Source of the DNA: a virus
Lineage: Duplodnaviria; Heunggongvirae; Uroviricota; Caudoviricetes
Strand: one strand, 5' to 3'
DNA: 64,000 bases
IMG/VR virus record: IMGVR_UViG_3300037391_000121
In this document: positions 1-64,000 of the stretch, in pieces
Layout of the letters: the number at the start of each line of letters is the position of its first letter
Numbering within the stretch: position 1 is the stretch's first letter
Made by a program: the position numbers and the translations under genes
Notes under the pieces: model-generated
Told to the model about the DNA's origin: nothing
Database searches by the model: none
What the model saw: only the letters and a program-made list of their open reading frames with translations

Positions 1-345
1 GTCCAGACCGTAGACTCCATAAGGAGCCATCCCACCAAATTCCGCAATGATTACACCTGTTGGAGCGGAGGTTGCGTTGTGGAATGTCGCCGTGACGGTG
101 TTTGCTCCCGCTTTGCAGCCGTACACTACGAAGATTGCGGATTGGTCCGCGTTCGCGTTGTTGTAGAGAGTGGTGTACGTGTTCCCTTGCGTGTCCGCTA
201 TAGTGCAAGTGATGGTTGCGCTGCCGGACCAGCAGGCGTACACGACCAAGAAATTGCCTCCTTGGTTGTCGTTTGTGTAGGCAACGGCCTGCGATGCTTC
301 GGCTGCTGTTGATCCTCCAGAGTTGCCCTGTACAAAGTATCCCAT
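1..345 (-). CDS. structural protein, 5' portion (gene runs off window start)
   Basis: Minus-strand ATG at 343-345 preceded by TAAGGAG; frame stays open to position 1; Thr/Gly/Val/Asn-rich like neighbouring fibre-like genes. Confidence 0.55.
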   Translation of the reverse strand, partial: MGYFVQGNSGGSTAAEASQAVAYTNDNQGGNFLVVYACWSGSATITCTIADTQGNTYTTLYNNANADQSAIFVVYGCKAGANTVTATFHNATSAPTGVIIAEFGGMAPYGVYGLD

Positions 346-353
346 GCGGCTCC

Positions 354-2828
354 TTACTCGTAGAAGACGTTGTAGTCAACCGTGTTCGTCGGACCAGTGG
401 CTCCTGCACGAGTAGTTGTGATGGCAATTGTGATTGCGGTTCCGAAGGCGATGCCCATGTCGTTCAGGACGTTTGCACCAGCGACAGGTGGAATACCGAA
501 GCTCATGAATGGAGCCGTGGTGCCTAGCGTAACGGATGCGACTGATGCGTTGAAGAACTGCACGTATGCTACGCTCGTGTTCGAGTTGTAGAAGTACCAA
601 CCGTACACTTGACCAGCGGTGGTCTTGATGGCGGTCTTCGTCGCACCGATGGAGCCTGTAGCAGGAGAAACGCCGCCCGTAGTCGCTGGCGTGATGGCGA
701 CGGCGACTGTATTCGTAACGAAAGCGTTGACGCCCGGTACGATGACAGCGCCCGGAGATGTTCCGTAGTTGGAGGGAGCGCCGAGATCAGAACCACCCCA
801 ATACTGTACGTCAGTGTTGAGGTTACCAGACAGATCGGTGACGAGTAGACTTTCATTGCCCGCAACGTAGGTCGGGAATGTGGTGTCGGATGGTGCCGTA
901 ACTGATACAAGAGCACTGAGGTTCGCGGTGCCCGGTACAGCGGTGTTGTTGCCTCTGTTGCCAGCGACCGTGACGGTGTTCGTGATGAAGGCATTGACAC
1001 CCATCACGGCGGTTCCAGTTGGTGCCGTACCGTAAGCCGATACCGCAGCAACTATCTGTACGCCGCCAACAGCCTGCAAATCTTGGTTAAGAGCCCCGTG
1101 CAAGTCGGTGACGGGCAGGACTTGGAAACCGTTGGTGTACGTCTGCGTTGTGTACGAAGTCGCAGCGATGGCGGTTAAGGAGCCTTCATTGTTGGCAATT
1201 GGGGCGGCAGTATCGTTGGAGAGCGTTCCGCCAGAGAACCCAGTGACGTTGACGTTCAGCGCACCGCCAGTGTTGGTCAGAGGGGTTGTGCCCGAGAACA
1301 ACGAAGCGTTGACGGCTGGGACATTGACAGCGGCGGGAGCCGTACCGAAGGCAGTGACAGCCGTCGCACCGAGTTGGACGCCAGCAACCGCTTGTAGGTC
1401 GCTATTGAGTGCACCGTGTAGATCGGTGACAGGCAGAACCATATCGCCCGTGGTGTACGTGACCGTATTGTACGCGGTCTCAGCGATTGCACCGAGGACA
1501 CCAAGAAGCGTTGCGGTTGGGGCAGCGTTGTTATTCGTGAGAGTCCCATCTACAGCGGACGTGCCCGAAAGAGATACAGTGCCGCTTACCACCCATGGCG
1601 ATGTGCTCTGGGTTACAGCTACAGTGCCCGTGATGCCGAAGGTTGTCGGGAAGTTTGTTACGTCAACGTTGAGTGACGTGCCCGTGGCACCGATGGCGGT
1701 TGTGCCCGAGAAAAGTTCGGCGTTGACACCGATGACGGCTCCCGTTGGTGCCGTACCCCACGAGGTAGGAATTCCGAGGTTGGTGTTAGCCCATTGAGTG
1801 ACATCGGTCACCCACGGAGTCGTGCTCTGCGTTACGGCTACAGTTCCCGTAACAGCGGCACTTACGAAGATCGGGTTGCCGCTTGTGTTCGCAGCCGCCG
1901 TAGCTGAGATCGGAACAGGTGCCGTTGCCGAAACGGGGTTCTGACCAACAAAGAGTTCAGCGTTAACGCCCTGTACCTCAGTTGAAGCAGCGGGTGCAGT
2001 ACCCCAATCTGTGGGACCGCCAAGAGCCGTTCCAGCGAGAGCTTGCCAGTCAACGTTGAGAGCGCCGTGCAAGTCTGTAACAGGTAAAACTTGGTCACCA
2101 GTCGTATACGTGACAGTCGTGTATGCCGTCTCTGCAATGGCTGGTAGGACGCCAACGTTGAAAGCGTTCGGGGCTGCGTTGTTGTTGGTTAGGTTGCCTT
2201 GGAACGTTGAGGTCGCTGGGAAGTTCGTTACATCAACGTAGATCGGGTTGCCTGAAGTGTTTGCCGCAGTCGTGGCGGAAATCGGTACGGGATTCGTACC
2301 GGACACCGCGTTTTGCCCGACAAACATTTCCGCGTTAACGGCAGGAACCAATACGCTCGTAGCGGGTGCAGTGCCCCAGTCTGTGGGCGTTGGAATTTGC
2401 ACGGCGAAAGTGCCAGTATTCGTAACGGCGATGGTCGTGTTGGAGAATGCCACGGTGCCACTTACGACCCAAGGCGATGTGCATTGCGTAACGCAGATCG
2501 AGGCGTTGCTGATGGCAACGGTGCCGCTTACGACCCAAGGCGACGTGACCTGTGTGACGCCGATCTGTGTTTCCGTGAAGGTTGCGGTGACGGGGTTGGT
2601 CACGTAGACGTTCAGTGCTTCGACGGCAGGGCTACCGTAGCTAGTTGCACTGAGGGCTGTGCACGATCCAACGAAGAGCGAGGCATTGACGGGGATCGCG
2701 GCTGTAACGGTGGAGCAGCAACCGAGACCGGGGCAAGTGCCGAACGCGGAAGGAGGGCTCAGCGGCGTGTTATCCCACTGCGTAATGTTGCCCGAAAATG
2801 AAAGACCAAACGGATTTTGAACTGGCAT
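354..2828 (-). CDS. large repeat-containing structural protein (tail-fibre/adhesin-like), 824 aa
   Basis: Long ORF. Thr/Gly/Val/Asn-rich, few charged residues. Three to four diverged ~130-150 aa internal repeats (..TAYTTVTYTTGDxVLPVTDLHGALN..). Motifs VTQCTSPWVV (x2) and YGSPAVEALNVYVTN shared with other genes of the block. Confidence 0.6.
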   Translation of the reverse strand: MPVQNPFGLSFSGNITQWDNTPLSPPSAFGTCPGLGCCSTVTAAIPVNASLFVGSCTALSATSYGSPAVEALNVYVTNPVTATFTETQIGVTQVTSPWVVSGTVAISNASICVTQCTSPWVVSGTVAFSNTTIAVTNTGTFAVQIPTPTDWGTAPATSVLVPAVNAEMFVGQNAVSGTNPVPISATTAANTSGNPIYVDVTNFPATSTFQGNLTNNNAAPNAFNVGVLPAIAETAYTTVTYTTGDQVLPVTDLHGALNVDWQALAGTALGGPTDWGTAPAASTEVQGVNAELFVGQNPVSATAPVPISATAAANTSGNPIFVSAAVTGTVAVTQSTTPWVTDVTQWANTNLGIPTSWGTAPTGAVIGVNAELFSGTTAIGATGTSLNVDVTNFPTTFGITGTVAVTQSTSPWVVSGTVSLSGTSAVDGTLTNNNAAPTATLLGVLGAIAETAYNTVTYTTGDMVLPVTDLHGALNSDLQAVAGVQLGATAVTAFGTAPAAVNVPAVNASLFSGTTPLTNTGGALNVNVTGFSGGTLSNDTAAPIANNEGSLTAIAATSYTTQTYTNGFQVLPVTDLHGALNQDLQAVGGVQIVAAVSAYGTAPTGTAVMGVNAFITNTVTVAGNRGNNTAVPGTANLSALVSVTAPSDTTFPTYVAGNESLLVTDLSGNLNTDVQYWGGSDLGAPSNYGTSPGAVIVPGVNAFVTNTVAVAITPATTGGVSPATGSIGATKTAIKTTAGQVYGWYFYNSNTSVAYVQFFNASVASVTLGTTAPFMSFGIPPVAGANVLNDMGIAFGTAITIAITTTRAGATGPTNTVDYNVFYE
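700..2300 (-). repeat. intragenic diverged tandem repeats (~400-450 nt units) inside the 824-aa gene
   Basis: Protein-level repeats at roughly residues 243, 445, 570 and 680. Corresponding DNA similarity near 1050-1150, 1400-1500 and 2050-2150. Confidence 0.5.
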
Positions 2829-2861
2829 TTTTATCTCTCTGATTAGGAGTTACATAGTCCT

Positions 2862-3650
2862 TTACTGGAACTCCTGAATTGACAGCAACGCGCAAAATGT
2901 GGGCGGGCTTTCACAGCATGATTCCGTGTATGACAGGCCCGTATCGGCGATGGCATTTACCGCTGCGGTCGTGAAATCGGAAGCATCCATCCAAAAACTG
3001 CCCCCGGGTGCCAGCGTGATACCAGCGAAGAGGACGGCTGGATTAACACCAAAGGAAATGCTGATCGTGACGTAGGACATGTTCGTCAGGTTCAAACCTT
3101 TTCGGTAGGGATTCGACGCCAGTACGACCGATGAAGTGGTCTCCACGCAGATAGACTCAGGAGCGTTGGCTGCGCTCGCGGTCGTGGGGCAACAGGGCGG
3201 CGGTGTGGTGACGAACGAGTCTGCGGAGTACCCAAAGACCACGGAGCCGCAAACTGGAGGGCTCCCGCAGGCCGTCCCCGTGATCGGACTGACGAGCACA
3301 ACTTGAAAATATGGTATGGCGGTGAGATTGAATTCAGCCGCAAGGAAGGTGTTGGGTTCCAGCGTGTAAACTGGGCCGACCGCACCACCCATTCCCGGCA
3401 CATAGCCAGTGAGGGGGAAGTAGTTCACACCATCGGTGCTGCCTTGGAATTGAACCGCACCACCCGTGACGCAACCTTGATCGAGAGTGACGATGAGGGT
3501 GTTGTACGAGTAGTCGTTGTTTACTATCGTGGCTGTCGTGCCAAGGGGAGTGGCGCAATCCCACGGTGGGAAAGTCGCACCGCATTGGGTGTTTTCGCCG
3601 ACGCTCAGGACGGCGGAAATGCTGTACTGCGACTCAGTATACTGGCTCAT
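2862..3650 (-). CDS. structural protein, 262 aa
   Basis: Complete ORF in the same orientation and similar composition. Cys-containing N-terminal half. Confidence 0.5.
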   Translation of the reverse strand: MSQYTESQYSISAVLSVGENTQCGATFPPWDCATPLGTTATIVNNDYSYNTLIVTLDQGCVTGGAVQFQGSTDGVNYFPLTGYVPGMGGAVGPVYTLEPNTFLAAEFNLTAIPYFQVVLVSPITGTACGSPPVCGSVVFGYSADSFVTTPPPCCPTTASAANAPESICVETTSSVVLASNPYRKGLNLTNMSYVTISISFGVNPAVLFAGITLAPGGSFWMDASDFTTAAVNAIADTGLSYTESCCESPPTFCALLSIQEFQ

Positions 3651-3735
3651 TCAATCTGATCCCCTATAAACGAATGACAAAGCTAAAAAACGTGAGAACT
3701 GTCAAAAACTCCATTTTTACTGGGGAAATGAGAGG

Positions 3736-3885
3736 TTACCTCATGCAGTTGCATAATTTTTCCTTGCGCGTGGTGGTCGCTGCCCGAGCGTTCGCGCAGG
3801 TAGTGCAGTGGTAGGTGACGCTGCCATCGTGGTTGTAGACACGCCATTGAGCTTGTTGACCGCACGCACAGATTACTTTTGCCAT
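3736..3885 (-). CDS. small Cys-rich (zinc-ribbon-like) protein, 49 aa; not in the ORF track
   Basis: Own translation: MAKVICACGQQAQWRVYNHDGSVTYHCTTCANARAATTTRKEKLCNCMR. CxC..HCxxC pattern. Overlaps the glycosyltransferase stop by 13 nt in another frame. Confidence 0.3.
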   Translation of the reverse strand: MAKVICACGQQAQWRVYNHDGSVTYHCTTCANARAATTTRKEKLCNCMR

Positions 3886-4520
3886 AGCTTTTGAATTGTC
3901 TCCCACGGTTCAGGTTTGTAATCCTTACTCAGATGCTTCCTGCAAGCATTGGCCGTATGGATCGCCGCTACGACCAAGGCAGGATCGTTCAGATCGTACC
4001 TCGCTGCAACAGGCGTCTTCTTTTGAAAATTGTAGTCGGCTCCCCCAGCGAGATTGTCGAACTTCAAATTCTGCCAAGCGGATTTACGTACCGCTATGGA
4101 TGCGAGCCAACCGATCCCTTTCGGCGTCGTGTATCGGTAAGCTTGCTGGGTGCCGTGCTGATAGTAGTAGAGAGTGCTCGTTCCAGAAAGCTGCAATGCT
4201 GGATTCTCGATGAGCGGCGTGATCTGGCGAGTGATTCGATTTGTGGGATACCAATCATCGTCGTCGAAGACAATCCCGAACTCACCGCTCGCTAATTCAA
4301 AGCAACGATTCATCTTCGCCCCATGGTGTTTTTTGGGCTTTTCATGGAAATATTTGATCCTCGGATCGGTCGGCAGGAGGTTCCCGATTGGGTCTGCGCC
4401 ATCATCCAGTATGATCCATTCCAGATTCGGATAATCTTGCGAGAGGAAGCACTGGATGGCCCGAGGAAAGAAGGCTCGGCGATTAAAAGTCGGCGTTAGT
4501 GCACTTACGAGAGGAGGCAT
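3873..4520 (-). CDS. family-2 (GT-A) glycosyltransferase
   Basis: LVSALTPTFNRRAFFPRAIQCFLSQDYPNLEWIILDDGADP matches the GT2 N-terminal signature with the DD motif. Start taken at internal Met (MPPLVS) because the upstream part of the ORF overlaps the preceding gene. Confidence 0.6.
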   Translation of the reverse strand: MPPLVSALTPTFNRRAFFPRAIQCFLSQDYPNLEWIILDDGADPIGNLLPTDPRIKYFHEKPKKHHGAKMNRCFELASGEFGIVFDDDDWYPTNRITRQITPLIENPALQLSGTSTLYYYQHGTQQAYRYTTPKGIGWLASIAVRKSAWQNLKFDNLAGGADYNFQKKTPVAARYDLNDPALVVAAIHTANACRKHLSKDYKPEPWETIQKLWQK

Positions 4521-4813
4521 TAGTGTTCGATGCACTTTCTCATGATGCCCGCCGTGATCTGAGAGAGCGCGATCACGATAAAGCCCTGCACGATGTGGTC
4601 GATGAAACTTCCACCGAGGGTCTTGTAGTACGCCAGCACGAGCATCGCCGTTACCCAATGACTTACGCACCATGAGCATGACAATAACTGGTCTAAAAAT
4701 GGGAATTTCGGTGCCAACCAGTCGTGGGGTTTAGCAAAAATCTTCCCCTCGGCTACGACCAAACTGATCGCTCCGCAGGCAACGCCTAGTTCAGCCAAAA
4801 ACGTGAGATTCAT
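4520..4813 (-). CDS. small multi-pass membrane protein, 97 aa
   Basis: Two or three hydrophobic helices. Its stop overlaps the glycosyltransferase start by 1 nt. Confidence 0.45.
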   Translation of the reverse strand: MNLTFLAELGVACGAISLVVAEGKIFAKPHDWLAPKFPFLDQLLSCSWCVSHWVTAMLVLAYYKTLGGSFIDHIVQGFIVIALSQITAGIMRKCIEH

Positions 4814-4818
4814 ATTGG

Positions 4819-4848
4819 ATAATACCCAAAAGAAAAGCCGCTGGGGTT
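4819..4848 (-). terminator. Rho-independent terminator downstream of the 755-aa structural gene
   Basis: On the minus strand GCCGCTGG-CTAACC-CCAGCGGC followed by TTTTCTTTT, then a TGGGTATTAT extended -10 before the membrane-protein gene. Confidence 0.55.
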
Positions 4849-4880
4849 AGCCAGCGGCTCATTTTGTTCAACCGTTAAGC

Positions 4881-7148
4881 TTAGCCGCAGATCGAAGTCT
4901 GTTCTGACCAACGAATCTGTCCAACGGCCTTGGCGCAACCCTTGAAGCTCTTGCCCGCGAGGGTGTAGGTCTTGCCGTTCAAGCAGTCCAAGAGACCGTC
5001 GAAGCTGCGTGGGAAGGCTGCCGCGTAACCAGACCAGACCACCGTGCCGCCAGTGACAGCCGATGCCGTGGTGTCCACGTTGACGTTGCCCGGGCCAGCC
5101 GCGAATGCAGCGCCCGTGAGCGCACCGCCTTCGATAAGCTGGAAGAGAACCGTCGAACCGTCCGTGAAGACCTGAATCTCGCGGAGCAACTGTACGATGG
5201 TTCCGATGCCGTTGCCCTGAATCGACCAGAGCGGAACGAACGCAGTCGTCATGACCTGAGTATCGAACGCTGCACCGCTGTCGTAGCTGTAGTATTGGAT
5301 CGAGCAAGCAAACTGCTCGTCCGCAGGGATGGTGATGAGTGCGCCAGACGGGGCAAGCTGGAGCACCTGCATTGAGCCGAGCGAGAAAGTCTCGGGTCCG
5401 CAAGTGACCGTTGCAATATCGACGCTCAGACCGTTGGTTACATAAACGTCCAGAGCCGCCGTTGCTGGGCTGCCGCTGATCGTGAAGCCAACTGGGGTGC
5501 CCGCGATATCCGTGAGGTTGATGTTGAACGGCGTCGAGCAATCGCCGGGGCAGACATAGATCGGTGTCGAAGGAGTGTTCGTGACCGTTACGGTGCCAGT
5601 GACGCTCACCGTACCCGTGACACTTACCGTGCCGCCCGTCACATCGACGTAGACTGGTGACGAGAAGTCGTTGGTGATGAAGGTGTTGAGCGATTCAACC
5701 GCTGGGCTACCAGAGGTCGTGAAGCTCAACCCGCATACGCTGAGGCAGGTGTTAGTAACGTCAACGTAGATCGGCGTGGTTGGCGTGTTCGAAGTGAGAG
5801 TGACATCGCCGCCCGTAACGAAAACGTTGAGCGAGGATTCCGCAGGGCTTCCAGCAGATGTGAAGGTCGCGCCCGTGATGCCGACAGTCCAAGTTCCAGA
5901 CTGAGTGACGGCTACGGTGCCACTGACCGATACTGTCCAAGCGCCCGACTGTACGGACTCAACTGTCCATGTACCGCACTGCGTGGCGCATACTGTGCCG
6001 CCCGTGCTGTAGACATTGAGCGAAGATACCGCTGGGCTGCCAGCCTCAGTGAAGGATGCTCCGCAAACGTTGAGGCAGGTGTTGGTTACATCGACGTAAA
6101 TCGGAGTCGTCGGTGTGTTCGAAGTGAGGGTAACGTCGCCGCCAGTGACGAAGACATTGAGTGATGCCTCGGCGGGGCTACCAGAGATTGTCGTTCCGAT
6201 TGGAACGCCGCCAACTTCCGTGAGGTTAACAACCCACGGTGATGTGCACTGCGTTACGCAAATTTCGCCGCCAGTGACGAAGGTGTTGAGACCGCACACC
6301 TGAACAGAGGCGCAATCTGGAGTGGTGACGATTTCAGCAGTCGAGATAGTGACCGCGCCATTGTTGGCGAGTGCGCGACCAGTAAGAGTTCCGCCGCCGA
6401 GGGTGACGCTTGCGACAGCGAGGATGGTGCCGACTGTGGTAGCTCCCGGCCCGATGGATGTCCAAGAGCTTCCAGCGACCCAGACGACGTTGCACGCCTG
6501 CGCTCCGTTAGCCAGAAGGATCGTACCAGCGATCTGCTGGGTGATGGTGCTGCCAGCCAAGAACACGAATACCGCATCAGGGTTGCCCTGTGCATCAAGA
6601 GTGATCGGCGTGTCGATTTCGAGACTTGAGCCGCTCGAATAAACGCCCGGGTAGTAAGTGCCGACTGGAGCACCAACGGACATCTGTGTGCCCATGTCCG
6701 CCGTGGTGAGAACTTGTCCCGGTCCAAGACCTTGGTAATAAGTGATTGCCGCTGCGACTGCCGTCTGATCCGCTGCCGTGGCAGTGACTTCAGCCGCAGG
6801 CGGAACGATTACACCGGGAGGGAATCCAGTGATTGAATTTGTTGGGTACGAACCGACGTTACCGCCCGAGATGACCGAGGAACCAGAGTTCGTTACGCCA
6901 CTGTAGCCGAGGAGGGCGTAGGTTGCTGCTGAACCAAGCTGAGCGAGAGTCGGAGAGACTCCACCCGTGCAGGTTGTTCCGACGCCACTGATAGTGACTT
7001 CGGGGATGTTGATGACGCCGACGTTGATCGAGGCAACAGCAGGGCTACCCGAAACTGTTATGAGGGAACAACCCGTAGTATCATCGTAGATACCAAAAAC
7101 GGAGATGCCCGTGTATTGTCCACCCGCACAAGAATTGCAATCTGGCAT
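4881..7148 (-). CDS. large structural protein (tail-fibre/tail-associated), 755 aa
   Basis: Long ORF. Two near-identical ~45-aa repeats (SGSPAEASLNVFVTGGDVTLTSNTPTTPIYVDVTNTCL..), several GSPAxxSLNVxVT motifs, one ICVTQCTSPWVV motif. Confidence 0.6.
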   Translation of the reverse strand: MPDCNSCAGGQYTGISVFGIYDDTTGCSLITVSGSPAVASINVGVINIPEVTISGVGTTCTGGVSPTLAQLGSAATYALLGYSGVTNSGSSVISGGNVGSYPTNSITGFPPGVIVPPAAEVTATAADQTAVAAAITYYQGLGPGQVLTTADMGTQMSVGAPVGTYYPGVYSSGSSLEIDTPITLDAQGNPDAVFVFLAGSTITQQIAGTILLANGAQACNVVWVAGSSWTSIGPGATTVGTILAVASVTLGGGTLTGRALANNGAVTISTAEIVTTPDCASVQVCGLNTFVTGGEICVTQCTSPWVVNLTEVGGVPIGTTISGSPAEASLNVFVTGGDVTLTSNTPTTPIYVDVTNTCLNVCGASFTEAGSPAVSSLNVYSTGGTVCATQCGTWTVESVQSGAWTVSVSGTVAVTQSGTWTVGITGATFTSAGSPAESSLNVFVTGGDVTLTSNTPTTPIYVDVTNTCLSVCGLSFTTSGSPAVESLNTFITNDFSSPVYVDVTGGTVSVTGTVSVTGTVTVTNTPSTPIYVCPGDCSTPFNINLTDIAGTPVGFTISGSPATAALDVYVTNGLSVDIATVTCGPETFSLGSMQVLQLAPSGALITIPADEQFACSIQYYSYDSGAAFDTQVMTTAFVPLWSIQGNGIGTIVQLLREIQVFTDGSTVLFQLIEGGALTGAAFAAGPGNVNVDTTASAVTGGTVVWSGYAAAFPRSFDGLLDCLNGKTYTLAGKSFKGCAKAVGQIRWSEQTSICG
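5700..6230 (-). repeat. intragenic direct repeat pair (~130 nt units, roughly 80% identical by eye) inside the 755-aa gene
   Basis: DNA near 5700-5830 resembles DNA near 6060-6190; protein repeats at about residues 310 and 410. Confidence 0.5.
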
Positions 7149-7239
7149 GGTTTTTCCTATGAAACTTGAAATTAAATTGGTGGACGCACCACCCCAAAGA
7201 GCCCTCTATCCTTAGAAGGAGGAAGTTGAGAAATACCTC

Positions 7240-7983
7240 TTACTGTTCGTCCCAAGCGAACGAGGCCCCTGCGGAAGCACATCTGCCCCCTGTGGTAGGC
7301 GCAAAAACGATGGTTATCACGGACGGTTCCGCAGGTGATCCCGTAAATCCAAATTGGAACTTGTAATCATTTTTATACGGACTCGCACCGATAAACCCAG
7401 CATCGAGCAACGTTCCACCCGTGTACGAAGTGGCTGAAACGTCGTAAGTCATACTAGATGCGGGGTCTACGCTCACAAAATTGGCTCCCGTTAACGTCGC
7501 ATTAAGAAGAAGCTGGAAATGGCACACTTGTCCCATACTGGAAATGTCTAAGCCTCTGAAAGTGAAGACGATATCTCCGTCAGCGTCGATTAGGGGAGTG
7601 ATGCTCAGCATGGGTAGGAGACCGCCAGTCGCGTTCTGTACCAGCGTCACCCCCGTGGTCGCGGCAAAGCGCGAGACGGGCTCCAAATCTTCGGGGTTAG
7701 GTGTATTGCTATCGAAAGTTAACAAAACGTCAAAAGCAGAAATCTGACCCGCAGGCATGGGTGCAAGAAGCGTGATGACGAGGTTTCCGAATTGGTCAAT
7801 CGCTGCATTGGCTGGAGGATCGGTGCTCGTGATGAAGGCAGAAGCGGGCACAAGTCCCACGGGCGACATAACGAGCGTGGAGCCGCTCGTGCTCTGGAAC
7901 AGGTACTCCACCGGGAAGGTGAAGACCATGGAGGTTCCATCGCCCTGCAACGAAATCGAAATGGGGACTACTTGACGTAGCAT
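7240..7983 (-). CDS. structural protein, 247 aa
   Basis: Complete ORF in the structural block; contains a TGSPAEPSV motif variant. Confidence 0.5.
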   Translation of the reverse strand: MLRQVVPISISLQGDGTSMVFTFPVEYLFQSTSGSTLVMSPVGLVPASAFITSTDPPANAAIDQFGNLVITLLAPMPAGQISAFDVLLTFDSNTPNPEDLEPVSRFAATTGVTLVQNATGGLLPMLSITPLIDADGDIVFTFRGLDISSMGQVCHFQLLLNATLTGANFVSVDPASSMTYDVSATSYTGGTLLDAGFIGASPYKNDYKFQFGFTGSPAEPSVITIVFAPTTGGRCASAGASFAWDEQ

Positions 7984-7984
7984 T

Positions 7985-9394
7985 TTATTCCTCTGTCCAC
8001 ATAACTTTGACTGTCATCAACGCACCAGCCGCCGCAACAGCCGAGGTTTCAATTCCAAACCAATCCGAAACGCCGCGCAATGTTGCCGCTTGTCCGCCGT
8101 CCGTGCCGAACTCCCACACAATGGCAGTAGGACCAACCAAACTCGAAGTGTTCGTCGTCCACTGCATGTATTGCGACTCGATGGAACCAAGGTTGAAAGC
8201 TGTGGCAACCGTGGGCAACGTCGTGTACTGATTGATAGCAACGGTTGCAGCGGGGTTGAGAGTATCGTCGGGTACTGGCGTTATAGCGTTAAACGCCCCT
8301 CCACTAATAGCTGAAAAGCGGCGTAAACGAATTAGGTTGAGGGCTGAGTTGCCCGTCGTGCAAGCCCAAGTGATCTGGATTCGGCGAACCCTTATGATCT
8401 TTGTCGCACTTCCCTGAATTGTGAAGAACGGGATAGTGGCACTAGCGAGTGGGGCGAAGGCACTCTCAGTCCCATGATAGGTCGGGATGCGCCCCGTATT
8501 GTCCACGTACAGACTGCCCGCGCTGTCGGATTGCAGCGGAAGAGTGGAACCGCTGGCTGGCGTCGGCGGAATAGCGTTGTAAGTCTCTGAGACCGTGATA
8601 TCGCCACTCGCAACGTTGACGTTGATAGCGGGTACGGCTGGCGATCCAACGTAAGTGAGAGCAGCTACGAGTTCAGCCAGATAAGCGTTGGTAATCGGAT
8701 CGTTTACGATCCAAGGCGTCGTGCATTGGGTGACGCAGATCGAGGACTCGGAGAACGTTACAGTCAGAGGATTGACGACGTTTACGTCGAGCGCGAATGT
8801 TGCGGGACTACCAACCAAACTCCCTTGCAGCCATTGGAGATCGCCGTTCGCGTCCTGTATGCCGATACCGATGGGCTGGATGCAGGTCGGTGCGACATAC
8901 GCGGGCGCAGGGCAGATGGGACTGCCAGCGGGGTAGAGACCCTGCACTTGCGGGTCAGCCCAGATCGCTGAGCAGTTACCGGGCTGTGAAATCAGCATCA
9001 TGCCCGGGTGAGTTGGGGCACTGATGCCAACATCGATAGGGCAGCCGCTCGGCGTGCAGAGATACTCCGCGCACGATGACGGCGTGCCAACGACATTGAA
9101 GTAAATCCCACCTTCGTTGTCGTAGGTGATTTCGATGTTGTTTTGGGCTATGAAATTGGCGGTGTTCTGGTCGGGTACTTTGACGCTGTTGACTTCAAGT
9201 TCGATGCAGCATGAGGATGATGGGATCGGAGGCAGGAGTGACGAGTCGATTTTCCCACAAGAATCGAGCAAAACGAGAGCGCCCGCCTGTGCCGCACAAC
9301 CGCCCGCAGTCACCGCGTCTATGCGGAACTCAGTCCGAGCGATCTGCCCGCGCTTATCTTTTCGATTTGCTAAAACTGACCATTGAGTCGCCAT
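7985..9394 (-). CDS. structural protein, 469 aa
   Basis: Contains VGSPATFALDVNVVNPLTVTFSESSICVTQCTTPWIVN, the same two motifs as the 824- and 755-aa proteins; 2-nt gap to the downstream gene. Confidence 0.55.
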   Translation of the reverse strand: MATQWSVLANRKDKRGQIARTEFRIDAVTAGGCAAQAGALVLLDSCGKIDSSLLPPIPSSSCCIELEVNSVKVPDQNTANFIAQNNIEITYDNEGGIYFNVVGTPSSCAEYLCTPSGCPIDVGISAPTHPGMMLISQPGNCSAIWADPQVQGLYPAGSPICPAPAYVAPTCIQPIGIGIQDANGDLQWLQGSLVGSPATFALDVNVVNPLTVTFSESSICVTQCTTPWIVNDPITNAYLAELVAALTYVGSPAVPAINVNVASGDITVSETYNAIPPTPASGSTLPLQSDSAGSLYVDNTGRIPTYHGTESAFAPLASATIPFFTIQGSATKIIRVRRIQITWACTTGNSALNLIRLRRFSAISGGAFNAITPVPDDTLNPAATVAINQYTTLPTVATAFNLGSIESQYMQWTTNTSSLVGPTAIVWEFGTDGGQAATLRGVSDWFGIETSAVAAAGALMTVKVMWTEE

Positions 9395-9406
9395 TCAATC
9401 ATCCCG

Positions 9407-10399
9407 TTACTTCTCGAACAGGGCCTCCATATCCAGCATGAACTTCGACGCACCAACCCCCTCCATTTGACGGGGTGCTTGTGAGGGTGAGACGTTCGAT
9501 TCAGCGTAAAATAGCCAGACCTTACGGGTGCTGGGGTCAATAATCTTGCCGTGGAGTTCGGTGGTGCTGTAGGCTACAAGTGTTGCCGTGCCAGTGTCGG
9601 GTGACGTTTCGCAGGCGTAGGTGGGGTTCGGGTAGCTCCCGCTCGCGTTCCCCGTGTTGGTCTCGTTCACGCCCATAGCGTTGACGAGAGTCAGAGTCGT
9701 AGCGGTGCTCGCCGTAGCTAAGAAAGTGCCATTATTTGTGGGATTACTGAACCCACTGATCGTGAAGTAGTACCCCGCGTAGGCGTTCCCAGCCCCACCC
9801 GTGATCGTGCCAATGTAGACGGTCGAAGACGGCGGGCTGCCCGTGGCGGCATCGACCTGTGTCAGGGCAAAGTTGAAGGGGGACGTTGTGGTAAACTGTT
9901 CATCGGTCGCTGACAGGACTGTGACGGTCTGACCGTTTAGGAACGGTTCATTCATCCCACTAAGGGTCACTGTTGCGCCAGTGGCGAAAGAGTTGCCACC
10001 CACGATGGTCACAACGTTGTTCACAATCGACGAAGCGGTGATGTCGGCTGTGAGCTTGTAATTGGTGAAGGTGACGCTGGTGGGAGTTACGGTCGCTACT
10101 CTAAAAACTTCGGCGTTGAGGAAGAAGGCGTTGATGAATCCGTCGAGGATTACGATCATGCCGGGTTTGAGGACACCGAAGCTGTTCCCACCGCTGAGCG
10201 TAAGCACGCCGCCAGCGATGGAGACGCCTGTGACATCTTCGACAAGATATACGGGGAGGTTGGATTCGATGTACTGGAGGCTATTGACCTCAACTATGGT
10301 CTCGCGTCCATCGGGCTGCCCAAGTGTGCGGTCTGGTTTGTAAATCCAGAATGCGGCGTGGATCGTCGTATTTAGCTGGAACCCGTACTTGTGCGCCAT
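9407..10399 (-). CDS. structural protein (capsid- or tail-associated), ~330 aa
   Basis: ORF 9407..10432. Start chosen at MAHKYGF (10399) because it is preceded by CGGAGCAAA; Gly/Thr-rich. Confidence 0.5.
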   Translation of the reverse strand: MAHKYGFQLNTTIHAAFWIYKPDRTLGQPDGRETIVEVNSLQYIESNLPVYLVEDVTGVSIAGGVLTLSGGNSFGVLKPGMIVILDGFINAFFLNAEVFRVATVTPTSVTFTNYKLTADITASSIVNNVVTIVGGNSFATGATVTLSGMNEPFLNGQTVTVLSATDEQFTTTSPFNFALTQVDAATGSPPSSTVYIGTITGGAGNAYAGYYFTISGFSNPTNNGTFLATASTATTLTLVNAMGVNETNTGNASGSYPNPTYACETSPDTGTATLVAYSTTELHGKIIDPSTRKVWLFYAESNVSPSQAPRQMEGVGASKFMLDMEALFEK

Positions 10400-10593
10400 T
10401 TTGCTCCGAGTTTTAGCTGAACACAGAGACACGCCAACGCACGGGCGCAGACGTACTACGACTACTGTTCATGCTCAGAAGTTGCCTTGTGGTTGGGGTC
10501 AACTCCTATCTATGTGTCTGGAAATAGGTTTTCATTTCGCGGACAAAATTGCGAAAATCGAGAGCAGGCCCAAAGTCGCGGTGTTCGTAAACC

Positions 10594-10660
10594 GTTGAAA
10601 ACAAGCCTCAAAATGCTCTGAAAAACCTATCGATTTTGCCATTTTTATTGGTATAATAGC
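10594..10660 (+). promoter_or_regulatory. conserved phage promoter element, copy 1
   Basis: GTTGAAAACAAGCC...CCTATCGATTTTGCCATTTTTATTGGTATAATAG directly upstream of the ATG at 10664. Sits in the divergent region between the two strand blocks. Confidence 0.6.
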
Positions 10661-10663
10661 GAC

Positions 10664-10963
10664 ATGAATTGCTCACGCGCACATCACAGCCGCATGGTCG
10701 ATTACTCGGGCATCGTTGACGGCGAACGCAAGCTGCACCGTGCCCTCTTCCTGTTTGTCCTCGGCATCAACGGTCGCCGCAAGAATCCCGTGACCAAAAA
10801 GCAAATCCTGAACTGGTTCCACGGCACGCCCGAAAGCATGGTCGTTGCCGCCATCAACACCCTCTGTGGCGACACCATCATTCATGAGAACGGCAAGTTC
10901 CGCGTGCTTACCTTCCGCGACCATTCCGAAGCCCGCAAATCTCAGGTGGTCGCCAATGGATAA
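10664..10963 (+). CDS. hypothetical protein, 99 aa (first gene after promoter copy 1)
   Basis: ORF immediately downstream of the promoter element. Confidence 0.5.
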   Translation: MNCSRAHHSRMVDYSGIVDGERKLHRALFLFVLGINGRRKNPVTKKQILNWFHGTPESMVVAAINTLCGDTIIHENGKFRVLTFRDHSEARKSQVVANG

Positions 10964-11312
10964 CGTCATCTTAGATGTCATTCGAGCGATTCCTCAGCAG
11001 GCTCAGCGGCAGTATGGCACCGACGAGCAGCTTCGCCTAGCGATGGCGGCTGCCAACAAGCTTGGCCTGTACGACGCCGCCGACGTGATCCGCAGGCTGG
11101 CGGGGGACGACGAACTGGCGAACGCGGCGGAACGGCACGCGGGGCATGTGTGCACTTCCCCATGTGAGCCGTGTTGCGAGAAAGACCCCGAATACGACAT
11201 GGAGTTGCACGCGACTCAGCCGAAGAAGGATTGGCCGACTGTGAAGGCCGAAGCTAAGCTACGCGAGGATTGGCGTGACCGCAGGGCAGCACGAGATTTC
11301 CAGAGAGACTGA
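10956..11312 (+). CDS. hypothetical protein
   Basis: ATGGATAA start/stop overlap with the upstream gene. The tracked ORF 10845 start lies inside the previous gene. Confidence 0.45.
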   Translation: MDNVILDVIRAIPQQAQRQYGTDEQLRLAMAAANKLGLYDAADVIRRLAGDDELANAAERHAGHVCTSPCEPCCEKDPEYDMELHATQPKKDWPTVKAEAKLREDWRDRRAARDFQRD

Positions 11313-11333
11313 TAAAATCAAAGGGAGGTATTT

Positions 11334-11684
11334 ATGGCGCGAATTTGCTCAGTTCCAGCAGAAGTTGGTCCTCAACCCAAATTCCATGATTGCGACGGTG
11401 ACTTCAAAAAGTACACCACCGCGACCGACAAGTGGATCAAAACGGTCGTCGAGTACGCCAAGAAGAACGGCTCCGGCGAACTCGCAGGCGAGATCGTTCG
11501 CTTCCACGTTGCTGACGGCTACGCTCAATATGTGGTATTCTCGTCCAAGCCACTGCAACTGATTCACCTGCCTGTCTACGATGCTTGGCATTTCCAGTAC
11601 GCCAACCGTCTGACGGTCAAGGACATCAAGGAAGAAGTTCGGCGCAACAAGTCACTCAAGGCGATGTTTGCCTCAAAGGGGTAG
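11334..11684 (+). CDS. hypothetical protein, 116 aa
   Basis: AAGGGAGG SD before the ATG. Confidence 0.5.
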   Translation: MARICSVPAEVGPQPKFHDCDGDFKKYTTATDKWIKTVVEYAKKNGSGELAGEIVRFHVADGYAQYVVFSSKPLQLIHLPVYDAWHFQYANRLTVKDIKEEVRRNKSLKAMFASKG

Positions 11685-11686
11685 TA

Positions 11687-11854
11687 ATGGCGACCGATTA
11701 TCCACAATGCAAGGGCGGCAACGGAAGAAGCTGCTCTCAAGAAGCGACCGTGGGCTGCCAGCAATGCGGCAAGGACATTTGTCCAGACCATATCGGGCCT
11801 GAACAAGCGGATGACCCAACGGCCATAGTTTGCACAGATTGCGGGAGGGAATAA
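11687..11854 (+). CDS. small Cys-rich protein (zinc-ribbon-like)
   Basis: MATDYPQCKGG..CQQCGKDICPDH..CTDCG; start at the internal Met of ORF 11585. Confidence 0.4.
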   Translation: MATDYPQCKGGNGRSCSQEATVGCQQCGKDICPDHIGPEQADDPTAIVCTDCGRE

Positions 11855-12096
11855 TGGCAACCGAAACCATAACCATCTTCACGCCGTCCGAGATCATGCT
11901 GGCGGCTCTTCTGGGGAAGACGTTCCGCCCCGAGTCGGTGTTGGACATCATCCGTAGCCTGAGCGATCTGGGGATCACCGAGCATCCTTACGATGCTGTT
12001 TGCGTCGAGAAGGTGCACGAACGGCTGCAACGGTACGGCTACAACGCCAACGAAGCAAACCAAGTAGTTTGGGCACTCAGGGAGCGTGCGAAATAA
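11854..12096 (+). CDS. hypothetical protein
   Basis: GGAGGGAATA then ATG at 11854; ATGG-type overlap with the upstream stop. Confidence 0.45.
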   Translation: MATETITIFTPSEIMLAALLGKTFRPESVLDIIRSLSDLGITEHPYDAVCVEKVHERLQRYGYNANEANQVVWALRERAK

Positions 12097-12097
12097 T

Positions 12098-12322
12098 ATG
12101 CCGAGAATCTACGATTCAGCCAGCGACCCACTAGACTTCTGCAAGCGTTGCTTCCCCGGCGAGAAGACCGCCGAGGCACGCTACGGCAACGTCGCCAAGA
12201 CGGGCAACGGCCCTGACGGGCGGGGCAACTGCTTCGGCTACAACGAAGATCACCCACCTTACGAGGACACCGATTACAAGTGCGAAACCTGTAAGCGGAA
12301 CCTCGGTGAAAAGGACAACTAA
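12098..12322 (+). CDS. small Cys-containing protein
   Basis: Internal Met (MPRIYD) of ORF 12086 directly after the upstream stop. Confidence 0.4.
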   Translation: MPRIYDSASDPLDFCKRCFPGEKTAEARYGNVAKTGNGPDGRGNCFGYNEDHPPYEDTDYKCETCKRNLGEKDN

Positions 12323-12324
12323 TC

Positions 12325-12696
12325 ATGAACTTAGACAGCGTTCGTGTTCAATTCCAATCGCAGAACCCGCACAACACTCTGTTCCTGAAAGTGTGGGCCG
12401 ACGCCAACAATGAGCCGACCGAAATGTACGCGGCTCTGAACAAGCTTGGCTTCACGCAGGACGAAGTTCCGCCTGCCCCGCCGATCCCCGCCGAGTTCTG
12501 TTACGCGGCTGGTTACGCCAAGGGGGACAAGACCCTGATTATTGAGCAGACTTTCGTGAAGGGCGGCGAAGGTTTGTTCGGCGGCTGGACGCCCGAAGAG
12601 AAAAAGGCGAACGTGCCTGCGGTTCGCGGTGCGCTCCGCAAGTTCGGTTTCGTCCGTATCGATCACCGCAAACTCAGACTTGAGGACATGCTATAA
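12325..12696 (+). CDS. hypothetical protein, 123 aa
   Basis: ORF tightly spaced after the previous stop. Confidence 0.45.
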   Translation: MNLDSVRVQFQSQNPHNTLFLKVWADANNEPTEMYAALNKLGFTQDEVPPAPPIPAEFCYAAGYAKGDKTLIIEQTFVKGGEGLFGGWTPEEKKANVPAVRGALRKFGFVRIDHRKLRLEDML

Positions 12697-12722
12697 TCGT
12701 GGTAGGATGGTGAGGAGCAAAT

Positions 12723-13634
12723 ATGCGAAGAGGCAGCAATCCCGTATTTATCCATGTCGCCGCTGATGGGCTGATTCTTGCCCCAGACAAACGGAACCGC
12801 GAGCAGAGCGCCGTCCTTGACCTTGACCCAACCACCCGCACCCTTGCCGTCAATCTGGGTGCCGACTACTGTGCGGAGCACGAGTGGGGCATCAAGAAAT
12901 TGTATGAGGCTTTCGGCGTCAAGCACGAGATCGGCACCTATGGCATCAAGAAACGCAAGATCACCCGAGTGCCCAAATCCCTTGTCTGGGTGAAGTTCAT
13001 TGACGGGCGGCAAGGCTTCGCGTACCGAAACTTCTGGTTCAAGTCAGCGGAAGTGAGTCTCGTTGACGACAGCGATCTCAAGTCGTATGAGGTATACGAC
13101 CGCGAGAAGCGCAAGATGAAAGCCAACCCCGTCCAGTTGTGCTGTGCGTGGAGCGACGACGATTTCGCCTGCGTATCCTCCGACCCCACCGATATCAAAT
13201 ACCTCCGTGAGATTTTCGACCAGTTCCAGAAGAAGAACATCATCTTCACGTTCTCGAACGCCCTCCCCGCCTTTGAGAACCCGGGGCTCATCATCGCCAT
13301 CGCGAATCGAATGCCGAAGGAAGTCGCCGACATGCTCGCGAAGGCCGACAAGGAATCGCACGAGATCGAGAAATTCGTGGTAAAGAGCAAGGTTCGTGAA
13401 CTGCTCAAGGAAAAGGGCAAGGGGTATTTCGCTCTGTCGCCGAAGCGTTGGGAGGACGGCTCGATCAAGTTCTGGCTGAACCCTTACGACCAGCACAAGG
13501 TCAACTACGGCTGGTTCACGCTGGAGCAAGTCCGCCAGTGGGCGGATGACAAAGGGCCGATCCCGATGTCTCCCGCTCAGGTGATCGATTACCATGAACG
13601 GATGTCTGGCAAGAAAGTGAGGGCTATCCAATGA
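12723..13634 (+). CDS. hypothetical protein, 303 aa
   Basis: Long ORF; GGATGGTGAGGAG then ATG. Confidence 0.5.
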   Translation: MRRGSNPVFIHVAADGLILAPDKRNREQSAVLDLDPTTRTLAVNLGADYCAEHEWGIKKLYEAFGVKHEIGTYGIKKRKITRVPKSLVWVKFIDGRQGFAYRNFWFKSAEVSLVDDSDLKSYEVYDREKRKMKANPVQLCCAWSDDDFACVSSDPTDIKYLREIFDQFQKKNIIFTFSNALPAFENPGLIIAIANRMPKEVADMLAKADKESHEIEKFVVKSKVRELLKEKGKGYFALSPKRWEDGSIKFWLNPYDQHKVNYGWFTLEQVRQWADDKGPIPMSPAQVIDYHERMSGKKVRAIQ

Positions 13635-14086
13635 TAATCACCATCTTGGCGTACAAAGCGGAGTCCGAGGATGTCTGTAGGGGTTGCCGTGTGGCATCCT
13701 ATGGTTCGGATTTCAAGTGGAAGTCGTCCATGGATCGAGGAGAGATCGAAGAGTTCCTCGCGGGGCTCATGTTCGACAACAAGCATCTCGACACGAACGA
13801 GGGCGGGTACGAAATCACTTTCCTTTTCAACGGCGAAGAATACAACGATGTCGATCAAATCGCTTGGGAGATGGATGCTCTCAAGAAAGAGCTAACGCTG
13901 GAAGCTACGGCGCTCTACATCGTCAAAGAGAATGATTTCCAGCGGGCGGAAGCTGAATCCAAGAAGCGAGCCGCCGACAAGCAAAAGAAGGACACTGAGG
14001 AGCGCGAGCGTCAGCAGTTGGCTCAGCTTCAAGCCAAGTACGCTCCGAGAGCGATGGCACCTAATGAGGATTACAACGGTCAATGA
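13631..14086 (+). CDS. hypothetical protein with charged C-terminal coiled-coil-like tail
   Basis: ATGA overlap with the upstream gene. Confidence 0.45.
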   Translation: MIITILAYKAESEDVCRGCRVASYGSDFKWKSSMDRGEIEEFLAGLMFDNKHLDTNEGGYEITFLFNGEEYNDVDQIAWEMDALKKELTLEATALYIVKENDFQRAEAESKKRAADKQKKDTEERERQQLAQLQAKYAPRAMAPNEDYNGQ

Positions 14087-14286
14087 GCCGAACGTACAGC
14101 CAACGCACGTGTCGCTGCGGTAAGAAAATCAGTGCCGCAGGGCTGCCGTGGTACAATCACATGATGGGACACGTCCGTCGTGGAGAGGCGACCGTTACGC
14201 GGACGCTCTACGACTTTCTCCAGCCAGAACACATTGAATTCACATGGATCAAAGGGGTCAAATGCCAGCCAAACAAATCCCGCTAG
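14083..14286 (+). CDS. small protein, 67 aa
   Basis: ATGA overlap; CxC..H..H pattern. Confidence 0.4.
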   Translation: MSRTYSQRTCRCGKKISAAGLPWYNHMMGHVRRGEATVTRTLYDFLQPEHIEFTWIKGVKCQPNKSR

Positions 14287-14564
14287 TCAATGAGCTTCTC
14301 GCACTTACGGAGAGGCCCTACGATGAGTACAACACGGTTCTGACCGAAGTCATGACCCGCCTGCCGCTCGACGTGCAGGTGCAGACGTTCCAGCAGGTCT
14401 TAGGGGAAGAGCTTCCCCTGACCACCGCCCGCCGCGCCTATCGCACCGCCATTCGGATAGCAATGGGGCAGGAAGATGTCCACCGTGAGTACCAGCCACA
14501 CGGCCTGCCAAGAAAAATAATTTCAAAAAACAGTTGCCAAAATCGTAAAACTTCCGTATTGTAA
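14262..14564 (+). CDS. hypothetical protein
   Basis: Internal Met (MPAKQ) preceded by AAAGGGG; alternative start at 14244. Confidence 0.35.
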   Translation: MPAKQIPLVNELLALTERPYDEYNTVLTEVMTRLPLDVQVQTFQQVLGEELPLTTARRAYRTAIRIAMGQEDVHREYQPHGLPRKIISKNSCQNRKTSVL

Positions 14565-14621
14565 CTACAGAGAAGCTTTACGGTCGCCCGCAAGGGCTCC
14601 AAAACAATTTCAGAACCTCAC

Positions 14622-14707
14622 GATGGTGTTAGGTTGACGGTTACTTCATTCAACTGAATTCGCCAATGGCGAACTGGGGCTTGCCCCTCTCTGTCTCCGC
14701 TTGTTCC
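14622..14707 (+). ncRNA. degenerate Y-RNA-like element (copy 0)
   Basis: GATGGTGTTAGGTTGACGGTTACTTCA ... TCCGCTTGTTCC resembles the conserved 5' and 3' arms of the better copies. Internal hairpins TTCGCC-AATG-GCGAA and GGGGC-TTG-CCCC. Confidence 0.35.
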
Positions 14708-14710
14708 TCG

Positions 14711-14880
14711 TGGGTTCAATTTGCAAAAGGAGTTGCCCGGGATCATACTGCCGCCTTCGGGCGGGTGTCCCTGATACGTGCAATATTCCTTTCGACGGGT
14801 GGGAAACGTGCCCCGCAGACTGCCAGCCTCGGCTGGGTGTACCTGCGAGGTCCACCCACCGTCGTCCGATTTTAATGTGC
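14711..14880 (+). ncRNA. structured non-coding region (possible additional small RNA or processing signals)
   Basis: Hairpins CCGCC-TTCG-GGCGG, long-range stem CGACGGGTGG...CCACCGTCG, T-loop-like GTGGGTTCAATT, ends GATTTTA just before the next RNA. Confidence 0.3.
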
Positions 14881-14881
14881 T

Positions 14882-15004
14882 GTGGTGTTAGGAAACGGAT
14901 ACTTCTCCTGAAAAGAGGGGGACGTGGGTTCGAGTCCCACTGCCCGTCGCGAGACGGGTATAGCTCAGTGGCAGAGCACCAACCGTGCCGTTCCGCTTGT
15001 TCCC
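14882..15004 (+). ncRNA. YrlA-like Y RNA with circularly permuted tRNA-like module (copy 1)
   Basis: 5' arm GTGGTGTTAGGAAACGGATACTTCT; T-arm GTGGG-TTCGAGT-CCCAC (14924-14940); 8-bp hairpin CCCGTC-GCGA-GACGGG; D-arm TAGCTCAGTGGCAGAGCA; 3' arm CCGTTCCGCTTGTTCCC. Directly upstream of rsr. Confidence 0.6.
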
Positions 15005-15156
15005 AGCACAGTTTTCGCGAAGGTGCCCTTGAGAGGGGCTTAAAGAAGCGTGAGCCGCTTCGCCATCGGGGTAAGGCCGCTACCAAGGGAGGTAGCGGGG
15101 CAACGTGGGCACGCACTCCCACCCTTATCATTGATATTTTGAAGGAGGATACCAGC

Positions 15157-16671
15157 ATGGCATCCGTGAACGCAGTAACTCGACGTATTGGTCCGCAGGT
15201 GCACACCGCACCCGGAGCCACGGCAGCACGCATCAACAAGGCGCTTCAGCTTCAGCGTCTCTTGAACGCTTGCATGTTGTGGGAAGACAATTTCTACATC
15301 GACGGCGAGACCGTCGCTGGCTTGATCCAGAAGCTCGTCCACGAGACTTCCGCAGAGAAGTGTGCGGAACTCGCGGTCAAGGCTCGTAATGAGCAGAAGC
15401 TTCGCCACGCACCGTTGCTCGTAGTGCGTGAGATGGCTCGTGCGTCCGCCGACCACAAGGCACTCGTGGCGGATACGCTGTTCGCCGTCATTCAGCGTCC
15501 TGATGAGATCGCGGAGTTTCTCGCGATTTACTGGAAGGACGGGAAGCAGCCGATCTCCGCTCAGGTGAAGAAGGGCCTCGCTCGCGTGTACAACAAGTTC
15601 TCCGAGTACCAGCTTGCGAAGTGGAACAAGGACAAGGACATCAAGCTGCGTGACGTGGCTTTCTTGACGCACGCAAAGCCGAAGGACAAGGCTCAGGGTC
15701 TTCTGTTGGCGCAATTGGTCAACAAGGATCGCGTGCCCGTGGCAACCCGTGGCGGAAAGTACGACAAGAAGAAGGCCGCTGGGTTCCCGGTCGCGAAGAC
15801 CTACAAGACGCTGGCGAAGAATTTCGTCGGTCTGGCAACGCCCGACACTTGGGAGGTTGCACTCTCTGGTGGGGCAGGCAAGAAGGAGACGTTCACCCGT
15901 ATGCTCGAAGAGGGCACGCTGGGTGCAATCGCCGTCCTGAAGAACCTCCGCAACATGACTCAGGCGGGCGTGTCGAACAGCGTCATCAAGAGCGGTTTGG
16001 CAACCATGAAGACTGAGCGTGTGCTCCCGTTCCGTTTCATCACGGCGGCGAAATATGCCCCGGGATTTGAGTCGGAACTTGAGCAGGCGATGTTCCGTTG
16101 CCTCGCGGGTGCCCCGAAGTTGCTGGGTCGCACTGGTGTTGTGATCGACGTTTCTGGGTCCATGAACGGCAAAGTCTCGGGTAAGTCTGAGCTTGGCCGT
16201 ATCGATGCTGCGGCCTGCATCGCAATGTTGCTTCGTGAGGTTTGCGAGGACGTTGTGATCTACTGCACGGCAGGTAACGACGGCACCCGTATCCACAAGA
16301 CGGAGATGATCCCGTCTCGTCGTGGGTTTGCGTTGCGTGATCTCATCAACCAGTCCGCAGGTCGTTTGGGCGGCGGCGGTATCTTCTTGACGCAGATGAT
16401 GGACTACGTTCGCAAGCATGAGCAGGGCGACTTCGAGCGTATGATCGTCATCACGGATGAGCAGGACTGTGAGCGTGATCCCGCTCGTGCGGCATCGCGT
16501 GCAAACACCTTTGGTGAGCACAACTACCTCATAAACATTGCCAATGAGAAGAACGGAATTGGCTACCGCAAGTGGCATCACATTGATGGATTCAGCGAAG
16601 CCGTCGTCACCTACATCTTCGCGGAAGAGGGCCAGTCCTTCGATTCCGCCGATGAAGACTCACTTAACTAA
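15157..16671 (+). CDS. rsr: Ro60-like protein (Rsr): TROVE domain plus vWA domain
   Basis: ATG after GAAGGAGGA. vWA MIDAS motif VIDVSGSMNG. Size (504 aa) and N-terminal region consistent with a TROVE domain. The tracked ORF start at 14701 is an over-extension across the ncRNA cluster. Confidence 0.75.
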   Translation: MASVNAVTRRIGPQVHTAPGATAARINKALQLQRLLNACMLWEDNFYIDGETVAGLIQKLVHETSAEKCAELAVKARNEQKLRHAPLLVVREMARASADHKALVADTLFAVIQRPDEIAEFLAIYWKDGKQPISAQVKKGLARVYNKFSEYQLAKWNKDKDIKLRDVAFLTHAKPKDKAQGLLLAQLVNKDRVPVATRGGKYDKKKAAGFPVAKTYKTLAKNFVGLATPDTWEVALSGGAGKKETFTRMLEEGTLGAIAVLKNLRNMTQAGVSNSVIKSGLATMKTERVLPFRFITAAKYAPGFESELEQAMFRCLAGAPKLLGRTGVVIDVSGSMNGKVSGKSELGRIDAAACIAMLLREVCEDVVIYCTAGNDGTRIHKTEMIPSRRGFALRDLINQSAGRLGGGGIFLTQMMDYVRKHEQGDFERMIVITDEQDCERDPARAASRANTFGEHNYLINIANEKNGIGYRKWHHIDGFSEAVVTYIFAEEGQSFDSADEDSLN

Positions 16672-16707
16672 TCAGTTCTGGGTTCGTTAACAAACAGATT
16701 AGGTAAC

Positions 16708-16736
16708 TTCCGAACCCCTGAATAGGGGGTTCGGAA
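16708..16736 (+). promoter_or_regulatory. perfect 11-bp stem-loop abutting the HNH start codon
   Basis: TTCCGAACCCC-TGAATA-GGGGGTTCGGAA ends 1 nt before the ATG at 16737. No T-run after it. Confidence 0.5.
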
Positions 16737-17300
16737 ATGATTGGTGAAAGGTTCGGTAGGTACGTCGTTCTCGAAAGAATAGAAGACCACATTACGACTG
16801 GGGGACAGAAATTTTCCCAGTGGAATTGTCGTTGTGACTGTGGCATAGTCAAGCCTGTCCTTGGGGCAAAGCTGAGGAGCGGAAACACAAAAAGTTGTGG
16901 TTGTTTGCGGTTAGAGCGATTGGCGGCGAACAGAAAGATTCTTCCCTCGGGTCAATCTCTACGAAATTCCGTCCACCACACCTACGAACTTCGTGCGGCA
17001 AAAAACCATCTCGTGTGGGAGTTGACAGACGACAAGTTCGACGAGTTGACGCGGGGAGATTGCTACTACTGCGGCTGTCCGCCCGCTAATATGGCGAGTC
17101 GCTCGTTCTTACATGGGGACTTCGTGTACAATGGGATTGACCGAAAAGACAATCTCAAGGGGTACACAACGGATAACACCGTATCTTGTTGCGGCATTTG
17201 CAATAAGATGAAGCGCGATTTGTCGGTTGAAGAATTTCTGAGTCGTGTGAGTTGTATAGCGAAAAGGCACAGCGAATATGGCAAAAGCGAGGCATTATAG
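16737..17300 (+). CDS. HNH homing endonuclease
   Basis: GRYVVLERIED..QWNCRCDCG..SCGC N-terminal zinc region and DRKDNLKGYTTDNTVSCCGICNKMK HNH motif. Confidence 0.7.
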   Translation: MIGERFGRYVVLERIEDHITTGGQKFSQWNCRCDCGIVKPVLGAKLRSGNTKSCGCLRLERLAANRKILPSGQSLRNSVHHTYELRAAKNHLVWELTDDKFDELTRGDCYYCGCPPANMASRSFLHGDFVYNGIDRKDNLKGYTTDNTVSCCGICNKMKRDLSVEEFLSRVSCIAKRHSEYGKSEAL

Positions 17301-18300
17301 GAACGGACGCAGCAGGAATCGTCCAAACCGAGGACGCTGGATTAGCAACCAGACGCTCTACGCAAAGCCGTGGACGCCGTGGGACCCGACCGCTAATTTT
17401 GATCCAGCACGAGTTGAATTCGGTTTCAAAGAGTTCTGGCCGGACGCCGCGTCCAAGTACAAGCCATTCTTTAGGCACATCAAGGTGTTTGAAGACGCGA
17501 TGAATCGCCTCGTTAACAAAGGGCGATCAGACGTGGATACGTACCCGCATGGCTGGAGGGTTATCCACACTCTGGTCGAAACGGTATTCGTGGGCATGAC
17601 ATCTGTTGTTACCCTTGTCGGAAATGGACAAGGGCCTGATGCTTTCAAAGTCGCTCGTAGTGCTTTGGAGAACGCGATCAACGCTGAGTATCTTCGTCTT
17701 TACCCAGATGAGGTAGACAATTACCTCGAATGGAAGTTCGTGGAAGACCACAAGAAGCTTGAATCCATTCGGCAGTATCGCCCAGCGTCGTTGGCGGGCT
17801 TCACGAAGGATCAGTTAGACAAGGTTGACAACGAATACGACCGCGTGAAGGATAGGTTCCGCAACACCTCCACGTCCAAATGCGAAAGCTGCGGGCACGA
17901 GCGCAATCGTGTAAATAAGTGGAATTGCTGGACTGTCAAGAACTTAGCGGAACGCGCAGAATTGACCGCGACCGATTCGTTGTATCGAGCATCGATGAGA
18001 CTCATGAACGAAGTGATGCATGGCTCAATCAGTGGCATCATGCAATACTTCGGCTCTGAGGACCCAGATCGCATCGCCGTACCTCCGCATGACAGCGAGT
18101 GTGCTACAATGGCATTGGTCGCAGCGCATGAAAGCCTGCTCCGCGCTATTAGGACGCTTACGCAGGTGTACAATGAGGACTCGACCCCTCCGTATGATGA
18201 TCTCCTAAAGGAGTTCGTCTCCGTGTGGGAAAAGATTCTCGGTATAAAAGCCGAACCGCTTCCAGCGGTAATGGCGGCAAAAGCTCTAGGAGGAGTTTAA
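17278..18300 (+). CDS. hypothetical protein, 340 aa (basic N-terminus)
   Basis: Long ORF overlapping the HNH stop by 23 nt. Confidence 0.45.
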   Translation: MAKARHYRNGRSRNRPNRGRWISNQTLYAKPWTPWDPTANFDPARVEFGFKEFWPDAASKYKPFFRHIKVFEDAMNRLVNKGRSDVDTYPHGWRVIHTLVETVFVGMTSVVTLVGNGQGPDAFKVARSALENAINAEYLRLYPDEVDNYLEWKFVEDHKKLESIRQYRPASLAGFTKDQLDKVDNEYDRVKDRFRNTSTSKCESCGHERNRVNKWNCWTVKNLAERAELTATDSLYRASMRLMNEVMHGSISGIMQYFGSEDPDRIAVPPHDSECATMALVAAHESLLRAIRTLTQVYNEDSTPPYDDLLKEFVSVWEKILGIKAEPLPAVMAAKALGGV

Positions 18301-18301
18301 C

Positions 18302-18562
18302 ATGGGAACCGAAACGCAGTATTACGTCATCGATGCAACTTTGATACCCGAGAAGGACCCTTTCACGGGCCTGTCCGTCAGCATCGGGGCGACCACCAAG
18401 CAACTTGTGGGGCACCAAGGATTGGCGGACGAGCAGGTTTCCGCTGTTGAGTTATTGACTCCCGGCGTGGAGGACGGAAACTACACGTTGATCTACTCGT
18501 TGCTGGGGAAGAACCATTCGTCTGATGTCCGTGTCTATTTGGGGAACTTCTTGACGCGGTAA
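18302..18562 (+). CDS. hypothetical protein, 86 aa
   Basis: ORF 2 nt after the previous stop. Confidence 0.4.
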   Translation: MGTETQYYVIDATLIPEKDPFTGLSVSIGATTKQLVGHQGLADEQVSAVELLTPGVEDGNYTLIYSLLGKNHSSDVRVYLGNFLTR

Positions 18563-18699
18563 CTAAACTTAAGGTCGGGCGCTCCCACGAGCACGCACCC
18601 GATGTACGAAGCCGAAGCAGCGTGGAACGGAGTGATAACGCTTCGATTAAGCTTGCAAGACAGGTATGTCAGTATAAAATATCGGTGGAGGAAACTGGG

Positions 18700-18748
18700 C
18701 GGTCCACCGAGTACCCCTTGCATTTTCCCGCAAACGTGGTATTATTTC
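18700..18748 (+). promoter_or_regulatory. promoter-family copy (CCTTGCATTTTCCCGCAAACGTGGTATTAT) placed for a leaderless transcript
   Basis: Extended -10 TGGTATTAT ends about 7 nt before the ATG at 18752. Upstream hairpin TCGGTGGA-13nt-TCCACCGA preceded by TATAAAAT. Confidence 0.4.
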
Positions 18749-18751
18749 TTT

Positions 18752-18934
18752 ATGCCATTCAAAGCCATAAAACGTAAGATCAAAAAAGACGGGAAAGTCA
18801 CTACAATCAAAATTTTCAGGGACGGTGCGGATGGCACAGGTGTAAGGCTGCCGTTTAGCTGTGGGTTCTGTAACGAGGTTCACTTTCGGTCCCGCCAGCA
18901 GCGCACCGACCATACGCAGCATTGTCCCAAGTAA
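18752..18934 (+). CDS. small zinc-finger-like protein, 60 aa
   Basis: MPFKAIKRK..CGFCNEVHF..HTQHC. Start at the internal Met because the upstream part of ORF 18602 carries the promoter element. Confidence 0.4.
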   Translation: MPFKAIKRKIKKDGKVTTIKIFRDGADGTGVRLPFSCGFCNEVHFRSRQQRTDHTQHCPK

Positions 18935-18948
18935 GCTTGTGTGGGTGG

Positions 18949-19020
18949 TGATTGGAAACGGGTACTTCTTCCTTTAACGAAAGATGCCGAAAGGCTACCC
19001 CGTCCCGCTTGTTCCCCCAC
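18949..19020 (+). ncRNA. YrlB-like short Y RNA without a tRNA-like module (copy 3)
   Basis: GTGGTGATTGGAAACGGGTACTTCT ... hairpin CCTTT..AAAGG ... CCGTCCCGCTTGTTCCC. Confidence 0.5.
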
Positions 19021-19037
19021 CATGTTTCGCCGAGTGG

Positions 19038-19161
19038 TGTTAGGAAACGGGTACTTCTCTCGCCTTGGGAGAGTAGCTCAGCGGTAGAGCGCCTGACTTG
19101 AAATCAGGAGGCCGTTGGTTCGACTCCAACCTCAACTACTCCGTCCCGCTTGTTCCCTCGG
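19038..19161 (+). ncRNA. YrlA-like Y RNA with colinear tRNA-like module (copy 2)
   Basis: 5' arm GTGGTGTTAGGAAACGGGTACTTCT; hairpin CTCTC-GCCTTGG-GAGAG; D-arm TAGCTCAGCGGTAGAGCG; anticodon-like arm CCTGA-CTTGAAA-TCAGG; T-arm GTTGG-TTCGACT-CCAAC; 3' arm CCGTCCCGCTTGTTCCC. The acceptor stem does not pair and there is no CCA. Confidence 0.6.
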
Positions 19162-19180
19162 CATATTTTCTGGAGCTTCA

Positions 19181-19429
19181 ATGAAGCCATTGGGTATCGA
19201 CGCCGCTATCGACCAGATCGAAACCGCCCTATTTGATCTCAGTGAACCCGGTTGCACGGACACCGAATATAGCGATGAGATTGTCATCAACTCCATCGGT
19301 CGCATCCGCCTGAGAGCGATCCTCAAACGCCTCCGTGTGGGCTACATGCGTGGGGTGGGAATCAATTCCCTGTGCCCGCACGACCTTGCAGTGCAGGCGA
19401 AGCTGAAGAAGCTTAAGAAAAAGCGATGA
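19181..19429 (+). CDS. hypothetical protein, 82 aa
   Basis: ATG after TGGAGCTTCA; the tracked start at 19115 would overlap the ncRNA. Confidence 0.45.
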   Translation: MKPLGIDAAIDQIETALFDLSEPGCTDTEYSDEIVINSIGRIRLRAILKRLRVGYMRGVGINSLCPHDLAVQAKLKKLKKKR

Positions 19430-19986
19430 GAACGCTCAGACTAGGATTCACGGGCACTCATCATGGCATGGATGATTTCCAAAAAGAATCCATCGCTCTC
19501 CTGTTCACCCAACTTTTCCGAGAATACGACTTCATTGAATTTCACCATGGTGATTGCATTGGGGCCGATTCTCAGGCCGCGACAATTCTCAACGATTTGC
19601 GGAACAGCCACTACTCAACGAAATGCCGTGTACGAATCATCTGTCACCCCGGCTTCCCACCGAACCACCCCAAAGAGACCAAATTCCGAGCGTTTACTGA
19701 TTTCAACGATGAAGTCCGCGAGGTAAAAGTTTTCATTGGCCGCGATCATGATATAGTAGATGAGACCGAGGAAATGGTCGCCACGCCCGTGACTGAGGAC
19801 GAAGAGGTTCGTTCTGGTACATGGACAACGGTGCGGTACGCCCGCAAGCAGGGCAGGAAGGTTACCGTCTTGAATCCCAAGAAGACGATCAAGTTCGATC
19901 CGCACGCGATGCCAGTCAAGACGAACGCGGTCTCGGGCGAGATCAATTTGTACGGGCCGACCCATCGGCAGAGGGGCATCCGATGA
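19426..19986 (+). CDS. SLOG-fold (YpsA/DprA-like) protein
   Basis: LGFTGTHHG..ESIALLFTQL..HHGDCIGADSQAA resembles the YpsA/DprA-type Rossmann-like (SLOG) motif pattern. Family assignment is tentative. Confidence 0.35.
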   Translation: MRTLRLGFTGTHHGMDDFQKESIALLFTQLFREYDFIEFHHGDCIGADSQAATILNDLRNSHYSTKCRVRIICHPGFPPNHPKETKFRAFTDFNDEVREVKVFIGRDHDIVDETEEMVATPVTEDEEVRSGTWTTVRYARKQGRKVTVLNPKKTIKFDPHAMPVKTNAVSGEINLYGPTHRQRGIR

Positions 19987-20011
19987 AGCACAAAATGCTG
20001 AAGAAAATTCC

Positions 20012-20362
20012 GTGGTATTTGAGGACTCGATGAATTGCTGTCTATGCGATGCTGGGGTTCCTGCGGTCAAGCGCACGGTGGTGCCCGTCGTGCTGGCGAA
20101 TGGGAAGACCGTTTACTGGCGACTTAATGAGGATATGCACAAGGAGATATGCTCTCACTTTATGCCGCAGCCTTGGTATAGCGGTATCGTCAGACTGTAT
20201 TACCGCGTCCGTGGTTGGTTTCTCAGAGTGTTCTTTGGCGTCCACATCTGCGTTAAACCCACGGGCACGATCTCCACGGTGTACAATACATCGAGCGGGA
20301 TTCACCCCCGTTTCTCGATGAACTACAAGAGGGACAATGGACTTCAAAAAGCTGATCGCTAA
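20012..20362 (+). CDS. hypothetical protein, 116 aa
   Basis: ORF; Cys cluster near the N-terminus. Confidence 0.4.
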   Translation: MVFEDSMNCCLCDAGVPAVKRTVVPVVLANGKTVYWRLNEDMHKEICSHFMPQPWYSGIVRLYYRVRGWFLRVFFGVHICVKPTGTISTVYNTSSGIHPRFSMNYKRDNGLQKADR

Positions 20363-20567
20363 ATACCCGAAGATGTACCTCTACTACCACGACAATCAGC
20401 AGTGGATTCTCTACAAAGAGAAGCCGCCGAAGGACACCTATTGTGGGGAGCCCGATCATGATGCGTGCATCCTCGCTGAGGGGCAGGACTACGACGGCGA
20501 GGGCTACGCTCCGCACCTAGTCATCGATCTGTGCAAGGCATTGGGGATTAAGGTGGAATCCATCTAA
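20337..20567 (+). CDS. hypothetical protein, 76 aa
   Basis: ORF, ATGG-type overlap downstream. Confidence 0.4.
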   Translation: MDFKKLIAKYPKMYLYYHDNQQWILYKEKPPKDTYCGEPDHDACILAEGQDYDGEGYAPHLVIDLCKALGIKVESI

Positions 20568-21283
20568 TGGATGTCCTGTTCCAAGAGAAAGTCCCCCGAG
20601 GCAAGAAGAGTGGCCCGAGGCAATGGTACATGAATTGTGCGGGGTGGTTCGCCCATCCCGAGGAAGACAGAGAAGCGTTCAACGATCTTCCCGCATGGCG
20701 GCAGCGGGAGATTTTAGAGTGTCGTCGTATTTTCCGCGAAGTTCCCGGCGTTCAAGCTTACGAGATCATTGACCCAAGTACGGGAATCCCGTACCCCAAC
20801 CAGAAGCTCGCCGTCAACTATTATCAGAAAACCCCCGAGATCGCCCTAGCTCCCATACCCCCTGCCGCCAAGTATTTCATTCCAAACGGCATTTCCCTAG
20901 CCGAATTCCGCCGCCGCAAGGTAGAATGTAGTGAGGGTTCACTACTCGAAGCTCTCATAGGGCACGTCACCCGCGACCGACTTGTTCAGGTCGGGGCAAC
21001 TGAAGACGGTAAGGCGTTGGCTGGTAGGAAGCCATTGGATGGCATCCTCGCTTTCGTCTGGCGATGCGCTCAGTATCACAGCGGACAGGCCGCAGGTATC
21101 CCAGTGACAGCATTCTGGGACTTGGACGATGGCATCAGCCGCCTGACGGGTGTACGTGGCGGGGCAAGTGTGGAAGTGGTCGGGTTTCTTGAGCAGAAGG
21201 CTCATGAGCTTGTGGAGATTACAGGCGGCGAGAAGAACGTTGCCGAGCTTCGCTGGGCTCGCATCATGGGGAGACTTGATTGA
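20567..21283 (+). CDS. hypothetical protein, 238 aa
   Basis: Long ORF in the co-directional block. Confidence 0.45.
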   Translation: MDVLFQEKVPRGKKSGPRQWYMNCAGWFAHPEEDREAFNDLPAWRQREILECRRIFREVPGVQAYEIIDPSTGIPYPNQKLAVNYYQKTPEIALAPIPPAAKYFIPNGISLAEFRRRKVECSEGSLLEALIGHVTRDRLVQVGATEDGKALAGRKPLDGILAFVWRCAQYHSGQAAGIPVTAFWDLDDGISRLTGVRGGASVEVVGFLEQKAHELVEITGGEKNVAELRWARIMGRLD

Positions 21284-21597
21284 AAGACAAACCGCTGGAT
21301 AAACAGTTGGAAGACCTGATCCTTCTTGGCAACAAGCACGGATTGCACGCCGCCGCCGACTGGCTCAGGTCGCAGGTGGACGCCGCTTTGTTGGTTTTCA
21401 ATGTGGAGCGGGAGCGACAGGAACAGCAAATGTACCTCAATCGGTTTGCGGGCGAAGGGCTGGAACTGCCCGTGTTGCGTGACAGATTGAGAGCCACGTT
21501 TCCCGATCTTACGATACCGAAGGCCCACACCATCGCATCGAAATGGCTTCGAGAGCATGGGCGGAACATATCGCAACAAGGAGCGTTGATATCTTGA
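21280..21597 (+). CDS. hypothetical protein, 105 aa
   Basis: Overlapping start with the upstream gene. Confidence 0.4.
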   Translation: MKDKPLDKQLEDLILLGNKHGLHAAADWLRSQVDAALLVFNVERERQEQQMYLNRFAGEGLELPVLRDRLRATFPDLTIPKAHTIASKWLREHGRNISQQGALIS

Positions 21598-21848
21598 TCG
21601 TAAAAGTCTATCCGACGAAGGATAACCGATGGGGGGTTTTTCTCATCGACACCGATACCGACGCTACGTTTTTGGTGGGTGCGTCGAAGCACAGCCATGA
21701 TGCCGATCTCGCGGCTGAGCGGATGGGGAAGGCGTTACGCGGGATGGTGGAAGACCCAAGCCAGATCGTGGTTGACCACTGTGCCGCCGACCGTGCAGAG
21801 ATTATGGCGTACCACGAGGCTGCCAAGAAAGAGGGGAAAAAGAAATGA
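21594..21848 (+). CDS. hypothetical protein
   Basis: TTG start overlapping the upstream TGA, preceded by AAGGAGCG. The tracked ATG at 21543 lies inside the previous gene. Confidence 0.35.
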   Translation: MIVKVYPTKDNRWGVFLIDTDTDATFLVGASKHSHDADLAAERMGKALRGMVEDPSQIVVDHCAADRAEIMAYHEAAKKEGKKK

Positions 21849-22291
21849 GATACGCGACGAAGTTCATTGATGACGCACAAAAGCTGCAACGCGAATACTA
21901 CCTCGGAAAGATTCAACGCGAGACGGCTATCACAATGATGGGCGAACTCATGCGGTATCACAGGGTCATCCGCGAGGATGAAATCTTGGTTGATATCCCC
22001 GAGGGTTTCCGCTCGGAGCCGCAGGCGGGATTTATTGGGGAATTTACGGTTCGCCAAAAGGATTCTGCTTACGTGTGGAAGCGCAGTTTCGCCCGCAACA
22101 TGCCGCCGCTGCATAGCTGGACTAACAGCACAACCCTCCCTGCGGAACCAGTACGCCGTCCCGCCAACTTCTTTCAGCAGCACTACACGTCTCCCGCACT
22201 TCGGAAAGCAGCCGCCTTGCCATTGCCACTAATGACGGACAAGGATCGGGAGTTTTTCGCTCCCTACGAGAAGCAGATGGAAACCAAATGA
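21845..22291 (+). CDS. hypothetical protein, 148 aa
   Basis: ATGA overlap. Confidence 0.45.
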   Translation: MRYATKFIDDAQKLQREYYLGKIQRETAITMMGELMRYHRVIREDEILVDIPEGFRSEPQAGFIGEFTVRQKDSAYVWKRSFARNMPPLHSWTNSTTLPAEPVRRPANFFQQHYTSPALRKAAALPLPLMTDKDREFFAPYEKQMETK

Positions 22292-22560
22292 AAACAATCA
22301 TGATGATTCGCTGTTACAGGCAGAACGGGCATAAAGCATGGATCGCACTCCGCGACACGGGTTGCGGTTACGACATCCTGATGGGAGTGATCCAGATCGG
22401 CGAAGTCGATCCTCAAGTCACCATCAAGGATAACGGCAAAGCCATCTCGACGCTGGTGGAGGCCCTCGTGGACTTCAAATCCCGCTGCAATTTCTACATC
22501 GAACAGGGCTGGCAGGCGGACACGATTTTTCAGAAACTTCTGGACGGGATGATGGCATGA
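22288..22560 (+). CDS. hypothetical protein, 90 aa
   Basis: ATGA overlap. Confidence 0.45.
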   Translation: MKTIMMIRCYRQNGHKAWIALRDTGCGYDILMGVIQIGEVDPQVTIKDNGKAISTLVEALVDFKSRCNFYIEQGWQADTIFQKLLDGMMA

Positions 22561-22811
22561 AATTCTTCGTTGAGAACCAGCAATGGGTTATCGCCACAAT
22601 CGTTTGGCTCGGTATGATGGGCATTATTTGCCTCTTTGCGGAGGCTAACAGCCAGAGAGCTACCAAAGTGAAACGCATCGTCGGCTGCGCCGTAGTCACC
22701 CTGTGGATATGGGGAGTGACGATTTCTGGGCTGTATGCCAACCTGCAACCGCCGCCTATTCAACAACATATCAGCATCCCCGCCGATTACCACCCATGCG
22801 GGAAAACCTAG
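22557..22811 (+). CDS. small membrane protein, 84 aa
   Basis: Two hydrophobic helices. Confidence 0.45.
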   Translation: MKFFVENQQWVIATIVWLGMMGIICLFAEANSQRATKVKRIVGCAVVTLWIWGVTISGLYANLQPPPIQQHISIPADYHPCGKT

Positions 22812-22843
22812 CGATTTTCCCATTTTTCTTGGTATAATAGGGC
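22807..22843 (+). promoter_or_regulatory. conserved promoter element, copy 2
   Basis: CCTAGCGATTTTCCCATTTTTCTTGGTATAATAGGGC then GGAGGA then ATG at 22857. Confidence 0.6.
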
Positions 22844-22856
22844 TGGAGGATCACCC

Positions 22857-23201
22857 ATGTACACTGGAAAAATCATCCACGACGGCGTAATCAAAGACGT
22901 TGACCGCATCGTCACCAACGGCAAAGGCAAACAGCTTAATCTGGAAGCCAGCCTCAAGGTGGTGAACCATTCCCCCACAGGCTTTTGCTGGGGCTACGGC
23001 GGCAGCGGCCCTGCTCAGCTTGCTCTCGCGATCTTGCTCGATCATTTCAACGGCGACAAGGAACGCGCTCTGGGGCTGTATCAAGATTTCAAGTTCAGGG
23101 TCATTGCTCGGCTGCCGATGGACGAGGATTTCGTCCTGACCGACCAACAGATCGAGAGCGTCATCAGCGAGATCGACATCGAGCGGATGAAAATCGCGTA
23201 A
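22857..23201 (+). CDS. hypothetical protein, 114 aa (conserved HSPTGFCWGYGGSGPAQLALAIL motif)
   Basis: First gene after promoter copy 2. Confidence 0.5.
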   Translation: MYTGKIIHDGVIKDVDRIVTNGKGKQLNLEASLKVVNHSPTGFCWGYGGSGPAQLALAILLDHFNGDKERALGLYQDFKFRVIARLPMDEDFVLTDQQIESVISEIDIERMKIA

Positions 23202-23256
23202 TGCCCGTCAGGTTGCCGTTGGCGAAGGTCGTGGCATTGCGGAATCCGTTCTCCGA

Positions 23257-23580
23257 TTGTCCGTGGACACATTCCGAGATTCGCCCGTGGGAGATACGGA
23301 AGGCGGTCGCGGAGAAAAGGCTTCGACGCGAGATAATACGCGGAAACAGAACATCGAGCGGATCGCTTACTTCGTAGTGCGGGGCTGGCGTGATCCAATC
23401 GGAATTGACGTAGGGGTGCCGGGGTTGAGTTTCCACGAGCCAGCCTTGACGGATGGATACCACCGACTATCGGCGGCAATGTTTCGGAAAGACTCTCATA
23501 TCCGAGCAATCGTGGACGGCGACTTAAAGTACGCCTTCGAGCTGTTTGGGGTTAATTGTGAGGAGAAGTATGGCAGATAA
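23257..23580 (+). CDS. ParB/Srx-like nuclease-domain protein
   Basis: LTDGYHRLSAAMF matches the DGxHR ParB/sulfiredoxin-fold motif. Start uncertain; it overlaps the alternative ORF 22985..23377. Confidence 0.4.
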   Translation: MSVDTFRDSPVGDTEGGRGEKASTRDNTRKQNIERIAYFVVRGWRDPIGIDVGVPGLSFHEPALTDGYHRLSAAMFRKDSHIRAIVDGDLKYAFELFGVNCEEKYGR

Positions 23581-24166
23581 ATTGATCGTGCGGTATTGGG
23601 ATGATCCAGCCCTGTCCACCCTTTGCGATGCGGTGGAGGACAACGAGTTCGGCCCGCAGTTGGGCGAGTTCGCGGCCTCGTTGCTGATAGCAATGGGTGA
23701 CAGGAACGGCGTTGGGCTGGCGGCTCCGCAGGTGGGCATCACCAAACGGATTTTTGCCATGTGCTTCCCCGATGACGAGGAATTCAACCGTAAGTGGGCT
23801 GCCGCTGGCGTTGCGCCAGTAACCGAAGTGAGGAAGGCAATCGTCGTGTGTAATCCGACACTGGTATTTGAGGGCAAAACGGTGTATGCTCGTGAGGGTT
23901 GCCTGTCGCTGCCCGGGATTCATGAACAAGTCTCCCGAGCCGAGAAAGTGACAATGCAGTATCGGCAGACGGACGGCGTAGCGAAAGAGATCGTGCTGAC
24001 GGACATCAATGCCCGAGTCGCGCAGCATGAGTTCGATCACTTGAACGGCATCATGTTCTTCAACTACACGGACAAACGTCCGCAATACGGAGCACGGATG
24101 TCTAAGCAGGTGAGCAAGCAAGTCCTGCGGGATTGGGAAAAGGAAAGGGCAAAACGTGGCATCTAA
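23570..24166 (+). CDS. def: peptide deformylase
   Basis: All three PDF motifs present: GVGLAAPQVG, EGCLSLPG, QHEFDHLNG. GAGGAG SD before MADKLIV. Confidence 0.8.
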   Translation: MADKLIVRYWDDPALSTLCDAVEDNEFGPQLGEFAASLLIAMGDRNGVGLAAPQVGITKRIFAMCFPDDEEFNRKWAAAGVAPVTEVRKAIVVCNPTLVFEGKTVYAREGCLSLPGIHEQVSRAEKVTMQYRQTDGVAKEIVLTDINARVAQHEFDHLNGIMFFNYTDKRPQYGARMSKQVSKQVLRDWEKERAKRGI

Positions 24167-24383
24167 ACCAGCACCAGCGCGAGAGAAGTACACGAAGAAA
24201 GAGCAGACGTTCATAGCGATGGACAACCTTCGGGCGATGCTCCGTTGCTACATGAACTTAGTTCGTGACAATGCCTTAGTTCCACCGGGCATCGGCAACG
24301 GGCTCTGCGGCTATGAAGAGCGGATCAAGACGGAGTTTCAAAAACTCGCTGATTTGCTCGGCATGGAATCAACTAAACTGTGA
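24156..24383 (+). CDS. hypothetical protein, 75 aa
   Basis: ORF overlapping the def stop. Confidence 0.4.
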   Translation: MASKPAPAREKYTKKEQTFIAMDNLRAMLRCYMNLVRDNALVPPGIGNGLCGYEERIKTEFQKLADLLGMESTKL

Positions 24384-24392
24384 GGTTCTGAC

Positions 24393-24581
24393 ATGGAACA
24401 GGAAGACAGTTTGAATTTCGATCAACCGCATCTGACGCTGTTCGTAGGTGACGGCGTAACGGTGATCGTCGGCAACAAAACGTATCGCGGCACGCTGGTG
24501 CAAGACGGCGACCGCTGGTATGTCAAGTTGGCTGGTCGCGAGCCGGGTGAGATCGACGAAGTTGTGATCGCGAAGCTTTAG
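24393..24581 (+). CDS. hypothetical protein, 62 aa
   Basis: ORF. Confidence 0.4.
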   Translation: MEQEDSLNFDQPHLTLFVGDGVTVIVGNKTYRGTLVQDGDRWYVKLAGREPGEIDEVVIAKL

Positions 24582-24589
24582 GAGGAAAC

Positions 24590-24808
24590 GTGCTACCGCC
24601 TTGTGGATGCCCGCCGCCAGCCCCAGAGACGTTCTGGACGCTGTTTCATGACGCCGCCCACTGGAAGTTTGAGTTGTTCGTCGGCGGCATTGAGGAACTC
24701 GTGACGGGTGTCCTTATCGGCATGTTTGTGTGGCCGCGTATCCAGAGACACTGGAAGCACCATCTCGAAAGAGACAAAAAAGAGGGACGGAATGGCGACC
24801 ACGCTTGA
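24590..24808 (+). CDS. hypothetical membrane-associated protein, 72 aa
   Basis: GTG start after AGGAGGAAAC. Confidence 0.4.
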   Translation: MLPPCGCPPPAPETFWTLFHDAAHWKFELFVGGIEELVTGVLIGMFVWPRIQRHWKHHLERDKKEGRNGDHA

Positions 24809-24968
24809 AATGATTATCGCCGACATGGAAGCTGACTTGGAGTACGGCGAAAGCTTCCCCAACAGCATGAGCAGTCGTGGCGAGGAAGCCATGGAAGACG
24901 GGAAAGTCCAGCTTTTGAGAAAGTATCTGCCCAAGTTGCGGGCGTTAAGGGATCAGAATGGCGAATAA
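24792..24968 (+). CDS. hypothetical acidic protein
   Basis: Internal Met (MATTLEM) overlapping the upstream stop. Confidence 0.35.
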   Translation: MATTLEMIIADMEADLEYGESFPNSMSSRGEEAMEDGKVQLLRKYLPKLRALRDQNGE

Positions 24969-26067
24969 GGGATTCACGGAGACTCGATACGATTACTCGG
25001 CAGGGCGTGACCACGCTCCTGAGCTAACCGTGTGCGTCGGTATCAGTGGTTCTGGGAAGAGCACCGAGGTCATGCAGCGGGTGAAGCGGTCGCAGGGTAA
25101 GACCGTCCGTCTGAACCGTGACAAGATGCGTGAGATGCTGTTCTGCGGTGCGGATTGGAACAAGCACAACGAGAATTTCGTCCGCACTTGGCAGATGGAG
25201 GGGGCTCGTATTGCACTCCAGTCGGGCAAGAACGTGGTCATCGACGACACGAACTGCATCCGCAACACGCGGCAGAAGTGGGAAGAGTTTGCGGTCGAGC
25301 AGAAGGTTAAGCTGTGCTTCTTGGTTATGGACGTTCCGTTGAAGGAGTGTGTTGAGCGGGACATTGCACGCGGAGTTCCGTGCCCGACCTGTGGGACGCC
25401 AAAGGGCGTCATGGTTGGCGAGGAGATCATCCGCCGCCAGTACAAGGATTTGACGAGTTTCAATATGAGCAACCGAGACATGACGCCTACGTCGCCGACG
25501 CGAGCTTGGATGGAGCGTCAGGCCCTCTTGAAGGGCGGGTTCGTGCCTCGTCTTGTGGGGCGTCCGTGGGTGTTGTTTGACATGGACGGCACCGTAGCAG
25601 ATCACCGTGGGCAGCGGAACCCTTACGAGGAGCACAAGGTCACGCTGGACAACTGCTACGAGGTCGTTGCGGAGTGGATTCGGCAGTTGGCTCCGTCGCA
25701 CAACCTTTGCGCGGTTTCAGGCCGTCATGATTTTTGTGGGGATTTGACGTGTGAGTGGTTGGAGGGATACAACGTTCCCTTCGATCATATCCTGATGCGC
25801 TACAACGGGGACAACCGCCCCGACGTGGTGGTCAAGCAGGAAATCCTCAACGAGTTGATCGCCGTCATCGGGAAGGAGAACATCGCATTCGTTCTCGATG
25901 ACCGCCCTCAGGTAGTGAAAATGTGGAGGGCGAATGGGATCAAGGTTTACCCGGTACGCGGTGAGCCGATCCACAGGGCGGGGTGCTCGAACGGCTACGC
26001 GAAGCCGAAGGAAGGCGTGTACATCGGCGGTTTCTGCGGTGAGTGTGGTGCGTTGGAGAACTTCTAG
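24958..26067 (+). CDS. polynucleotide 5'-kinase/3'-phosphatase (T4 Pnkp-like)
   Basis: N-terminal P-loop GISGSGKST. C-terminal HAD motif VLFDMDGTV (DxDGT). Domain order kinase then phosphatase, as in T4 PseT. Confidence 0.7.
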   Translation: MANKGFTETRYDYSAGRDHAPELTVCVGISGSGKSTEVMQRVKRSQGKTVRLNRDKMREMLFCGADWNKHNENFVRTWQMEGARIALQSGKNVVIDDTNCIRNTRQKWEEFAVEQKVKLCFLVMDVPLKECVERDIARGVPCPTCGTPKGVMVGEEIIRRQYKDLTSFNMSNRDMTPTSPTRAWMERQALLKGGFVPRLVGRPWVLFDMDGTVADHRGQRNPYEEHKVTLDNCYEVVAEWIRQLAPSHNLCAVSGRHDFCGDLTCEWLEGYNVPFDHILMRYNGDNRPDVVVKQEILNELIAVIGKENIAFVLDDRPQVVKMWRANGIKVYPVRGEPIHRAGCSNGYAKPKEGVYIGGFCGECGALENF

Positions 26068-26187
26068 TGAGACGACCAGTGCCGGGGTATGTCGAACGGG
26101 CTTGCTTTCGGATGAGGGACAACAGAGACCTTATCCAATGGCTGACCGAGGCGTACCCCGACACGATGCGTTGGATTTCGTACACGA

Positions 26188-26412
26188 TTGACACGACCTT
26201 GGAGAACATGCGGAGCAGGGAAATTCAGAAGGCGCAGGAGGCCGACCGTGGACAAGCAACTCGTAGCTGATCTCAGGAAAGAGTATACGGAATTGGTCGA
26301 AGTGCTCGAAGGCGATGGCTTCTGCATTCGTCGCGAGTGCATGTGCGATCATGCGAAGCCCGTGGTGAAGATGAACGATCTCATCACGAAGTTGGAGCAG
26401 GAGGCAAACTGA
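26188..26412 (+). CDS. hypothetical protein
   Basis: ORF; the true start may be the internal GTG. Confidence 0.3.
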   Translation: MTRPWRTCGAGKFRRRRRPTVDKQLVADLRKEYTELVEVLEGDGFCIRRECMCDHAKPVVKMNDLITKLEQEAN

Positions 26413-26804
26413 TGGGGTACATGATCCTCAAGCTGAATGATGGTAAGCGAGATTTCTACCTCGAATGGTCAACGCACACTGATGCCCCGCGAACCTTCGG
26501 CATGACGCTAAATGAATTCACCGCGTTCTACCGTGACGAGTATGGTCGCAGTAGCATGTTGGAGTTTCAGGAGCGGATGGAACGGGTCGAAGCGAAAGGG
26601 ACCTCCGACTACTGCGAGGAGTCCGTGGATGAAACCATCGCCCGCAATCACGCAGGCAAGGATGGCACCTGCCTGACGAAGGAACAGATCATCAAGGTTT
26701 ACTGCCACGAACGTCAGAAGCCCGTAACGGAAGAGGGTGTTGATCCGTGGGCTGAGGAAAAGGCCGCAGAAGCGGCAATGGAAGCACGCAGAGGAGTAAT
26801 CTGA
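26412..26804 (+). CDS. hypothetical protein
   Basis: Internal Met (MGYMILKL) of ORF 26337, right after the upstream stop. Confidence 0.4.
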   Translation: MGYMILKLNDGKRDFYLEWSTHTDAPRTFGMTLNEFTAFYRDEYGRSSMLEFQERMERVEAKGTSDYCEESVDETIARNHAGKDGTCLTKEQIIKVYCHERQKPVTEEGVDPWAEEKAAEAAMEARRGVI

Positions 26805-27109
26805 TGTTGTGTTGGGGCGGTAATTCCAAGGAAACGTCGATCACTGTCGCGATGCAGCCGAACCTGTTTCAGCGAGGCGACAAGATTCGGGTGAGCGGAT
26901 TTGTGAACAGTAACAACGGTTTGTTCGTAGTCAGGCGTGCGAAGGGCACGAGCTACATCGTACAGCCTGCCGACTGGTGGGATTACGTGACGCACTACGC
27001 CTCGAAGTTCTGGAACGAAGTGCAGTGGAAGTTCTGGGGCGTGGTCAACAATTTGGAGGATTTGTGGAACCGACTGTTGGAGAGCCTAAAGCGCGTAAGA
27101 AGCAGATGA
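26804..27109 (+). CDS. hypothetical protein, 101 aa
   Basis: ORF with overlapping start. Confidence 0.4.
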   Translation: MLCWGGNSKETSITVAMQPNLFQRGDKIRVSGFVNSNNGLFVVRRAKGTSYIVQPADWWDYVTHYASKFWNEVQWKFWGVVNNLEDLWNRLLESLKRVRSR

Positions 27110-27255
27110 CACGGCACGATTGGTACATCGTGCTCACCCTGCTCATGTTTGCGAACGCGGCATTGTTCGACGGTAAACGCGGCTGGGGCATGGGCCTGAC
27201 GCTCGTCGCGATCTTGATTGTGGTTCTGGTGGACGGTTTCGGTGTTAAATTATGA
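27106..27255 (+). CDS. small membrane protein
   Basis: MTRHDWYIVLTLLMF...; internal Met of ORF 26977. Confidence 0.35.
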   Translation: MTRHDWYIVLTLLMFANAALFDGKRGWGMGLTLVAILIVVLVDGFGVKL

Positions 27256-28391
27256 CGGTTTTCCTCAAGGACGTTTTGCCTGTCGATTTGCTGAACAAGC
27301 ATATCGAGGACGGCGTAATCCGTAAGCAGGTCCACCCCGACTATCCCGACCAGCTTTACATCTTGAACTATTCCGAGCAGGCTCAGTTCGGTCGCATCTG
27401 GGATGCGGCAACCAACGTGTGCCGTGGATTGGTCTGCGCCATTACGCCTGACGGCGACGTTGTGATTGCACGCGGATTCAACAAGTTCCACAATTACAAC
27501 ACGGAGTACCTGCCCGAGACGATGGACGCAAACTTGCCGCCCGTCACACCGCTGGCGACCCAGAAGTTGGATGGGTCGATGGGGCTCCCGTACTATTGGG
27601 ACGGCAAGTGGTGGGTTGCAACTCGCGGCTCGTTCGCTTCGGATCAGGCAAAATGGGCGACCGAGTGGCTCCGTCACAACTATCCGCTCTTCCACTCGGG
27701 TTCGTTCTCCACGCCCGTGTGCGAGGTAATCTACAAGGAGAACCGCATCGTCGTTGATTACGACTTTGAGGGACTCGTGTTGCTTGGCTTCGTGGACTTG
27801 GCGACTGGTTACGAACTCGGTCGGCTGTTCTGCGAGGATTGGGCATTCGCAAAGCAGTTCCCTATCGTCAAGAAGTTCGATAAGACGTTGGCGGAATGTG
27901 CTGCCGAGAACAACTTGAACGAAGAGGGCTACGTCTTGACTTACGACAAGGGGCGTGATGTAGCGCCCTTGAAGATCAAGGTGAAGTTCGCGGACTATGT
28001 GCGCTTGCACCGCATCTTGACTGGCTTGAATCCCAAGGCGATCTGGGAGATGTTGGAGGCCGGACAGAACGAGGCAATCGACACCATCATCGCCGACCCG
28101 ACGATGCCTGCGCCGTTCATCGCGTGGTTTTCGGGATGGGTGGAGCAGTTCCGTGCTCGGCATCGGGAGATGGAGCGGAAGGCACTGTACGTGTTCGACC
28201 GCCGCCCGAAGAACGATCTCGGCGATTTGGGTCCTGCCCTGCACCGCAAGTCGGTCGCTTTGTACTTCCAGAAGACGCCCGAGTTGTGCTCGATCCTGTT
28301 CGCGTTGCTGGACGGCAAGAACCATGCGTCCATCATTTGGGATCGCCTCAAGCCCAAGGCGACGGACACTTTCAAGAAGGACGGGGAGTGA
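27252..28391 (+). CDS. RNA ligase (T4 Rnl1-like, ATP-dependent)
   Basis: Nucleotidyltransferase motif I QKLDGSMG (KxDG lysine) at about residue 104. ATGA overlap upstream. Confidence 0.65.
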   Translation: MTVFLKDVLPVDLLNKHIEDGVIRKQVHPDYPDQLYILNYSEQAQFGRIWDAATNVCRGLVCAITPDGDVVIARGFNKFHNYNTEYLPETMDANLPPVTPLATQKLDGSMGLPYYWDGKWWVATRGSFASDQAKWATEWLRHNYPLFHSGSFSTPVCEVIYKENRIVVDYDFEGLVLLGFVDLATGYELGRLFCEDWAFAKQFPIVKKFDKTLAECAAENNLNEEGYVLTYDKGRDVAPLKIKVKFADYVRLHRILTGLNPKAIWEMLEAGQNEAIDTIIADPTMPAPFIAWFSGWVEQFRARHREMERKALYVFDRRPKNDLGDLGPALHRKSVALYFQKTPELCSILFALLDGKNHASIIWDRLKPKATDTFKKDGE

Positions 28392-28845
28392 GTGCTTCAC
28401 CCTGCTCAGCACGCTTTATCCAGTTGTGATTTGCACAGAGCAGTTGGTAGTTCTTACCCCCGTCCGCTAGAACTTTTTTCAAGTAGGTTTCTTGTGCCAG
28501 ACCTCTTAACTCTTTACAACCGCCTCCGAATTTATGGTCAATCTGGAGAGCCCTCGGGTCTGTCCATCCGCAACCCGGCCAAGCACATTGATTCCCCAGC
28601 ATTGCGAACACGGCTTCCTTACGCCGCGCTCGTGTCTGTCTGCTGTAGCCGTTATATCGTTCTCGATTGTTTTTCTTGGTTGCGGCTGTTACGGCAATGC
28701 ATTTTTCACGGTGGTTTTTGTAATGCTCGGCGCTTTTCTGCCGCTGTATTTGTAAACAGGTTTCACAGCAGGTTTTTCCGCCTGCTGTTGGATTCGGGCA
28801 ACGTGCACATTTCATGAAATAACCCCCTCTATAATAGGGGTTCAT
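28372..28845 (-). mobile_element. free-standing HNH homing endonuclease, opposite strand, inserted between the RNA ligase and CCA genes
   Basis: CAWPGCGW..LQIDH..LLCANHNW HNH motif plus N-terminal Cys cluster. The only minus-strand gene in the plus block. Overlaps the ligase 3' end by 20 nt. Confidence 0.65.
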
Positions 28846-28886
28846 AGCATAAAGATTTGTAAGTAGTTACAAAATAAGGGGTTATT

Positions 28887-28924
28887 CCTAAAGTTTTCGG
28901 GCGTTTCCTTGGTATAATAGGGGT
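28887..28924 (+). promoter_or_regulatory. conserved promoter element, copy 3
   Basis: CCTAAAGTTTTCGGGCGTTTCCTTGGTATAATAGGGGT then ATG at 28927. Confidence 0.55.
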
Positions 28925-28926
28925 AT

Positions 28927-29184
28927 ATGAGACGAAGCTTTCTGGATTCGATGCTGTCATTCGTGGGTCGGTGTACCCACGACCGTTATTCATTTCCCCA
29001 GACGATCAAGGCAGGCAAGGACAAGGGCAAGACCACGGTCTCCTGCTTGGACTGCGGCAAGACGCTGCCGTATGATTGGGCGGGGTTGGGCGCGGAGGAA
29101 GAAATCAAACCCCCCAAGATGACGGCACCGAGGGTTATCGTGATCGAGAAGACGGGAACGTATCTCATAGGAGAACAAAAGTGA
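28927..29184 (+). CDS. small zinc-finger protein, 85 aa
   Basis: CTHDRY..CLDCGKTLPYDW. Confidence 0.45.
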   Translation: MRRSFLDSMLSFVGRCTHDRYSFPQTIKAGKDKGKTTVSCLDCGKTLPYDWAGLGAEEEIKPPKMTAPRVIVIEKTGTYLIGEQK

Positions 29185-30500
29185 ACAGATTCGCCGCAAC
29201 CACAGTCATCCGAGAATTGCAGAGGAACGGCTTTGAAGCTTTCCTCGTAGGCGGCTGCGTGCGCGACATGATCCTCGGCAATGAGCCGAAGGATTTCGAC
29301 GTGACCACGAATGCTCTCCCTGAACAGGTGCAGGCGATCTTCGCCAAGACCTTGCCAGTCGGCGTCAGCTTCGGTGTGGTTATCGTTGTGGTGGATGTTG
29401 ACGGCAAGGGCGAGCAGATCGAAGTCGCTACCTACCGCAAGGACGGCGTGTACTCCGATGGTCGGCGTCCCGACACGGTTGAGTACGGCAAGACTGCACG
29501 GGAAGACGTGGAACGTCGCGACTTCACCATGAACGGCCTGCTCCTGACGACGCCGATGGATTTCCCCGTCAAAGGTGTCACCGCCGCAGACCACGACATG
29601 TTCGACGGCTACGGCATTGTTGACTTTGTTGGTGGACGGGAAGACATCAAGGCTCGGCTTATCCGCTGCATCGGTGACCCCAACAAGCGGTTCACGGAAG
29701 ATGCCCTGCGGATGATGAGGGCCGTGCGCTTCGCCGCGAAACTCGGCTTCGACATCGAGCCCGAGACGTTGAAGGCGATCACCGTCAATGCACCGAAGAT
29801 GGTGAACATCAGCCGCGAGCGAGTGGCGATGGAACTGTTCAAGTTGCTGACGGCTCCATTCCCTCTTAAGGGGCTCGTGCCCCTGTTCGCCTCGGGGTTG
29901 GCGGCACACGTGTTCCCGAAGGAATTTATGGACAACGTGCTGCTTGGCCGCACGCTGCGGCGATTCACGGAATTTCCTACGTCGAATCCAACATTGGCGA
30001 TGGCAATGTTTCTCAGCGATACGTCGAATCCTAAGACGCCGATGACGATGGCCTTGAGTTTGAAGCTGAGCAACGACGAGAAAACACAGATCGTGACGGC
30101 GCTGCTGTATGTCAGTGCGATCCCGAAGGCGCGGGAGTACGCCAGCACGCCCGCTCATTTTATTCGGACGATGCGAGTTCCGGGAATCGAATTGGGTCTG
30201 GAGATTGCCATCCAGAACGAAATGCTCGGCATAACCAACGTCGGCAATGAGGCTCTGATGTCGATTGTTAACGACTACCGGGGTCTGACGCCTGAGGAAA
30301 TTTACCCGAAGCCGTTGGTGACGGGGGACGATTTGATCGCCGCTGGCTACACGCCGAGCAAGGTGTTCCGCGACGTTCTGTACGTCATCGAAACGGAACA
30401 GTTGGACGGCAAGCTGACCACTCACGAGCAGGCCCTACAGCGTGCGATTGTGCTCATGACTGGCATCTGTACCGAACGTGTTGCTGAGGGCGGTGCGTGA
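29181..30500 (+). CDS. cca: tRNA nucleotidyltransferase (CCA-adding enzyme / poly(A) polymerase family)
   Basis: Head-domain motif FLVGGCVRDMILGNEPKDFDVTT (GGxVRD...DxD). GTG start after AGGAGAA with a GTGA overlap; in frame with ORF 29076. Confidence 0.7.
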   Translation: MNRFAATTVIRELQRNGFEAFLVGGCVRDMILGNEPKDFDVTTNALPEQVQAIFAKTLPVGVSFGVVIVVVDVDGKGEQIEVATYRKDGVYSDGRRPDTVEYGKTAREDVERRDFTMNGLLLTTPMDFPVKGVTAADHDMFDGYGIVDFVGGREDIKARLIRCIGDPNKRFTEDALRMMRAVRFAAKLGFDIEPETLKAITVNAPKMVNISRERVAMELFKLLTAPFPLKGLVPLFASGLAAHVFPKEFMDNVLLGRTLRRFTEFPTSNPTLAMAMFLSDTSNPKTPMTMALSLKLSNDEKTQIVTALLYVSAIPKAREYASTPAHFIRTMRVPGIELGLEIAIQNEMLGITNVGNEALMSIVNDYRGLTPEEIYPKPLVTGDDLIAAGYTPSKVFRDVLYVIETEQLDGKLTTHEQALQRAIVLMTGICTERVAEGGA

Positions 30501-31108
30501 GTACCGCCCCCATTTTCCTGACGGGCACCCCTCCCTCCCGTTTCAGGATGGTCTACTTCCTGCTCGACCCGACGAGCTACAAGGAAACTAACAAGCTGGA
30601 GCAGCTAGTCAGGCAGACTTTCCCCCACGTCAGATTTTTGGAACTGTACCTTCCGCCGTACAGAGTTTACGAGAAGCAAGTAGAACTTTGGGCGTCCGAT
30701 CTGCTCCCACTCCTAATGCCAAACATTTTGCTGGTGGGCGTTGGCCGTGCGGGTACTGCGGCCTGCTGGCTGCAAGAACACTTCCCCGATCTGAATCTGT
30801 CGGTCATGGCTATAAACGCTCCGACCGAGGAGCCTGATTTCACAGTCGAGCGACGGCACGCGAATCGAGTGGCTCTCTTTTCCAAGGACTATCCGCAGAT
30901 CAAGGGCTATACCCAGAATTGGTCATGGATGGCCGAATTTTCATTTGACGTAGGCTGGCTCCAGCATGGTATTCTTTCTGAGAGTGGTGCGAATCTTTGC
31001 AAGTATTCGGTGCTGTACTTCATCACCGCGTACCTCATGCAACCGGACATCAGGGAATCGTGTTCCAAAGTCATTGGGGACGGAGAGTACGAGTCATTCT
31101 TGCCATGA
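30497..31108 (+). CDS. hypothetical protein, 203 aa
   Basis: ORF with overlapping start. Confidence 0.45.
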   Translation: MSTAPIFLTGTPPSRFRMVYFLLDPTSYKETNKLEQLVRQTFPHVRFLELYLPPYRVYEKQVELWASDLLPLLMPNILLVGVGRAGTAACWLQEHFPDLNLSVMAINAPTEEPDFTVERRHANRVALFSKDYPQIKGYTQNWSWMAEFSFDVGWLQHGILSESGANLCKYSVLYFITAYLMQPDIRESCSKVIGDGEYESFLP

Positions 31109-31347
31109 AACGGGCTTTGTTCATCACCAAGAAAACTTGGGACTATTACGAGCGGCATTGTCGGGGCAAGATCAAGCATGTCGCCATCCATCAGGCCCAG
31201 ACCCACGTTAACGAACTCAAGAAAAAGAAGCCCGCCGAGGACTTCAACTTCTACGTTTGCCGTTTCTGTTCGAAGCTGCACGTAGGGCACATCAAGACCA
31301 ATCCCACCGTCAAAGAGCAGGCTTTGGGGGCATCCGCAGGCGTCTGA
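31105..31347 (+). CDS. hypothetical protein
   Basis: Internal Met (MKRALF) overlapping the upstream stop; Cys and His containing. Confidence 0.4.
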   Translation: MKRALFITKKTWDYYERHCRGKIKHVAIHQAQTHVNELKKKKPAEDFNFYVCRFCSKLHVGHIKTNPTVKEQALGASAGV

Positions 31348-31396
31348 TTTGCTTTTTTTCGTTAGTAGCAGTATTATTAACTGGAAGGATAACCCA

Positions 31397-31618
31397 ATGA
31401 AACTCTACCTCAAAGTTTTACTCATCCTGCTGTTCGCTGTAGCCAACTACTACGGCTTCAAATACAGCGCGTTGGGACTGAACTACCCACACGATGCCGC
31501 TTTTATCGGCGGCTTGTTCGGCCTCGCTACACTGCTCGTCACGGACTTCCTTATCATTCGCAAGGTTGTCCTTAACTTCATCAAAAAGGAAACGCCACAA
31601 ACCAATGAAACCAAGTAA
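31397..31618 (+). CDS. small membrane protein
   Basis: GGAAGGA SD then MKLYLKVLLILLF. Confidence 0.4.
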   Translation: MKLYLKVLLILLFAVANYYGFKYSALGLNYPHDAAFIGGLFGLATLLVTDFLIIRKVVLNFIKKETPQTNETK

Positions 31619-32522
31619 GCTGCTCCTCTCCCTCGCCGTGCTCGCCGTCGCATTCCTGACAGGCTGCACCCGTATCGGCCCCGGTCACGCTGGCATCGTT
31701 GTCAATGCTGCTGGATCGGACAAAGGTGTTTCCCAACAGACCGCCTCGACAGGCTGGTTCTGGTACAACCCATTCACCGAGTCGGTGATTGAGTATCAAA
31801 CGGCCCAACGTCTGGAAAAGTGGACGAAGGACACCAACGAAGGCAAGCCGATCAACGAGGAAGTTTCCTTTACGAACAAGGACTCGATGGTCATCAATGC
31901 CGACGTGGGTATCGCTTTCTCGCTTGACCCCAACAGCGTGCCGAAGTTCTACGTCAAGTTCCTTGCCAAAGACGAAGATGATCTGGACGCGAAGTTCACC
32001 AACGGCTACTTGAAGAACCAAGTGCGAAACTGCCTCAACGAACTTGCTGGGCAGTACGACATCAAGCAGATCATGGGTGACAACGCGGAATTCCTCAAGC
32101 GCACTCACGCCTGCATTCAAGATGACGTGAAGCAATGGGGCGTCAACGTTGACCAGTTCGGTTTAATTGGTGCTCCTCGACCGCCAGAGCAGATCGTGAC
32201 TGCCATCAACGGTAAGGTATCCGCCGAGCAGGACGCGCAACGCAAGGTAATTGAGTTGCAACAGTTCACGGCTGATGCCAACAAAACCGTTGTGCAAGCT
32301 GAGGGTCAGGCCAAGGCACAGGTTGCTCTCGCCAACGGTGAAGCGGAAGCCAACCGCATCCGCAACGCCAGCATCACGGACAACATTCTCAAACTCCGTG
32401 CACTGGAAAACCAGCGAGCGTTGATCGACAAGCTGCAACCCGGAGTATTGCCAAGCACGCTCGTTACGGGCGGCGGAAACAACGTCCCGGGCCTGTTGTT
32501 TCAGGTTCCAGCAGGCAAGTAA
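31605..32522 (+). CDS. SPFH/band-7 (HflK/prohibitin-like) lipoprotein
   Basis: Signal peptide with lipobox LTGC. SPFH-like core. C-terminal QAEGQAKAQVALANGEAEANRIR coiled region. Confidence 0.6.
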   Translation: MKPSKLLLSLAVLAVAFLTGCTRIGPGHAGIVVNAAGSDKGVSQQTASTGWFWYNPFTESVIEYQTAQRLEKWTKDTNEGKPINEEVSFTNKDSMVINADVGIAFSLDPNSVPKFYVKFLAKDEDDLDAKFTNGYLKNQVRNCLNELAGQYDIKQIMGDNAEFLKRTHACIQDDVKQWGVNVDQFGLIGAPRPPEQIVTAINGKVSAEQDAQRKVIELQQFTADANKTVVQAEGQAKAQVALANGEAEANRIRNASITDNILKLRALENQRALIDKLQPGVLPSTLVTGGGNNVPGLLFQVPAGK

Positions 32523-32717
32523 GTGAGCCTGTGTCCGAACTATTGCGAATGCCGCTCCTGTAAGCATGGCGTGAAGGTCTGCGAAGGGTACGAGTACGGT
32601 ACTGGTTGCAGAGAATGCCAAGCTGAGCAGGAGCGGCGTTTGCATCAGACGGAACACGAAGCCAGCGTAAAACGTCAACGAGCAAAGATTAAGAAGGCAC
32701 CGTGGTATCAGCCATAA
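32523..32717 (+). CDS. small Cys-rich protein
   Basis: CPNYCECRSCKHG..CEGYEYGTGCRECQ. Confidence 0.4.
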   Translation: MSLCPNYCECRSCKHGVKVCEGYEYGTGCRECQAEQERRLHQTEHEASVKRQRAKIKKAPWYQP

Positions 32718-32920
32718 TCCGAGCCCTAAAGATCAGCGGCATCCTCCTGACAGTGCTTTTCTGCGTAATCTGCGTGGTGATCGGTTGTCTTGCCTTTGTA
32801 CTTGGGGCGATCAACGACCAGCCCGACGCCTCGGTCTATGGCTTTATCATTGCCGCGTTCTGCGGTTACATGATATTATGTCTCTTTGACCCCCTCAACA
32901 AGGTGATCGATGAAAAATAA
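32702..32920 (+). CDS. small membrane protein, 72 aa
   Basis: Two TM helices. Confidence 0.4.
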   Translation: MVSAIIRALKISGILLTVLFCVICVVIGCLAFVLGAINDQPDASVYGFIIAAFCGYMILCLFDPLNKVIDEK

Positions 32921-33650
32921 GTGGCCCAACGAACTGTTGATTTGCAGGCACGGCGAATCAGAGGCCAACGTCCGCAAGAATGCCGCCAAAGCTAGGGGCG
33001 AGGAGCCCGCGTGGACTGGCGTACTTCGGGATATGGACTCTCCGCTGACAGGATTGGGGCTGCGGCAGGCTTACTCCCTCGGTGTACATCTTCGCCAGCT
33101 ATATCCCGCCACTCTGGGCTACAAGTTCCACAATGTTTGCAAGGGTGGGATGCTGGAATACATCGTCACATCGCCCTACCTTCGCTCGCGACAGACTACG
33201 GCTGAGATCATTCGGGGGCTGGACTACACGCCTGAGGTTGTGGTTGATGAGCGTCTCCGCGAGATTGATTTTGGCATCATGGACGGCATTGACCGAAAGA
33301 AGTTCCGCGAGCTTTTCCCAACCGAGGCTGACCGTCGTGACCGTGACGGTAAATATTGGTATCGCCCGCCCGGTGGCGAGAACCGTCCTGATTGCCGCCT
33401 ACGAGTCCACAGTTTCCTTGACACCCTGAATCGTGATTATGTGGACACCAAGACCTTAATTTCGTGCCATAGCGTCATCGTGCTTGCTTTCCGCAGTCTG
33501 CTCGAACGATGGGGCGAAGCAGAGTATATGCAAGTGGACAAGGAAGACGACGTTAAGAATTGTGGGCTGACCATCTACAAGCGAGAAGACAGGCGGCGGC
33601 TCAAGTTGCAGGAGTACAATACCGTGGCGTTGCCACTAGGGAGTTACTAA
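32910..33650 (+). CDS. histidine phosphatase (phosphoglycerate-mutase family)
   Basis: RHGESEAN catalytic motif near the N-terminus. Confidence 0.6.
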   Translation: MKNKWPNELLICRHGESEANVRKNAAKARGEEPAWTGVLRDMDSPLTGLGLRQAYSLGVHLRQLYPATLGYKFHNVCKGGMLEYIVTSPYLRSRQTTAEIIRGLDYTPEVVVDERLREIDFGIMDGIDRKKFRELFPTEADRRDRDGKYWYRPPGGENRPDCRLRVHSFLDTLNRDYVDTKTLISCHSVIVLAFRSLLERWGEAEYMQVDKEDDVKNCGLTIYKREDRRRLKLQEYNTVALPLGSY

Positions 33651-34030
33651 TGAAGAAAACCGAAACAACCGTGCCAGTGATGGCGAATCAGCGTCCATGG
33701 AACGAGCTTGTCCTACAGGGACGCCGCACGTTCAAGACTCTCAATTTCGACTGGAAGCACCGAGGGCCGATCCTCCTCTACAACTCATTGAAGGTCGATG
33801 CGGAGGGCTGCGAGGAGTACGACTTCGCAGTTGAGGATGCCAAGAAGCAGCCCGTCAAAACAATTGTAGGCACCGTGACGGTGACCGATGTGCTTGACTA
33901 TGGCTTCTATTATGCGGTTTTTCTAAGCAACCCGAAGCGGTTCAAGAAACCGATCCCGTTTGCTAAGCCTGCGGGAGCCGTCCGTGTGTTCCGTGCCCCC
34001 GCCAAGCTGCTCAAAAGGGCAACCGTATGA
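33650..34030 (+). CDS. hypothetical protein (possible ASCH/PUA-like fold)
   Basis: Internal Met of ORF 33560 with ATGA-type overlap; fold assignment is weak. Confidence 0.35.
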   Translation: MKKTETTVPVMANQRPWNELVLQGRRTFKTLNFDWKHRGPILLYNSLKVDAEGCEEYDFAVEDAKKQPVKTIVGTVTVTDVLDYGFYYAVFLSNPKRFKKPIPFAKPAGAVRVFRAPAKLLKRATV

Positions 34031-34184
34031 ATCCCTGCGTAACCAACGCCGCCGCTGACGAATCTTTCCGCGTTCTGACCCTGCTGGTCTTGAAGGGTTT
34101 CTGTGGTTACATCGGTGTCCTGATCGTGATGGGCATTGGTGAATGGATTTCCGAGAACCGCCGCATCGCCCGAGGCGAGGAACC

Positions 34185-34415
34185 ATGTCTGTACATCTGA
34201 TGGAGCCGCCGCTCACCGTGGCGAAGCTAAAAGAGATTCCCACGATACTTGAGGTTTACGACTGCAACGACAGTCGCTCGATTCCGCCCGGAATCCTCAT
34301 GATCTTTGTGGATGGGCCTGAACTCAACGACCTGATTCTAGAGGTACTCCCTGTCGGCGTCTGTGCGGAGATCATCACTTGGTCATTCGACCCAAAAATC
34401 GTCAATGAAAACTAA
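34185..34415 (+). CDS. hypothetical protein
   Basis: GAGGCGAGGAACC then ATG; internal Met of ORF 34143. Confidence 0.4.
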   Translation: MSVHLMEPPLTVAKLKEIPTILEVYDCNDSRSIPPGILMIFVDGPELNDLILEVLPVGVCAEIITWSFDPKIVNEN

Positions 34416-34462
34416 CCAAAATTCGATTTCCTTAGGTAGAATGTCCCTGTGGGGGACATCTC

Positions 34463-34627
34463 ATGCCTTACAAGCTAGACACAGGAGCGTTGCTGACGGG
34501 AGCCTTCCTCTTTGGGTTGGTTTGCCTCCCCGTTGTCGCAATCGTTCTCGCGGTTCGAGCAGACCGTCCCAAGGATCACCCCAAAACATTCGAGGAAATA
34601 TACCCAGACGAGCACCGCTTCATCTGA
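34463..34627 (+). CDS. small single-pass membrane protein, 54 aa; not in the ORF track
   Basis: Own translation: MPYKLDTGALLTGAFLFGLVCLPVVAIVLAVRADRPKDHPKTFEEIYPDEHRFI. Preceded by TAGGTAGAAT (-10-like) and hairpin ATGTCCC-TGTG-GGGACAT. Confidence 0.35.
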   Translation: MPYKLDTGALLTGAFLFGLVCLPVVAIVLAVRADRPKDHPKTFEEIYPDEHRFI

Positions 34628-34636
34628 GAGGTATTC

Positions 34637-34927
34637 ATGCATAGCTTCGCTGTTAAAATCGACGACGCGGGAGCTTTCGGTATCGACGAAACGTTCAGCC
34701 TGTTCGCTTCGGACATTGTGGAAGCGGCGATTAAGGCCCTCGACATCCTGAACGCCTTGCACGAGAACATCCGCAAGGCTGAGTTCGAACTTGAACCCGA
34801 AGTCCTCCGCATCGCCTACATCTCTGACGAAGGCGTGCTGACTGGCGGCGAGACGGCACCGAGCGACACATGGGTTCAGGAATTCGCCGATCAGATGACC
34901 GCAAGAATCAAAAAATACCTATGCTAG
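34637..34927 (+). CDS. hypothetical protein, 96 aa
   Basis: ORF. Confidence 0.4.
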   Translation: MHSFAVKIDDAGAFGIDETFSLFASDIVEAAIKALDILNALHENIRKAEFELEPEVLRIAYISDEGVLTGGETAPSDTWVQEFADQMTARIKKYLC

Positions 34928-35229
34928 ACATCACCGACATCAGCCTCGTCGTTCCTTGCCATTACTACTCGCAGGGCGGCTACCATTGCGTTGAGGGACA
35001 TCTCTTCAAGTATATCCACCCAGACCACAGCATGGACTTAGAGGGTGAAAAGGCGGGCGTGATTGCCGAGGTTGTCAGGGAAGAGGGCATTCCTATCCAA
35101 TGTCCCGCCTGCGAAGGCAAGGGCGTCCTTCTGACAAGGCTTGGTCGCCAGACAATTCAGTTTTTACAAACCTACGCCTACCCGATGCTTCGGGAAATGG
35201 TGCAGGATATCATGGAGGAGAAACTGTAG
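34921..35229 (+). CDS. hypothetical protein
   Basis: Internal Met (MLDITD) overlapping the upstream stop. Confidence 0.4.
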   Translation: MLDITDISLVVPCHYYSQGGYHCVEGHLFKYIHPDHSMDLEGEKAGVIAEVVREEGIPIQCPACEGKGVLLTRLGRQTIQFLQTYAYPMLREMVQDIMEEKL

Positions 35230-35510
35230 TGAGTTACGAATTGGATGAGTTTGAAGATTACCCAGAAGACGATTTTGAAGACGTAGAAGAAGCCGAAGTC
35301 GTAGACGATCTGGATGACGAGTTGCCCTCGGTTGACGTGTACGACGACGACGAGGCGTACTATTACGACCCCTACGAGGGGTACGAGGAAGACGAAAAGC
35401 TCGAAGAGGCTGAGGCCGATACCGTCTGCACGAAATGCGATGGCACAGGGGAGTTCCCTGAGGATCATTTGTGCAAAGCCTGCAACGGGAAAGGCTCCAT
35501 CGGTGAGTAA
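35229..35510 (+). CDS. highly acidic protein with C-terminal CxxCxGxG zinc finger
   Basis: GTG start after GGAGGAG; D/E/Y-rich; ..CTKCDGTGEFPEDHLCKACNGKG. Confidence 0.4.
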   Translation: MSYELDEFEDYPEDDFEDVEEAEVVDDLDDELPSVDVYDDDEAYYYDPYEGYEEDEKLEEAEADTVCTKCDGTGEFPEDHLCKACNGKGSIGE

Positions 35511-35763
35511 AGAGATCACCATCACGCCTGACGGCAAAGCCAAGGTGAGCACGATCATGAGCCTCGGCGATGGTCAGGCGTTCTTTCGCTCAATGCTCGG
35601 GACATGTGGCACAATCTGCGGCAAGGCTGGGCACGAGGACAACGAGAAGCCCCACGTCCGCAACGACTCGTGTTGGAACTGGAAGCCCGGAGACTACGTT
35701 TATCTGGGCGAAGTACGCGATACCAAGATCACCTTCAAGCCCGAGACCGAAGACCTGCTGTAA
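35503..35763 (+). CDS. hypothetical protein
   Basis: GTG start overlapping the upstream stop; in frame with ORF 35314. Confidence 0.35.
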   Translation: MSKEITITPDGKAKVSTIMSLGDGQAFFRSMLGTCGTICGKAGHEDNEKPHVRNDSCWNWKPGDYVYLGEVRDTKITFKPETEDLL

Positions 35764-35835
35764 CCCTTTGAAAACAAGCCAAATATAGTCCACATTTCCT
35801 ATCGATTCCCGCTTCTTTTTGGGTATAATAGGCAC
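35764..35835 (+). promoter_or_regulatory. conserved promoter element, copy 4 (long form)
   Basis: TTTGAAAACAAGCCAAATATAG...CCTATCGATTCCCGCTTCTTTTTGGGTATAATAGGCAC then ATG at 35836. Confidence 0.6.
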
Positions 35836-36165
35836 ATGAGCGATCAGACGGTAGCCAAAACAATCCTCGAACAGCTTGGCGGACGCAAGTTTATCGTCAT
35901 GACTGGCGCGAAGAATTTCGTCGGCTCCAGCAACAGCCTGTCCTTCAAGCTGCCCGGTGGCGGCGGCTTCTGCAATGACGGCATCAATTACGTCAACATC
36001 GAACTGACATCTGCCGACGACTATACCGTGACCTTCCACCGCGTGCGTGGTATGCGGAACACACTCGTCGCGAAGCACGAGGGCATTTACTTCGATCAAC
36101 TGCGAGAGTCTTTCACCAACGCAACTGGCTTGGCGACTTCACTCGGCACGATGGGGGCGAAATGA
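35836..36165 (+). CDS. hypothetical protein, 109 aa
   Basis: First gene after promoter copy 4. Confidence 0.5.
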   Translation: MSDQTVAKTILEQLGGRKFIVMTGAKNFVGSSNSLSFKLPGGGGFCNDGINYVNIELTSADDYTVTFHRVRGMRNTLVAKHEGIYFDQLRESFTNATGLATSLGTMGAK

Positions 36166-36611
36166 CAACCAATCACCTGCCTGAATCGCAGTATCTCGCT
36201 GGCGAGCGTGAAGCAGAACTCGCTGCCCTTCGTGCGGACGAGTCTTTCACGTTCAGCGTCGAGTCCGAACTGGCTGTCGTAGGTCACGACGGCGAGTACG
36301 CCGACATGGACAACCCCCGAGGGGAGATCATCCGTCACCGCTATTTCATGGTCGCTACCGATTCCATCGGTCACCAGTATCGCTACGGCTTCGAGCGCAC
36401 CGAGGCTCTCGCCGAGGCCGTCTTCCAACAGTTCGCCCCGCCCGTCTCTGAGTGGTCTCTATGGCGTTGCATTTACGGCTCCATCGCGTATGAACTGGAA
36501 GGCTGCGAAACCGCCCAACTGATCGATGAAATGGAATCCGACCTTGGTCATCGCTGGATGGAGCGGGCTCCCGAAGTCGCTCTCGCTCTCGCCGCTAAGG
36601 GGGCGATCTAA
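36162..36611 (+). CDS. hypothetical protein, 149 aa
   Basis: ATGA overlap. Confidence 0.45.
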   Translation: MTTNHLPESQYLAGEREAELAALRADESFTFSVESELAVVGHDGEYADMDNPRGEIIRHRYFMVATDSIGHQYRYGFERTEALAEAVFQQFAPPVSEWSLWRCIYGSIAYELEGCETAQLIDEMESDLGHRWMERAPEVALALAAKGAI

Positions 36612-36865
36612 TGAGCAAGCACGACGACGCCGAAACAGTGATAGCCATCATGGTCGCCGAAGTAAAACGGCGGACGACGATGGACGAGAAACGAGCCAAG
36701 GCACTGATCGAAGAAATGTGGAGCGAGGCTTACACGTTCGGGGCGCAGGGCAGCCAGAAGGTCTGGCACTATTTCGTGTACGAGACCGAGCGCAGCCCGT
36801 CCTCGGACTGGTGGTACAAACGAATTGAGAACGCCGTACTGCGGCGGACAGGATGGGCAAACTAA
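36611..36865 (+). CDS. hypothetical protein, 84 aa
   Basis: Overlapping start. Confidence 0.4.
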   Translation: MSKHDDAETVIAIMVAEVKRRTTMDEKRAKALIEEMWSEAYTFGAQGSQKVWHYFVYETERSPSSDWWYKRIENAVLRRTGWAN

Positions 36866-37230
36866 TGCAAGTCACGATCACGTTGGGGCAGCTTCGCACG
36901 CTGGAAGAGAACGGCAGCCTGCACATCAACGACGCCAAGATCGCCATTGAACTCGTGCTGCTCAAGCCTGAGAACGTCGCCACGGGCGCGGAGATCAAAG
37001 ACTTCTGGGACAACGGTTGGGACGGGAACTATTACCACGACGATTGGGAAGAAGCCGTTCAGGACGATGAAGGCAACTGGATTCTGGAAGACGGCAAACT
37101 GTATAATCTTGACAGGCTCGGCTATTGCTGCTGGCAGGGTCCGAGCAGCGGGGTGGGTGTGCGGCGTCACGATCAGCCCGCTACCATACCGTTCGTCGAA
37201 GCGTACCTCAAATGGAAGGGGAAACGATGA
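36853..37230 (+). CDS. hypothetical protein, 125 aa
   Basis: ORF. Confidence 0.4.
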   Translation: MGKLMQVTITLGQLRTLEENGSLHINDAKIAIELVLLKPENVATGAEIKDFWDNGWDGNYYHDDWEEAVQDDEGNWILEDGKLYNLDRLGYCCWQGPSSGVGVRRHDQPATIPFVEAYLKWKGKR

Positions 37231-37610
37231 TGACAGCGACAGGGGTAGCGAAAGTGCGTATTGAGATCGGCGGGTCTTACGTCTCCGACGAGTGCACGAT
37301 GGTTTATGAACTGACTCCAGAGCAGGCCGATGTTTACCAGACGGCTCAGTTCGCCTTCGAGAGAGCACGTACCGCACGCGACAAGGCTCTGGGCGCACCC
37401 ATCAGGTTCCCGAAGGGCGTCTGCAATTTCTGGCTCCTGAATGTCCGCCTGACGGCTGACGGCAATCAATTCATCAAGGCAGGCACCACAGGCGACATGA
37501 ACGTGATCGAGTGCAGCCATGACCGCCGCGTGTTGAAGGCTCTGTTCCATCCCACGGGCTCGCCGGGATTCGGCGAAGTGACTTGGCCTCAGTACGAGAA
37601 GATCGGATAA
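37227..37610 (+). CDS. hypothetical protein
   Basis: GGAAGGGGAAACG then ATGATG; internal Met of ORF 37125. Confidence 0.4.
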   Translation: MMTATGVAKVRIEIGGSYVSDECTMVYELTPEQADVYQTAQFAFERARTARDKALGAPIRFPKGVCNFWLLNVRLTADGNQFIKAGTTGDMNVIECSHDRRVLKALFHPTGSPGFGEVTWPQYEKIG

Positions 37611-37676
37611 CCTATGCATTGATGGCTCATAGCGGATGCGTTCGCCCCTGTCGAGGCACAGTACAGGGCAGAGATA

Positions 37677-37994
37677 TTGAAAGAGACGTGGGGACACCTT
37701 GCTCCGTCGCGGAACAAGAAGTACCACGGCTCCTTGACGTTCGCTCTGGGCATCTTCGGCTCCGACGATCTCAACCCGACCGCGATCTCCTGCGAGTTCA
37801 AAACCCGCAAGGGCGAGACGCTTGAGAGTTCACCGTGGTTTTACGACGCGATGATGGACTTCATGCAGTCGCTTGAGTGCGAAGCTGGCGGCGTGTACCG
37901 CTTCGAGGGCTATTTCCGAAATTACGAGTTTTGTGGTACGATCCGCAAGGTGAATTTGGAACCACAGTTGGTGGATCGGCAACGTTGGGTTTAA
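37677..37994 (+). CDS. hypothetical protein, 105 aa
   Basis: ORF. Confidence 0.4.
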   Translation: MKETWGHLAPSRNKKYHGSLTFALGIFGSDDLNPTAISCEFKTRKGETLESSPWFYDAMMDFMQSLECEAGGVYRFEGYFRNYEFCGTIRKVNLEPQLVDRQRWV

Positions 37995-38229
37995 CGTGGC
38001 ACCTGCCAGAGCAGCCACAGGTCCCTTGAGGAAAGCAGGATATGACTCGGGACGTGCGTTAACGGAGGGGTTATGAAAATCGACGGGCTTTTACTCACGT
38101 GTTTTCTCAAGGCGTGCGCTGAGAATTACAAAGTGCCTCTCGCCATAGAAATTGACGCAGCCAAGATGACGCTCATCAACACCGAGACTAAAGAGAAACT
38201 CTCGGAGACGGAATTTTAACGGAGGAATT

Positions 38230-38460
38230 ATGGACGATTTTATCGTGTTGCGTAGAGCGAGAGCCGAAAGCAGGGGACCGCGAGACGAAAAATTCGTCGA
38301 GACCGCAGGACAACTCGCGGAGTTGCTGCAAGTCTTGGCGCACAAGTCGCAGCTTCTTGACAACGTGCAACTGAGCGCGTATCAGGAACGCATGGACGTT
38401 TTGATTGGGCAAATGAAGGAAACGATGCAGGTCGAGGGCATCGCATACATAGGAGTGTAA
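38230..38460 (+). CDS. hypothetical protein, 76 aa
   Basis: GGAGGAATT then ATG. Confidence 0.4.
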   Translation: MDDFIVLRRARAESRGPRDEKFVETAGQLAELLQVLAHKSQLLDNVQLSAYQERMDVLIGQMKETMQVEGIAYIGV

Positions 38461-38463
38461 GCC

Positions 38464-38868
38464 ATGTTTGGATTTGGGAAGGGCAAGAGCAAGCCAGTGA
38501 AGCCCGAGGAGCCGAAGGAAGATAAGCCGCTGCGTTTCTACGCCTACTACAACGCAGTCTGCATCATGGGCAAGGCTCCATGGCCTCCGATGATTAAAGA
38601 CCACTCAGGGCACGACCGCTTCGATCTGTTCCAGCATATCGCGGACGCCCTGAACGTGAAGCACCGCTACGGTTTTGTGCGTAAGCAACTCGCGTTGACG
38701 GTCGCGGCGTATGAACGCGGCGACATCGACAAACAGAAAGTGGCGGACGACTTGATCCACATGCTGCAAGTCATCCGTGCCGACGAGAAGCGCGACGAGC
38801 CTCTGTTCGCCGAGCACGAACGCAAGCTGGCGGAATACGAGCGCAGCAACGGGAATTGGGGAGGATAA
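38464..38868 (+). CDS. hypothetical protein, 134 aa
   Basis: ORF. Confidence 0.45.
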   Translation: MFGFGKGKSKPVKPEEPKEDKPLRFYAYYNAVCIMGKAPWPPMIKDHSGHDRFDLFQHIADALNVKHRYGFVRKQLALTVAAYERGDIDKQKVADDLIHMLQVIRADEKRDEPLFAEHERKLAEYERSNGNWGG

Positions 38869-38870
38869 TT

Positions 38871-39242
38871 ATGCCAATAGCCGATGGAGTTCTGACAATC
38901 ACACCCGAGGAGATCGTCATCACCGATCACCTTTGGGATGCGTTCGGTCACTATGAGACCGAAATTTCTGCCGACTGGCTTGTCCGCTTTGCTCAGAAGC
39001 GTGGTAAGGGTTGGAGGCCGTTCACCTACGCTGAGATCGAAGAGTTCTACTCGGCTGGCAGGGGCGGTACACTTCGCGGCTTCTCTTTCAATAAGCTGGT
39101 TGACAAGGGTTTCATCATCATCATGGTTCCGAAGGGCACCGTTGGCACCGAAGGCTCGCCACGGCTTTTCGTTCCCGAAGACACCTATCACTACACCGAG
39201 GATTTCATCGGTCGATGCTTCCGAGCGGCGGCGAAGAAATGA
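38871..39242 (+). CDS. hypothetical protein
   Basis: GGGGAGGATAATT then ATG. Confidence 0.45.
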   Translation: MPIADGVLTITPEEIVITDHLWDAFGHYETEISADWLVRFAQKRGKGWRPFTYAEIEEFYSAGRGGTLRGFSFNKLVDKGFIIIMVPKGTVGTEGSPRLFVPEDTYHYTEDFIGRCFRAAAKK

Positions 39243-39439
39243 GTTTTGATGACCGCACTATGCGGCTGGATGATAGCCCACGGGATCGGGTGCGACAAGT
39301 TCATCCCAAGTGCGTGTGCACCGCCGTCTACTGGAATGGACGCCGGGAGGGTTTTGTTGTCTCCCTGAACGGGAAGACTATTGCGTCGGCGACCCAAGCG
39401 TATCAGGCGTGGCTGCTGGCGGAAGCGAAGCTACTATGA
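39239..39439 (+). CDS. hypothetical protein
   Basis: ATGA overlap; internal Met of ORF 39215. Confidence 0.35.
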   Translation: MSFDDRTMRLDDSPRDRVRQVHPKCVCTAVYWNGRREGFVVSLNGKTIASATQAYQAWLLAEAKLL

Positions 39440-39606
39440 CTCATTCCTGCGCCAAATCGATCTACTTCGACCGCTGCACGATGTGCGGACGGTGCCCAGA
39501 GTGTTGCCCGGGGCATAAACGACCCGACAATTACTACGGCATGACCCGCCAGCAAGGTCTTGACTGGAAGAAGCAGGAACGCCAGAAACCCGCGAGGATA
39601 AACTAG
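39436..39606 (+). CDS. small Cys-rich protein, 56 aa
   Basis: CTMCGRCPECCPGH; ATGA overlap. Confidence 0.35.
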   Translation: MTHSCAKSIYFDRCTMCGRCPECCPGHKRPDNYYGMTRQQGLDWKKQERQKPARIN

Positions 39607-40631
39607 TGCCCTACATTCAATACGTCAACAAAAAGATCGGTGCAGACAAGATGGCGATCATCGATGTCTGCAATGAGATCATCGCGTCCTATCAGGCTCA
39701 GGGCTTTCGTTTGACGTTGCGGCAGCTTTACTACCGACTCGTGGCGGGCGACCTGTTTCCCGACGACCGTAAGTGGGTCTGGACGGGCAGCAAGTGGATT
39801 CGTCACCCCGATGGCACCAAGAACGCGGAGCCGAATTACAAATTCCTCGGCGACGTGGTTTCTGACGGTCGGCTGTTGGGGTTGGTGGATTGGGACGCTA
39901 TTGAAGACCGCACCCGTAGCCTCAGCACCAACTCGCATTGGGCCGAGCCAGTCAACATCGTGGAAAGTGCTCGCGATTCATACCTCAATGATCTGTGGCG
40001 TTGGCAGCCAGTTCGTCCCGAGGTCTGGGTGGAGAAGGACGCTTTGGAAGGGGTCGTACAAGCCGCTTGCAAGCCGCTTGACGTGCCTTTCTTCTCCTGC
40101 CGTGGCTACACCAGCCAATCCGCCATGTGGGAGGCAGGGCAGCGTTTGCTCGGCTACCGCCAGAACACCGTGGAATACAAAGGCAAGCACGTTCGCCGCG
40201 AGAACAAACCGTTTCGTCAACGTGTGCTGATCTTCCATCTTGGCGATCACGATCCTTCGGGCATCGACATGACGCGAGATATTCAGGATCGGCTGGAAAT
40301 GTTCACTGGCATTCCAGTTGAGGTTCGCCGTCTCGCTTTGAACATGGATCAGGTTCAGAAGTACAGTCCGCCGCCGAACCCCGCCAAGCAAACGGATTCG
40401 CGATTCAAGCAGTACATGGAGGAGCACGGCGACGAGAGTTGGGAGCTTGATGCTCTGGAGCCGAATGTGTTAATCTCCCTCATACAGGCGAACATCAAGT
40501 CTGTGATGGATGCCCCTCGGTACGAGGAAGCCCGCCTGATTCAGGAGCACGGGCGGAAAGAACTGACCAGTATCGCCGAGAAGTATGCCGTGGCAGTCAA
40601 GGCGACGGCTGGAAAACCGGAGAAGAAATAA
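39606..40631 (+). CDS. Spo11/TopoVI-A-like protein (CAP/winged-helix with candidate catalytic Tyr, plus Toprim)
   Basis: GTG start after GAGGA. LTLRQLYYRLV matches the TxRxxYY CAP motif; VWVEKDALEG matches the Toprim glutamate; IFHLGDHDPSGIDM matches the DxD Toprim metal site. Confidence 0.55.
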   Translation: MPYIQYVNKKIGADKMAIIDVCNEIIASYQAQGFRLTLRQLYYRLVAGDLFPDDRKWVWTGSKWIRHPDGTKNAEPNYKFLGDVVSDGRLLGLVDWDAIEDRTRSLSTNSHWAEPVNIVESARDSYLNDLWRWQPVRPEVWVEKDALEGVVQAACKPLDVPFFSCRGYTSQSAMWEAGQRLLGYRQNTVEYKGKHVRRENKPFRQRVLIFHLGDHDPSGIDMTRDIQDRLEMFTGIPVEVRRLALNMDQVQKYSPPPNPAKQTDSRFKQYMEEHGDESWELDALEPNVLISLIQANIKSVMDAPRYEEARLIQEHGRKELTSIAEKYAVAVKATAGKPEKK

Positions 40632-40819
40632 TGCCAAAGAAGAGACCTGCTATCGAATATCCCAAGGATGTCATCGTAGAGGCCAAGCTTCGCCGTATGC
40701 GTCCTGACGACTACCTTCGCCAGATGGCGGAATGCGGCATGGCCGACCAGCGGATGGACGAGATCGACCGCAAGAAGCTGGACGAAATGCAGGAGCCGGT
40801 AGCCGAGTCCGCGTTGTGA
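40631..40819 (+). CDS. hypothetical protein, 62 aa
   Basis: ATGC-type overlap. Confidence 0.4.
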   Translation: MPKKRPAIEYPKDVIVEAKLRRMRPDDYLRQMAECGMADQRMDEIDRKKLDEMQEPVAESAL

Positions 40820-40998
40820 GCAGCTACGGGTTCCAGCCAAGCGGCAATCCAACGAGCGGCAAATACCTTCTTCGGCTGTTTGGCACCATTGCCAGCATCC
40901 TTTGGCTAGTGGGCGGAATTTTTGACGGGCATTGGAGCCCCGGCCCGTTGGTTCTCGCCGCTATCCTGTTCGGGATCGCTTGGGTGTGCAAATCCTAA
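40816..40998 (+). CDS. small membrane protein
   Basis: GTGA overlap; LFGTIASILWLVGGIF..LAAILFGIAWVC. Confidence 0.35.
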   Translation: MSSYGFQPSGNPTSGKYLLRLFGTIASILWLVGGIFDGHWSPGPLVLAAILFGIAWVCKS

Positions 40999-41002
40999 TA
41001 AG

Positions 41003-41072
41003 TTGTTGAAAACAAACCAAATATAGCCCCAAAATCCTATCGATTTCGCTCATTTTTTGGGTATAATAGGGC
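41003..41072 (+). promoter_or_regulatory. conserved promoter element, copy 5 (long form)
   Basis: GTTGAAAACAAACCAAATATAG...CCTATCGATTTCGCTCATTTTTTGGGTATAATAGGGC then ATG at 41073. Confidence 0.6.
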
Positions 41073-41384
41073 ATGAGCAGATTACGATTGAACGTGAAAG
41101 CGATGGCAGCCCGCAGCGAAGCCCGCACCGCCGCCATTGTCGTTGGCAGCACCTACTTCCTGTCCAGCTTCTACGATAAGGACGGCTGTCTCGTGGAGGT
41201 TCTGAGCAAGTCCACGAAGAAGAACAGCGCGGGCTGGCCGAGCACCGTCGAAGTGAAGGTCATTTGTCCTCTGGGCGACGACGCTGGCAAACCGTACTAC
41301 GCGGTCGGCACCATCCACACCTGCAACGCGACCAACCTCTACGATAAGCGTGATGACGCCTCGCACACGCGGAGGGTGTTCTAA
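41073..41384 (+). CDS. hypothetical protein, 103 aa
   Basis: First gene after promoter copy 5. Confidence 0.5.
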   Translation: MSRLRLNVKAMAARSEARTAAIVVGSTYFLSSFYDKDGCLVEVLSKSTKKNSAGWPSTVEVKVICPLGDDAGKPYYAVGTIHTCNATNLYDKRDDASHTRRVF

Positions 41385-41563
41385 TGGATCAGCCAACGAT
41401 TATGACCGCCGATCACCGCCAGATGCTCGCCTACTGGCACGTCAACGAGCCAGACGCGGGCGTCGAGTGGCTGGCGAATAACATGATTCGCAAGTTCAAC
41501 CTGAACAAAAACACCGCATGGATTCTGGCTACACGGTTCATCAACGAACGGAGGGGCTAATGA
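41384..41563 (+). CDS. hypothetical protein, 59 aa
   Basis: ATGG-type overlap. Confidence 0.35.
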
Positions 41564-41709
41564 GCGCAGCTTGGGGTACAGCAGAATCGCTTGAATCGGT
41601 GCCACGATTGCAGCGTATTTGGCGCATGTGGTCCTACGTTTCTGTGGGTTCGATCTTCTACATGCTGGTACGTTTTTACAACTAACAAGCACATTAGAGA
41701 GGGGCAACT

Positions 41710-42045
41710 ATGGAATCCACCAATCGCCATCAGATTCGCGTAAACGGTTTGGTTATCAATCACATTGATGTGCGGCACGCGCTCGTAGACGGCGTACCGT
41801 GCGGTGAATGGCAGGTCGCCATCGAAGACCCCATGATCGGCTGGATGACCCTAGACGACAACGATAACCTGTGGGATAATGATCTACCGAAGTTCGTGTT
41901 GGAGGTTCGTGCCAACCCGTGGGTCTCTGTTATCGACATGCGGGACGGCAATGAATTACCAGTTCTCGGCTGGCGGCAGGTGTCGGTCGCCCAACTGCTT
42001 GAACTTTTAGAGTCTACAGGGGTCTTAGTTAGGGAGACCCGCTAG
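41710..42045 (+). CDS. hypothetical protein, 111 aa
   Basis: GAGAGGGGCAACT then ATG. Confidence 0.45.
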   Translation: MESTNRHQIRVNGLVINHIDVRHALVDGVPCGEWQVAIEDPMIGWMTLDDNDNLWDNDLPKFVLEVRANPWVSVIDMRDGNELPVLGWRQVSVAQLLELLESTGVLVRETR

Positions 42046-42051
42046 GGCATC

Positions 42052-42321
42052 ATGGGATTTTTCGACGACTACAACGAAGAGGAAGTTCGCCCACGCCGTA
42101 AGTCTCGACGGGGGAGCGCCGACGACAGTGCCGACGACAGGCTCGATTGGCGAGACCTTGGCGAAGGGATCGACGAACCCGAAGAGCCTACCGAGGAACC
42201 CGACGAGGAGTCCGAAGAGGACGAGGACACGATCCAAGAACTTGAGATCGATGACCACGGCAGGATGCGTCGTTCGAGCAGGGACGAGATTGACCCCGAC
42301 TTTTGGAACGAAGACGAATAA
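42052..42321 (+). CDS. acidic low-complexity protein, 89 aa
   Basis: D/E/S-rich. Confidence 0.4.
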   Translation: MGFFDDYNEEEVRPRRKSRRGSADDSADDRLDWRDLGEGIDEPEEPTEEPDEESEEDEDTIQELEIDDHGRMRRSSRDEIDPDFWNEDE

Positions 42322-42329
42322 TCCAAACT

Positions 42330-42659
42330 ATGAGGCAAGCGATTAGAGTAGCGTTACTCTGCGTTGTGATTGGGTTTGCACTCGGATACCTCGGTCTGTC
42401 TGTTCACGGCATCATGGCGGAAAAGGCTCAGGCGTCGAAACCTTCCGCACTATTTAAGAACCCCGACATTTACATAGGGGGCAGGCCGTCGCCCTTCACA
42501 TTTGGTGGCCCTCCATTAGGTAACGATCCCCCGTTTTTTGATCCATTCACTCAAAGCCCATCGCGAGCAATGCCCCGCCCACTGCCGCCGCCTCCGCAGG
42601 ACGCTCCCTGTATCGGCACTGCCGATCCCTGCCAGCAACGAAGGGTCATCAGGATATGA
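42330..42659 (+). CDS. membrane-anchored Pro-rich protein
   Basis: N-terminal TM helix then Pro-rich tail. Confidence 0.4.
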   Translation: MRQAIRVALLCVVIGFALGYLGLSVHGIMAEKAQASKPSALFKNPDIYIGGRPSPFTFGGPPLGNDPPFFDPFTQSPSRAMPRPLPPPPQDAPCIGTADPCQQRRVIRI

Positions 42660-42946
42660 CCGTGACCCCACTTGAGGAATCCCGCGAAGTCTACGCTGCG
42701 ATCCCCGCTTCACTCAGGGAGCCCGCCTTAGCCCTCCTGACCGCATTGCTGGAGCCTGTGTCGCCTGAGATACGTGCTGACTACACCAAAGACCCCATCA
42801 ACTGGTGGAAGCATGGACACTTCCATTTCGGCCTCGCCGTCCGCAATCAACTTCGTCGCAAGGGATTTGACGCCGCCTACTTCGGCGTCAGCAACTTGGA
42901 CGACATCTACGTTTTTCTCGTCGAAGAAGCCCTCAAACTCCGCTAA
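42656..42946 (+). CDS. hypothetical protein, 96 aa
   Basis: ATGA overlap. Confidence 0.4.
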   Translation: MTVTPLEESREVYAAIPASLREPALALLTALLEPVSPEIRADYTKDPINWWKHGHFHFGLAVRNQLRRKGFDAAYFGVSNLDDIYVFLVEEALKLR

Positions 42947-42950
42947 ATGT

Positions 42951-42960
42951 GGTATTATAT
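42951..42960 (+). promoter_or_regulatory. weaker promoter-family copy (TGGTATTATAT)
   Basis: Extended -10 about 20 nt before GGAGGCAGAT then the ATG at 42984. Confidence 0.35.
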
Positions 42961-42983
42961 CTGTTAGGCAGTTGGAGGCAGAT

Positions 42984-43436
42984 ATGAAAACTCAACTCGA
43001 ACTGGACATCGAACAGCGCGAATTGGATGCACAGAAAGCCGCCGCCGCAAAGGAAAAGCGGGACGCAGAGGCAGCGGAGAAAAGCCGCCTCTGGTCTCGC
43101 AATGAATTCCGTAAGACTACCACGCCTCTCGTGGAGTGGGCTGGTGCGGAGTACACTGGCGATGAATCCCTGAAATTCACTTTCAAGGGAGAGGTCTTTT
43201 CGCTGTCCGTTGACACGTATTGGAGTGAAGGGGACAACGAAAGCGGCATCCCCAGCGGCTACTCCTCAGCTTGGTATCTCCACGGCAGGTGCAAAGAGGT
43301 TTATGTGGCCGGATGTTCGAGCTATTTTGAGCCTGACAGCAACGGCAAGTATTCGGGCTACGCTCATGGCCCGATCAAAGAAAAGATCATCAAAGCGATC
43401 AAAGAGATCGACGACGACGAATGTCGGAGGCGGTAA
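42984..43436 (+). CDS. hypothetical protein
   Basis: GGAGG SD; internal Met of ORF 42774. Confidence 0.45.
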   Translation: MKTQLELDIEQRELDAQKAAAAKEKRDAEAAEKSRLWSRNEFRKTTTPLVEWAGAEYTGDESLKFTFKGEVFSLSVDTYWSEGDNESGIPSGYSSAWYLHGRCKEVYVAGCSSYFEPDSNGKYSGYAHGPIKEKIIKAIKEIDDDECRRR

Positions 43437-43960
43437 TGAAAGCGGCTCAAGCACGATCCAAAGCAGTATCCATCGCACAAAAAGAAGCCGCCGAGAAATC
43501 GGCTGCACTCCAGAAGCGTCGTGCGGCTCTCAAAGAGTCCGTCCCGCGTCTTCGCGCTGAACGCATCAAGCAGATTGAGGCTAAGTTCCGCGAGCGCATC
43601 GAGTATGCCGTGGAAGATGGAAAGAAACAGACAGCGATCACCCTGTCCTCTGACGGCCACGACCGCCTGCGTGGGGAATACAAGTACCTTCCCATGAAAG
43701 TCTCCGGCAGGAATTATCGCACAGGAGAAGTTGAACGCAGCAATTACCATGCATGGGGTGAAGGCTATCTCAAGTACGCCGCATGGGGCAAGTACGTCAA
43801 GCTGGTGTTGACGAAGCTCCGTCGTGACGGGTACAAATGCGTGGTAACGGGTGAGAACACAATGCACGACGATTCCGCCGCCTACCTGAACAGTGGAGGC
43901 GAGTGCGGCTCCGAGGAGACGTACTACACACGTGACACAATTCTGACGATCAAGTGGTGA
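43436..43960 (+). CDS. hypothetical protein
   Basis: GGAGGCGGTA then ATG. Confidence 0.45.
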   Translation: MKAAQARSKAVSIAQKEAAEKSAALQKRRAALKESVPRLRAERIKQIEAKFRERIEYAVEDGKKQTAITLSSDGHDRLRGEYKYLPMKVSGRNYRTGEVERSNYHAWGEGYLKYAAWGKYVKLVLTKLRRDGYKCVVTGENTMHDDSAAYLNSGGECGSEETYYTRDTILTIKW

Positions 43961-43963
43961 AAC

Positions 43964-44386
43964 ATGAAAGCCAAAGAAGCTAAACTCGCTGCCCAGAAAA
44001 AGGCCGAAGAACTCAAGCAGAAACGCGAAGAGGCCGAGCGCAAGAAGAACGAAGACGCAGCCAAGAAGTGGCGCGAGGAACGAGCCAACTGGTACACGAA
44101 TCACATATCGTGGATCGAAGAGTCCATCGCAGAAGCGGTTAACAAGGGGAAGGATAAGACCAACGTCTGGCTATCGTCCTCCGAGAAACCTGAGAACGCG
44201 ACGGAGCAAGCCTTCTGGGGAAGATTCGCTTTCAAGCCAGAGTTGAAGAAGGTCATTGCTCATTTCGAGGATTTGGGCTACCAAATTAAGTTCCGCGTCA
44301 AGACAGAGGAACACGTTGATCTTTCCGACCTGAGCCCTCGCGACAACTGGTTTACCTACGAGACCCTCTTGGATATAAGCTGGTGA
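43964..44386 (+). CDS. hypothetical protein with KE-rich N-terminal coil
   Basis: ORF. Confidence 0.4.
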   Translation: MKAKEAKLAAQKKAEELKQKREEAERKKNEDAAKKWREERANWYTNHISWIEESIAEAVNKGKDKTNVWLSSSEKPENATEQAFWGRFAFKPELKKVIAHFEDLGYQIKFRVKTEEHVDLSDLSPRDNWFTYETLLDISW

Positions 44387-44772
44387 AGACCCTCCTCGAA
44401 GAGCAAGTCGGTATCTACCTGTCCGAGAAACGGCATCTGCTCAGCGTGAAGATCAACCCCGTCCGCGTTGACTGCGTATCATGTTTGGAATCCTGCTATC
44501 GTTCCGAGTTCAAAACCAATTTGGATTTCTCCGCAGCGGCCAAAGCCTTCAATGACAAGCACGGCTATCTAGAACGCAAAATTGCCGAAAATATTGACGA
44601 AATTGTGGGCGTGTACCTCACTGCAAAGGGCCTCTTTTATACGCTAGAGACTCCGTTCGTTTTCGAGCCGCCCGTTATTGACGTTTCCTACCCGTTCGAC
44701 GTATCTGGCGAGTGGATCGGCGATTCTTTTCACCCCACAGGCTGCACCTGCCCCACCCACGTGAAAAACTAA
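44383..44772 (+). CDS. hypothetical protein, 129 aa
   Basis: GTGA-type overlap. Confidence 0.4.
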   Translation: MKTLLEEQVGIYLSEKRHLLSVKINPVRVDCVSCLESCYRSEFKTNLDFSAAAKAFNDKHGYLERKIAENIDEIVGVYLTAKGLFYTLETPFVFEPPVIDVSYPFDVSGEWIGDSFHPTGCTCPTHVKN

Positions 44773-44790
44773 TTTTCCGTTTTCTTAGGC

Positions 44791-45102
44791 ATGTACGAAC
44801 TTTTTGTTTTCCCGACTGAGGTCGAACATCAGGGTACTAAACAGTTGGTTCACTGCGACTTTCCGCTGGCTGAACTTTCGGACATGCCTGACCCCGCCGA
44901 CCTTGATATTTTCATGGGGTTTCGCCTCGACATCGAACGGGGACTGTTCATCCGCTGGGCTTTAGACACCACCTTGGGCGGCAATCGAGTGGTTCACTAC
45001 TGCTACAACCTGTCCATTGCCCTGACTGAAATTCCCATGCCTCGTAGGTTGGTTCGGGAGCTTCAGAAGCAGCCCGATTTGCTGGATTCCCTGTCCCGCT
45101 AA
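44791..45102 (+). CDS. hypothetical protein, 103 aa
   Basis: ORF; followed by hairpin GGGGTT-TTCG-AACCCC. Confidence 0.4.
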   Translation: MYELFVFPTEVEHQGTKQLVHCDFPLAELSDMPDPADLDIFMGFRLDIERGLFIRWALDTTLGGNRVVHYCYNLSIALTEIPMPRRLVRELQKQPDLLDSLSR

Positions 45103-45198
45103 GAAATTTCCCAACTATCAGTATTACTCTACAGTGGGGTTTTCGAACCCCTAGTGCAGTTAAATCCAAATGAAGTACCAGTACAGTGAGGTAGTCGC

Positions 45199-46143
45199 AT
45201 GACCGCAACTCTGCAAGCCGAAGTATCCAAACTCGCCCCTAAACTCTCGGGCAATCTCAAAGTCAACCAGAAAAAGCAAGCCGTCAACAACTTGGTCGCA
45301 ACCTTGTTCAACACCGTTCGCATGAGCGATTGGGAGTTTGACCACGCCGAAGTTGCCTACAAGTTCCCCCTTAACAAGAAGTTAGCCCTGTGGCTGACCA
45401 CGACATCCGTCGAAGTCCGCAAGGGCATCCGCAAGTTCCCTATCGGGAACGGCAAGGACGCCGCTCGTCTCTTCACCAACATCCAACATGCTCAAGCCGT
45501 GATTGCCAAGTCGGTCGCCGAGCAGGACAAACAGGTGACGGCCTTCATGGAAGCTTTCGACATCGACGCCGAACTCGCTGGTGACGATGTGGTGAGCGCC
45601 AACTCCGAGAAAGTGGACATCAGGATCAAGCCCGCCCCGGCGTCGGTCGCACCTGCCGAAACCTCGGAGGAATCCGAGACCGTTGCGGCCCTACTTGCCG
45701 ATGAGGACAAAGAAGATGTCCTGTCCAAAATCGCCACTGCCGAGACCGCTCTTAAGGCGTTGCAGGCCGAAGTTGACGAGGATGATCCAACCGAAAGCGA
45801 TATTTTCGCCGATGTTCTGGGTTGCTCCGAAGCCAAAGCCGCCAACGACGCGAAAGTCTACGGTGATGCAGGAACTTCCGTTGTGGATGCTTTTGCCCCG
45901 GAAGAGCCCAAAGGCTGTTTACCGCAAGGCTGGGGAGCCCGAGCCCTTGATATCCGTCGTGCTGACATCAACCGCCAACGTGAATCCCTCAAATCCCTGC
46001 AAGGTCGGGTATTAGGTATTGTGGACGCTTCCTTTTCCGATAAGGAACAGCGTGCCGCCGTCAAAACCCTCATCAACAAGGAATTCCGCCGTGAGATGGA
46101 CAAGTTCGGCGGGACGAATGGGGTGGTGTCTGATGAAAACTAA
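45199..46143 (+). CDS. hypothetical protein with acidic central region, 314 aa
   Basis: Long ORF. Confidence 0.45.
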   Translation: MTATLQAEVSKLAPKLSGNLKVNQKKQAVNNLVATLFNTVRMSDWEFDHAEVAYKFPLNKKLALWLTTTSVEVRKGIRKFPIGNGKDAARLFTNIQHAQAVIAKSVAEQDKQVTAFMEAFDIDAELAGDDVVSANSEKVDIRIKPAPASVAPAETSEESETVAALLADEDKEDVLSKIATAETALKALQAEVDEDDPTESDIFADVLGCSEAKAANDAKVYGDAGTSVVDAFAPEEPKGCLPQGWGARALDIRRADINRQRESLKSLQGRVLGIVDASFSDKEQRAAVKTLINKEFRREMDKFGGTNGVVSDEN

Positions 46144-46330
46144 TAGGATCAGCGAGATCGTTCAGCTTGTTCGCAACGAGGACGGCACTATGGATATTCT
46201 CTTCGGTGAGGATTCCAAAGCCCGTTCCGCAACCCTGACTACCGACTACGGGGCAACAATCAAATTGAAACGGCCCCGCTGTTCGTACCAGATTAGCGAC
46301 AGGATAGTCAACATCTCCATACGTGCTTAA
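46133..46330 (+). CDS. hypothetical protein
   Basis: Internal Met of ORF 46019 overlapping the upstream stop. Confidence 0.35.
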   Translation: MKTNRISEIVQLVRNEDGTMDILFGEDSKARSATLTTDYGATIKLKRPRCSYQISDRIVNISIRA

Positions 46331-48324
46331 TGAGCGAAGAGCTTGAACAGTGTCCGCTAGTCACTCCGTACACCACCAGTACAGGGTTGTCTCCCGCCAT
46401 GCTGGAAAAGCTCTACCTCCTTCGCCATTGGGATGTCGAAGTACAAGGGCCTGTGCCGTTCAAATGGCCTGATCTCCTGCGTCGAAACATATTCGACCTG
46501 AGCCGTCAGGCGGATTCCGAGCCTCTGATACTCCGCGAGTACCAGAAAGTCATGACACACCATCTCTGCCGTATGCCCCGCTTTATCTGCGGGGATGCGG
46601 TGGGGCTGGGCAAGACCCTCGACGCCATCGCCGCCGCCTGCTGGCTTAAAGAACGATTCGACAATGCCAAGGTTGTAGTCGTCACCACCAAATCCACCAC
46701 CTATCAATGGGAAGAAGAGGTCATGCGCTACAGCCGCCTGCGCCCGTATGTGATGCGGGACTCCTACAGAGGGCATACTTCATCCAACGCTCGCTACTCC
46801 CAGATGATGCAATTCCTTGAGGGGCAGAAGAAAGATGTCATGATCGCCAAGTATGCGTCGATGATTGGTATCCGCAGAGAGATTGAGGAGGAATTCGACG
46901 CGGACGGCTACCCCACGGCGGGGGATAAAAAAGAGCATCTCTCCGAGGAGGTACGCACTTTCTCACGAATCTTCAAAGAGCATCGCGACAACATCATACT
47001 GGTCTTCGATGAATGCCACAAGTTCAAGACCATGCACTCTTCGACCCGAAATCTCGTCTTCAACTTGAGCAAGTACGCAGGCCGCGTCTGGGCTCTGACC
47101 GCCACGGTCATCAAGAACGGTCTGGAGGAGTTCTATAGCATCGCCTCAGGCATCAGGGTTGAGCCTGTGGGTATGATCGGGGACTTCAGGGAAGAGTTCT
47201 GCGTCTACCACGAGCAGTGGACTGGGCGGGGCGGCAATAAGAAGATTCTCGACGGCTACAAGAACGTGCCTGAATTCAAAAAACAGATACGCCCATTCTT
47301 CCTCGGGCGCTCCCAGAAGCAGGTCGGCGAGCCTATGCCCGAACTGACAACTATTTATCACCCGATTGAACTGGACGCCCGCCAGACGCAAATCCTGACC
47401 GACGAACTGCCCAATGGGACGATAGTATTGCCGCCGTCTATTATCAAGGTCGCCGGGGAGATTTACGAGAAGGAGCGCAATCCCGACAACATCATGACCC
47501 AATTGAGCGTCCAGCAATTGGTCACGAACCACTGGTGTCTGCTGGACAAAACGAACGAGAAGGACTACCACACCAAGACTCTGAGCCCCAAGGAAGAGGC
47601 ATTGCTGGACATGCTGGACGGCGACTACCGAGGTGAGAAGGTTATCGTCTACACCAAGTACAAGACGTGGATTGACCGCCTTGAGTGGCTGACGAAGAAT
47701 AAGCATTTCACGGAACGAAAGTTCCTCCGCATTACGGGCAATGAGAACGAAAAGCAGCGCAATGAGAACAAGAAGCTGTTCCAAGACCCCAATAGTGGCT
47801 ACGACCTGATTGTCATCAACGCTGCTGGGATGGAGGGTATTAACCTACAGCAGGCAGCCCACATGATCCTGCTCGACGCCCCGTGGTCATGGGGCGATCT
47901 GATCCAGCTTGTAGGCCGCATGGTTCGTATGGCGAGCCCGCACTCGGCTTGTACTTTGCACGTCATGGTCGCCCGTGGTACAATTGATGAGTACACCATC
48001 GACACTCTCAAAGGCAAGAAGGGTGTCTTCGAGAAGATTCTGGGCGAGTCACACTCCGCAGGTCTTCTGGACGACAAGGACTTCCTCGATCTGGAATCGG
48101 GCATGGAATCGTGCGGCACCGAGGAAGAGTTTAAGGAGCTTCTCAGGGCTCACGTTAAGACTTCTTCGATGCGTTCGTTCCTCATCGGCGACCTGATTAC
48201 CGACGCCAAAGGGAACACTGACTACAAAATGTCGTTCGAGAAGAAAGGCAGCAAGAAGCATCGCCGCACGAAGAAAGATACCACGAAAGACGACGAGGCA
48301 TTAGGATCACGATGGCTGATGTAG
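46330..48324 (+). CDS. Snf2-family (SF2) ATPase/helicase
   Basis: Q motif LREYQK, motif I GDAVGLGKT, motif II VFDECH, motif III LTATV, motif VI LIQLVGRMVRM. Confidence 0.7.
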   Translation: MSEELEQCPLVTPYTTSTGLSPAMLEKLYLLRHWDVEVQGPVPFKWPDLLRRNIFDLSRQADSEPLILREYQKVMTHHLCRMPRFICGDAVGLGKTLDAIAAACWLKERFDNAKVVVVTTKSTTYQWEEEVMRYSRLRPYVMRDSYRGHTSSNARYSQMMQFLEGQKKDVMIAKYASMIGIRREIEEEFDADGYPTAGDKKEHLSEEVRTFSRIFKEHRDNIILVFDECHKFKTMHSSTRNLVFNLSKYAGRVWALTATVIKNGLEEFYSIASGIRVEPVGMIGDFREEFCVYHEQWTGRGGNKKILDGYKNVPEFKKQIRPFFLGRSQKQVGEPMPELTTIYHPIELDARQTQILTDELPNGTIVLPPSIIKVAGEIYEKERNPDNIMTQLSVQQLVTNHWCLLDKTNEKDYHTKTLSPKEEALLDMLDGDYRGEKVIVYTKYKTWIDRLEWLTKNKHFTERKFLRITGNENEKQRNENKKLFQDPNSGYDLIVINAAGMEGINLQQAAHMILLDAPWSWGDLIQLVGRMVRMASPHSACTLHVMVARGTIDEYTIDTLKGKKGVFEKILGESHSAGLLDDKDFLDLESGMESCGTEEEFKELLRAHVKTSSMRSFLIGDLITDAKGNTDYKMSFEKKGSKKHRRTKKDTTKDDEALGSRWLM

Positions 48325-48644
48325 CGCAGGGATTTTGTCAATGTGACGATTGGGAGCCGTGTCCTTGCGGGGACACTGGACCGACCCACTGTATGTATTG
48401 CGTTCAGCCGCTCTCGCGTGAACAGCTTGCTGCGTTCAACTTCGAGGAGTGGGAGCACATCCCACCCCACCCGAGGGGCTTGCCAATCCAAATCTCTTGC
48501 GGGGTGTGCCAGACGACCATAGACAACCCAACGCAGGAGCAGATCGATTTCCATTTCAACGACGAGCACATCGGCATGAATCAGACTCGCCGCTCCGCAC
48601 AATTTTTCCCGAGGGAATATGACACTAGAAAAACTGAAGATTAA
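48312..48644 (+). CDS. Cys-rich protein, 110 aa
   Basis: CQCDDWEPCPCGD..HCMYC. Confidence 0.4.
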   Translation: MADVAQGFCQCDDWEPCPCGDTGPTHCMYCVQPLSREQLAAFNFEEWEHIPPHPRGLPIQISCGVCQTTIDNPTQEQIDFHFNDEHIGMNQTRRSAQFFPREYDTRKTED

Positions 48645-49212
48645 CCTGCGTAACGCGAGTATCCGTGTCCGACAGTTTTTCGGTCATGAGGCCGCGTGCT
48701 GCGGCTATTTCAAGAATCCCGATGGTCGCCTCGTCGATTGCGATGAGTGGTGGGGCTATCAGGATTGCATGTTTCCGGGCTGTGGGCATTACCAGCTTGA
48801 GCACAGCGACGGCACCCCCAACAAGATCATCTACGCCAAAGACAATCCCGAGCTTGTAGGCACCTTGGTCGTCGATCCCGTGGGCTGCTTGAACGCGGGC
48901 TGCGAAGATTGCCCCAAATTCTGGACAAAAGACGACTTGCACAATTTCATGCAACTTCTGGCTCGTGCACGCCATCATGCAACTCACGATATGCATCGTG
49001 ACGGGGAACAATACGACCCAAATGTCAAGCACGTGGACACAAGCGTCAGCGTCGTCGTGCAGGTGACGACCTCGGTAGCCTCCCGCGACCACGACGCCCT
49101 GAATAAGGTTTTTGAACGAGAGGGGAAGATTCGAGACAAGTTCCCAGATGTCTTGTTCAACTTTGACGTGAGGTTTGAACCACAGGAAGTAAAAACCAGT
49201 ATTAGTGAGTGA
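48619..49212 (+). CDS. Cys/His-rich protein, 197 aa
   Basis: AACCGYF..CDEWWGYQDCMFPGCGHY..CLNAGCEDC. Confidence 0.4.
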   Translation: MTLEKLKINLRNASIRVRQFFGHEAACCGYFKNPDGRLVDCDEWWGYQDCMFPGCGHYQLEHSDGTPNKIIYAKDNPELVGTLVVDPVGCLNAGCEDCPKFWTKDDLHNFMQLLARARHHATHDMHRDGEQYDPNVKHVDTSVSVVVQVTTSVASRDHDALNKVFEREGKIRDKFPDVLFNFDVRFEPQEVKTSISE

Positions 49213-49269
49213 TGCCTGTGCCCTGTCAAGGGGAGAGCTAGGCGGTTCCCACAGCCACGAGGCAGGGCT

Positions 49270-49332
49270 GAGGGCGGGGGCGATCCACCTGTTCTTGGGT
49301 TACGGCCAGTCCGTCCGCCCTCGGCGTTTTTA
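49270..49332 (+). terminator. GC-rich stem (GAGGGCGG...CCGCCCTC) followed by GGCGTTTTT; candidate terminator or small structured RNA
   Basis: The 8-bp stem encloses about 37 nt of further GC-rich sequence; a T-run follows. Confidence 0.3.
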
Positions 49333-49368
49333 CCATCAAATTGCCCCGCATTTAGGGTATTAGGAATT

Positions 49369-49674
49369 ATGAGCAAAGCTGGCGTGACAGGCGTGACCGT
49401 TAGCGTAGAGTTCGGTGATACGAGCTACGGGGCAGGCTCAAAGTGTTTCACCAACCTACAAGCCAAGTTCCCTGAACCCACTGAAGAACTGGACGATGTA
49501 GTCGATCAGGGCCTTGATCTGTATTTCGCCGCTTGGAAAACATTGCTCGCAGGTCGCTGGGCGACAGGGGTTATCGACAAGGACACCTTCAGAGACCAGC
49601 TTGCCGCCACGACCGAAAGAATCGATAAGGCTCGTAAGTTTTTGAGAAGGAAGGCAAATGAGCAGCAACAGTAA
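49369..49674 (+). CDS. hypothetical protein, 101 aa
   Basis: ORF after TTAGGAATT. Confidence 0.4.
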   Translation: MSKAGVTGVTVSVEFGDTSYGAGSKCFTNLQAKFPEPTEELDDVVDQGLDLYFAAWKTLLAGRWATGVIDKDTFRDQLAATTERIDKARKFLRRKANEQQQ

Positions 49675-50713
49675 CGATATCCTTTCTGGATTCTCAGCGG
49701 AAACACTGCTGGGGGACGATGCTCATACGATCAAAGAGATCATCGCTCTCCGCGATGATTTGAGGTATTCGTCCCAAGGAAACGAAATCTCGCTAGACGA
49801 CGCCTTCATGCAGTTGCAGCAAGCAGTTGATTCGCTGCCCAGCATTGTGCTGGATATGGACGTTCCCCCGGGGACGGAGAATGAATACCTCATCCGTCTG
49901 TCCACGTCTCAGGAGAAGGTTCTGGACGATTGTGACCGCGTTCTGCGGCGTATTCTGGAGTATCAGTCCAAACTCAAGAATGCCGAACGATCCATCAAGA
50001 AGTATAAATCCGACTTCATGGCGTGGTACATATTGGCTGCGTCCTACGTGGTCATGCAACACAAGGTCAAGTTTCCGCCATCCCAAGTCAAGCAGCTTGC
50101 TGAAGCGGAATTCACCCGCCTGATCGACGATGTGGATGTGCAGGTAGACAACCTGATTAGCTCCGTAGAACACCTGACCGAAGAGGCTCGCCAGCATAAG
50201 AAGATTCAATCCGAGAAGCATGGGCTTGGCAAGGATCAGGCCAACGCAAGCTGGACAAGCCATTTGGGGAACCCTAACGGAATTGCCCCCAACCGTGCGG
50301 ATGACATGGCACAGGAAATCGAAGAGGAAGAGGATGAGGACGAGGTTCCAGCTTTCGTCAGTCGCAGCCCACAGGTCGGGTCTTTAATTGACTCTGGCTA
50401 CGGGGATATGTCGGGGACTGAAGTCGCCGCTCCCAAGATCGTGACCTCGAATCAAGACCTGTTGGATGCGGCGAAGCCCGGTGAGACGGTGATACTTCAG
50501 TTCAAAGACAACGTAGCCCCCACACTGGAAGCCATCAAGGACACCGTAAAGATTACAGGGCCGACCAAGCTTCCACTCGCCACACCCGAGCAGGTAGCGG
50601 ACTTCCTCAACGAAGACGATGCCCCTAAACAGGCCGCTGTGATGGCGGCGGGTGCCTCAACACTGAAATCCCGCAAGCGGCTAATTCTGACGGAAGATGA
50701 GGAGTTGATGTGA
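49658..50713 (+). CDS. hypothetical protein, 351 aa
   Basis: Long ORF with an acidic stretch EIEEEEDEDE. Confidence 0.45.
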   Translation: MSSNSNDILSGFSAETLLGDDAHTIKEIIALRDDLRYSSQGNEISLDDAFMQLQQAVDSLPSIVLDMDVPPGTENEYLIRLSTSQEKVLDDCDRVLRRILEYQSKLKNAERSIKKYKSDFMAWYILAASYVVMQHKVKFPPSQVKQLAEAEFTRLIDDVDVQVDNLISSVEHLTEEARQHKKIQSEKHGLGKDQANASWTSHLGNPNGIAPNRADDMAQEIEEEEDEDEVPAFVSRSPQVGSLIDSGYGDMSGTEVAAPKIVTSNQDLLDAAKPGETVILQFKDNVAPTLEAIKDTVKITGPTKLPLATPEQVADFLNEDDAPKQAAVMAAGASTLKSRKRLILTEDEELM

Positions 50714-50931
50714 ACGAAGAATTGACGATAGAGGAAGAAGTCAAGGAACTGCGGGCGTGGAAAGAATCCGCGATAGTGCAGTTCCGTAAGGCCGAAAAGC
50801 TCTACGAGTACGTTCGACGGCATGGCGATTATCTGGGCTGGGACATGTACGAAGCGGCCCTCGACCTTCTCCAAAAGAATTGTCCGTGTTATGGCTACCC
50901 GAACTGCGGGCATACACACCCAATACCATGA
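50710..50931 (+). CDS. hypothetical protein, 73 aa
   Basis: ORF. Confidence 0.4.
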   Translation: MNEELTIEEEVKELRAWKESAIVQFRKAEKLYEYVRRHGDYLGWDMYEAALDLLQKNCPCYGYPNCGHTHPIP

Positions 50932-51431
50932 GCTTCTGCGGCACACTCGAACATAATCGCGGAGGGGGGTTCCTGACCCTCGCTCTGACTTGCGTCGTGC
51001 TTTATGACCCTCTTCTCAAGATCATGGACGAACGGTATGAGTCCAAGGGCAAGAAGAAGGGGCAGCTTGAAATGTTCCCGCTGACCACCAAGCAACGGAA
51101 AGAATACGCGACCCTCGTGAAGACCCTGCGTTATTTCCTCGAATCGTATCGGCGGGAGAGACTCAAGACCCTACCGAAACGAAAAGACCCGTGGAGCTTC
51201 CTCGACGAGACCCGCGACTTGGAGTTCTGCGACTACGAATTCTACGAGTTCTGGTACGGCTTCATCAAAGGTTTCAAAAATGACTTGGAGTTCGAGAAGG
51301 AAGTTGATACACTGGATCAGATAGCTGGGGGCGAGCCGATCAAAGACTACGAGCCCGCCATCAAGTTCCTGTCCAAACTGAACAGTGTGGCTCTGGGACG
51401 ACACAACAGCTATCGCAGGGGATGCTTCTAA
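50928..51431 (+). CDS. hypothetical protein
   Basis: Internal Met (MSFCG) overlapping the upstream stop. Confidence 0.4.
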   Translation: MSFCGTLEHNRGGGFLTLALTCVVLYDPLLKIMDERYESKGKKKGQLEMFPLTTKQRKEYATLVKTLRYFLESYRRERLKTLPKRKDPWSFLDETRDLEFCDYEFYEFWYGFIKGFKNDLEFEKEVDTLDQIAGGEPIKDYEPAIKFLSKLNSVALGRHNSYRRGCF

Positions 51432-52210
51432 TGGGTGGAAAGCCTGAGTGGGAAGCTGTGGACTTCGGTAGTCCGCAGTACATGGCGTACCTGCGGCGTA
51501 AGGAATTGGAACTCGTCTCTCAAGATGGCACCTACCTCAAGCTCAACGAACTGCTTGAGGTTATCCCCAACTCCGAAGCACTGCGAAATATCGTGACCGA
51601 GAACTACGAGCGTATTATGATCGCTCCGGGTTCCAGCAAAAATCATCAAGCGTGGGAGGGCGGCTACATCGACCACGTGACTGAGACCATGAATATCGCC
51701 TGCCAGTTGTACTGGACGTTTGAACGGCTCAAGAGAGACCTACCCTTTGTGCTTTCCGATCCGTTGGTGGTCATGTTCCTGCACGACCTTGAGAAGCCGT
51801 GGAAGCACCTTCCAGTGTCCAACGAGTGTTTGTGTGGTCATCTCCTCGGCGATCACGACAGGATCAATGCGTGGTCGGATGCCGCGTGCCGTCACTGCAC
51901 TGGCACTGACTGGCTGCACGGCTTGCCAACAGGCCCCACACTCCGCAACTGCAACATGTATCGTGCCTTGGTGTTGAAGACAAAGGAAGATCGCAGAGCT
52001 TTCCGCGACGGAATGATCGAAGAGTACGGCATCCTGCTCAGCGACGACCAGAAGAACGCCCTCAAGTATGTGGAGGGCATTCCCGATTCTGAGTACAAAC
52101 CCGGAGATCGCATCATGGGTGAGCTTGCAGCGTTCTGTCATTGTTGCGACATCCTGAGCGCACGGCTGTGGTACGATTGGGGTAAGGAACATTCGTGGAG
52201 ACGCGATTAG
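51422..52210 (+). CDS. HD-domain protein
   Basis: H..H...FLHDLEKPW pattern; assignment moderate. Confidence 0.4.
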   Translation: MLLMGGKPEWEAVDFGSPQYMAYLRRKELELVSQDGTYLKLNELLEVIPNSEALRNIVTENYERIMIAPGSSKNHQAWEGGYIDHVTETMNIACQLYWTFERLKRDLPFVLSDPLVVMFLHDLEKPWKHLPVSNECLCGHLLGDHDRINAWSDAACRHCTGTDWLHGLPTGPTLRNCNMYRALVLKTKEDRRAFRDGMIEEYGILLSDDQKNALKYVEGIPDSEYKPGDRIMGELAAFCHCCDILSARLWYDWGKEHSWRRD

Positions 52211-52382
52211 CATGTATCTGAACCTGCAACTCGGCAATTTTCACGTTGTTCTTGGCAAATTAGCAGCGCAGGCGGCGAAAGAAAAACCTCTCAGCAGCCG
52301 CATAAACACTAGCGATTCTGAGCCTGAAGAATTTCTTCTTGACGATGAATCCAAACTCCGCTACCGAAGTTATCAATAGAGT

Positions 52383-52853
52383 ATGATCCAAATTGTCATC
52401 GATCCACAGTACAAGGGGCCGACGATTCTAGACTGGGGAACCGCTTCTCGTCATGTCGAAGATGAATTCGTCGAAGTGCGATGGGGTAACACCAAGTCCG
52501 AATTGACCCAGCTAGAACGCCTGTCAAACTGCAATTTTCGACTGTTCGTCCCCGACGCCGCCGCTCAAGAACGTGCCGCCACGTCTCTCGGAGATGACAT
52601 TCAAATAGACCAGACGATCATTCTAAATGCCAAGCTCGCCCTGAACACACGTAAGACATACGATTGGCGCAACTTCCTCACTGGTAAGCCCGTTTCACTT
52701 ACCCGTAGCATCCTGACAAAGATGAGCGCCGATGCTCTTCGCAAAGGCCGACCATCGGCTCTCGCCGATCTCGCAGGCGATTTTGCCTCTGAAAATGGAA
52801 TAAATCCGATAGACGCCGATGTTTTGCTCCGACTCAAAGTATTAAGAGGGTAA
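52383..52853 (+). CDS. hypothetical protein, 156 aa
   Basis: ORF. Confidence 0.4.
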   Translation: MIQIVIDPQYKGPTILDWGTASRHVEDEFVEVRWGNTKSELTQLERLSNCNFRLFVPDAAAQERAATSLGDDIQIDQTIILNAKLALNTRKTYDWRNFLTGKPVSLTRSILTKMSADALRKGRPSALADLAGDFASENGINPIDADVLLRLKVLRG

Positions 52854-52862
52854 GGAGTTTTC

Positions 52863-53399
52863 ATGACCACTACGTTTCTCGTGGACTACACCCTCGCCCG
52901 TGTCAATCATTACCGCTGCGATCAGCCCGCTGGCAAGTGGGGTACTTCAACCTACGTCTGGGTTCCCAAGACCATGACCACCGAGGAATTTGAGGCACTG
53001 TGCGAGAAGGCTCGTAAGACGTACCTCGATGCGGCGGATGCGGCTAAGAAGCTGGTTGGAACTCCCGCGCCGGGTTACGGCCCGCGATATGACGCCTACC
53101 CCGACAAGACGGTCGCCGAGGTTAAGGCGATCCATGCGGCTGAAACCGAAGAGTGGAACAAGCGCAGCGTTGCGGTCAAAGCCGAGCAGCGTACCTTCGC
53201 ACAACTCTTGAAGGATGTCAGCGACGGTGTGGTAAAAGGCTTTTGGGACATTGAATTCCCAATCGACGTGGAAGTTCATTGGGGGCATCACCATGGCACC
53301 GACATTGCCTACGGCGAGACCAAGATTACCAACCCCGCGCCTGCAACGATGACGTTCGGCGGACAAACCGAGGCCGACATGAACGTGGATGACTTATGA
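52863..53399 (+). CDS. hypothetical protein, 178 aa
   Basis: ORF after AGGGTAAGGAG. Confidence 0.45.
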   Translation: MTTTFLVDYTLARVNHYRCDQPAGKWGTSTYVWVPKTMTTEEFEALCEKARKTYLDAADAAKKLVGTPAPGYGPRYDAYPDKTVAEVKAIHAAETEEWNKRSVAVKAEQRTFAQLLKDVSDGVVKGFWDIEFPIDVEVHWGHHHGTDIAYGETKITNPAPATMTFGGQTEADMNVDDL

Positions 53400-53668
53400 G
53401 CAAATTCGATGTCTTCCGAGCTTTGCTCTCTGAACCCCATCTAAGGACGTGCACTATGAAAAAAGCCAAGAAACAGTGGAAGATTACGGGTACGCAAATC
53501 GCTCCCATGCCGTACAACTCGAAGGGTCAGGAGTTGACGTTCTACCTCGAAAAGATGCCCGAGTCTAGCCAGCCGACCGTGTTTATCTCGGCGTATTGCT
53601 CCGACAAGGGAGACGCGGCGTTTATCGAAAAGACCGCCAAGGACATCGAGCGGTTGCTGAATGTTTGA
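53396..53668 (+). CDS. hypothetical protein, 90 aa
   Basis: ATGA overlap. Confidence 0.4.
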   Translation: MSKFDVFRALLSEPHLRTCTMKKAKKQWKITGTQIAPMPYNSKGQELTFYLEKMPESSQPTVFISAYCSDKGDAAFIEKTAKDIERLLNV

Positions 53669-53939
53669 CGAAGACGAGAGCTTCGAGTTCCCGAGGAAGT
53701 GGTTGGACAAGCGGCAGTATGCGAGAATGGACTCGACGACGGGGTTACCTCAGCTTATCCGTGTAGAGCCGCACATCATTCCGACGACGGGCGAATTTAT
53801 ACCCCATGTAGTCGATATCATCGTTGATGATGGCCCAGTCATGACAATGGATCGCGATGCGGCGGAATCGTACCTCGAAGACACGGGCTGCGTGCCGATG
53901 GGTGTCTTCGCGAAACACAAGCAGGGGAAGATCAACTGA
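53661..53939 (+). CDS. hypothetical protein, 92 aa
   Basis: Overlap. Confidence 0.4.
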   Translation: MFDEDESFEFPRKWLDKRQYARMDSTTGLPQLIRVEPHIIPTTGEFIPHVVDIIVDDGPVMTMDRDAAESYLEDTGCVPMGVFAKHKQGKIN

Positions 53940-54130
53940 TGGACAACGATTGGAATCCCAAACATTTTGACGAGTGGGGCAACGAGTACGAACTCGATGA
54001 GAACGGTGCTCGGCGACCACCAGTGCAAGTTGAACCTCAAAAGTCCAGCGGCTTTACTCACTACGATACTAGCCAAGGCCACTGCGGGATGTGCGGTAGG
54101 TTGACCTGCAACGGGAGTTGTTTCAAATGA
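53939..54130 (+). CDS. small Cys-containing protein, 63 aa
   Basis: HCGMCGRLTCNGSC. Confidence 0.35.
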   Translation: MDNDWNPKHFDEWGNEYELDENGARRPPVQVEPQKSSGFTHYDTSQGHCGMCGRLTCNGSCFK

Positions 54131-54384
54131 AGAAAGCGAAACTACACGATCAAGAGTGGCGGGATTTTCAGCTTGTGGCTGAGCCCGATGGCGACCCTGA
54201 AAAGTTCAAGGAAAGACTCAAACACAATTGGGTTCCTGTCAATACGCTGCTGACAAGCTTTCCTACGTACCCTAATTACCCCGTATGTAGGATATGCGGC
54301 ATCGTTCAACGGGCGGATGGGTTGAACAAGGACAAGGAGTGCAAAGGGCCTGTAAAGATTACGTTGAGAAATGCCACGATTTGA
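54118..54384 (+). CDS. hypothetical protein, 88 aa
   Basis: ORF. Confidence 0.4.
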   Translation: MFQMKKAKLHDQEWRDFQLVAEPDGDPEKFKERLKHNWVPVNTLLTSFPTYPNYPVCRICGIVQRADGLNKDKECKGPVKITLRNATI

Positions 54385-54399
54385 GGTAAAATTGACGGT

Positions 54400-54600
54400 A
54401 TGACCACACTGTGCACAAAATGCGGCAAGCTCAACGGGATGACCGACCGCGAGGAAGTTTTTTGCGATTGTCCCGCTGTCCCTCAGACCATGGTGAACGA
54501 CATCTATCAAGCGGTGCTGAATAACGGGACGAAAAACGATTCCACGGATTGGATCGGCGTTGCAGTCGATCTGGTCAAGAAGGGGTACAAAAAGTCATGA
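54400..54600 (+). CDS. small Cys-containing protein, 66 aa
   Basis: CTKCGKLNG..CDCP. Confidence 0.35.
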   Translation: MTTLCTKCGKLNGMTDREEVFCDCPAVPQTMVNDIYQAVLNNGTKNDSTDWIGVAVDLVKKGYKKS

Positions 54601-54869
54601 AGAAACGCTATTCGTTCGTCGGCAAAAAGCACACACTCAAAATCGATGACGACATTCAGGTTTCTGCTGAGCAGTATGTGAAAGATCAACTCGCGATCCT
54701 GAAACGGTACAATGACAACCCCGAGCCAGATTTGACAGCCTCGGAGTATAGCGATCTCGTCTATGACGTTGCTCGGCACCCGCAGATGATCCGCAATCTG
54801 GAAGCTCAGATCAAACGGAAGCGGGAACGCGAGGCAAAGAAGGCCGCTCGTGAAGCTGTCGCCCGATGA
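54597..54869 (+). CDS. hypothetical protein
   Basis: Internal Met (MKKRYSF) with ATGA overlap. Confidence 0.4.
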   Translation: MKKRYSFVGKKHTLKIDDDIQVSAEQYVKDQLAILKRYNDNPEPDLTASEYSDLVYDVARHPQMIRNLEAQIKRKREREAKKAAREAVAR

Positions 54870-55152
54870 ACGTCGGCGTCGAGCCGCTTCGAAAGACCCT
54901 CGACAAATTGAACTCCCGCTCCCAGACGACTACAAGGCGGGGCTGATTTTCCCCACAAATCATCGCGAGGACGGGTTGACAAAGCAGGAGGAGAAAGTCC
55001 TCCGTATGACCGCTCGGCTGTGGAACGCCTACGCTAAACTCAAAGCGGTTCATCCCTCTGAAAAGGAAGAACTTCAGCTTTACATTCACCAGATTCAGTA
55101 CCTCGTGGCACGCCGCGTTGCGAAACGTCTAGACCCGCACATCTGGGCGTAG
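54850..55152 (+). CDS. hypothetical protein, 100 aa
   Basis: ORF. Confidence 0.4.
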   Translation: MKLSPDERRRRAASKDPRQIELPLPDDYKAGLIFPTNHREDGLTKQEEKVLRMTARLWNAYAKLKAVHPSEKEELQLYIHQIQYLVARRVAKRLDPHIWA

Positions 55153-55281
55153 TATACTTAAGACGCTATGCGTTTCATTAGTATGTGGATGAGACGGTGC
55201 CCTGACTGCAAACGGGATTTACAAAAACGCCATCTCGCCGAGATTTTGGTATGCGTGTGCGGTTGGGTGTGGGGAGCTTAA

Positions 55282-55977
55282 ATGTCCAATTGGTTTGATG
55301 CAGTTCCGATGACGCAGGTTGACCATCGCCTCTGGGTGGGTGGGTACATTCAGGCCGCTATGTTGGCGACCGATAATCCCAAGGGAATTACCGCCGTCCT
55401 GAACGTCAGCACCGAACCGCCTTACGCTCAGAACCCCCAAGTCATCTATCGGCACATCCCGTTCCACGATGGACAGGAAATTCCCCGCCGCCAATTTGCG
55501 GAGTGCCTCGGCTGGCTCAAGTTCATGTACGAGACGGGACACATCATTCTCATCCATTGTGCGGCTGGCATCTCCCGCTCGCCCACCATCACGGCGTCTT
55601 TCATGGACTACATCGGTATCGCGGACTTCGACACGGCATTGGATCGTATCCGCATGGCTCGCCCAATTGCCAGTCCCGCCCCTGCGGTATTGGTAAGCGC
55701 CAAGCAGATGTTGGGGGTTTGGCCCTACGATGGCAGCATGGGACAGATGCCCGAGCACGAGCGTACTATGCACGAAGTCATCGAGCAGGTGATGAGTAAG
55801 CGGGCGGCAGGTGCCCATCCCGACGAAAACTGCCCGATGAAGCAATTCTTGCTCACGCAAGATGTTGAAGACAACAGGCCCCGACATCTGATACAATGCA
55901 CTTGTGAGAAGCTTCTCGACCCATTGGAGGTTGCGAGGCTCGAAGACGGACAAATAGGTGGACTCTATGGCGATTGA
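55282..55977 (+). CDS. dual-specificity/tyrosine protein phosphatase-family enzyme
   Basis: CX5R active-site loop IHCAAGISRS. Confidence 0.6.
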   Translation: MSNWFDAVPMTQVDHRLWVGGYIQAAMLATDNPKGITAVLNVSTEPPYAQNPQVIYRHIPFHDGQEIPRRQFAECLGWLKFMYETGHIILIHCAAGISRSPTITASFMDYIGIADFDTALDRIRMARPIASPAPAVLVSAKQMLGVWPYDGSMGQMPEHERTMHEVIEQVMSKRAAGAHPDENCPMKQFLLTQDVEDNRPRHLIQCTCEKLLDPLEVARLEDGQIGGLYGD

Positions 55978-56623
55978 AGGACAGTTAATTCAGCAGATGG
56001 ATTTGAACGGCATCAGTGAGGCCAATCAGGAGCGCATCTTCGACTACCTGAAGGTTCTTAACGACAAAGACCCAGCTACCTGCCAGCATTCGATGCGGGT
56101 CGCCGTCCTAGCGGGCGCTATCGCTCGCACCGCCGCCATTCCCGGCATCACCCCCAAGGTGCTGCTCTGGGCGGGTGCACTGCACGACATCGGCAAAGTT
56201 GCCATCCCCCTCGAAACTCTCGCTAAAACTGCAAAATTCACCAAGAAAGACATGAAGGCGATGGAGCCTCACGTCATCCTCGGCTGGACGATGCTCGACA
56301 AGCTGCATGACTTCACCGCCGCCATCATCGTGCGGCACCACCAGTTCGGTCCCAAGCCATATCCCGCGAAGCTGCCAGCCCTCCCCGAGTGGTTGGAACC
56401 CAAGAAAGAGTTCATCGACGGGGCAGCCCGCCTGCTGGCTCTGGCGGACTACTACGACGCCCTGATGAACCGCAAGAACGACAAGAGCAAGAAGGGTAAG
56501 GGCAAGGCGAAGAAGGAACTTACGGGGTACGAAAAGCACCAGCAGTTCTATCAGGACAACGCCGACAAAGGCCGCTTGATTCAAACGCTGGAAGAGGTTG
56601 GCATCCTTAGGTTTCCTGAGTAA
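55958..56623 (+). CDS. HD-domain phosphohydrolase
   Basis: QHSMRVAVLAG (His), LWAGALHDIGK (HD), IIVRHHQFG. Confidence 0.55.
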   Translation: MDSMAIEGQLIQQMDLNGISEANQERIFDYLKVLNDKDPATCQHSMRVAVLAGAIARTAAIPGITPKVLLWAGALHDIGKVAIPLETLAKTAKFTKKDMKAMEPHVILGWTMLDKLHDFTAAIIVRHHQFGPKPYPAKLPALPEWLEPKKEFIDGAARLLALADYYDALMNRKNDKSKKGKGKAKKELTGYEKHQQFYQDNADKGRLIQTLEEVGILRFPE

Positions 56624-56658
56624 AACTGACTTTTTAGCCCATAGTAGAGGGCACGTTC

Positions 56659-57141
56659 ATGGGCAAGGTTGCGGCGACCGAGGTTAAAGCACCCGGTACA
56701 TACCAGAAGCACCTAAAATACACCATTTTTCTCGCCGGGGCTATCGACCAAGGCAGCGCCGAGGACTGGCAGAAGACGGTAGCCCGTGCCCTCGATGATC
56801 TCGATATCCTCGTTCTAAACCCCCGCCGTGACGATTGGGACGCCTCTTGGGAGCAGTGCGCGACCTGTGAGCCCTTCCGCAGCCAAGTGATGTGGGAGAT
56901 CACCGCCCAAGAAGATTCGGACATGAACATCTTCGTGTTCACCAAGGACTCCAAAGCCCCGATCACGTTCTTCGAGTTGGGAGCTTTCGGCACCCGCAAG
57001 GACGCCATGATCTGTGCGGAAGAGGGGTTCTACCGCCAAGCCAACCTCGACATCTACGCCGAGCATTTCAAGATTCCCATGTATCACGATCTGGACGAGT
57101 TGATCGCCGACCTACACACCGTGCTTGAGGGGAAAGCCTAA
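56659..57141 (+). CDS. nucleoside 2-deoxyribosyltransferase-like protein (tentative)
   Basis: TIFLAGAID N-terminal motif resembles the YFAGP fold signature; weak. Confidence 0.3.
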   Translation: MGKVAATEVKAPGTYQKHLKYTIFLAGAIDQGSAEDWQKTVARALDDLDILVLNPRRDDWDASWEQCATCEPFRSQVMWEITAQEDSDMNIFVFTKDSKAPITFFELGAFGTRKDAMICAEEGFYRQANLDIYAEHFKIPMYHDLDELIADLHTVLEGKA

Positions 57142-57324
57142 ATGGATCAGAAAGACTGCCCGCACAACACGGTGCATTTCGCTTCGGGCGACTACTACAT
57201 CTTCTGCACAGACTGCCACAAGTATTGGTGCTGCAACCCGAAAGGTGACGGTGCGTTAGAGGGGCAGGATTGGCCCTCGACCGCTTGCAAGGGCGGCGAG
57301 CGCGTAGCCAAGGAGCAGCCGTAA
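57142..57324 (+). CDS. small Cys-rich protein, 60 aa
   Basis: CPHNTVHF..CTDCHKYWCC. Confidence 0.35.
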   Translation: MDQKDCPHNTVHFASGDYYIFCTDCHKYWCCNPKGDGALEGQDWPSTACKGGERVAKEQP

Positions 57325-57689
57325 TGGGAGACGTATTTGTCCTGACAACCACCGTTGGGAACGAGCAGCGTCCTGTTGCCGTGGTGACCAGCGAACATGC
57401 AGCCGATCAGTGGGTTCAAAGCGGCAACGACAACGATTGGATTCCCTTCGCAGTCGATGATCTAAGCCTTACGGGTATGGCGGATAAGAGTGTCACACCG
57501 TTCAAACCGAAGCCCATGCCCAAAATCGATGATGTGCAAAAGATGCGGCGTGATACAATAGAATCGCTGAAGGAATCGAACGCGCAGCTTCAAAAGACAG
57601 TCGAGCAATTGATAGAGAAAATCCAACAGTTGCAAACCAAGAAACGGGGCTCGTTTGAGAACCCCCTGCTTCAAAAGGAAATCGAATGA
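57324..57689 (+). CDS. hypothetical protein with C-terminal coiled coil
   Basis: Internal Met (MGDVFV) of ORF 57270. Confidence 0.4.
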   Translation: MGDVFVLTTTVGNEQRPVAVVTSEHAADQWVQSGNDNDWIPFAVDDLSLTGMADKSVTPFKPKPMPKIDDVQKMRRDTIESLKESNAQLQKTVEQLIEKIQQLQTKKRGSFENPLLQKEIE

Positions 57690-58009
57690 TAACACTGACA
57701 CCAAAAGCAGTATTAAAAGTGAAAGAGATCATGGCGGCTCAAGACCCCGTGCCTTCGGCTTTACGGCTGGGCGTCAAAGGCGGCGGTTGCTCGGGCTTCT
57801 CGTACTCCATGCAGTTCGACAACGAGAAGGGCATGATGGACAAGTCGTTCGAGTTCGACGGCCTCACGCTGCTCGTTGACGCCACGTCTTTCATGTATCT
57901 CGACGGCGTAACCGTTGACTATTTGGAGACGCTCGAAGGCTCAGGTTTCAAGTTCGACAACCCGAACGTCAAGAGCACCTGCGGGTGCGGATCGAGTTTT
58001 AACGCATAA
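57686..58009 (+). CDS. iscA: A-type Fe-S cluster carrier (IscA/ErpA/HesB family)
   Basis: GGGCSGFSY and C-terminal STCGCGSSF signature cysteines. Confidence 0.65.
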   Translation: MITLTPKAVLKVKEIMAAQDPVPSALRLGVKGGGCSGFSYSMQFDNEKGMMDKSFEFDGLTLLVDATSFMYLDGVTVDYLETLEGSGFKFDNPNVKSTCGCGSSFNA

Positions 58010-58236
58010 TGGACAATCGCGAATTATTTGACGAGGTTGCAGGCACGTACAAGCGTGAAGTAATCACGTTCGACTGCAAACCAAAGCCGAAGCCGGGACG
58101 TAAGTCGGAACCATCACGGGGTTCGACGCGAGACGATCCGCCTGACTACAACAAACCGATCTACGACCGTGACGGCAATCAGATTGGCACAATTTACGAC
58201 GCCCCGCCTATGCCGGGGCCGAGTGGGTTATCATAA
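58009..58236 (+). CDS. hypothetical protein, 75 aa
   Basis: ORF. Confidence 0.4.
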   Translation: MDNRELFDEVAGTYKREVITFDCKPKPKPGRKSEPSRGSTRDDPPDYNKPIYDRDGNQIGTIYDAPPMPGPSGLS

Positions 58237-58427
58237 TGGGATACGGAATCATTGAACTGAAGTGCCCCAACGGGCATCTGTGGAACATCGAGTGGTGCAG
58301 TGTCGGCGGCTTCCGCCAAGGCCCGACTAAGTGTTCGATCTGCGGCGAGCAGGGACAGAACACGCAGCGAAACGTACTCGGTGAATTGATGAAAGAAACG
58401 GAAGCCCGAATCAAGAAGGAAGCATAA
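58236..58427 (+). CDS. small Cys-containing protein, 63 aa
   Basis: CPNGH..CSICGEQG. Confidence 0.35.
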   Translation: MGYGIIELKCPNGHLWNIEWCSVGGFRQGPTKCSICGEQGQNTQRNVLGELMKETEARIKKEA

Positions 58428-58646
58428 GTGGCGATCCTGTACCATCTAGACTGGGTTTCCTGCACACTCGGTTTGGTGGGGGTCTACTTCGTCGGGCGTA
58501 AGTTTTGGTGGGGTTGGCTGTTTCACGTAGCAAACCTGATCCCCCTGACGATCATCAACGCCCATTACAAGCTGTGGGGTTTTATGCCTATGAACGCTGT
58601 TTTGTTGGCGCTGTACATTAAGAGCATAAGGGACTGGCGAAAATGA
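58428..58646 (+). CDS. small membrane protein, 72 aa
   Basis: Two TM helices. Confidence 0.4.
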   Translation: MAILYHLDWVSCTLGLVGVYFVGRKFWWGWLFHVANLIPLTIINAHYKLWGFMPMNAVLLALYIKSIRDWRK

Positions 58647-58870
58647 GCATCGTTTGTTCGATCTGCGGCGAGGAATACTACAGCATGAATTGGGACAATG
58701 CTAATGTGACCTCCATGCAGGTAGCGTGGCGGAAACATTACTCCACACATTCGTGGCTACGGCGGAAATTGCAACGCCTGCTGGAGTTTCCAGACAGGAT
58801 GAGATTGAAGAGGTTTCAATGGCGTACTCGGAAAAAGTTCTCGACCATTACAACAACCCGCGAAACGTAG
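58643..58870 (+). CDS. hypothetical protein; its 3' end overlaps the iscU start by about 50 nt, so the true extent is uncertain
   Basis: ORF beginning CSICGEEYY. Confidence 0.25.
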   Translation: MSIVCSICGEEYYSMNWDNANVTSMQVAWRKHYSTHSWLRRKLQRLLEFPDRMRLKRFQWRTRKKFSTITTTRET

Positions 58871-59226
58871 GCTCGATGGACAAGAACAGTCCCGACGTAG
58901 GGACAGGCTTGGTCGGTGCGCCCGAGTGCGGCGACGTGATGAAGTTGCAGATCAAGGTCAACAAAGAGACGGGAGTAATCGAGGATGCTAAGTTCAAGAC
59001 TTTTGGTTGCGGTTCCGCTATTGCTTCTTCTAGCCTTGCTACTGAGTGGGTTAAGGGACGCACTATCGAACAGGCCCTCGCCATCGAGAACAAGGAAATA
59101 GTCAAGGAACTCAGCCTGCCGCCTGTTAAGATTCACTGTTCGGTTCTCGCTGAGGACGCCATTCGTGCGGCAATCGCCGACTGGAAAAAGAAGCAGGAGA
59201 AGGCAAATGACACAACCCCAGCGTAG
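58819..59226 (+). CDS. iscU: Fe-S cluster assembly scaffold IscU
   Basis: MAYSEKVLDHYNNPRNVG..GAPECGDVMKLQ..FKTFGCGSAIASSS..PPVKIHCSVLAEDAI; by recollection roughly three-quarters identical to E. coli IscU. GAAGAGG SD. Confidence 0.8.
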   Translation: MAYSEKVLDHYNNPRNVGSMDKNSPDVGTGLVGAPECGDVMKLQIKVNKETGVIEDAKFKTFGCGSAIASSSLATEWVKGRTIEQALAIENKEIVKELSLPPVKIHCSVLAEDAIRAAIADWKKKQEKANDTTPA

Positions 59227-59229
59227 TGT

Positions 59230-59628
59230 GTGGCTCGTCACAATCGCCATGTCGCTCATCTTGATGATGGTCGGAGTTATGACTTTCATAGCGGTGCACG
59301 CGAAATGAAACTGCTCCCAATCCTCGTCCTCTTTTTCGCCTCTTCCGCAATGGCGAAAGACTACAAGCTCGCCACGGTTCATCGCCACGACAAAGCTATC
59401 GTGATGGTGCTCCTGCCCGATTTTGTCGGCAGCATTCAGATGCTATGTGTGGGCGATCAAAAGACTATGGATTATCAGGGGCTCGATTGTTACCCCGCAA
59501 TCCACAAGGTGAAACTCCCCATCCTTGATGACGGCGTTGCCGAGACCGAGACAGTTTTGGATCGTGACGGTAAACCCCAACGATACACTTTTCCCGTCCG
59601 CGTAGGTATCCCAGAAAGCATGTTCTAA
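59230..59628 (+). CDS. secreted/periplasmic protein with signal peptide, 132 aa
   Basis: MKLLPILVLFFASSAMA then a soluble domain. Confidence 0.45.
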   Translation: MARHNRHVAHLDDGRSYDFHSGAREMKLLPILVLFFASSAMAKDYKLATVHRHDKAIVMVLLPDFVGSIQMLCVGDQKTMDYQGLDCYPAIHKVKLPILDDGVAETETVLDRDGKPQRYTFPVRVGIPESMF

Positions 59629-59774
59629 TGTATCTCAGCGTCATCTGGCTGTGCCTAGCTTTCATCCTCCTGCATGACCACCACCCCATAACCTCGCTCG
59701 CAGTCTTCAACGTCTTCCTGCTTCACCGCCTGTGGGAAGTAAAAAATCGCAAAAAACCTAGACAAAAATCTTAA
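59628..59774 (+). CDS. small membrane protein, 48 aa; not in the ORF track
   Basis: TAATG overlap; MYLSVIWLCLAFILLHDHHPITSLAVFNVFLLHRLWEVKNRKKPRQKS. Confidence 0.3.
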   Translation: MYLSVIWLCLAFILLHDHHPITSLAVFNVFLLHRLWEVKNRKKPRQKS

Positions 59775-59828
59775 ACTACGGTATCTCTATTGTAGACGGG
59801 CCACTGAGCCTGTCGGAAAAGAGATAAC

Positions 59829-60221
59829 TTGAACCCCAAAAATAAGAAGCAAACAACTCCCAAGGGGGAGTCTAAACCCCTCACGCTCAAAGACTACCAA
59901 GACTACTGTGACAAATACTTCCCTCGGAAGCGTTGTCCCCACCCCAACTGTCCTGAAAATGACAGGCCAGAGTTTCCCTATGAGAAGTGCACTCTCACCG
60001 AGCCCATCTGGATCAGCATCCCAGCGGGCGAACACATCCACATTTCATGTCCCGTGCACGCCGAGGGGCACATCCTTCGCGGCAACCCCATTTCATGGAA
60101 GAAGCCCAAGGTGACGTGGAGCGAGGAAGACTTCTGGAAGCTGACGGAGCCCAATTTCCCAAGGCGCGAGAACAATCTTCCTGATCCTGACTACAGCAAG
60201 ATCGGAAAGGTGTGGATGTAA
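59829..60221 (+). CDS. Cys/His-rich protein, paralog A
   Basis: CPHPNCPEND..IPAGEHIHISCPVHAEGHI. Confidence 0.45.
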   Translation: MNPKNKKQTTPKGESKPLTLKDYQDYCDKYFPRKRCPHPNCPENDRPEFPYEKCTLTEPIWISIPAGEHIHISCPVHAEGHILRGNPISWKKPKVTWSEEDFWKLTEPNFPRRENNLPDPDYSKIGKVWM

Positions 60222-60541
60222 TGCCAATGAGAAAAGTACCATCCCACTGCCCGCATTGCCCTGACGAGACCGTGTGGGAACCCGATCCGTCCTACGACAA
60301 CCCTAACTGCATCTGCAACAAGCCGATGATGATCTACATCCCAGCAGGTCAGCATATCCATTGCCCCGTGCATCCGGACTATCGGATTTTCGGGCAGGAC
60401 ATCCGCTGCGGTACGGGCGGCGGCAACGGTGGATGCGTGTATGAGCATGACTCCAGCAAGGACCTGACGTTCGACTCCACTCGACCATTTGGTACGGCGA
60501 CTGGCGACTCTATTCGCAACACGTACAAGGTAATTTGCTAA
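60212..60541 (+). CDS. Cys/His-rich protein, paralog B
   Basis: CPHCPDE..IPAGQHIHCPVHPDY; tandem paralog of the upstream gene. Confidence 0.45.
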   Translation: MDVMPMRKVPSHCPHCPDETVWEPDPSYDNPNCICNKPMMIYIPAGQHIHCPVHPDYRIFGQDIRCGTGGGNGGCVYEHDSSKDLTFDSTRPFGTATGDSIRNTYKVIC

Positions 60542-60561
60542 AAACGCGGTATTAAGGGGGT

Positions 60562-61017
60562 ATGGGAAAACAAATACCAAAGAAGCCCGTACCCCCAAGT
60601 TTCGTAGACGGTCTGATGTTTGACCCTCTCCTCTCTCGCGTCGTCCTCATCCGTAAACTCAGACCCGACTGGCAAGAGGGTCTGCTTAACTGCGTCGGCG
60701 GTAAAGTCGAGCCGGGTGAAGACCCCGAAATGGCGGTGATTCGTGAGTTCAGGGAAGAGACCGGAGTTTCCATTGGTGGGTGGAAACGATTTCTCGATCT
60801 GAAGCTCAAGCGAGACGACGGCATGTTGTACTGTTTCTACACCATTGGCAACGTGGACAAGGCTACGACCGAGCTTGATGAAACGGTCGGCGTCTACAAT
60901 GTACATGAAGTCATGGATCGCTGCGACACCATCCCCAATCTCCGTTGGTTGATCCAGATGGCTCGATCATTTGCGTTCGGCGAAACCACCGCAAAATTCC
61001 TCGCTCAGGAAACCTAA
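60562..61017 (+). CDS. Nudix hydrolase
   Basis: Nudix box GGKVEPGEDPEMAVIREFREETGV. Confidence 0.7.
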   Translation: MGKQIPKKPVPPSFVDGLMFDPLLSRVVLIRKLRPDWQEGLLNCVGGKVEPGEDPEMAVIREFREETGVSIGGWKRFLDLKLKRDDGMLYCFYTIGNVDKATTELDETVGVYNVHEVMDRCDTIPNLRWLIQMARSFAFGETTAKFLAQET

Positions 61018-61082
61018 ATTCCAGTATTAAGCAAGTATGCCCGCAACGGGCTAAATTCAAACGAGGAGGTTCCAAGAGCATC

Positions 61083-61634
61083 ATGGAACAGCAAAGTTTT
61101 CGCACCCAACTCGTCGAATGGTTGAAGGAAATAGTTCCCTACTCCCACATCGACAAATACACCCGCAAGACCCGCGAGGGTTTTGAGAGCAACGCTTTCA
61201 ACACAGATCGCCACGCCAATCACGTGACGTACATTTTCTGCACTGCGGAACACCGTTACAGCATTTCCGCAACCCCAACCTATCTCGGCTGCCAAGCTTC
61301 AGCGACTCGTGAACGCCCCGGAGAGACGTGGACTCGTGGCAACGATTTGCCTGACGGTAAGTTTTGCCGTGAGACGTGGGACGCCATCAAAGACCGCATC
61401 ATCTCCTACGAGATGGTGAAACTTGAGCCGATACATCTCGGAGGAGCGGTTCCCGATGGCCCACCAGCCACACCGCCGTCAGCCGAGGAAATCGCGTATT
61501 TCGAGGCTCGAAACAAAGTATTCAAAGCGCAACAGCGATTGGAACGGGCTGAGCGGCACATGAACGGGTTAGACAAGCTCGACCCCGAAATGCCGACGAC
61601 TCGTTCGGTTGCAATCGCAAACACAGAGGACTAA
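61083..61634 (+). CDS. hypothetical protein
   Basis: Internal Met (MEQQSF) of ORF 60945 after GAGGAGG. Confidence 0.4.
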   Translation: MEQQSFRTQLVEWLKEIVPYSHIDKYTRKTREGFESNAFNTDRHANHVTYIFCTAEHRYSISATPTYLGCQASATRERPGETWTRGNDLPDGKFCRETWDAIKDRIISYEMVKLEPIHLGGAVPDGPPATPPSAEEIAYFEARNKVFKAQQRLERAERHMNGLDKLDPEMPTTRSVAIANTED

Positions 61635-61647
61635 ACACAGAGGACTA

Positions 61648-62685
61648 ATGAAGATCGAAAGCAAGTTAATTCTCACCAGTAAAAACGCCGTCACTGGCGT
61701 CAATCTGTATACGTTCGTATTGACCTACCCGAGGATGATTCTCGCGGAGGTCAATACGCACCGTATGCTCAGCCGTAACGCCGCATCCTCGCGTGCCATA
61801 CCCGCCAAGAAGCAGCGCAAGCAGGTTCTCGCTGATCCTTTCGTGCCATCCTATGTGGGGCAGAACCAGAAGGGGATGCAAGCGGGCGAGGAACTGAAGG
61901 GGTGGAAGCGATTCGTCGTTGAGAATACGTGGAGAATCACTCGCTATCCCAACGTGCTCGCCTCATGGATACTGGACAAGATGGGGGCGCACAAGCAGGC
62001 GGCAAACCGCATCATCGAGCCGTGGACGTACACACAGCAGATCGTGACGTGTACGGACCTGAAGAACTTCTTCAAGCTCCGCAATCACCCCGACGCCGAG
62101 CCGCACTTCCAGATCATCGCCAAGCAAATGCAAGCGCAGGTTGAGTACGTGGAGAGGTTGTTCGAGACTGTCAACTTCGATTCCCGCAACCCAGACGGCA
62201 GTGCGTGTGCACTGGATAACGTAAATCCCAAACTGGGTGTGTACCGTGTGCAAATGCTTCGGCCCGGTTGGTGGGGCGCTGGAGAGCAAGACTGGCATCT
62301 GCCGTTCATCGATCAAAAGGACATCTGGCGGGTGGGTGGTCTTATAGCGCAGTACCAACACTGGGAGTGGCAGCAACGAATGGGAATACCGAGCTACTCT
62401 TCCGATCCCACACCGCCGATCTATATCGGTGTGGCGGCATGGGAGGCACTCAAGCAAATTTCTACGGCTCGCTGTGCTCGCGTGAGCTACCTCTTACCTG
62501 AGAATGGTGAGCGGTCGGACGCCAAGCGAGACATCGAACTCTGCGGTAGGCTCTCAGGATCGGGGCATTGGAGCCCGTTTGAGCACGTGGCTACCCCTGT
62601 TGAAACCGCTGATTACATTGGCAATTTCCGTTCTTGGAAGCAATACCGCAAAGAATTTTCGCAAGAAGATGGGGGAGACCGCTAA
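61648..62685 (+). CDS. thyX: ThyX-like flavin-dependent thymidylate synthase family protein
   Basis: NTHRMLSRNAASSRAIP fits the ThyX (R/T)HRxxSxxxxSxR spacing, with Thr replacing the first Arg. AGAGGA SD. 12-bp tandem duplication CACAGAGGACTA just upstream. Confidence 0.5.
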   Translation: MKIESKLILTSKNAVTGVNLYTFVLTYPRMILAEVNTHRMLSRNAASSRAIPAKKQRKQVLADPFVPSYVGQNQKGMQAGEELKGWKRFVVENTWRITRYPNVLASWILDKMGAHKQAANRIIEPWTYTQQIVTCTDLKNFFKLRNHPDAEPHFQIIAKQMQAQVEYVERLFETVNFDSRNPDGSACALDNVNPKLGVYRVQMLRPGWWGAGEQDWHLPFIDQKDIWRVGGLIAQYQHWEWQQRMGIPSYSSDPTPPIYIGVAAWEALKQISTARCARVSYLLPENGERSDAKRDIELCGRLSGSGHWSPFEHVATPVETADYIGNFRSWKQYRKEFSQEDGGDR

Positions 62686-62718
62686 AACCTCAGTATTGAT
62701 GGAATATAGGAGTTCACG

Positions 62719-63198
62719 ATGGCTAACAAATGGGATGCACACTACCTCAGGATGGCGCAGTTGGTCTCTTCCATGTCGAAAGACCCCTCAACTCAAACAG
62801 GGGCCGTCATCGTGCGACCCGACCGCTCCCTATGCTCCACGGGATTTAACGGCTTCCCGAAGAACATGCCAGATAAACCAGAGTGGTACGCGAACCGCGA
62901 AGAGAAGTATTCCCGCGTCGTCCACTGCGAAGTCAACGCGCTGGTCTTTGCCCGTGAGCCCGTGAACGGCTACATTCTCTACACTTGGCCGTTCGCCTCC
63001 TGCGACCGCTGCTGTGTGCAGATGCTTCAAGCAGGCATCACTCATTTCGTATTCCCCGAACCAACTGCTGACGCCCTCACTCGTTGGGCAGCCGCATTCG
63101 TCAAGACCAAGGACTACATCACCACATCAGGGGCAACATGGGAAGAGATTCCTTCGTCAGCGATTTTCCCATGCGTCCAAGCTGAGGTCGCAAAATAA
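62719..63198 (+). CDS. dCMP/cytidine deaminase-family zinc enzyme, copy 1
   Basis: HCEVNAL (HxE) and PFASCDRCC (PCxxC). Confidence 0.65.
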   Translation: MANKWDAHYLRMAQLVSSMSKDPSTQTGAVIVRPDRSLCSTGFNGFPKNMPDKPEWYANREEKYSRVVHCEVNALVFAREPVNGYILYTWPFASCDRCCVQMLQAGITHFVFPEPTADALTRWAAAFVKTKDYITTSGATWEEIPSSAIFPCVQAEVAK

Positions 63199-63698
63199 TG
63201 AGCACACCCGGACTTCAAACTGGCGGCGACATCACCGTACAGGTTGCCTCTCCCTCGCAACTAAAGTGGGACAACCGTTTCATGGGTCTCGCCAAGCAGA
63301 TCGGCGAATGGAGCAAGGATCACGACCGTAAGGTGGGCTGCATTATCGTCGGCCCGATGCGTGAGATTCGCTCCGCAGGCTATAACGGCCTCCCGCGTGG
63401 TGCGGACGACGATGTTCCCGAGCGTCATCTGGTGCCAGCGAAGTACCTGTGGACTGAGCACCCCGAGCGTAACGCCATCTACAATGCCGCAAACGTAGGT
63501 ATCCCGATGCGTGATTGCACGCTCTACATCGCGGGCTTCCCCTGCATGGACTGTGCTCGTGCCATCGTCCAGAGCGGTATCACGACAGTTGTTTCTTACG
63601 AGCCCGACATGAACAACCCGAAGTGGGCCGAGGATTTCAAGAACACCCTCCAGTTGTTCTCCGAGGCAGGCATCTACTTGCGCCACGTGGAGCGGTAA
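63198..63698 (+). CDS. dCMP/cytidine deaminase-family zinc enzyme, copy 2 (tandem paralog)
   Basis: HPERNAI and FPCMDCA. N-terminal WDNRFMGLAK parallels copy 1 WDAHYLRMAQ. Confidence 0.6.
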   Translation: MSTPGLQTGGDITVQVASPSQLKWDNRFMGLAKQIGEWSKDHDRKVGCIIVGPMREIRSAGYNGLPRGADDDVPERHLVPAKYLWTEHPERNAIYNAANVGIPMRDCTLYIAGFPCMDCARAIVQSGITTVVSYEPDMNNPKWAEDFKNTLQLFSEAGIYLRHVER

Positions 63699-63699
63699 T

Positions 63700-63805
63700 G
63701 ATCGTCTGTAGCCGCCGAGATCGAATCACGGTTTATTGCATCCAAGCAACGGCGGTGGTATCCTTGATCCTCGTGGCTATCCTCATCGTCACAGGAAATG
63801 CATGA
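63700..63805 (+). CDS. very small membrane peptide (about 35 aa)
   Basis: MIVCSRRDRITVYCIQATAVVSLILVAILIVTGNA, overlapping the upstream stop. Confidence 0.25.
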
Positions 63806-64000
63806 AACGTTGCAAACGGCATAAATGGGTGCTCGTTCGTTCCGCGACCCGTCCCAAGGCGTGCGGTAAATGCGGGTATTGGCCGTCAGCGGGGAAACAA
63901 CCGAAATGAAGGCTCTCCCCAGATCGCAGGACATTTATCGCCCGGGTCGCATCTACAAAGAATGGACACGATTGGCCCCTGAGTACGGCGAGACCCTGAA

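Follow-up and report, generated by a model that had tools for sequence, protein, structure and literature searches.

A predicted phage-specific promoter family with a conserved box at the -35 position and mostly leaderless first genes in large soil phages

The stretch of viral DNA analysed here (64,000 nucleotides, referred to as the window) carries five copies of a cassette of about 75 bp, all on the plus strand, with TATAAT at 10652, 22833, 28913, 35824 and 41062. Their common core is CCTA(T/G/A)(C/A)G(A/T)TT, followed after exactly 16 nt by TATAAT. The preliminary description of this DNA had counted seven or more copies; five are genuine members, and the sites near 18700 and 42951 that it regarded as shorter forms lack the box. 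It had also given a spacing of 11 to 14 nt, which is in fact fixed at 14 nt from CCTATCGATT to GGTATAAT, and several of its coordinates were off by a few bases, two of the boxes really beginning at 35798 and 41036. An additional upstream block in three copies was correctly noted: TTGAAAACAA, which we call the distal box, is found at 10595, 35768 and 41006.

Cassette 1 (10595-10666, plus strand) lies in the divergent region that opens the plus-strand block. It consists of TTGAAAACAA (10595-10604), the box CCTATCGATT (10626-10635), a T-tract with TGG (10643-10651) and TATAAT (10652-10657), and an ATG follows at 10664, 6 nt past the -10. In the alignment of orthologous sequences the distal box and positions -38 to -1 were invariant and the flanks varied. 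The first gene behind this cassette (10664-10963, plus strand) encodes 99 amino acids. Its AlphaFold model has a mean pLDDT of 74 and an H-S-H-H-hairpin topology, and Foldseek gave weak matches to winged-helix regulators (E at least 0.07). With its winged-helix-like predicted fold, the product might, speculatively, be a candidate cassette-binding protein.

Cassette 2 (22807-22859, plus strand) has no distal box and comprises the box CCTAGCGATT (22807-22816), TATAAT (22833-22838), GGAGG (22845-22849) and an ATG at 22857, with a predicted leader of 18 nt that includes a ribosome-binding site. The stop codon of the upstream ORF (TAG, 22809-22811) is located inside the box, the layout is unchanged in the L030/L049 ortholog, and the gene behind the cassette belongs to DUF6166. 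Cassette 3 (28857-28929, plus strand) is a degenerate copy with TTGTAAGTAG (28857-28866), the box CCTAAAGTTT (28887-28896), TATAAT (28913-28918) and an ATG at 28927, 8 nt past the -10; its variant box is kept in L030/L049. Cassette 4 (35768-35838, plus strand) starts with TTGAAAACAA (35768-35777) after an upstream stop TAA (35761-35763), and continues with the box (35798-35807), TATAAT (35824-35829) and an ATG at 35836, 6 nt past the -10. For the ORF behind it, the alignment to the PHROG 9437 profile begins at residue 5, in agreement with ATG 35836 as the start. Cassette 5 (41006-41075, plus strand) has the same order of parts, with the upstream stop TAA at 40996-40998, TTGAAAACAA at 41006-41015, the box at 41036-41045, TATAAT at 41062-41067 and an ATG at 41073, 5 nt past the -10.

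Two weaker variants with TAGAAT, overlooked previously, were also detected. One of them (34411-34465, plus strand) has the box ACTAACCAAA (34411-34420), TAGAAT (34437-34442), a GGGGG ribosome-binding site and an ATG at 34463; its box-to-hexamer geometry is the same as that of the family, and it is conserved in L030, L033, L043, L017 and L016. The other (20896-20927, plus strand; box CCTAGCCGAA 20896-20905, TAGAAT 20922-20927) is a candidate by geometry only and falls within the predicted ORF 20567-21283. The supposed shorter forms are GTGGTATTAT sites without the box and were rejected as members. The site at 18718-18754 (plus strand) is a canonical-type candidate in which TTGCAT is followed after 16 nt by TGG TATTAT (18740-18745), with an ATG at 18752, six nt past the hexamer. 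The site at 42950-42986 (plus strand) is an extended -10 candidate, TGG TATTAT (42953-42958), with a 25-nt leader containing GGAGG and an ATG at 42984, and it is conserved in L043.

Several searches of the window returned the same five sites. Matches to TTGGTATAATAGG with at most two mismatches numbered five in the 64-kb window, all on the plus strand, against 0.39 expected, and a repeat search recovered the identical sites as a 38-nt family. A sixth match to the 38-nt repeat family, at 52226, was 61% identical and is attributed to chance. A 65-nt repeat family comprised three copies, at 10596, 35768 and 41006. When CCTATCGATT was placed 16 nt upstream of the five TATAAT hexamers, it showed 0, 1, 3, 0 and 0 mismatches, compared with at least four at every other -10-like hexamer (111 in the window). 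Similarly, CTA[TG]C-N20-TANNNT occurred five times at a gap of 20 on the plus strand, compared with zero or one occurrence at each other gap from 14 to 26, and at the gap of 20 it was absent from the minus strand of the window.

With the A of the usual ATG taken as +1, three A-tracts are centred near -63 (TTGAAAACAA), -52 (AAATAWA) and -41 (AAAWT), about 10-11 bp apart. A 10-bp box, CCTA(T/G)CG(A/T)TT, spans -38 to -29, a T-tract covers -20 to -16, and G-14 and G-13 are followed by TATAAT at -12 to -7, A-6 and G-5. Between the distal box and the CCTA box the distance takes quantised values (30-31, 20 or 40 nt), so that helical phase is kept. No canonical -35 was found, as a consensus scan of the window missed all five copies; the position holds ATCGAT (1/6 matches with a 17-nt spacer), as previously described, or TCGATT (3/6 with a 16-nt spacer). 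The full TGG is present in three of the five window copies.

In IMG/VR and in phage contigs from bog and peat metagenomes the cassette was found in 36 distinct gene contexts. C-37, T-36, A-35, T-30, T-29, G-14, G-13 and TATAAT were invariant over all of them, and G-5 was present in 35. The T-15 of the classical TG motif occurred in only 10 of the 36 and was replaced by G in 25, so that GGG prevails. TATAAT is exact in 5/5 window copies and 36/36 contexts, but among the relatives its invariance, like that of the box, was partly built in, because the search pattern demanded TATAAT and some of the box; it left the distal box, the A-tracts and the position of the ATG free. Gene conversion between cassettes, together with this search pattern, could have inflated the conservation of the box. 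The box is non-palindromic and has a single orientation and a single exact spacing to the -10 in 36/36 contexts and in the TAGAAT variants. The window's own phage genome is at least 117 kb and those of relatives reach about 460 kb; the cassettes belong to a clade of large uncultivated soil phages.

Two protein similarities point to a Terriglobia acidobacterium as the probable host. IscU of the phage shares 78-90% identity with its best 80 matches, all but one from Acidobacteriota and mostly from Terriglobia, and the phage helicase is 56% identical to that of the Tunturiibacter phage Tunturi_5 (PMC11924767). In 251 kb of probable-host (Terriglobia) DNA, TTGAC[AC]-N16-18-TA[ATG]AAT occurred four times and the box arrangement not at all, and in the window the counts were zero and five, respectively. 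As the promoter candidates of the probable host are TTGACA-like at -35, the box is phage-specific, and no match to the cassette or its box was found in 185,579 bacterial and archaeal reference genomes. These counts bear out the earlier proposal of a phage-specific box. That the cassettes form a promoter family, as was also proposed, is likewise supported by coding-strand copies directly before ORFs, the perfect -10, the fixed geometry and the recurrence in 36 contexts, all read from sequence.

The position of the start codon was overlooked in the preliminary description: in four of the five window copies an ATG lies 5-8 nt past TATAAT. Across the 36 contexts the first ATG was found 4, 5 and 6 nt past TATAAT in 1, 6 and 21 cases, respectively (28 in total), with about 1.7 expected by chance, and each of the 29 ATGs at 4-8 nt begins an ORF of 48 codons or more (median 103). 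Most cassette transcripts should therefore be leaderless, with a start predicted at or near the ATG. Besides the four family members, such a -10 adjoins the ATG in only two of 150 long plus-strand ORFs of the window, and most other window genes have upstream sequences of the ribosome-binding-site type. In orthologs of gene 10664, three of the five changed codons between the first ATG and Met11 were synonymous. For one contig, derived from a public run, the end did not coincide with the predicted start site. Leaderless genes have been predicted to make up 9.7-19.4% in Acidobacteria (PMC3160421).

The cassettes had been thought to partition the plus-strand block into operons, a role that the surrounding sequence does not support. 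At 35824 and 41062 the stop codon of the upstream plus-strand gene lies 4-7 nt before the distal box, and at 22833 it lies within the box itself, leaving no space for an intervening hairpin. Terminator-like sites were not enriched in the window (23 versus 21.4 expected and 18 versus 20.1), and the cassettes have no conserved hairpin; only the copy at 22833 can form one (22800-22821), which is absent from its ortholog. Without intervening terminators, the promoters would add transcription to a co-oriented block rather than define separate units.

Our preferred reading, held tentatively and from sequence, is that the cassettes are sigma70-type extended -10 promoters with leaderless first genes, in which a phage-specific box at the -35 position is read by a dedicated factor. 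A bacterial sigma70-type (group 1) holoenzyme would open the promoter via the perfect -10 and the extended -10, with the A-tracts serving as an UP-like or curved-DNA element and a canonical -35 being dispensable. Transcription would start at or beside the A of the start codon, and the first gene of each unit would be translated from leaderless mRNA. The box is located exactly where sigma region 4 would be expected and its sequence is not that of the host's -35; by analogy, its most likely binding partner is a dedicated protein. Candidates are an activator from the phage that works together with a remodelled sigma region 4, in the manner of MotA/AsiA in T4, and a phage-encoded sigma with its own region 4. 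Such binding would make these promoters one co-regulated class, still able to fire once the -10/-35 promoters of the host are silenced. The preliminary description suggested a phage factor or sigma for the box and an early or middle class. Sigma region 4 is displaced by AsiA/MotA of T4 and by gp39 of P23-45, a change that leaves extended -10 promoters active, and in T4 the MotA box takes the place of the -35 (PMC7403470). Pfam gave no homolog of sigma, RNA polymerase, MotA or AsiA among window ORFs of at least 55 amino acids up to about 46 kb, and when sigma70 and beta-prime segments were compared by tblastn with the window and with 486 kb of related loci, all of them genome fragments, neither a sigma nor an RNA polymerase emerged. 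A broader version, in which large phages of Acidobacteria carry their own sigma-appropriation-type system, with a phage protein or a phage sigma region 4 that reads the 10-bp box CCTAKCGWTT in place of the -35 and controls a regulon with leaderless mRNAs for all its first genes, is more doubtful. If true, it would couple takeover of host transcription to ribosome-binding-site-independent translation. It would also be the first of its kind outside T4-like phages and, among viruses of Acidobacteria, the first promoter logic to be described.

The principal competing explanation, which has a real though lesser chance of being right, is that the unmodified host sigmaA holoenzyme suffices, as at the early promoters of T4, and that the cassettes are immediate-early promoters. 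All features of an activator-independent strong promoter are present (perfect -10, G-14, G-5, UP-like A-tracts), and extended -10 promoters do without a contact of sigma region 4 to the -35 (PMC7403470). As these elements could suffice with the host holoenzyme, the box might instead be the operator of a phage repressor, or be kept mainly by recombination between cassettes. Cassette 1 opens the plus-strand block with a gene whose modelled winged-helix-like product is a candidate repressor, and the genes downstream of the cassettes encode small proteins to which no function is assigned, a common trait of early regions. However, the fold assignment of that product is weak, and a non-palindromic box with invariable orientation and spacing is more readily explained by a polymerase-associated contact than by a free-standing dimeric repressor. 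Recombination is also central to the improbable suggestion that the cassettes are mobile regulatory modules like the PeSLs, in which 40-75 bp of identity drives gene shuffling and promoter activity is secondary. The PeSLs, promoter modules of about 100 bp, are conserved, lie in front of orphan genes and bring about insertions and deletions (PMC2839356). At least 36 unrelated genes are preceded by the same cassette, and in L033/L043 gene 35836 is missing and a homolog of gene 36162 stands directly at the cassette. This is, however, a single case of insertion or deletion, such mobility is compatible with promoter function, and the stem-loop terminator by which PeSLs are defined is absent from the cassettes. 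Moreover, box and -10 are invariant while spacers vary, and such position-specific conservation speaks for functional selection and against plain homogenisation.

It is still less probable that a phage-encoded multisubunit RNA polymerase reads the cassettes, as happens at early promoters in jumbo phages of the phiKZ and AR9 types. These, too, are conserved AT-rich elements that resemble a -10, with a start 6 nt downstream (in AR9 AAATATATATTAT-N6-G(+1), in phiKZ an extended -10-like box with an upstream T-rich motif; PMC5312081, PMC8244752), and very large genomes occur in the present clade. Against this, the window and the related loci searched yielded no RNA polymerase subunit, the paper on the cultured relative Tunturi_5 makes no mention of an RNA polymerase, and none is annotated within roughly 190 kb of its record. 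In addition, the motif fits the bacterial consensus including G-14 and the discriminator G, and the phiKZ/AR9 leaders are 26-491 nt long, none of the transcripts being leaderless (PMC5312081, PMC8244752). Finally, it is very improbable that the copies are chance repeats or an array for packaging, replication or protein binding: TGGTATAAT-like sites lie on the coding strand in 11 of 12 cases, the copies stand directly in front of ORFs with a perfect -10 geometry and are coupled to the ATG, and they are conserved in dozens of contigs.

Among known systems, the middle promoters of T4 also combine a good sigma70-type -10, often extended, with a box of about 9-10 bp, phage-specific and non-palindromic, that stands at a fixed distance in place of the -35, and they sit among early-region genes (PMC7403470). 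The boxes themselves are unrelated (CCTATCGATT versus TGCTTtA), the cassette box is centred near -33.5 and the MotA box at -30, and the window ORFs searched with Pfam include no MotA/AsiA homolog. T4 middle promoters are not known to have UP-like A-tracts or leaderless starts. The PeSLs of the T4-like phages RB49 and phi1 are likewise repeated modules (75-100 bp) with an AT-rich upstream part, located before orphan genes; gene gain or loss takes place at the PeSLs (PMC2839356, PMC4122927), with the single case described above at the cassettes. PeSLs have a canonical sigma70 -35/-10, a G/C-rich stem-loop terminator and leaders with ribosome-binding sites, whereas the cassettes have a non-canonical -35 box and no terminator and are mostly leaderless by prediction. 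The early promoters of phages with a virion RNA polymerase (phiKZ-/AR9-like) share a long conserved AT-rich -10-like motif, repetition across an early region and a start about 6 nt downstream, which for the cassettes is a prediction, but they need phage multisubunit RNA polymerases, none of which was found in the window or loci searched, and have long leaders. The extended -10 middle and late promoters of the Thermus phages P23-45 and phiYS40 depend on TGnTATAAT without a -35 and remain active when the phage protein gp39 displaces sigma region 4 (PMC7403470). They carry neither a distal TTGAAAACAA nor a conserved box in place of the -35, and their hosts belong to another phylum. The middle and late transcripts of phiYS40 are reportedly leaderless, according to Sevostyanova et al., 2007. 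Leaderless genes of Actinobacteria, Deinococcus-Thermus and Acidobacteria, and lambda PRM-cI, resemble the cassettes in that TANNNT ends about 6 nt before a start codon that is also, by prediction in the cassettes, the 5' end of the mRNA (PMC3160421, PMC4007540). In contrast to these genes, the arrangement in the window is confined to one phage promoter family.

We searched the window for TTGGTATAATAGG with at most two mismatches and found five matches, all on the plus strand, against an expectation of 0.39. These are the copies of a repeated promoter candidate of about 75 bp, here called the cassette, with TATAAT at 10652, 22833, 28913, 35824 and 41062 (cassettes 1 to 5). An independent repeat search returned a 38-nt family at the same five sites and a 65-nt family with three copies; one extra match of the 38-nt family, at 52226 (61%), is attributed to chance. 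When each -10-like hexamer was scored for the box CCTATCGATT 16 nt 5' of the hexamer, 0, 1, 3, 0 and 0 mismatches were counted at the five TATAAT in order of position and at least 4 at all other 106 hexamers in the window, giving a bimodal distribution. Similarly, CTA[TG]C-N20-TANNNT gave five matches on the plus strand and none on the minus strand, with 0-1 matches at each other gap from 14 to 26. Based on the bimodal scores, the fixed gap of 20 and the single strand, the family is real, strand-specific and geometrically rigid. Spacings of 23-24 nt, apparently enriched across loci, turned out to be unrelated chance sites.

The near-identical copies noted in the preliminary description at five sites thus stand as five strong members, but its count of at least seven has to be lowered. 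The 'shorter forms' that it placed at 18700 and 42951 are GTGGTATTAT sites without a box, with TATTAT at 18740 and 42953, the former having a canonical-type TTGCAT 16 nt upstream. A weaker member with TAGAAT was found at 34437 (+), where the box ACTAACCAAA stands in family geometry and is conserved in six related loci; a possible further one at 20922 (+), also TAGAAT, has the geometry only and lies inside an ORF. In the same genome, a strong member with the box TCTATCGTTT lies some 5.5 kb beyond the left end of the window (position 18315 of L134), on what is the minus strand of the window, with an ATG 6 nt after TATAAT and before a DUF6011 gene, and a TAGAAT-type weaker variant lies about 4 kb past the right end (position 9202 of L130). 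The strong copies, six in number, are restricted to one genome segment, from about 5.5 kb left of the window to 41 kb, and none was found from 43 to 74 kb. Additionally, the palindrome CCCCTCTATAATAGGGG (28824-28840), in which TATAATAGGGG occurs again 84 nt before cassette 3, could be a hairpin or a second -10.

Pattern scans matched the cassette at 14 loci of IMG/VR and at 27 from bog or peat metagenomes, and in none of 185,579 reference bacterial and archaeal genomes. Comparison with cultured phages by blastn gave chance matches only, and the cassette was absent from the 192 kb examined of Tunturi_5, the only cultured relative. The fetched loci were rescanned with relaxed criteria, which added members, and after removal of orthologous duplicates 36 distinct downstream gene contexts were obtained. 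Counting the A of the usual ATG as +1, the consensus consists of the stop codon (TAA or TAG) that ends the upstream gene, at about -75, a distal element TTGAAAACAA (-68 to -59), AAATAWA (-55 to -49), AAAWT (-43 to -39), the box CCTA(T/G)CG(A/T)TT (CCTA box, -38 to -29), a T-rich stretch (-20 to -16), G-14 and G-13, TATAAT (-12 to -7), A-6 and G-5. The distal box, its spacing and the 5' stop codon are conserved though the search did not require them; the stop codon, which directly precedes the distal box, shows where the functional cassette begins on its 5' side. From the distal box to the CCTA box the distance is 30-31 nt in 21 contexts, 20 nt in 5 and 40 nt in 1; such steps of one helical turn would fit phased A-tracts, as an UP-like or curved-DNA element. 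Five orthologs of cassette 1 show no change in the distal box or from -38 to -1, with variable sequence between these two parts and upstream of them. A pattern of distal box plus CCTA box that left out the -10 gave 9 matches, of which six were true cassettes, all with a -10, and three were chance coding matches.

Other readings of the conserved blocks were discarded. A sigma32-type promoter, with the distal box as its -35 (CTTGAAA) and a CCCCAT-like -10, fails because -48 to -44 are not conserved; a second sigma70 promoter made of TTGAAA and TATAGT would have a spacer of just 10 nt. By eye, the symmetry of the CCTA box is limited to the 6-bp ATCGAT and the AAATC-N5-GATTT arms are not conserved, which speaks against a dyad; the IHF consensus, also judged by eye, is not matched. 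In one related locus (L046) two members stand back to back at 4651 (-) and 4756 (+), with divergent transcription and overlapping upstream A-tract regions.

The IscU encoded by the phage is 78-90% identical to its best 80 reference-genome matches, all but one of which belong to Acidobacteriota, mostly Terriglobia (e.g. Acidobacteriaceae, Candidatus Sulfotelmatobacter), and this similarity suggests an auxiliary gene acquired from a host fairly recently. Over 95% of its length, the SNF2 helicase shares 56% identity with the one of Tunturiibacter phage Tunturi_5, a 309-kb jumbo myovirus that is among the first isolated viruses of Acidobacteriota (PMC11924767). As a comparison set for the probable host, 251 kb of Terriglobia DNA around isc operons was used. 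It was found that TTGAC[AC]-N16-18-TA[ATG]AAT occurred 4 times in this set, with none at control spacings, and not in the window, whereas CTA[TG]C-N20-TA[ATG]AAT occurred 5 times in the window and not in the host set. Inspection of host upstream regions by eye gave TTGACA-16-TAAAAT, TTGACC-18-TAGAAT and TTGCAA-18-TAGAAT. Although small, these reversed counts, together with the empty scan of reference genomes, indicate that the box is not the -35 element of the host, in agreement with the earlier remark that an unusual box takes the place of TTGACA.

Measured from TATAAT, the first downstream ATG is 6 nt away in 21 of the 36 contexts, 5 nt in 6, 4 nt in 1 and 8 nt in 1; by chance, an ATG at 4-6 nt would be expected in about 1.7. 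All 29 of these ATGs (4-8 nt) open ORFs of 48-569 codons (median 103), compared to 46% of all plus-strand ATGs in the window that open ORFs of at least 45 codons. For gene 35836 (genes are named by start coordinate), a PHROG profile alignment begins at residue 5, which agrees with the cassette ATG as the start. In gene 10664, three of the five codons that changed among orthologs between ATG1 and Met11 (10664-10693) changed synonymously; public gene calls mostly begin this gene at Met11 (89 aa) and, judging from the sequence, probably miss a leaderless start 30 nt upstream. The remaining contexts have leaders of 15-32 nt, with GGAGG-type ribosome-binding sites in those inspected (22833 in the window, and L010, L028 and L049). 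At L012 4153, L013 10905 and L046 274 a conserved TCTTTCAGGCTCTTCTATAGGGG comes after the cassette and no ATG is close by; a small RNA may be transcribed from these three. Of 150 long plus-strand ORFs in the window, only two besides four of the five family members have their first ATG 5-8 nt from a good -10. The site at 18740 can be added to these; the scan misses it since its ATG is not the first in the ORF. The rarity of such ATGs among other ORFs of the window argues for leaderless expression as a trait of the promoter class and not of the phage generally. Leaderless phage mRNAs are plausible in this host, as 9.7-19.4% of genes in Acidobacteria are predicted to be leaderless (PMC3160421).

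Reading by a group 1 sigma holoenzyme is consistent with the -10, with G-14, with a G at the second base past the hexamer and with how far away the presumed start lies. A G at that second position is the discriminator contact of sigma region 1.2. One contig from a public run was compared with the presumed transcription start and does not begin there. At extended -10 promoters the contact of sigma region 4 with the -35 is dispensable (PMC7403470), and in the main rival explanation the host holoenzyme would need no partner and the box would serve as an operator that shuts the class off later; we consider this possible but on the unlikely side. The box itself is non-palindromic, occurs in a single orientation and at one exact spacing at the place of sigma region 4, and is kept even in the weaker TAGAAT variants, a geometry that fits a polymerase-associated contact. 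We tentatively favour, at close to an even chance, a phage-specific factor that would contact the box while a group 1 sigma holoenzyme would read the extended -10, because of the non-palindromic, fixed-spacing box and the precedents of T4 and P23-45. Gene 10664 comes first behind cassette 1; its product is predicted to adopt a winged-helix-like fold (pLDDT 74; the Foldseek E-values are weak) and is, speculatively, a candidate box protein under either model.

A phage multisubunit RNA polymerase, of the kind known from phiKZ and AR9, is a less likely reader of the cassettes. Neither the window nor the related loci, all of them partial genome sequence, yielded an RNA polymerase, and the portions of the Tunturi_5 record examined have none annotated; moreover, phiKZ and AR9 transcripts have long leaders. 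Searches with approximate E. coli query segments of sigma and beta-prime (tblastn) gave no match in the window or in 486 kb of related loci. The annotated sigma factor of Tunturi_5, gp3, had no Pfam support and no relative detected in IMG/VR.

The window has a G+C content of 55% and opens with a minus-strand block of fibre-like genes (354-10432), in which the large ORFs (354-9394) carry many internal direct repeats of 23-180 nt and an Ice-binding-like domain. Neither 20 kb of the window (near-identity search) nor a 755-aa fibre-like ORF (protein search) matched cultured phages. The non-coding 10441-10560, between the first minus-strand gene and cassette 1, is nearly invariant across five relatives, and the fibre-gene block may have its promoter or regulatory region there. 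A long block on the plus strand, starting at 10664, comprises small genes without known function together with RNA-repair and metabolic genes (Ro/TROVE protein, PNKP, RNA ligase, CCA-adding enzyme, SNF2 helicase, peptide deformylase, IscU); the Fe-S assembly genes encode IscU and an IscA/HesB-like protein (58816-59226, 57686-58009). At the 5' end of the Ro/TROVE ORF (14701-16671), a weak match to YrlA, a Y RNA-like family (14917-14980, 29.4 bits, E 0.002), overlaps a tRNA-like ARAGORN call, 'Phe gaa' (14875-14948), that Rfam did not confirm as a tRNA. Two further copies of 26-33 nt blocks from the YrlA region (18945-19027, 19034-19168) flank a true tRNA (19067-19138), and the phage probably has a Ro and Y-RNA module beside its PNKP, RNA ligase and CCA-adding enzyme genes.

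Partition of the plus block into operons by these promoters, as the preliminary description proposed, does not agree with their surroundings. Where a cassette with a distal box follows a plus-strand gene (35824, 41062), that gene ends with its stop codon 4-7 nt ahead of the distal box, and at 22833 the stop falls within the CCTA box. No terminators were found upstream of the cassettes, and terminator-like hairpins were not enriched. The cassettes thus add transcription within a co-oriented block and do not insulate units.

Acidobacteria are among the most abundant soil bacteria and, to our knowledge, almost nothing is known of their gene-expression signals or of how viruses take over the cell. 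The first acidobacterial virus isolates were described only in 2025, without mention of promoters (PMC11924767). The cassette is a compact, testable promoter design (UP-like element, phage-specific box, extended -10, leaderless start) that could serve as a genetic tool in Terriglobia. In addition, the family corrects gene starts missed by public gene callers, and the box offers a specific DNA target for fishing out a new transcription factor or sigma-remodelling system.

The cassette falls within a familiar type of feature, the phage promoter class that bypasses the host -35. T4 middle promoters come nearest to it: there AsiA reshapes sigma region 4, and MotA recognises a box that replaces the -35. 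A related case is gp39 of P23-45, where region 4 is displaced and extended -10 promoters are spared. No description was found in the literature searched of a phage-specific box at -35 combined with A-tracts in phase, an extended -10 and an ATG at +1, and a search on the motif strings gave nothing relevant. At L033 5273 and L043 3878, compared to 35824-36165 in the window, gene 35836 is absent, the cassette is immediately followed by a homolog of gene 36162, and its distal box lies 10 nt nearer the CCTA box. Here a gene was gained or lost precisely at a cassette; this is the one case seen that resembles the PeSLs of T4-like phages, and it suggests that repeated cassettes help to shuffle genes in these large genomes. 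PeSLs are likewise repeated, highly conserved promoter modules before orphan genes that drive gene shuffling (PMC2839356), but they differ from the cassettes in having a canonical -35, stem-loop terminators and leaders with ribosome-binding sites.

Follow-up and report, generated by a model that had tools for sequence, protein, structure and literature searches.

A probable phage Ro60/Rsr gene with four predicted Y RNAs, one of them framing a complete tRNA

The 64,000-nucleotide stretch analysed here (the window) carries an rsr gene and four copies of a bipartite frame, all on the plus strand, of which M0 and M1 precede rsr and M2 and M3 follow it, past an insert of ~1.9 kb that holds an HNH endonuclease gene and a DUF5677 gene (Table 1). 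IMG/VR relatives, PHROG matches and T4-like genes indicate that the window is probably phage DNA, and neither a capsid nor a terminase gene could be identified in the window ORFs scanned. Assemblies made independently from different samples carry the locus at 100% identity, so an assembly artefact is excluded. The first-pass annotation had described a phage Ro60 gene amid three to four Y-RNA-like genes, in an array interrupted by an HNH endonuclease and a 340-aa protein, and as far as computation reaches this picture is supported.

The Rsr protein scored 37.5 bits against Pfam TROVE (cut-off 23) and 17.4 bits, under the cut-off, against vWA_Ro60, and it matched PHROG 850 ('RNA-binding protein') with an E of 2e-38. 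Its best PDB matches, over residues 18-487, were 9KOP and 9L5Y (E 4e-16), i.e., the Ro60 of Thermus phage phiLo, the closest solved homologue and a distant one at 62 bits. The MIDAS motif lies within VVIDVSGSM, and D331, S333, S335, T433 and D434 are invariant in nine homologues, so that the ORF between the modules is what it had been taken for. The segment 16672-16736, after the rsr stop codon, folds with a z of -3.4 and is without a U tract; its hairpin may be a terminator, a processing site or the boundary of the insertion. The HNH ORF that follows matched PHROG 374 (HNH endonuclease) and PHROG 1035 (endonuclease VII), had no Pfam match, and is missing from the equivalent position in the related locus L001. 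The small Cys-rich ORF had no family match; it shows 94.6% amino-acid identity in a second related locus, L305, and a similar small ORF was read directly ahead of the M2 orthologue in L001. Promoter-like sites in the region were no more numerous than expected by chance. Of the two found, P1 is weakly supported by TTGACA-17-TATTAC, read directly at the syntenic position 5' of the orthologous module in L001, and the 91 nt before P2 (18564-18654) are 96.7% identical to L305 although the surroundings differ. No intrinsic terminator was found after any of the four modules.

Table 1. Features of the locus and of the RNA-repair genes downstream (window coordinates)
Feature	Position	Strand	Evidence and remarks
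Promoter-like site P1	14534..14562	+	TTGCCA-17-TATTGT; ~55 nt 5' of M0; weak
Predicted Y-RNA module M0	14619..14712	+	Frame and three small hairpins; R1 28.8 bits, E 2.8e-5, full-length
Predicted Y-RNA module M1, YrlA type	14878..15008	+	R1 34.9 bits, E 7e-7
rsr, Ro60/Rsr homologue, 504 aa	15157..16671	+	TROVE ring and vWA domain, DVSGSM MIDAS motif
Strong 11-bp hairpin	16709..16736	+	3' of rsr stop codon, abuts HNH start codon
HNH/endonuclease VII-like ORF, 187 aa	16737..17300	+	PHROG 374 E 1e-16; PHROG 1035 E 2.6e-15
DUF5677 protein, 340 aa	17278..18300	+	Pfam DUF5677 E 1.3e-16; within ~1.9-kb insert
Promoter-like site P2	18653..18680	+	TTGCAA-16-TAAAAT; 5' of small ORF, M2 and M3; weak
Small Cys-rich ORF, 56 aa	18764..18934	+	Directly 5' of M2
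Predicted Y-RNA module M2, short, YrlB-like	18941..19020	+	R1 35.2 bits, E 5.8e-7
Predicted Y-RNA module M3	19030..19161	+	Frame around complete canonical-order tRNA; R1 28.0 bits, E 4.6e-5
T4-type polynucleotide kinase-phosphatase (Pnkp)	24958..26067	+	Pfam HAD_PNKP E 5e-33; AAA_33 E 4e-21; PHROG 505 E 4e-73
T4 Rnl1-type RNA ligase	27252..28391	+	Pfam RNA_lig_T4_1 E 2e-14; PHROG 562 E 1e-50
CCA-adding enzyme/tRNA nucleotidyltransferase	29076..30500	+	Pfam PolyA_pol E 7e-31; PHROG 2244 E 8e-57

A direct-repeat search placed 5' arms, GTGGTG(T/A)T(A/T)GGAAACGG(A/G)TACTTCT, at 14882, 18945 and 19034, and 3' arms, CCGT(T/C)CCGCTTGTTCC, at 14988, 19000 and 19141, with an additional 3' arm, TCCGCTTGTTCC, at 14696. 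The pair at 14882/14988 had thus been located correctly at first, and that at 14622/14695 approximately so, but the values 18949, 19004, 19038 and 19145 were each 4 nt too high. A covariance model, R1, whose 11 source modules all came from other loci, with no window sequence among them, gave exactly four matches over both strands of the 64 kb, all on the rsr strand, and the next match, at E 0.88, yielded no fifth module. The copy previously called degenerate is among them: it is M0, a full R1 match. A four-copy bipartite frame on the plus strand is far above chance. Rfam's own Y RNA models were less responsive. YrlA (RF02553) matched the M1 core at 14917-14980 over model positions 24-84 of 114 (29.4 bits, E 0.0022), a borderline match that falls below the gathering score of 69, was silent for M0, M2 and M3, and the Deinococcus Y RNA models had no match at E up to 10; the convincing RNA evidence is that of the clade-specific model.

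The frame has the form of a Y-RNA stem. A terminal helix that varies between copies leads into a conserved internal loop (5' GGYGWWG / 3' GCUUGUUCC), beyond which come a second helix and a UACUUC motif. The terminal helix has 5-7 bp of free sequence and is followed by one unpaired U, a GG/CC clamp and an asymmetric internal loop in which 5' YGWW(G) faces 3' GCUUGUU; after the second helix, (Y)UAC-UUC opens a small V-arm hairpin. That the two arms pair, as proposed, was borne out by terminal helices that are all different yet self-complementary (CACGA/UCGUG, UGCUG/CAGCA, GUGGG/CCCAC and CCGAG/CUCGG), and both frame helices show strong covariation over ~290 homologous modules. In the viral set, 93.4% of cells were paired versus 59.3% in shuffles, the covariation score was 0.869 versus 0.216 (0/500 shuffles reached 0.869, and slid controls gave 0.06-0.14), and double changes occurred in 16/16 pairs; in the genome set, the values were 94.4% versus 73.0% and 0.644 versus 0.234, the pairing percentages in both being inflated by alignments that were fitted to the model. 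The clade consensus 5' UGG(C/U)G(A/U)AG matches the published Rsr-binding motif GNCGAAN0-1G, and UUAC matches its companion YUAY (PMC4201824), which supports the frame being the clade's version of that motif, although the window's own 5' motif (GGUGUUAGG / GGUGAUUGG) deviates from the strict form.

Such stems might also be cis-acting parts of the rsr and downstream operon mRNAs, i.e., autoregulatory Rsr sites or stabilising leader or trailer structures. Every module is on the coding strand near ORFs, the promoter-like sites are few and terminators lacking as described above, and YrlA and YrlB of M. smegmatis share a single precursor, also upstream of rsr (PMC4201824). We regard this as improbable, however, as all modules have closed terminal helices of free sequence, as expected of excised, end-protected RNAs, the RNAs of characterised homologous systems accumulate as discrete Rsr-bound species (PMC4201824, PMC12135203), and arrays such as that of locus L192, with as many as 6 modules across 550 nt, are hard to fit into one leader.

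The apical domains borne by the four frames are unlike. M0 has neither a T-arm nor a D-arm motif, and folds with a z of -2.5; in its L001 orthologue the terminal helix has undergone a compensatory change (CACGA/UCGUG to CGCAG/CUGCG), and two of its apical hairpins also carry compensatory changes. M1 combines the frame with a V-arm hairpin, a T-arm, a closed acceptor-like hairpin (GCGA loop) and a D-arm, its fold has a z of -3.0, and its terminal helix reaches 14876-15010; by sequence and predicted fold it is a divergent YrlA with a circularly permuted tRNA-like domain. An ARAGORN 'tRNA-Phe' call at 14875-14948 was an artefact of M1. In M2 the frame holds two mini-hairpins (CUUU-AACG-AAAG and GCC-GAAA-GGC), and the single-sequence fold is unremarkable (z -0.7). 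Its orthologues lie at 6745-6816 in L001 and at 3532-3611 in L305, with one position differing in the latter. Across M2 and M3, ~10/263 aligned columns differ from L305, and the 1.24 kb around and including them are 86% identical.

R1 had 140 matches in 79 viral sources and 164 in 80 genome loci, all 304/304 on the rsr strand and most within ~3 kb of rsr. A multi-copy array in a phage, initially thought unusual, proved to be ordinary: the loci of this rsr clade, cultured phages included, regularly carry 2-7 modules in an array, and such arrays flank rsr in Acidobacteriota MAGs and in phages Gurke, CcrColossus, Usme and crAss001, where they are without annotation or labelled tRNA. YrlA-type modules of the cultured relatives scored 30-50 bits with Rfam YrlA, some across the full model. 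In many related viral loci, rsr sits inside tRNA gene clusters. We give very little weight to the repeats being selfish or recombinational DNA (REP/MITE-like elements, tRNA-gene remnants or attachment sites) kept by mobility or gene conversion. The M1-M3 frames are unusually similar within the genome, apparently homogenised, the M3 5' arm copies its own M2 in L305 but M1 in the window, and HNH endonuclease genes are located between modules; against this stand the strict strand bias of R1 matches, compensatory changes at every helix position, an rsr association that persists across distant taxa and phage families, and the want of any R1 match better than E 0.88 elsewhere in the window. A phage Ro60/Rsr gene with four same-strand Y RNAs is, on this sequence evidence, the best explanation of the locus and a likely one.

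Phage Ro60 with Y RNAs is a known kind of system, and the exception here is the tip of M3. D- and T-arms had been noticed in M1 and M3, but not their opposite order: the T-arm comes first in M1, the D-arm in M3. The M3 insert, at 19067-19138, is a tRNA with anticodon UGA and a short variable loop that scores 66.6 bits with Rfam tRNA, although its single-sequence fold is unremarkable (z -0.3). D before T occurs in M3 only among 287 modules, a framed tRNA in M3 and its L305 orthologue only among 361 ARAGORN calls, and across ~165 related loci the design is absent but for one close relative. The truly unusual element of the locus is this canonical-order tRNA, and what is new is the predicted architecture of M3, a complete normal-order tRNA inside a Y-RNA frame. 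Sequence comparison suggests that M3 most likely arose when a tRNA was recently captured into a duplicated M2-like frame.

A further reading, which we hold possible though unlikely, is that M3 is a functional phage tRNA gene, with an Rsr-binding stem that the leader and trailer of its precursor form by chance or through recruitment. Cleavage by RNase P and maturation of the 3' end would free a mature tRNA, to be completed by the phage CCA-adding enzyme; Rsr would then only chaperone or regulate this precursor, and M3 would be no stable Y RNA. The high Rfam score, the presence of all nucleotides of the tertiary interactions (U8, A14, G15/C48, G18G19, U54U55C56, A58), the phage-encoded CCA-adding enzyme and M3's lack of an encoded CCA, the location of rsr among tRNA genes in related viruses, and the cleavage by RNase P and CCA addition that M. 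smegmatis YrlA undergoes in vivo (PMC4201824) are all in its favour. So is the near-invariance of the tRNA in L305, where 1 nt, in the variable loop, differs while the frame flanks differ at several positions. The acceptor stem, on the other hand, has adjacent mismatches, G3.A70 and A4.A69, which together with G1.U72 are retained in both the window and L305, and the UGA (Ser) anticodon is paired with a 5-nt variable loop; bacterial seryl-tRNA synthetase needs a long variable arm. Moreover, the 5' acceptor strand GGGAGAG is perfectly complementary to the conserved frame sequence CUCUC(U), a hairpin that the minimum-free-energy folds of both loci prefer to the acceptor stem, and the tRNA sits exactly in place of an apical domain, with the frame intact.

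Taking M3 as one of four predicted Y RNAs, the precedents are several. YrlA/YrlB homologues are known from 254 bacteria and 22 phages (Chen et al. 2014, PMC4201824; Rfam RF02553), and as in S. Typhimurium and M. smegmatis the modules lie at most 4 kb from rsr, on its strand, number more than one per locus, and have a 5'/3' stem with GNCGAA-type and YUAY motifs; M1, with its V arm, T arm, closed acceptor stem and D arm, resembles YrlA, and the short, hairpin-type M2 resembles YrlB. They differ in their scores, which like those of related cultured phages are under the Rfam gathering score (29-50 vs 69 bits), in the 5' motif GGUGUUAGG, in numbering four, on both sides of rsr, where two are reported per species, and in the M0 and M3 apical domains, which have no description there. 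The order in M3 of D-like arm, anticodon-like arm and T arm between the strands of the Rsr-binding stem is that of D. radiodurans Yrn1 (PMC4201824), which tethers Rsr to PNPase. Yrn1, however, has partial D-loop features only and a 6-nt loop, whereas M3 holds an entire tRNA, which scores highly, has 7 nt in its anticodon loop and could form an acceptor stem. The frame of M3 is common to YrlA-type neighbours, and M3 would therefore have arisen within the YrlA-type lineage. In phiLo, two Y-like RNAs (Yrl1 and Yrl2), both upstream and recognised by a CGAA motif, were shown experimentally to bind the phage Ro60 and host PNPase, and the available text of that report has no tRNA-like domains for them (PMC12135203); the window likewise has a phage-encoded Ro60 with adjoining predicted Y-like RNA genes.

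By analogy with D. radiodurans, S. Typhimurium, M. smegmatis and phiLo, Rsr would bind each RNA at its conserved loop and helix, and the apical domains would serve as interchangeable adaptors or gates, either tethering Rsr to partners, e.g., host PNPase or tRNA-recognising enzymes, or controlling access to its cavity. The context suggests that the system probably monitors, degrades or repairs damaged tRNA and other structured RNA during infection, with damage by host anticodon nucleases one possible trigger. In the Salmonella rsr-yrlBA-rtcBA operon, Rsr and Y RNAs are likewise near RNA end-healing and sealing enzymes, which respond to tRNA damage (PMC7790460). Unlike that operon, the window is without RtcB (none among the ORFs scanned, as first noted), RtcA or RtcR, and the T4-like repair genes already recognised downstream, at a distance of 6-13 kb and with other genes intervening, comprise those for Pnkp, Rnl1 and the CCA-adding enzyme, proximity being the only basis for a functional tie to Rsr. 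The CCA-adding enzyme also matches RNA-binding and tRNA_NucTran2_2 domains.

Judged by its sequence, the product of rsr is an Rsr/Ro60 homologue. Its TROVE domain (the HEAT-repeat ring; Pfam PF05731) scored 37.5 bits against a cut-off of 23, PHROG 850 'RNA-binding protein' matched it with an E-value of 2e-38, and its best solved relatives were 9KOP/9L5Y, the Ro60 of the Thermus phage phiLo (E 4e-16), with homology over the full length (residues 18-487). The vWA_Ro60 model (PF25045) reached 17.4 bits, under its cut-off of 27.7; the DVSGSM (DxSxS) motif and the downstream T433/D434 were invariant across nine homologues. Relatives of the protein occurred on IMG/VR viral contigs (38-60% identity, 221 confirmed stretches) and on genome contigs (46-53% identity, 535 stretches), the latter mainly from Acidobacteriota/Terriglobia MAGs, and a search of GenBank phages at the DNA level found none close to the window. 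The window itself is likely to be phage, based on its IMG/VR relatives and on its PHROG topoisomerase, ThyX, SNF2, HNH and T4-type repair set. Bacterial and phage Ro60-Y RNA particles are already known, and the locus is a real, divergent member of the system formed by Rsr and the bacterial Y RNAs YrlA and YrlB, with an array of Y-RNA-like modules (M0 and M1 5' of rsr, M2 and M3 3' of it) that is typical for its clade. What stands out is M3, the one new module architecture.

Features of the rsr locus and its downstream neighbourhood (window coordinates unless another locus is named)
Feature	Position	Strand	Remarks
M0	14619-14712	+	R1 28.8 bits
M1	14878-15008	+	R1 34.9 bits
rsr ORF	15157-16671	+	504 aa; TROVE, DVSGSM MIDAS motif
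Hairpin	16709-16736		perfect 11 bp, UUCCGAACCCC UGAAU GGGGGUUCGGAA; between the rsr stop and the HNH ATG, which adjoins; z -3.4
Variable cargo island	16737-18562		HNH, DUF5677, 86-aa ORF; between rsr and small Cys-rich ORF
Small Cys-rich ORF	18764-18934; L305 3343-3525; L001 6542-6739		directly 5' of M2
M2	18941-19020	+	R1 35.2 bits
M3	19030-19161	+	R1 28.0 bits
Pnkp	24958-26067		downstream of rsr locus
Rnl1-type ligase	27252-28391		downstream of rsr locus
tRNA nucleotidyltransferase (CCA-adding enzyme)	29076-30500		downstream of rsr locus

A direct-repeat search, together with a reading of 14400-19400, placed the 5' arm GTGGTG(T/A)T(A/T)GGAAACGG(A/G)TACTTCT at 14882, 18945 and 19034 and the 3' arm CCGT(T/C)CCGCTTGTTCC at 14988, 19000 and 19141, with a more diverged pair at about 14622/14696. 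The first-pass annotation had described these repeats accurately overall, except that its coordinates for the second and third copies were each 4 nt too high. The terminal helices, of 5-7 nt, are particular to each of the four copies (CACGA/UCGUG, UGCUG/CAGCA, GUGGG/CCCAC and CCGAG/CUCGG); different and yet self-complementary, they are covariation among paralogues. At gathering thresholds, the single Rfam match was to the tRNA model RF00005, in the insert of M3 (19067-19138; 66.6 bits, gathering score 29). Permissive thresholds added a match of Rfam YrlA (RF02553) to M1 at 14917-14980, covering model positions 24-84 of 114 and taking in the T arm, the closed acceptor-like hairpin and the D arm; it scored 29.4 bits (E 0.0022) against a gathering score of 69, and M0, M2 and M3 were without a YrlA match even at these thresholds. 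The search with Rfam covariance models that the first-pass annotation had proposed was thus weakly positive, i.e., for one copy of four and below the curated score.

The gap left by the Rfam YrlA threshold is filled by R1, a clade-specific covariance model of the frame common to the modules (the predicted Rsr-docking stem). R1 was built on an alignment (A3) of 11 short modules that share one geometry and come exclusively from other loci; A3 took the place of a MAFFT alignment (A2) of 13 short modules whose 3' strands were out of register. A first Python descriptor, GG[CT]G ... T[TC]CC with a pair of helices, proved too loose, with about 100 matches per strand in the window. A stricter version matched the rsr strand 450 times, the opposite strand 41 times and shuffles 33 times; it mis-parsed the window's own modules and served solely to pick seed sequences. 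R1 begins with a terminal helix of 5 bp, an unpaired U and a GG/CC clamp; a 5' loop of 4 nt and a second helix of 9 bp come next, and then UACUUC, the apical region and a 3' loop of 7 nt. Within the 64 kb of the window, it found exactly four full-length matches, all on the + strand, with E-values from 5.8e-7 to 4.6e-5, and the next match had an E-value of 0.88. That match, at 53150-53208 (-), is probably due to chance: it scored 11.8 bits, lies within an ORF and is without the GG clamp and UACUUC, although it does have AGAGU/ACUCU ends, GCGAAG and CGCUUGUUCC. Elsewhere, R1 found 140 matches in 79 viral sources and 164 in 80 genome loci, 100% of them on the rsr strand.

The slid controls, together with the variety of pair types, make the two helices of the frame secure. 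In the viral alignment, standard pairs occupied 93.4% of cells versus 59.3% when shuffled, and in the genome alignment 94.4% versus 73.0%, these percentages being optimistic since the alignments were fitted to R1. The covariation score was 0.869 for the viral alignment versus 0.216 shuffled, with none of 500 shuffles reaching it and slid controls at 0.06-0.14, and 0.644 versus 0.234 for the genome alignment. All 16 pairs in the viral alignment had changes on both sides. The end pairing expected of a Y RNA is present: the two helices, in which each of the 16 positions showed compensatory changes, flank a conserved asymmetric loop. The unpaired consensus, U-GG-(C/U)G(A/U)AG ... G(U)UACUUC ... 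CG(C/U)UUGUUCC, was strongly conserved, as would be expected of a protein-binding site. Chen et al. (2014; PMC4201824) proposed GNCGAAN0-1G, near the 5' end, as the Rsr-binding site of YrlA/YrlB, and the relatives' GUGGCG(A/U)AG corresponds to this motif; the (Y)UAC that comes after it corresponds to the YUAY of Chen et al. The window's own 5' motifs (GGUGUUAGG in M0, M1 and M3; GGUGAUUGG in M2) fall outside the strict GNCGAAN0-1G, and the window arms align column by column with the clade consensus UGG(C/U)G(A/U)AG, which includes the fitting GGCGAAG. All four modules also lie, as Chen et al. described for YrlA, on the same strand as the Ro60 orthologue and less than 4 kb from it.

There are, then, four structured, covarying modules with a conserved putative docking loop, co-oriented and co-located with rsr over hundreds of loci. 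By homology with the systems that have been studied, Rsr would bind the conserved stem, and the variable tips would serve as adaptors or gates. M0 and M1 lie 150-540 nt 5' of rsr, and M2 and M3 lie 2.3-2.5 kb 3' of the gene, all on the + strand. The alternative that the modules are cis-regulatory elements is unlikely.

The first three modules differ in what the frame carries. M1 has the YrlA architecture, i.e., the frame, a V-arm hairpin (UUCUCCU/AGGGGGA, of which the conserved CUUCUC forms the 5' strand), the T arm, an acceptor-like hairpin closed by GCGA, and the D arm, its permuted tRNA-like elements being, in order, GUGGGUUCGAGUCCCAC, GCCCGUC-GCGA-GACGGGU and UAGCUCAGUGGCAGAGC. This permuted order, from YUAY through the V arm, T arm and closed acceptor-like stem to the D arm, is present in M1 and absent from M0, M2 and M3. 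M2, which is short and has two mini-hairpins, can be compared to YrlB, and M0 has three hairpins without T or D motifs; in L001, a related locus, the M0 orthologue showed compensatory changes in the terminal helix and two hairpins. Folding of the M0-M1 and M1-rsr spacers gave no convincing further module. Two ARAGORN 'tRNA-Phe' calls were rejected because Rfam gave no tRNA match at gathering score at either: that at 14875-14948 is an artefact of the 5' arm and T arm of M1, and that at 4450-4545 (96 nt) lies inside a glycosyltransferase ORF of the other strand. Y RNAs in loci of this kind will be taken for tRNAs by automatic annotation.

Tandem arrays of similar modules were present 5' of rsr in almost every locus whose flanks were read. 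With default filters, R1 found one module in 53 loci, two in 44, three in 35, four in six, five in two and seven in one, counts that are lower bounds since the model misses YrlA-type modules with a drifted 3' motif (e.g., ...CAAACCCC in the Brevundimonas phage Gurke) and missed the M3 of L305, a close relative of the window, with filters off. One locus (L192) had six modules within 550 nt. The view of the first-pass annotation that a multi-copy array in a phage was unusual is not supported by these loci or by cultured phages, whose arrays can be summarised as 3-6 modules in Gurke, the Caulobacter phage CcrColossus and the Xylella phage Usme. Gurke has about six modules 5' of rsr in an unannotated array at 1611-2445, where its annotated 'tRNA-Ser' (2311-2385) overlaps a YrlA-type module (Rfam YrlA match 2336-2434). 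CcrColossus has at least three, unannotated, at 1263-1968 5' of rsr, and its 'tRNA-Gln' (1673-1740) coincides with a weak frame match and overlaps a YrlA-like match at 1708-1804. Usme has several 5' of rsr, at 1839-2436, also unannotated, and in crAss001 the modules lie 3' of the TROVE gene in an unannotated 900-nt gap. The YrlA-type modules of these cultured relatives scored 30-50 bits on Rfam YrlA, under the gathering score. Two Y RNAs per species or phage were reported in PMC4201824 and PMC12135203, and our literature search, outside two reviews and the supplementary tables of Chen et al. 2014, found nothing on arrays beyond two.

Other features of these loci deserve mention. In crAss001 (NC_049977.1), two tRNA-like RNAs lie 3' of the TROVE gene gp96, at 4124-4267 and 4379-4520, both with an acceptor stem and T arm and the first with a D arm; in place of the anticodon arm, they have a closed Y-type stem in which the frame motifs are reversed (...UGUUCC, closing hairpin, UGGUGUAG..GUUACUUC), and Rfam tRNA scored the form at 46.6 bits with an 82-nt insertion. 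The order of its elements makes it a circularly permuted YrlA whose RNA ends lie at the acceptor stem. In Gurke, about 2 kb 3' of rsr, the Rfam model 'tmRNA_permuted' matched 5887-6232 (57.7 bits, gathering score 47), which would be a phage-encoded two-piece tmRNA near a Y-RNA array. In 27 of 141 related loci (L011-L170, e.g., L060, L058, L018 and L054), rsr and its Y RNAs were inside clusters of at least three free-standing tRNA genes, with up to 19 tRNA calls in 7 kb, nearly all on the rsr strand.

Inside its frame, M3 has a whole tRNA whose arms follow the normal order; all of the tertiary-interaction nucleotides are present, and the anticodon is UGA. Such completeness is what a real tRNA precursor would have, and this is the main rival reading, for M3 only. 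The acceptor stem, in place of an intact 7-bp helix, contains G1.U72, G3.A70 and A4.A69, CCA is not encoded, and the 5-nt variable loop is at odds with the serine identity of the anticodon, as bacterial SerRS needs a long variable arm. The insert thus lacks what a functional translational tRNA would have, i.e., an intact acceptor stem and identity elements that fit its anticodon. In addition, the conserved CUCUC of the frame can pair without mismatch with the 5' acceptor strand of the insert, GGGAGAG, and the minimum-free-energy folds of M3 and its orthologue favour a V-arm-like hairpin, GGGAGAG/CUCUC. Its topology is no circular permutation of YrlA; it is that described for Yrn1 of D. radiodurans by Chen et al. 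(PMC4201824), the D-like, anticodon-like and T arms following one another, in the Rfam tRNA alignment, between the strands of the putative Rsr-binding stem. The Deinococcus Y RNA models found no match in the window at E-values up to 10, so the resemblance to Yrn1 is a likeness of topology and not membership.

The architecture is rare. Classification of 287 modules gave 171 short, 49 with a T arm only, 26 of YrlA order, 38 other long and one with a D arm only, and M3 was the sole true tRNA-order module among them; a D-before-T call in L168 was a false D-arm match. Among 361 ARAGORN calls on the rsr strand in related loci, a genuine frame surrounded just the tRNA of M3 and that of its L305 orthologue, and no tRNA similar to that of M3 was found in the other fetched loci.

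It is a tentative and somewhat doubtful suggestion that M3 represents a new, non-translational class of Y RNA, in which an entire L-shaped tRNA carries a portable Rsr-docking stem at its acceptor end, with the anticodon arm exposed and the tRNA body offered to partners of Rsr. As a member of such a class, M3 might, for instance, deceive or sense the anticodon nucleases of the host, or alternatively guide Pnkp, Rnl1 or the CCA-adding enzyme to the particle. The T4-type tRNA repair genes nearby hint at a function in the phage's contest with host anticodon nucleases, and the context of the locus as a whole points to a possible role during infection in the surveillance or repair of tRNA and structured RNA. 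If M3 is of this class, its recent origin in a YrlA-type array would show directly that pre-existing frames repeatedly capture tRNA genes and that the tRNA-like domains of Y RNAs come about in this way. Such a route has been proposed for the separate origins of YrlA and Yrn1 and, to our knowledge, never been observed. The chimera would be a recent, datable case of a whole tRNA set into a Y frame, and the circularly permuted forms of crAss001 would be a third outcome of this modular process. More broadly, in the locus and about 165 relatives, a single Rsr gene is commonly accompanied by 2-7 Y RNAs that have the docking stem in common and vary in their adaptor domains. Phages amenable to experiment belong to the clade (crAss001, Caulobacter CcrColossus, Brevundimonas Gurke and the Xanthomonas/Xylella Usme group); their Y RNAs either lack annotation or are wrongly labelled as tRNA genes.

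Exact 16-mer scans (GGAAACGGRTACTTCT) of viral and metagenome contigs gave nearly all chance matches and one useful locus, the metagenome contig L305. From the small Cys-rich ORF through M2 and M3 to the downstream region, it was 86% identical to the window overall; about 10 of 263 aligned columns differed across M2 and M3, and the tRNA of M3 differed by 1 nt, in the variable loop. The frames of M1-M3 were unusually alike within each genome, more so than orthologous positions between genomes: the 5' arm of the window's M3 (GUUAGG) equals that of its M1, and that of the L305 M3 (GAUUGG) equals that of the L305 M2. This likeness, which made the repeats visible by eye to the first-pass annotation, suggests duplication, gene conversion or concerted evolution among the modules. 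Likeness of this kind would also suit selfish repeats, an unlikely reading of modules whose relatives keep so strictly to the rsr strand. Three independent public assemblies matched the rsr locus at 100% identity over up to 7.5 kb, and a fourth differed by one base over 4.2 kb (L336-L339: JGI 3300037143 and 3300038456; SRR8693972 and SRR11558294), so the locus is no artefact, and the same phage genotype recurs across samples.

The ORF next to rsr is HNH/endonuclease VII-like by PHROGs and is followed by a DUF5677 protein; together with the 86-aa ORF, they form an insertion relative to L001, which is empty there (6440-6542). At the same site, L305 carries other cargo (98-3320), with two HNH-like genes and two paralogous proteins of 306-310 aa, and these differences suggest turnover driven by homing endonucleases. 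The hairpin ahead of the HNH gene has no U tract and could be a terminator, a processing site or the mark of an insertion boundary. The small Cys-rich ORF (56-65 aa, motif LPF(S/V)CGFC ... H..CP) was kept in three relatives, with 94.6% amino acid identity to L305, matched no family, and is possibly co-transcribed with M2 and M3. Promoter-like sites occurred 5' of M0 and of this ORF, the number of such sites being within chance. No RtcB was seen among the ORFs scanned. Elsewhere in the window, among the leftward genes and beside a family 2 glycosyltransferase, 4881-7148 (-) encodes a 755-aa protein with an ice-binding-like domain (PF11999, E 4e-35), which may be of the tail-fibre or adhesin type.
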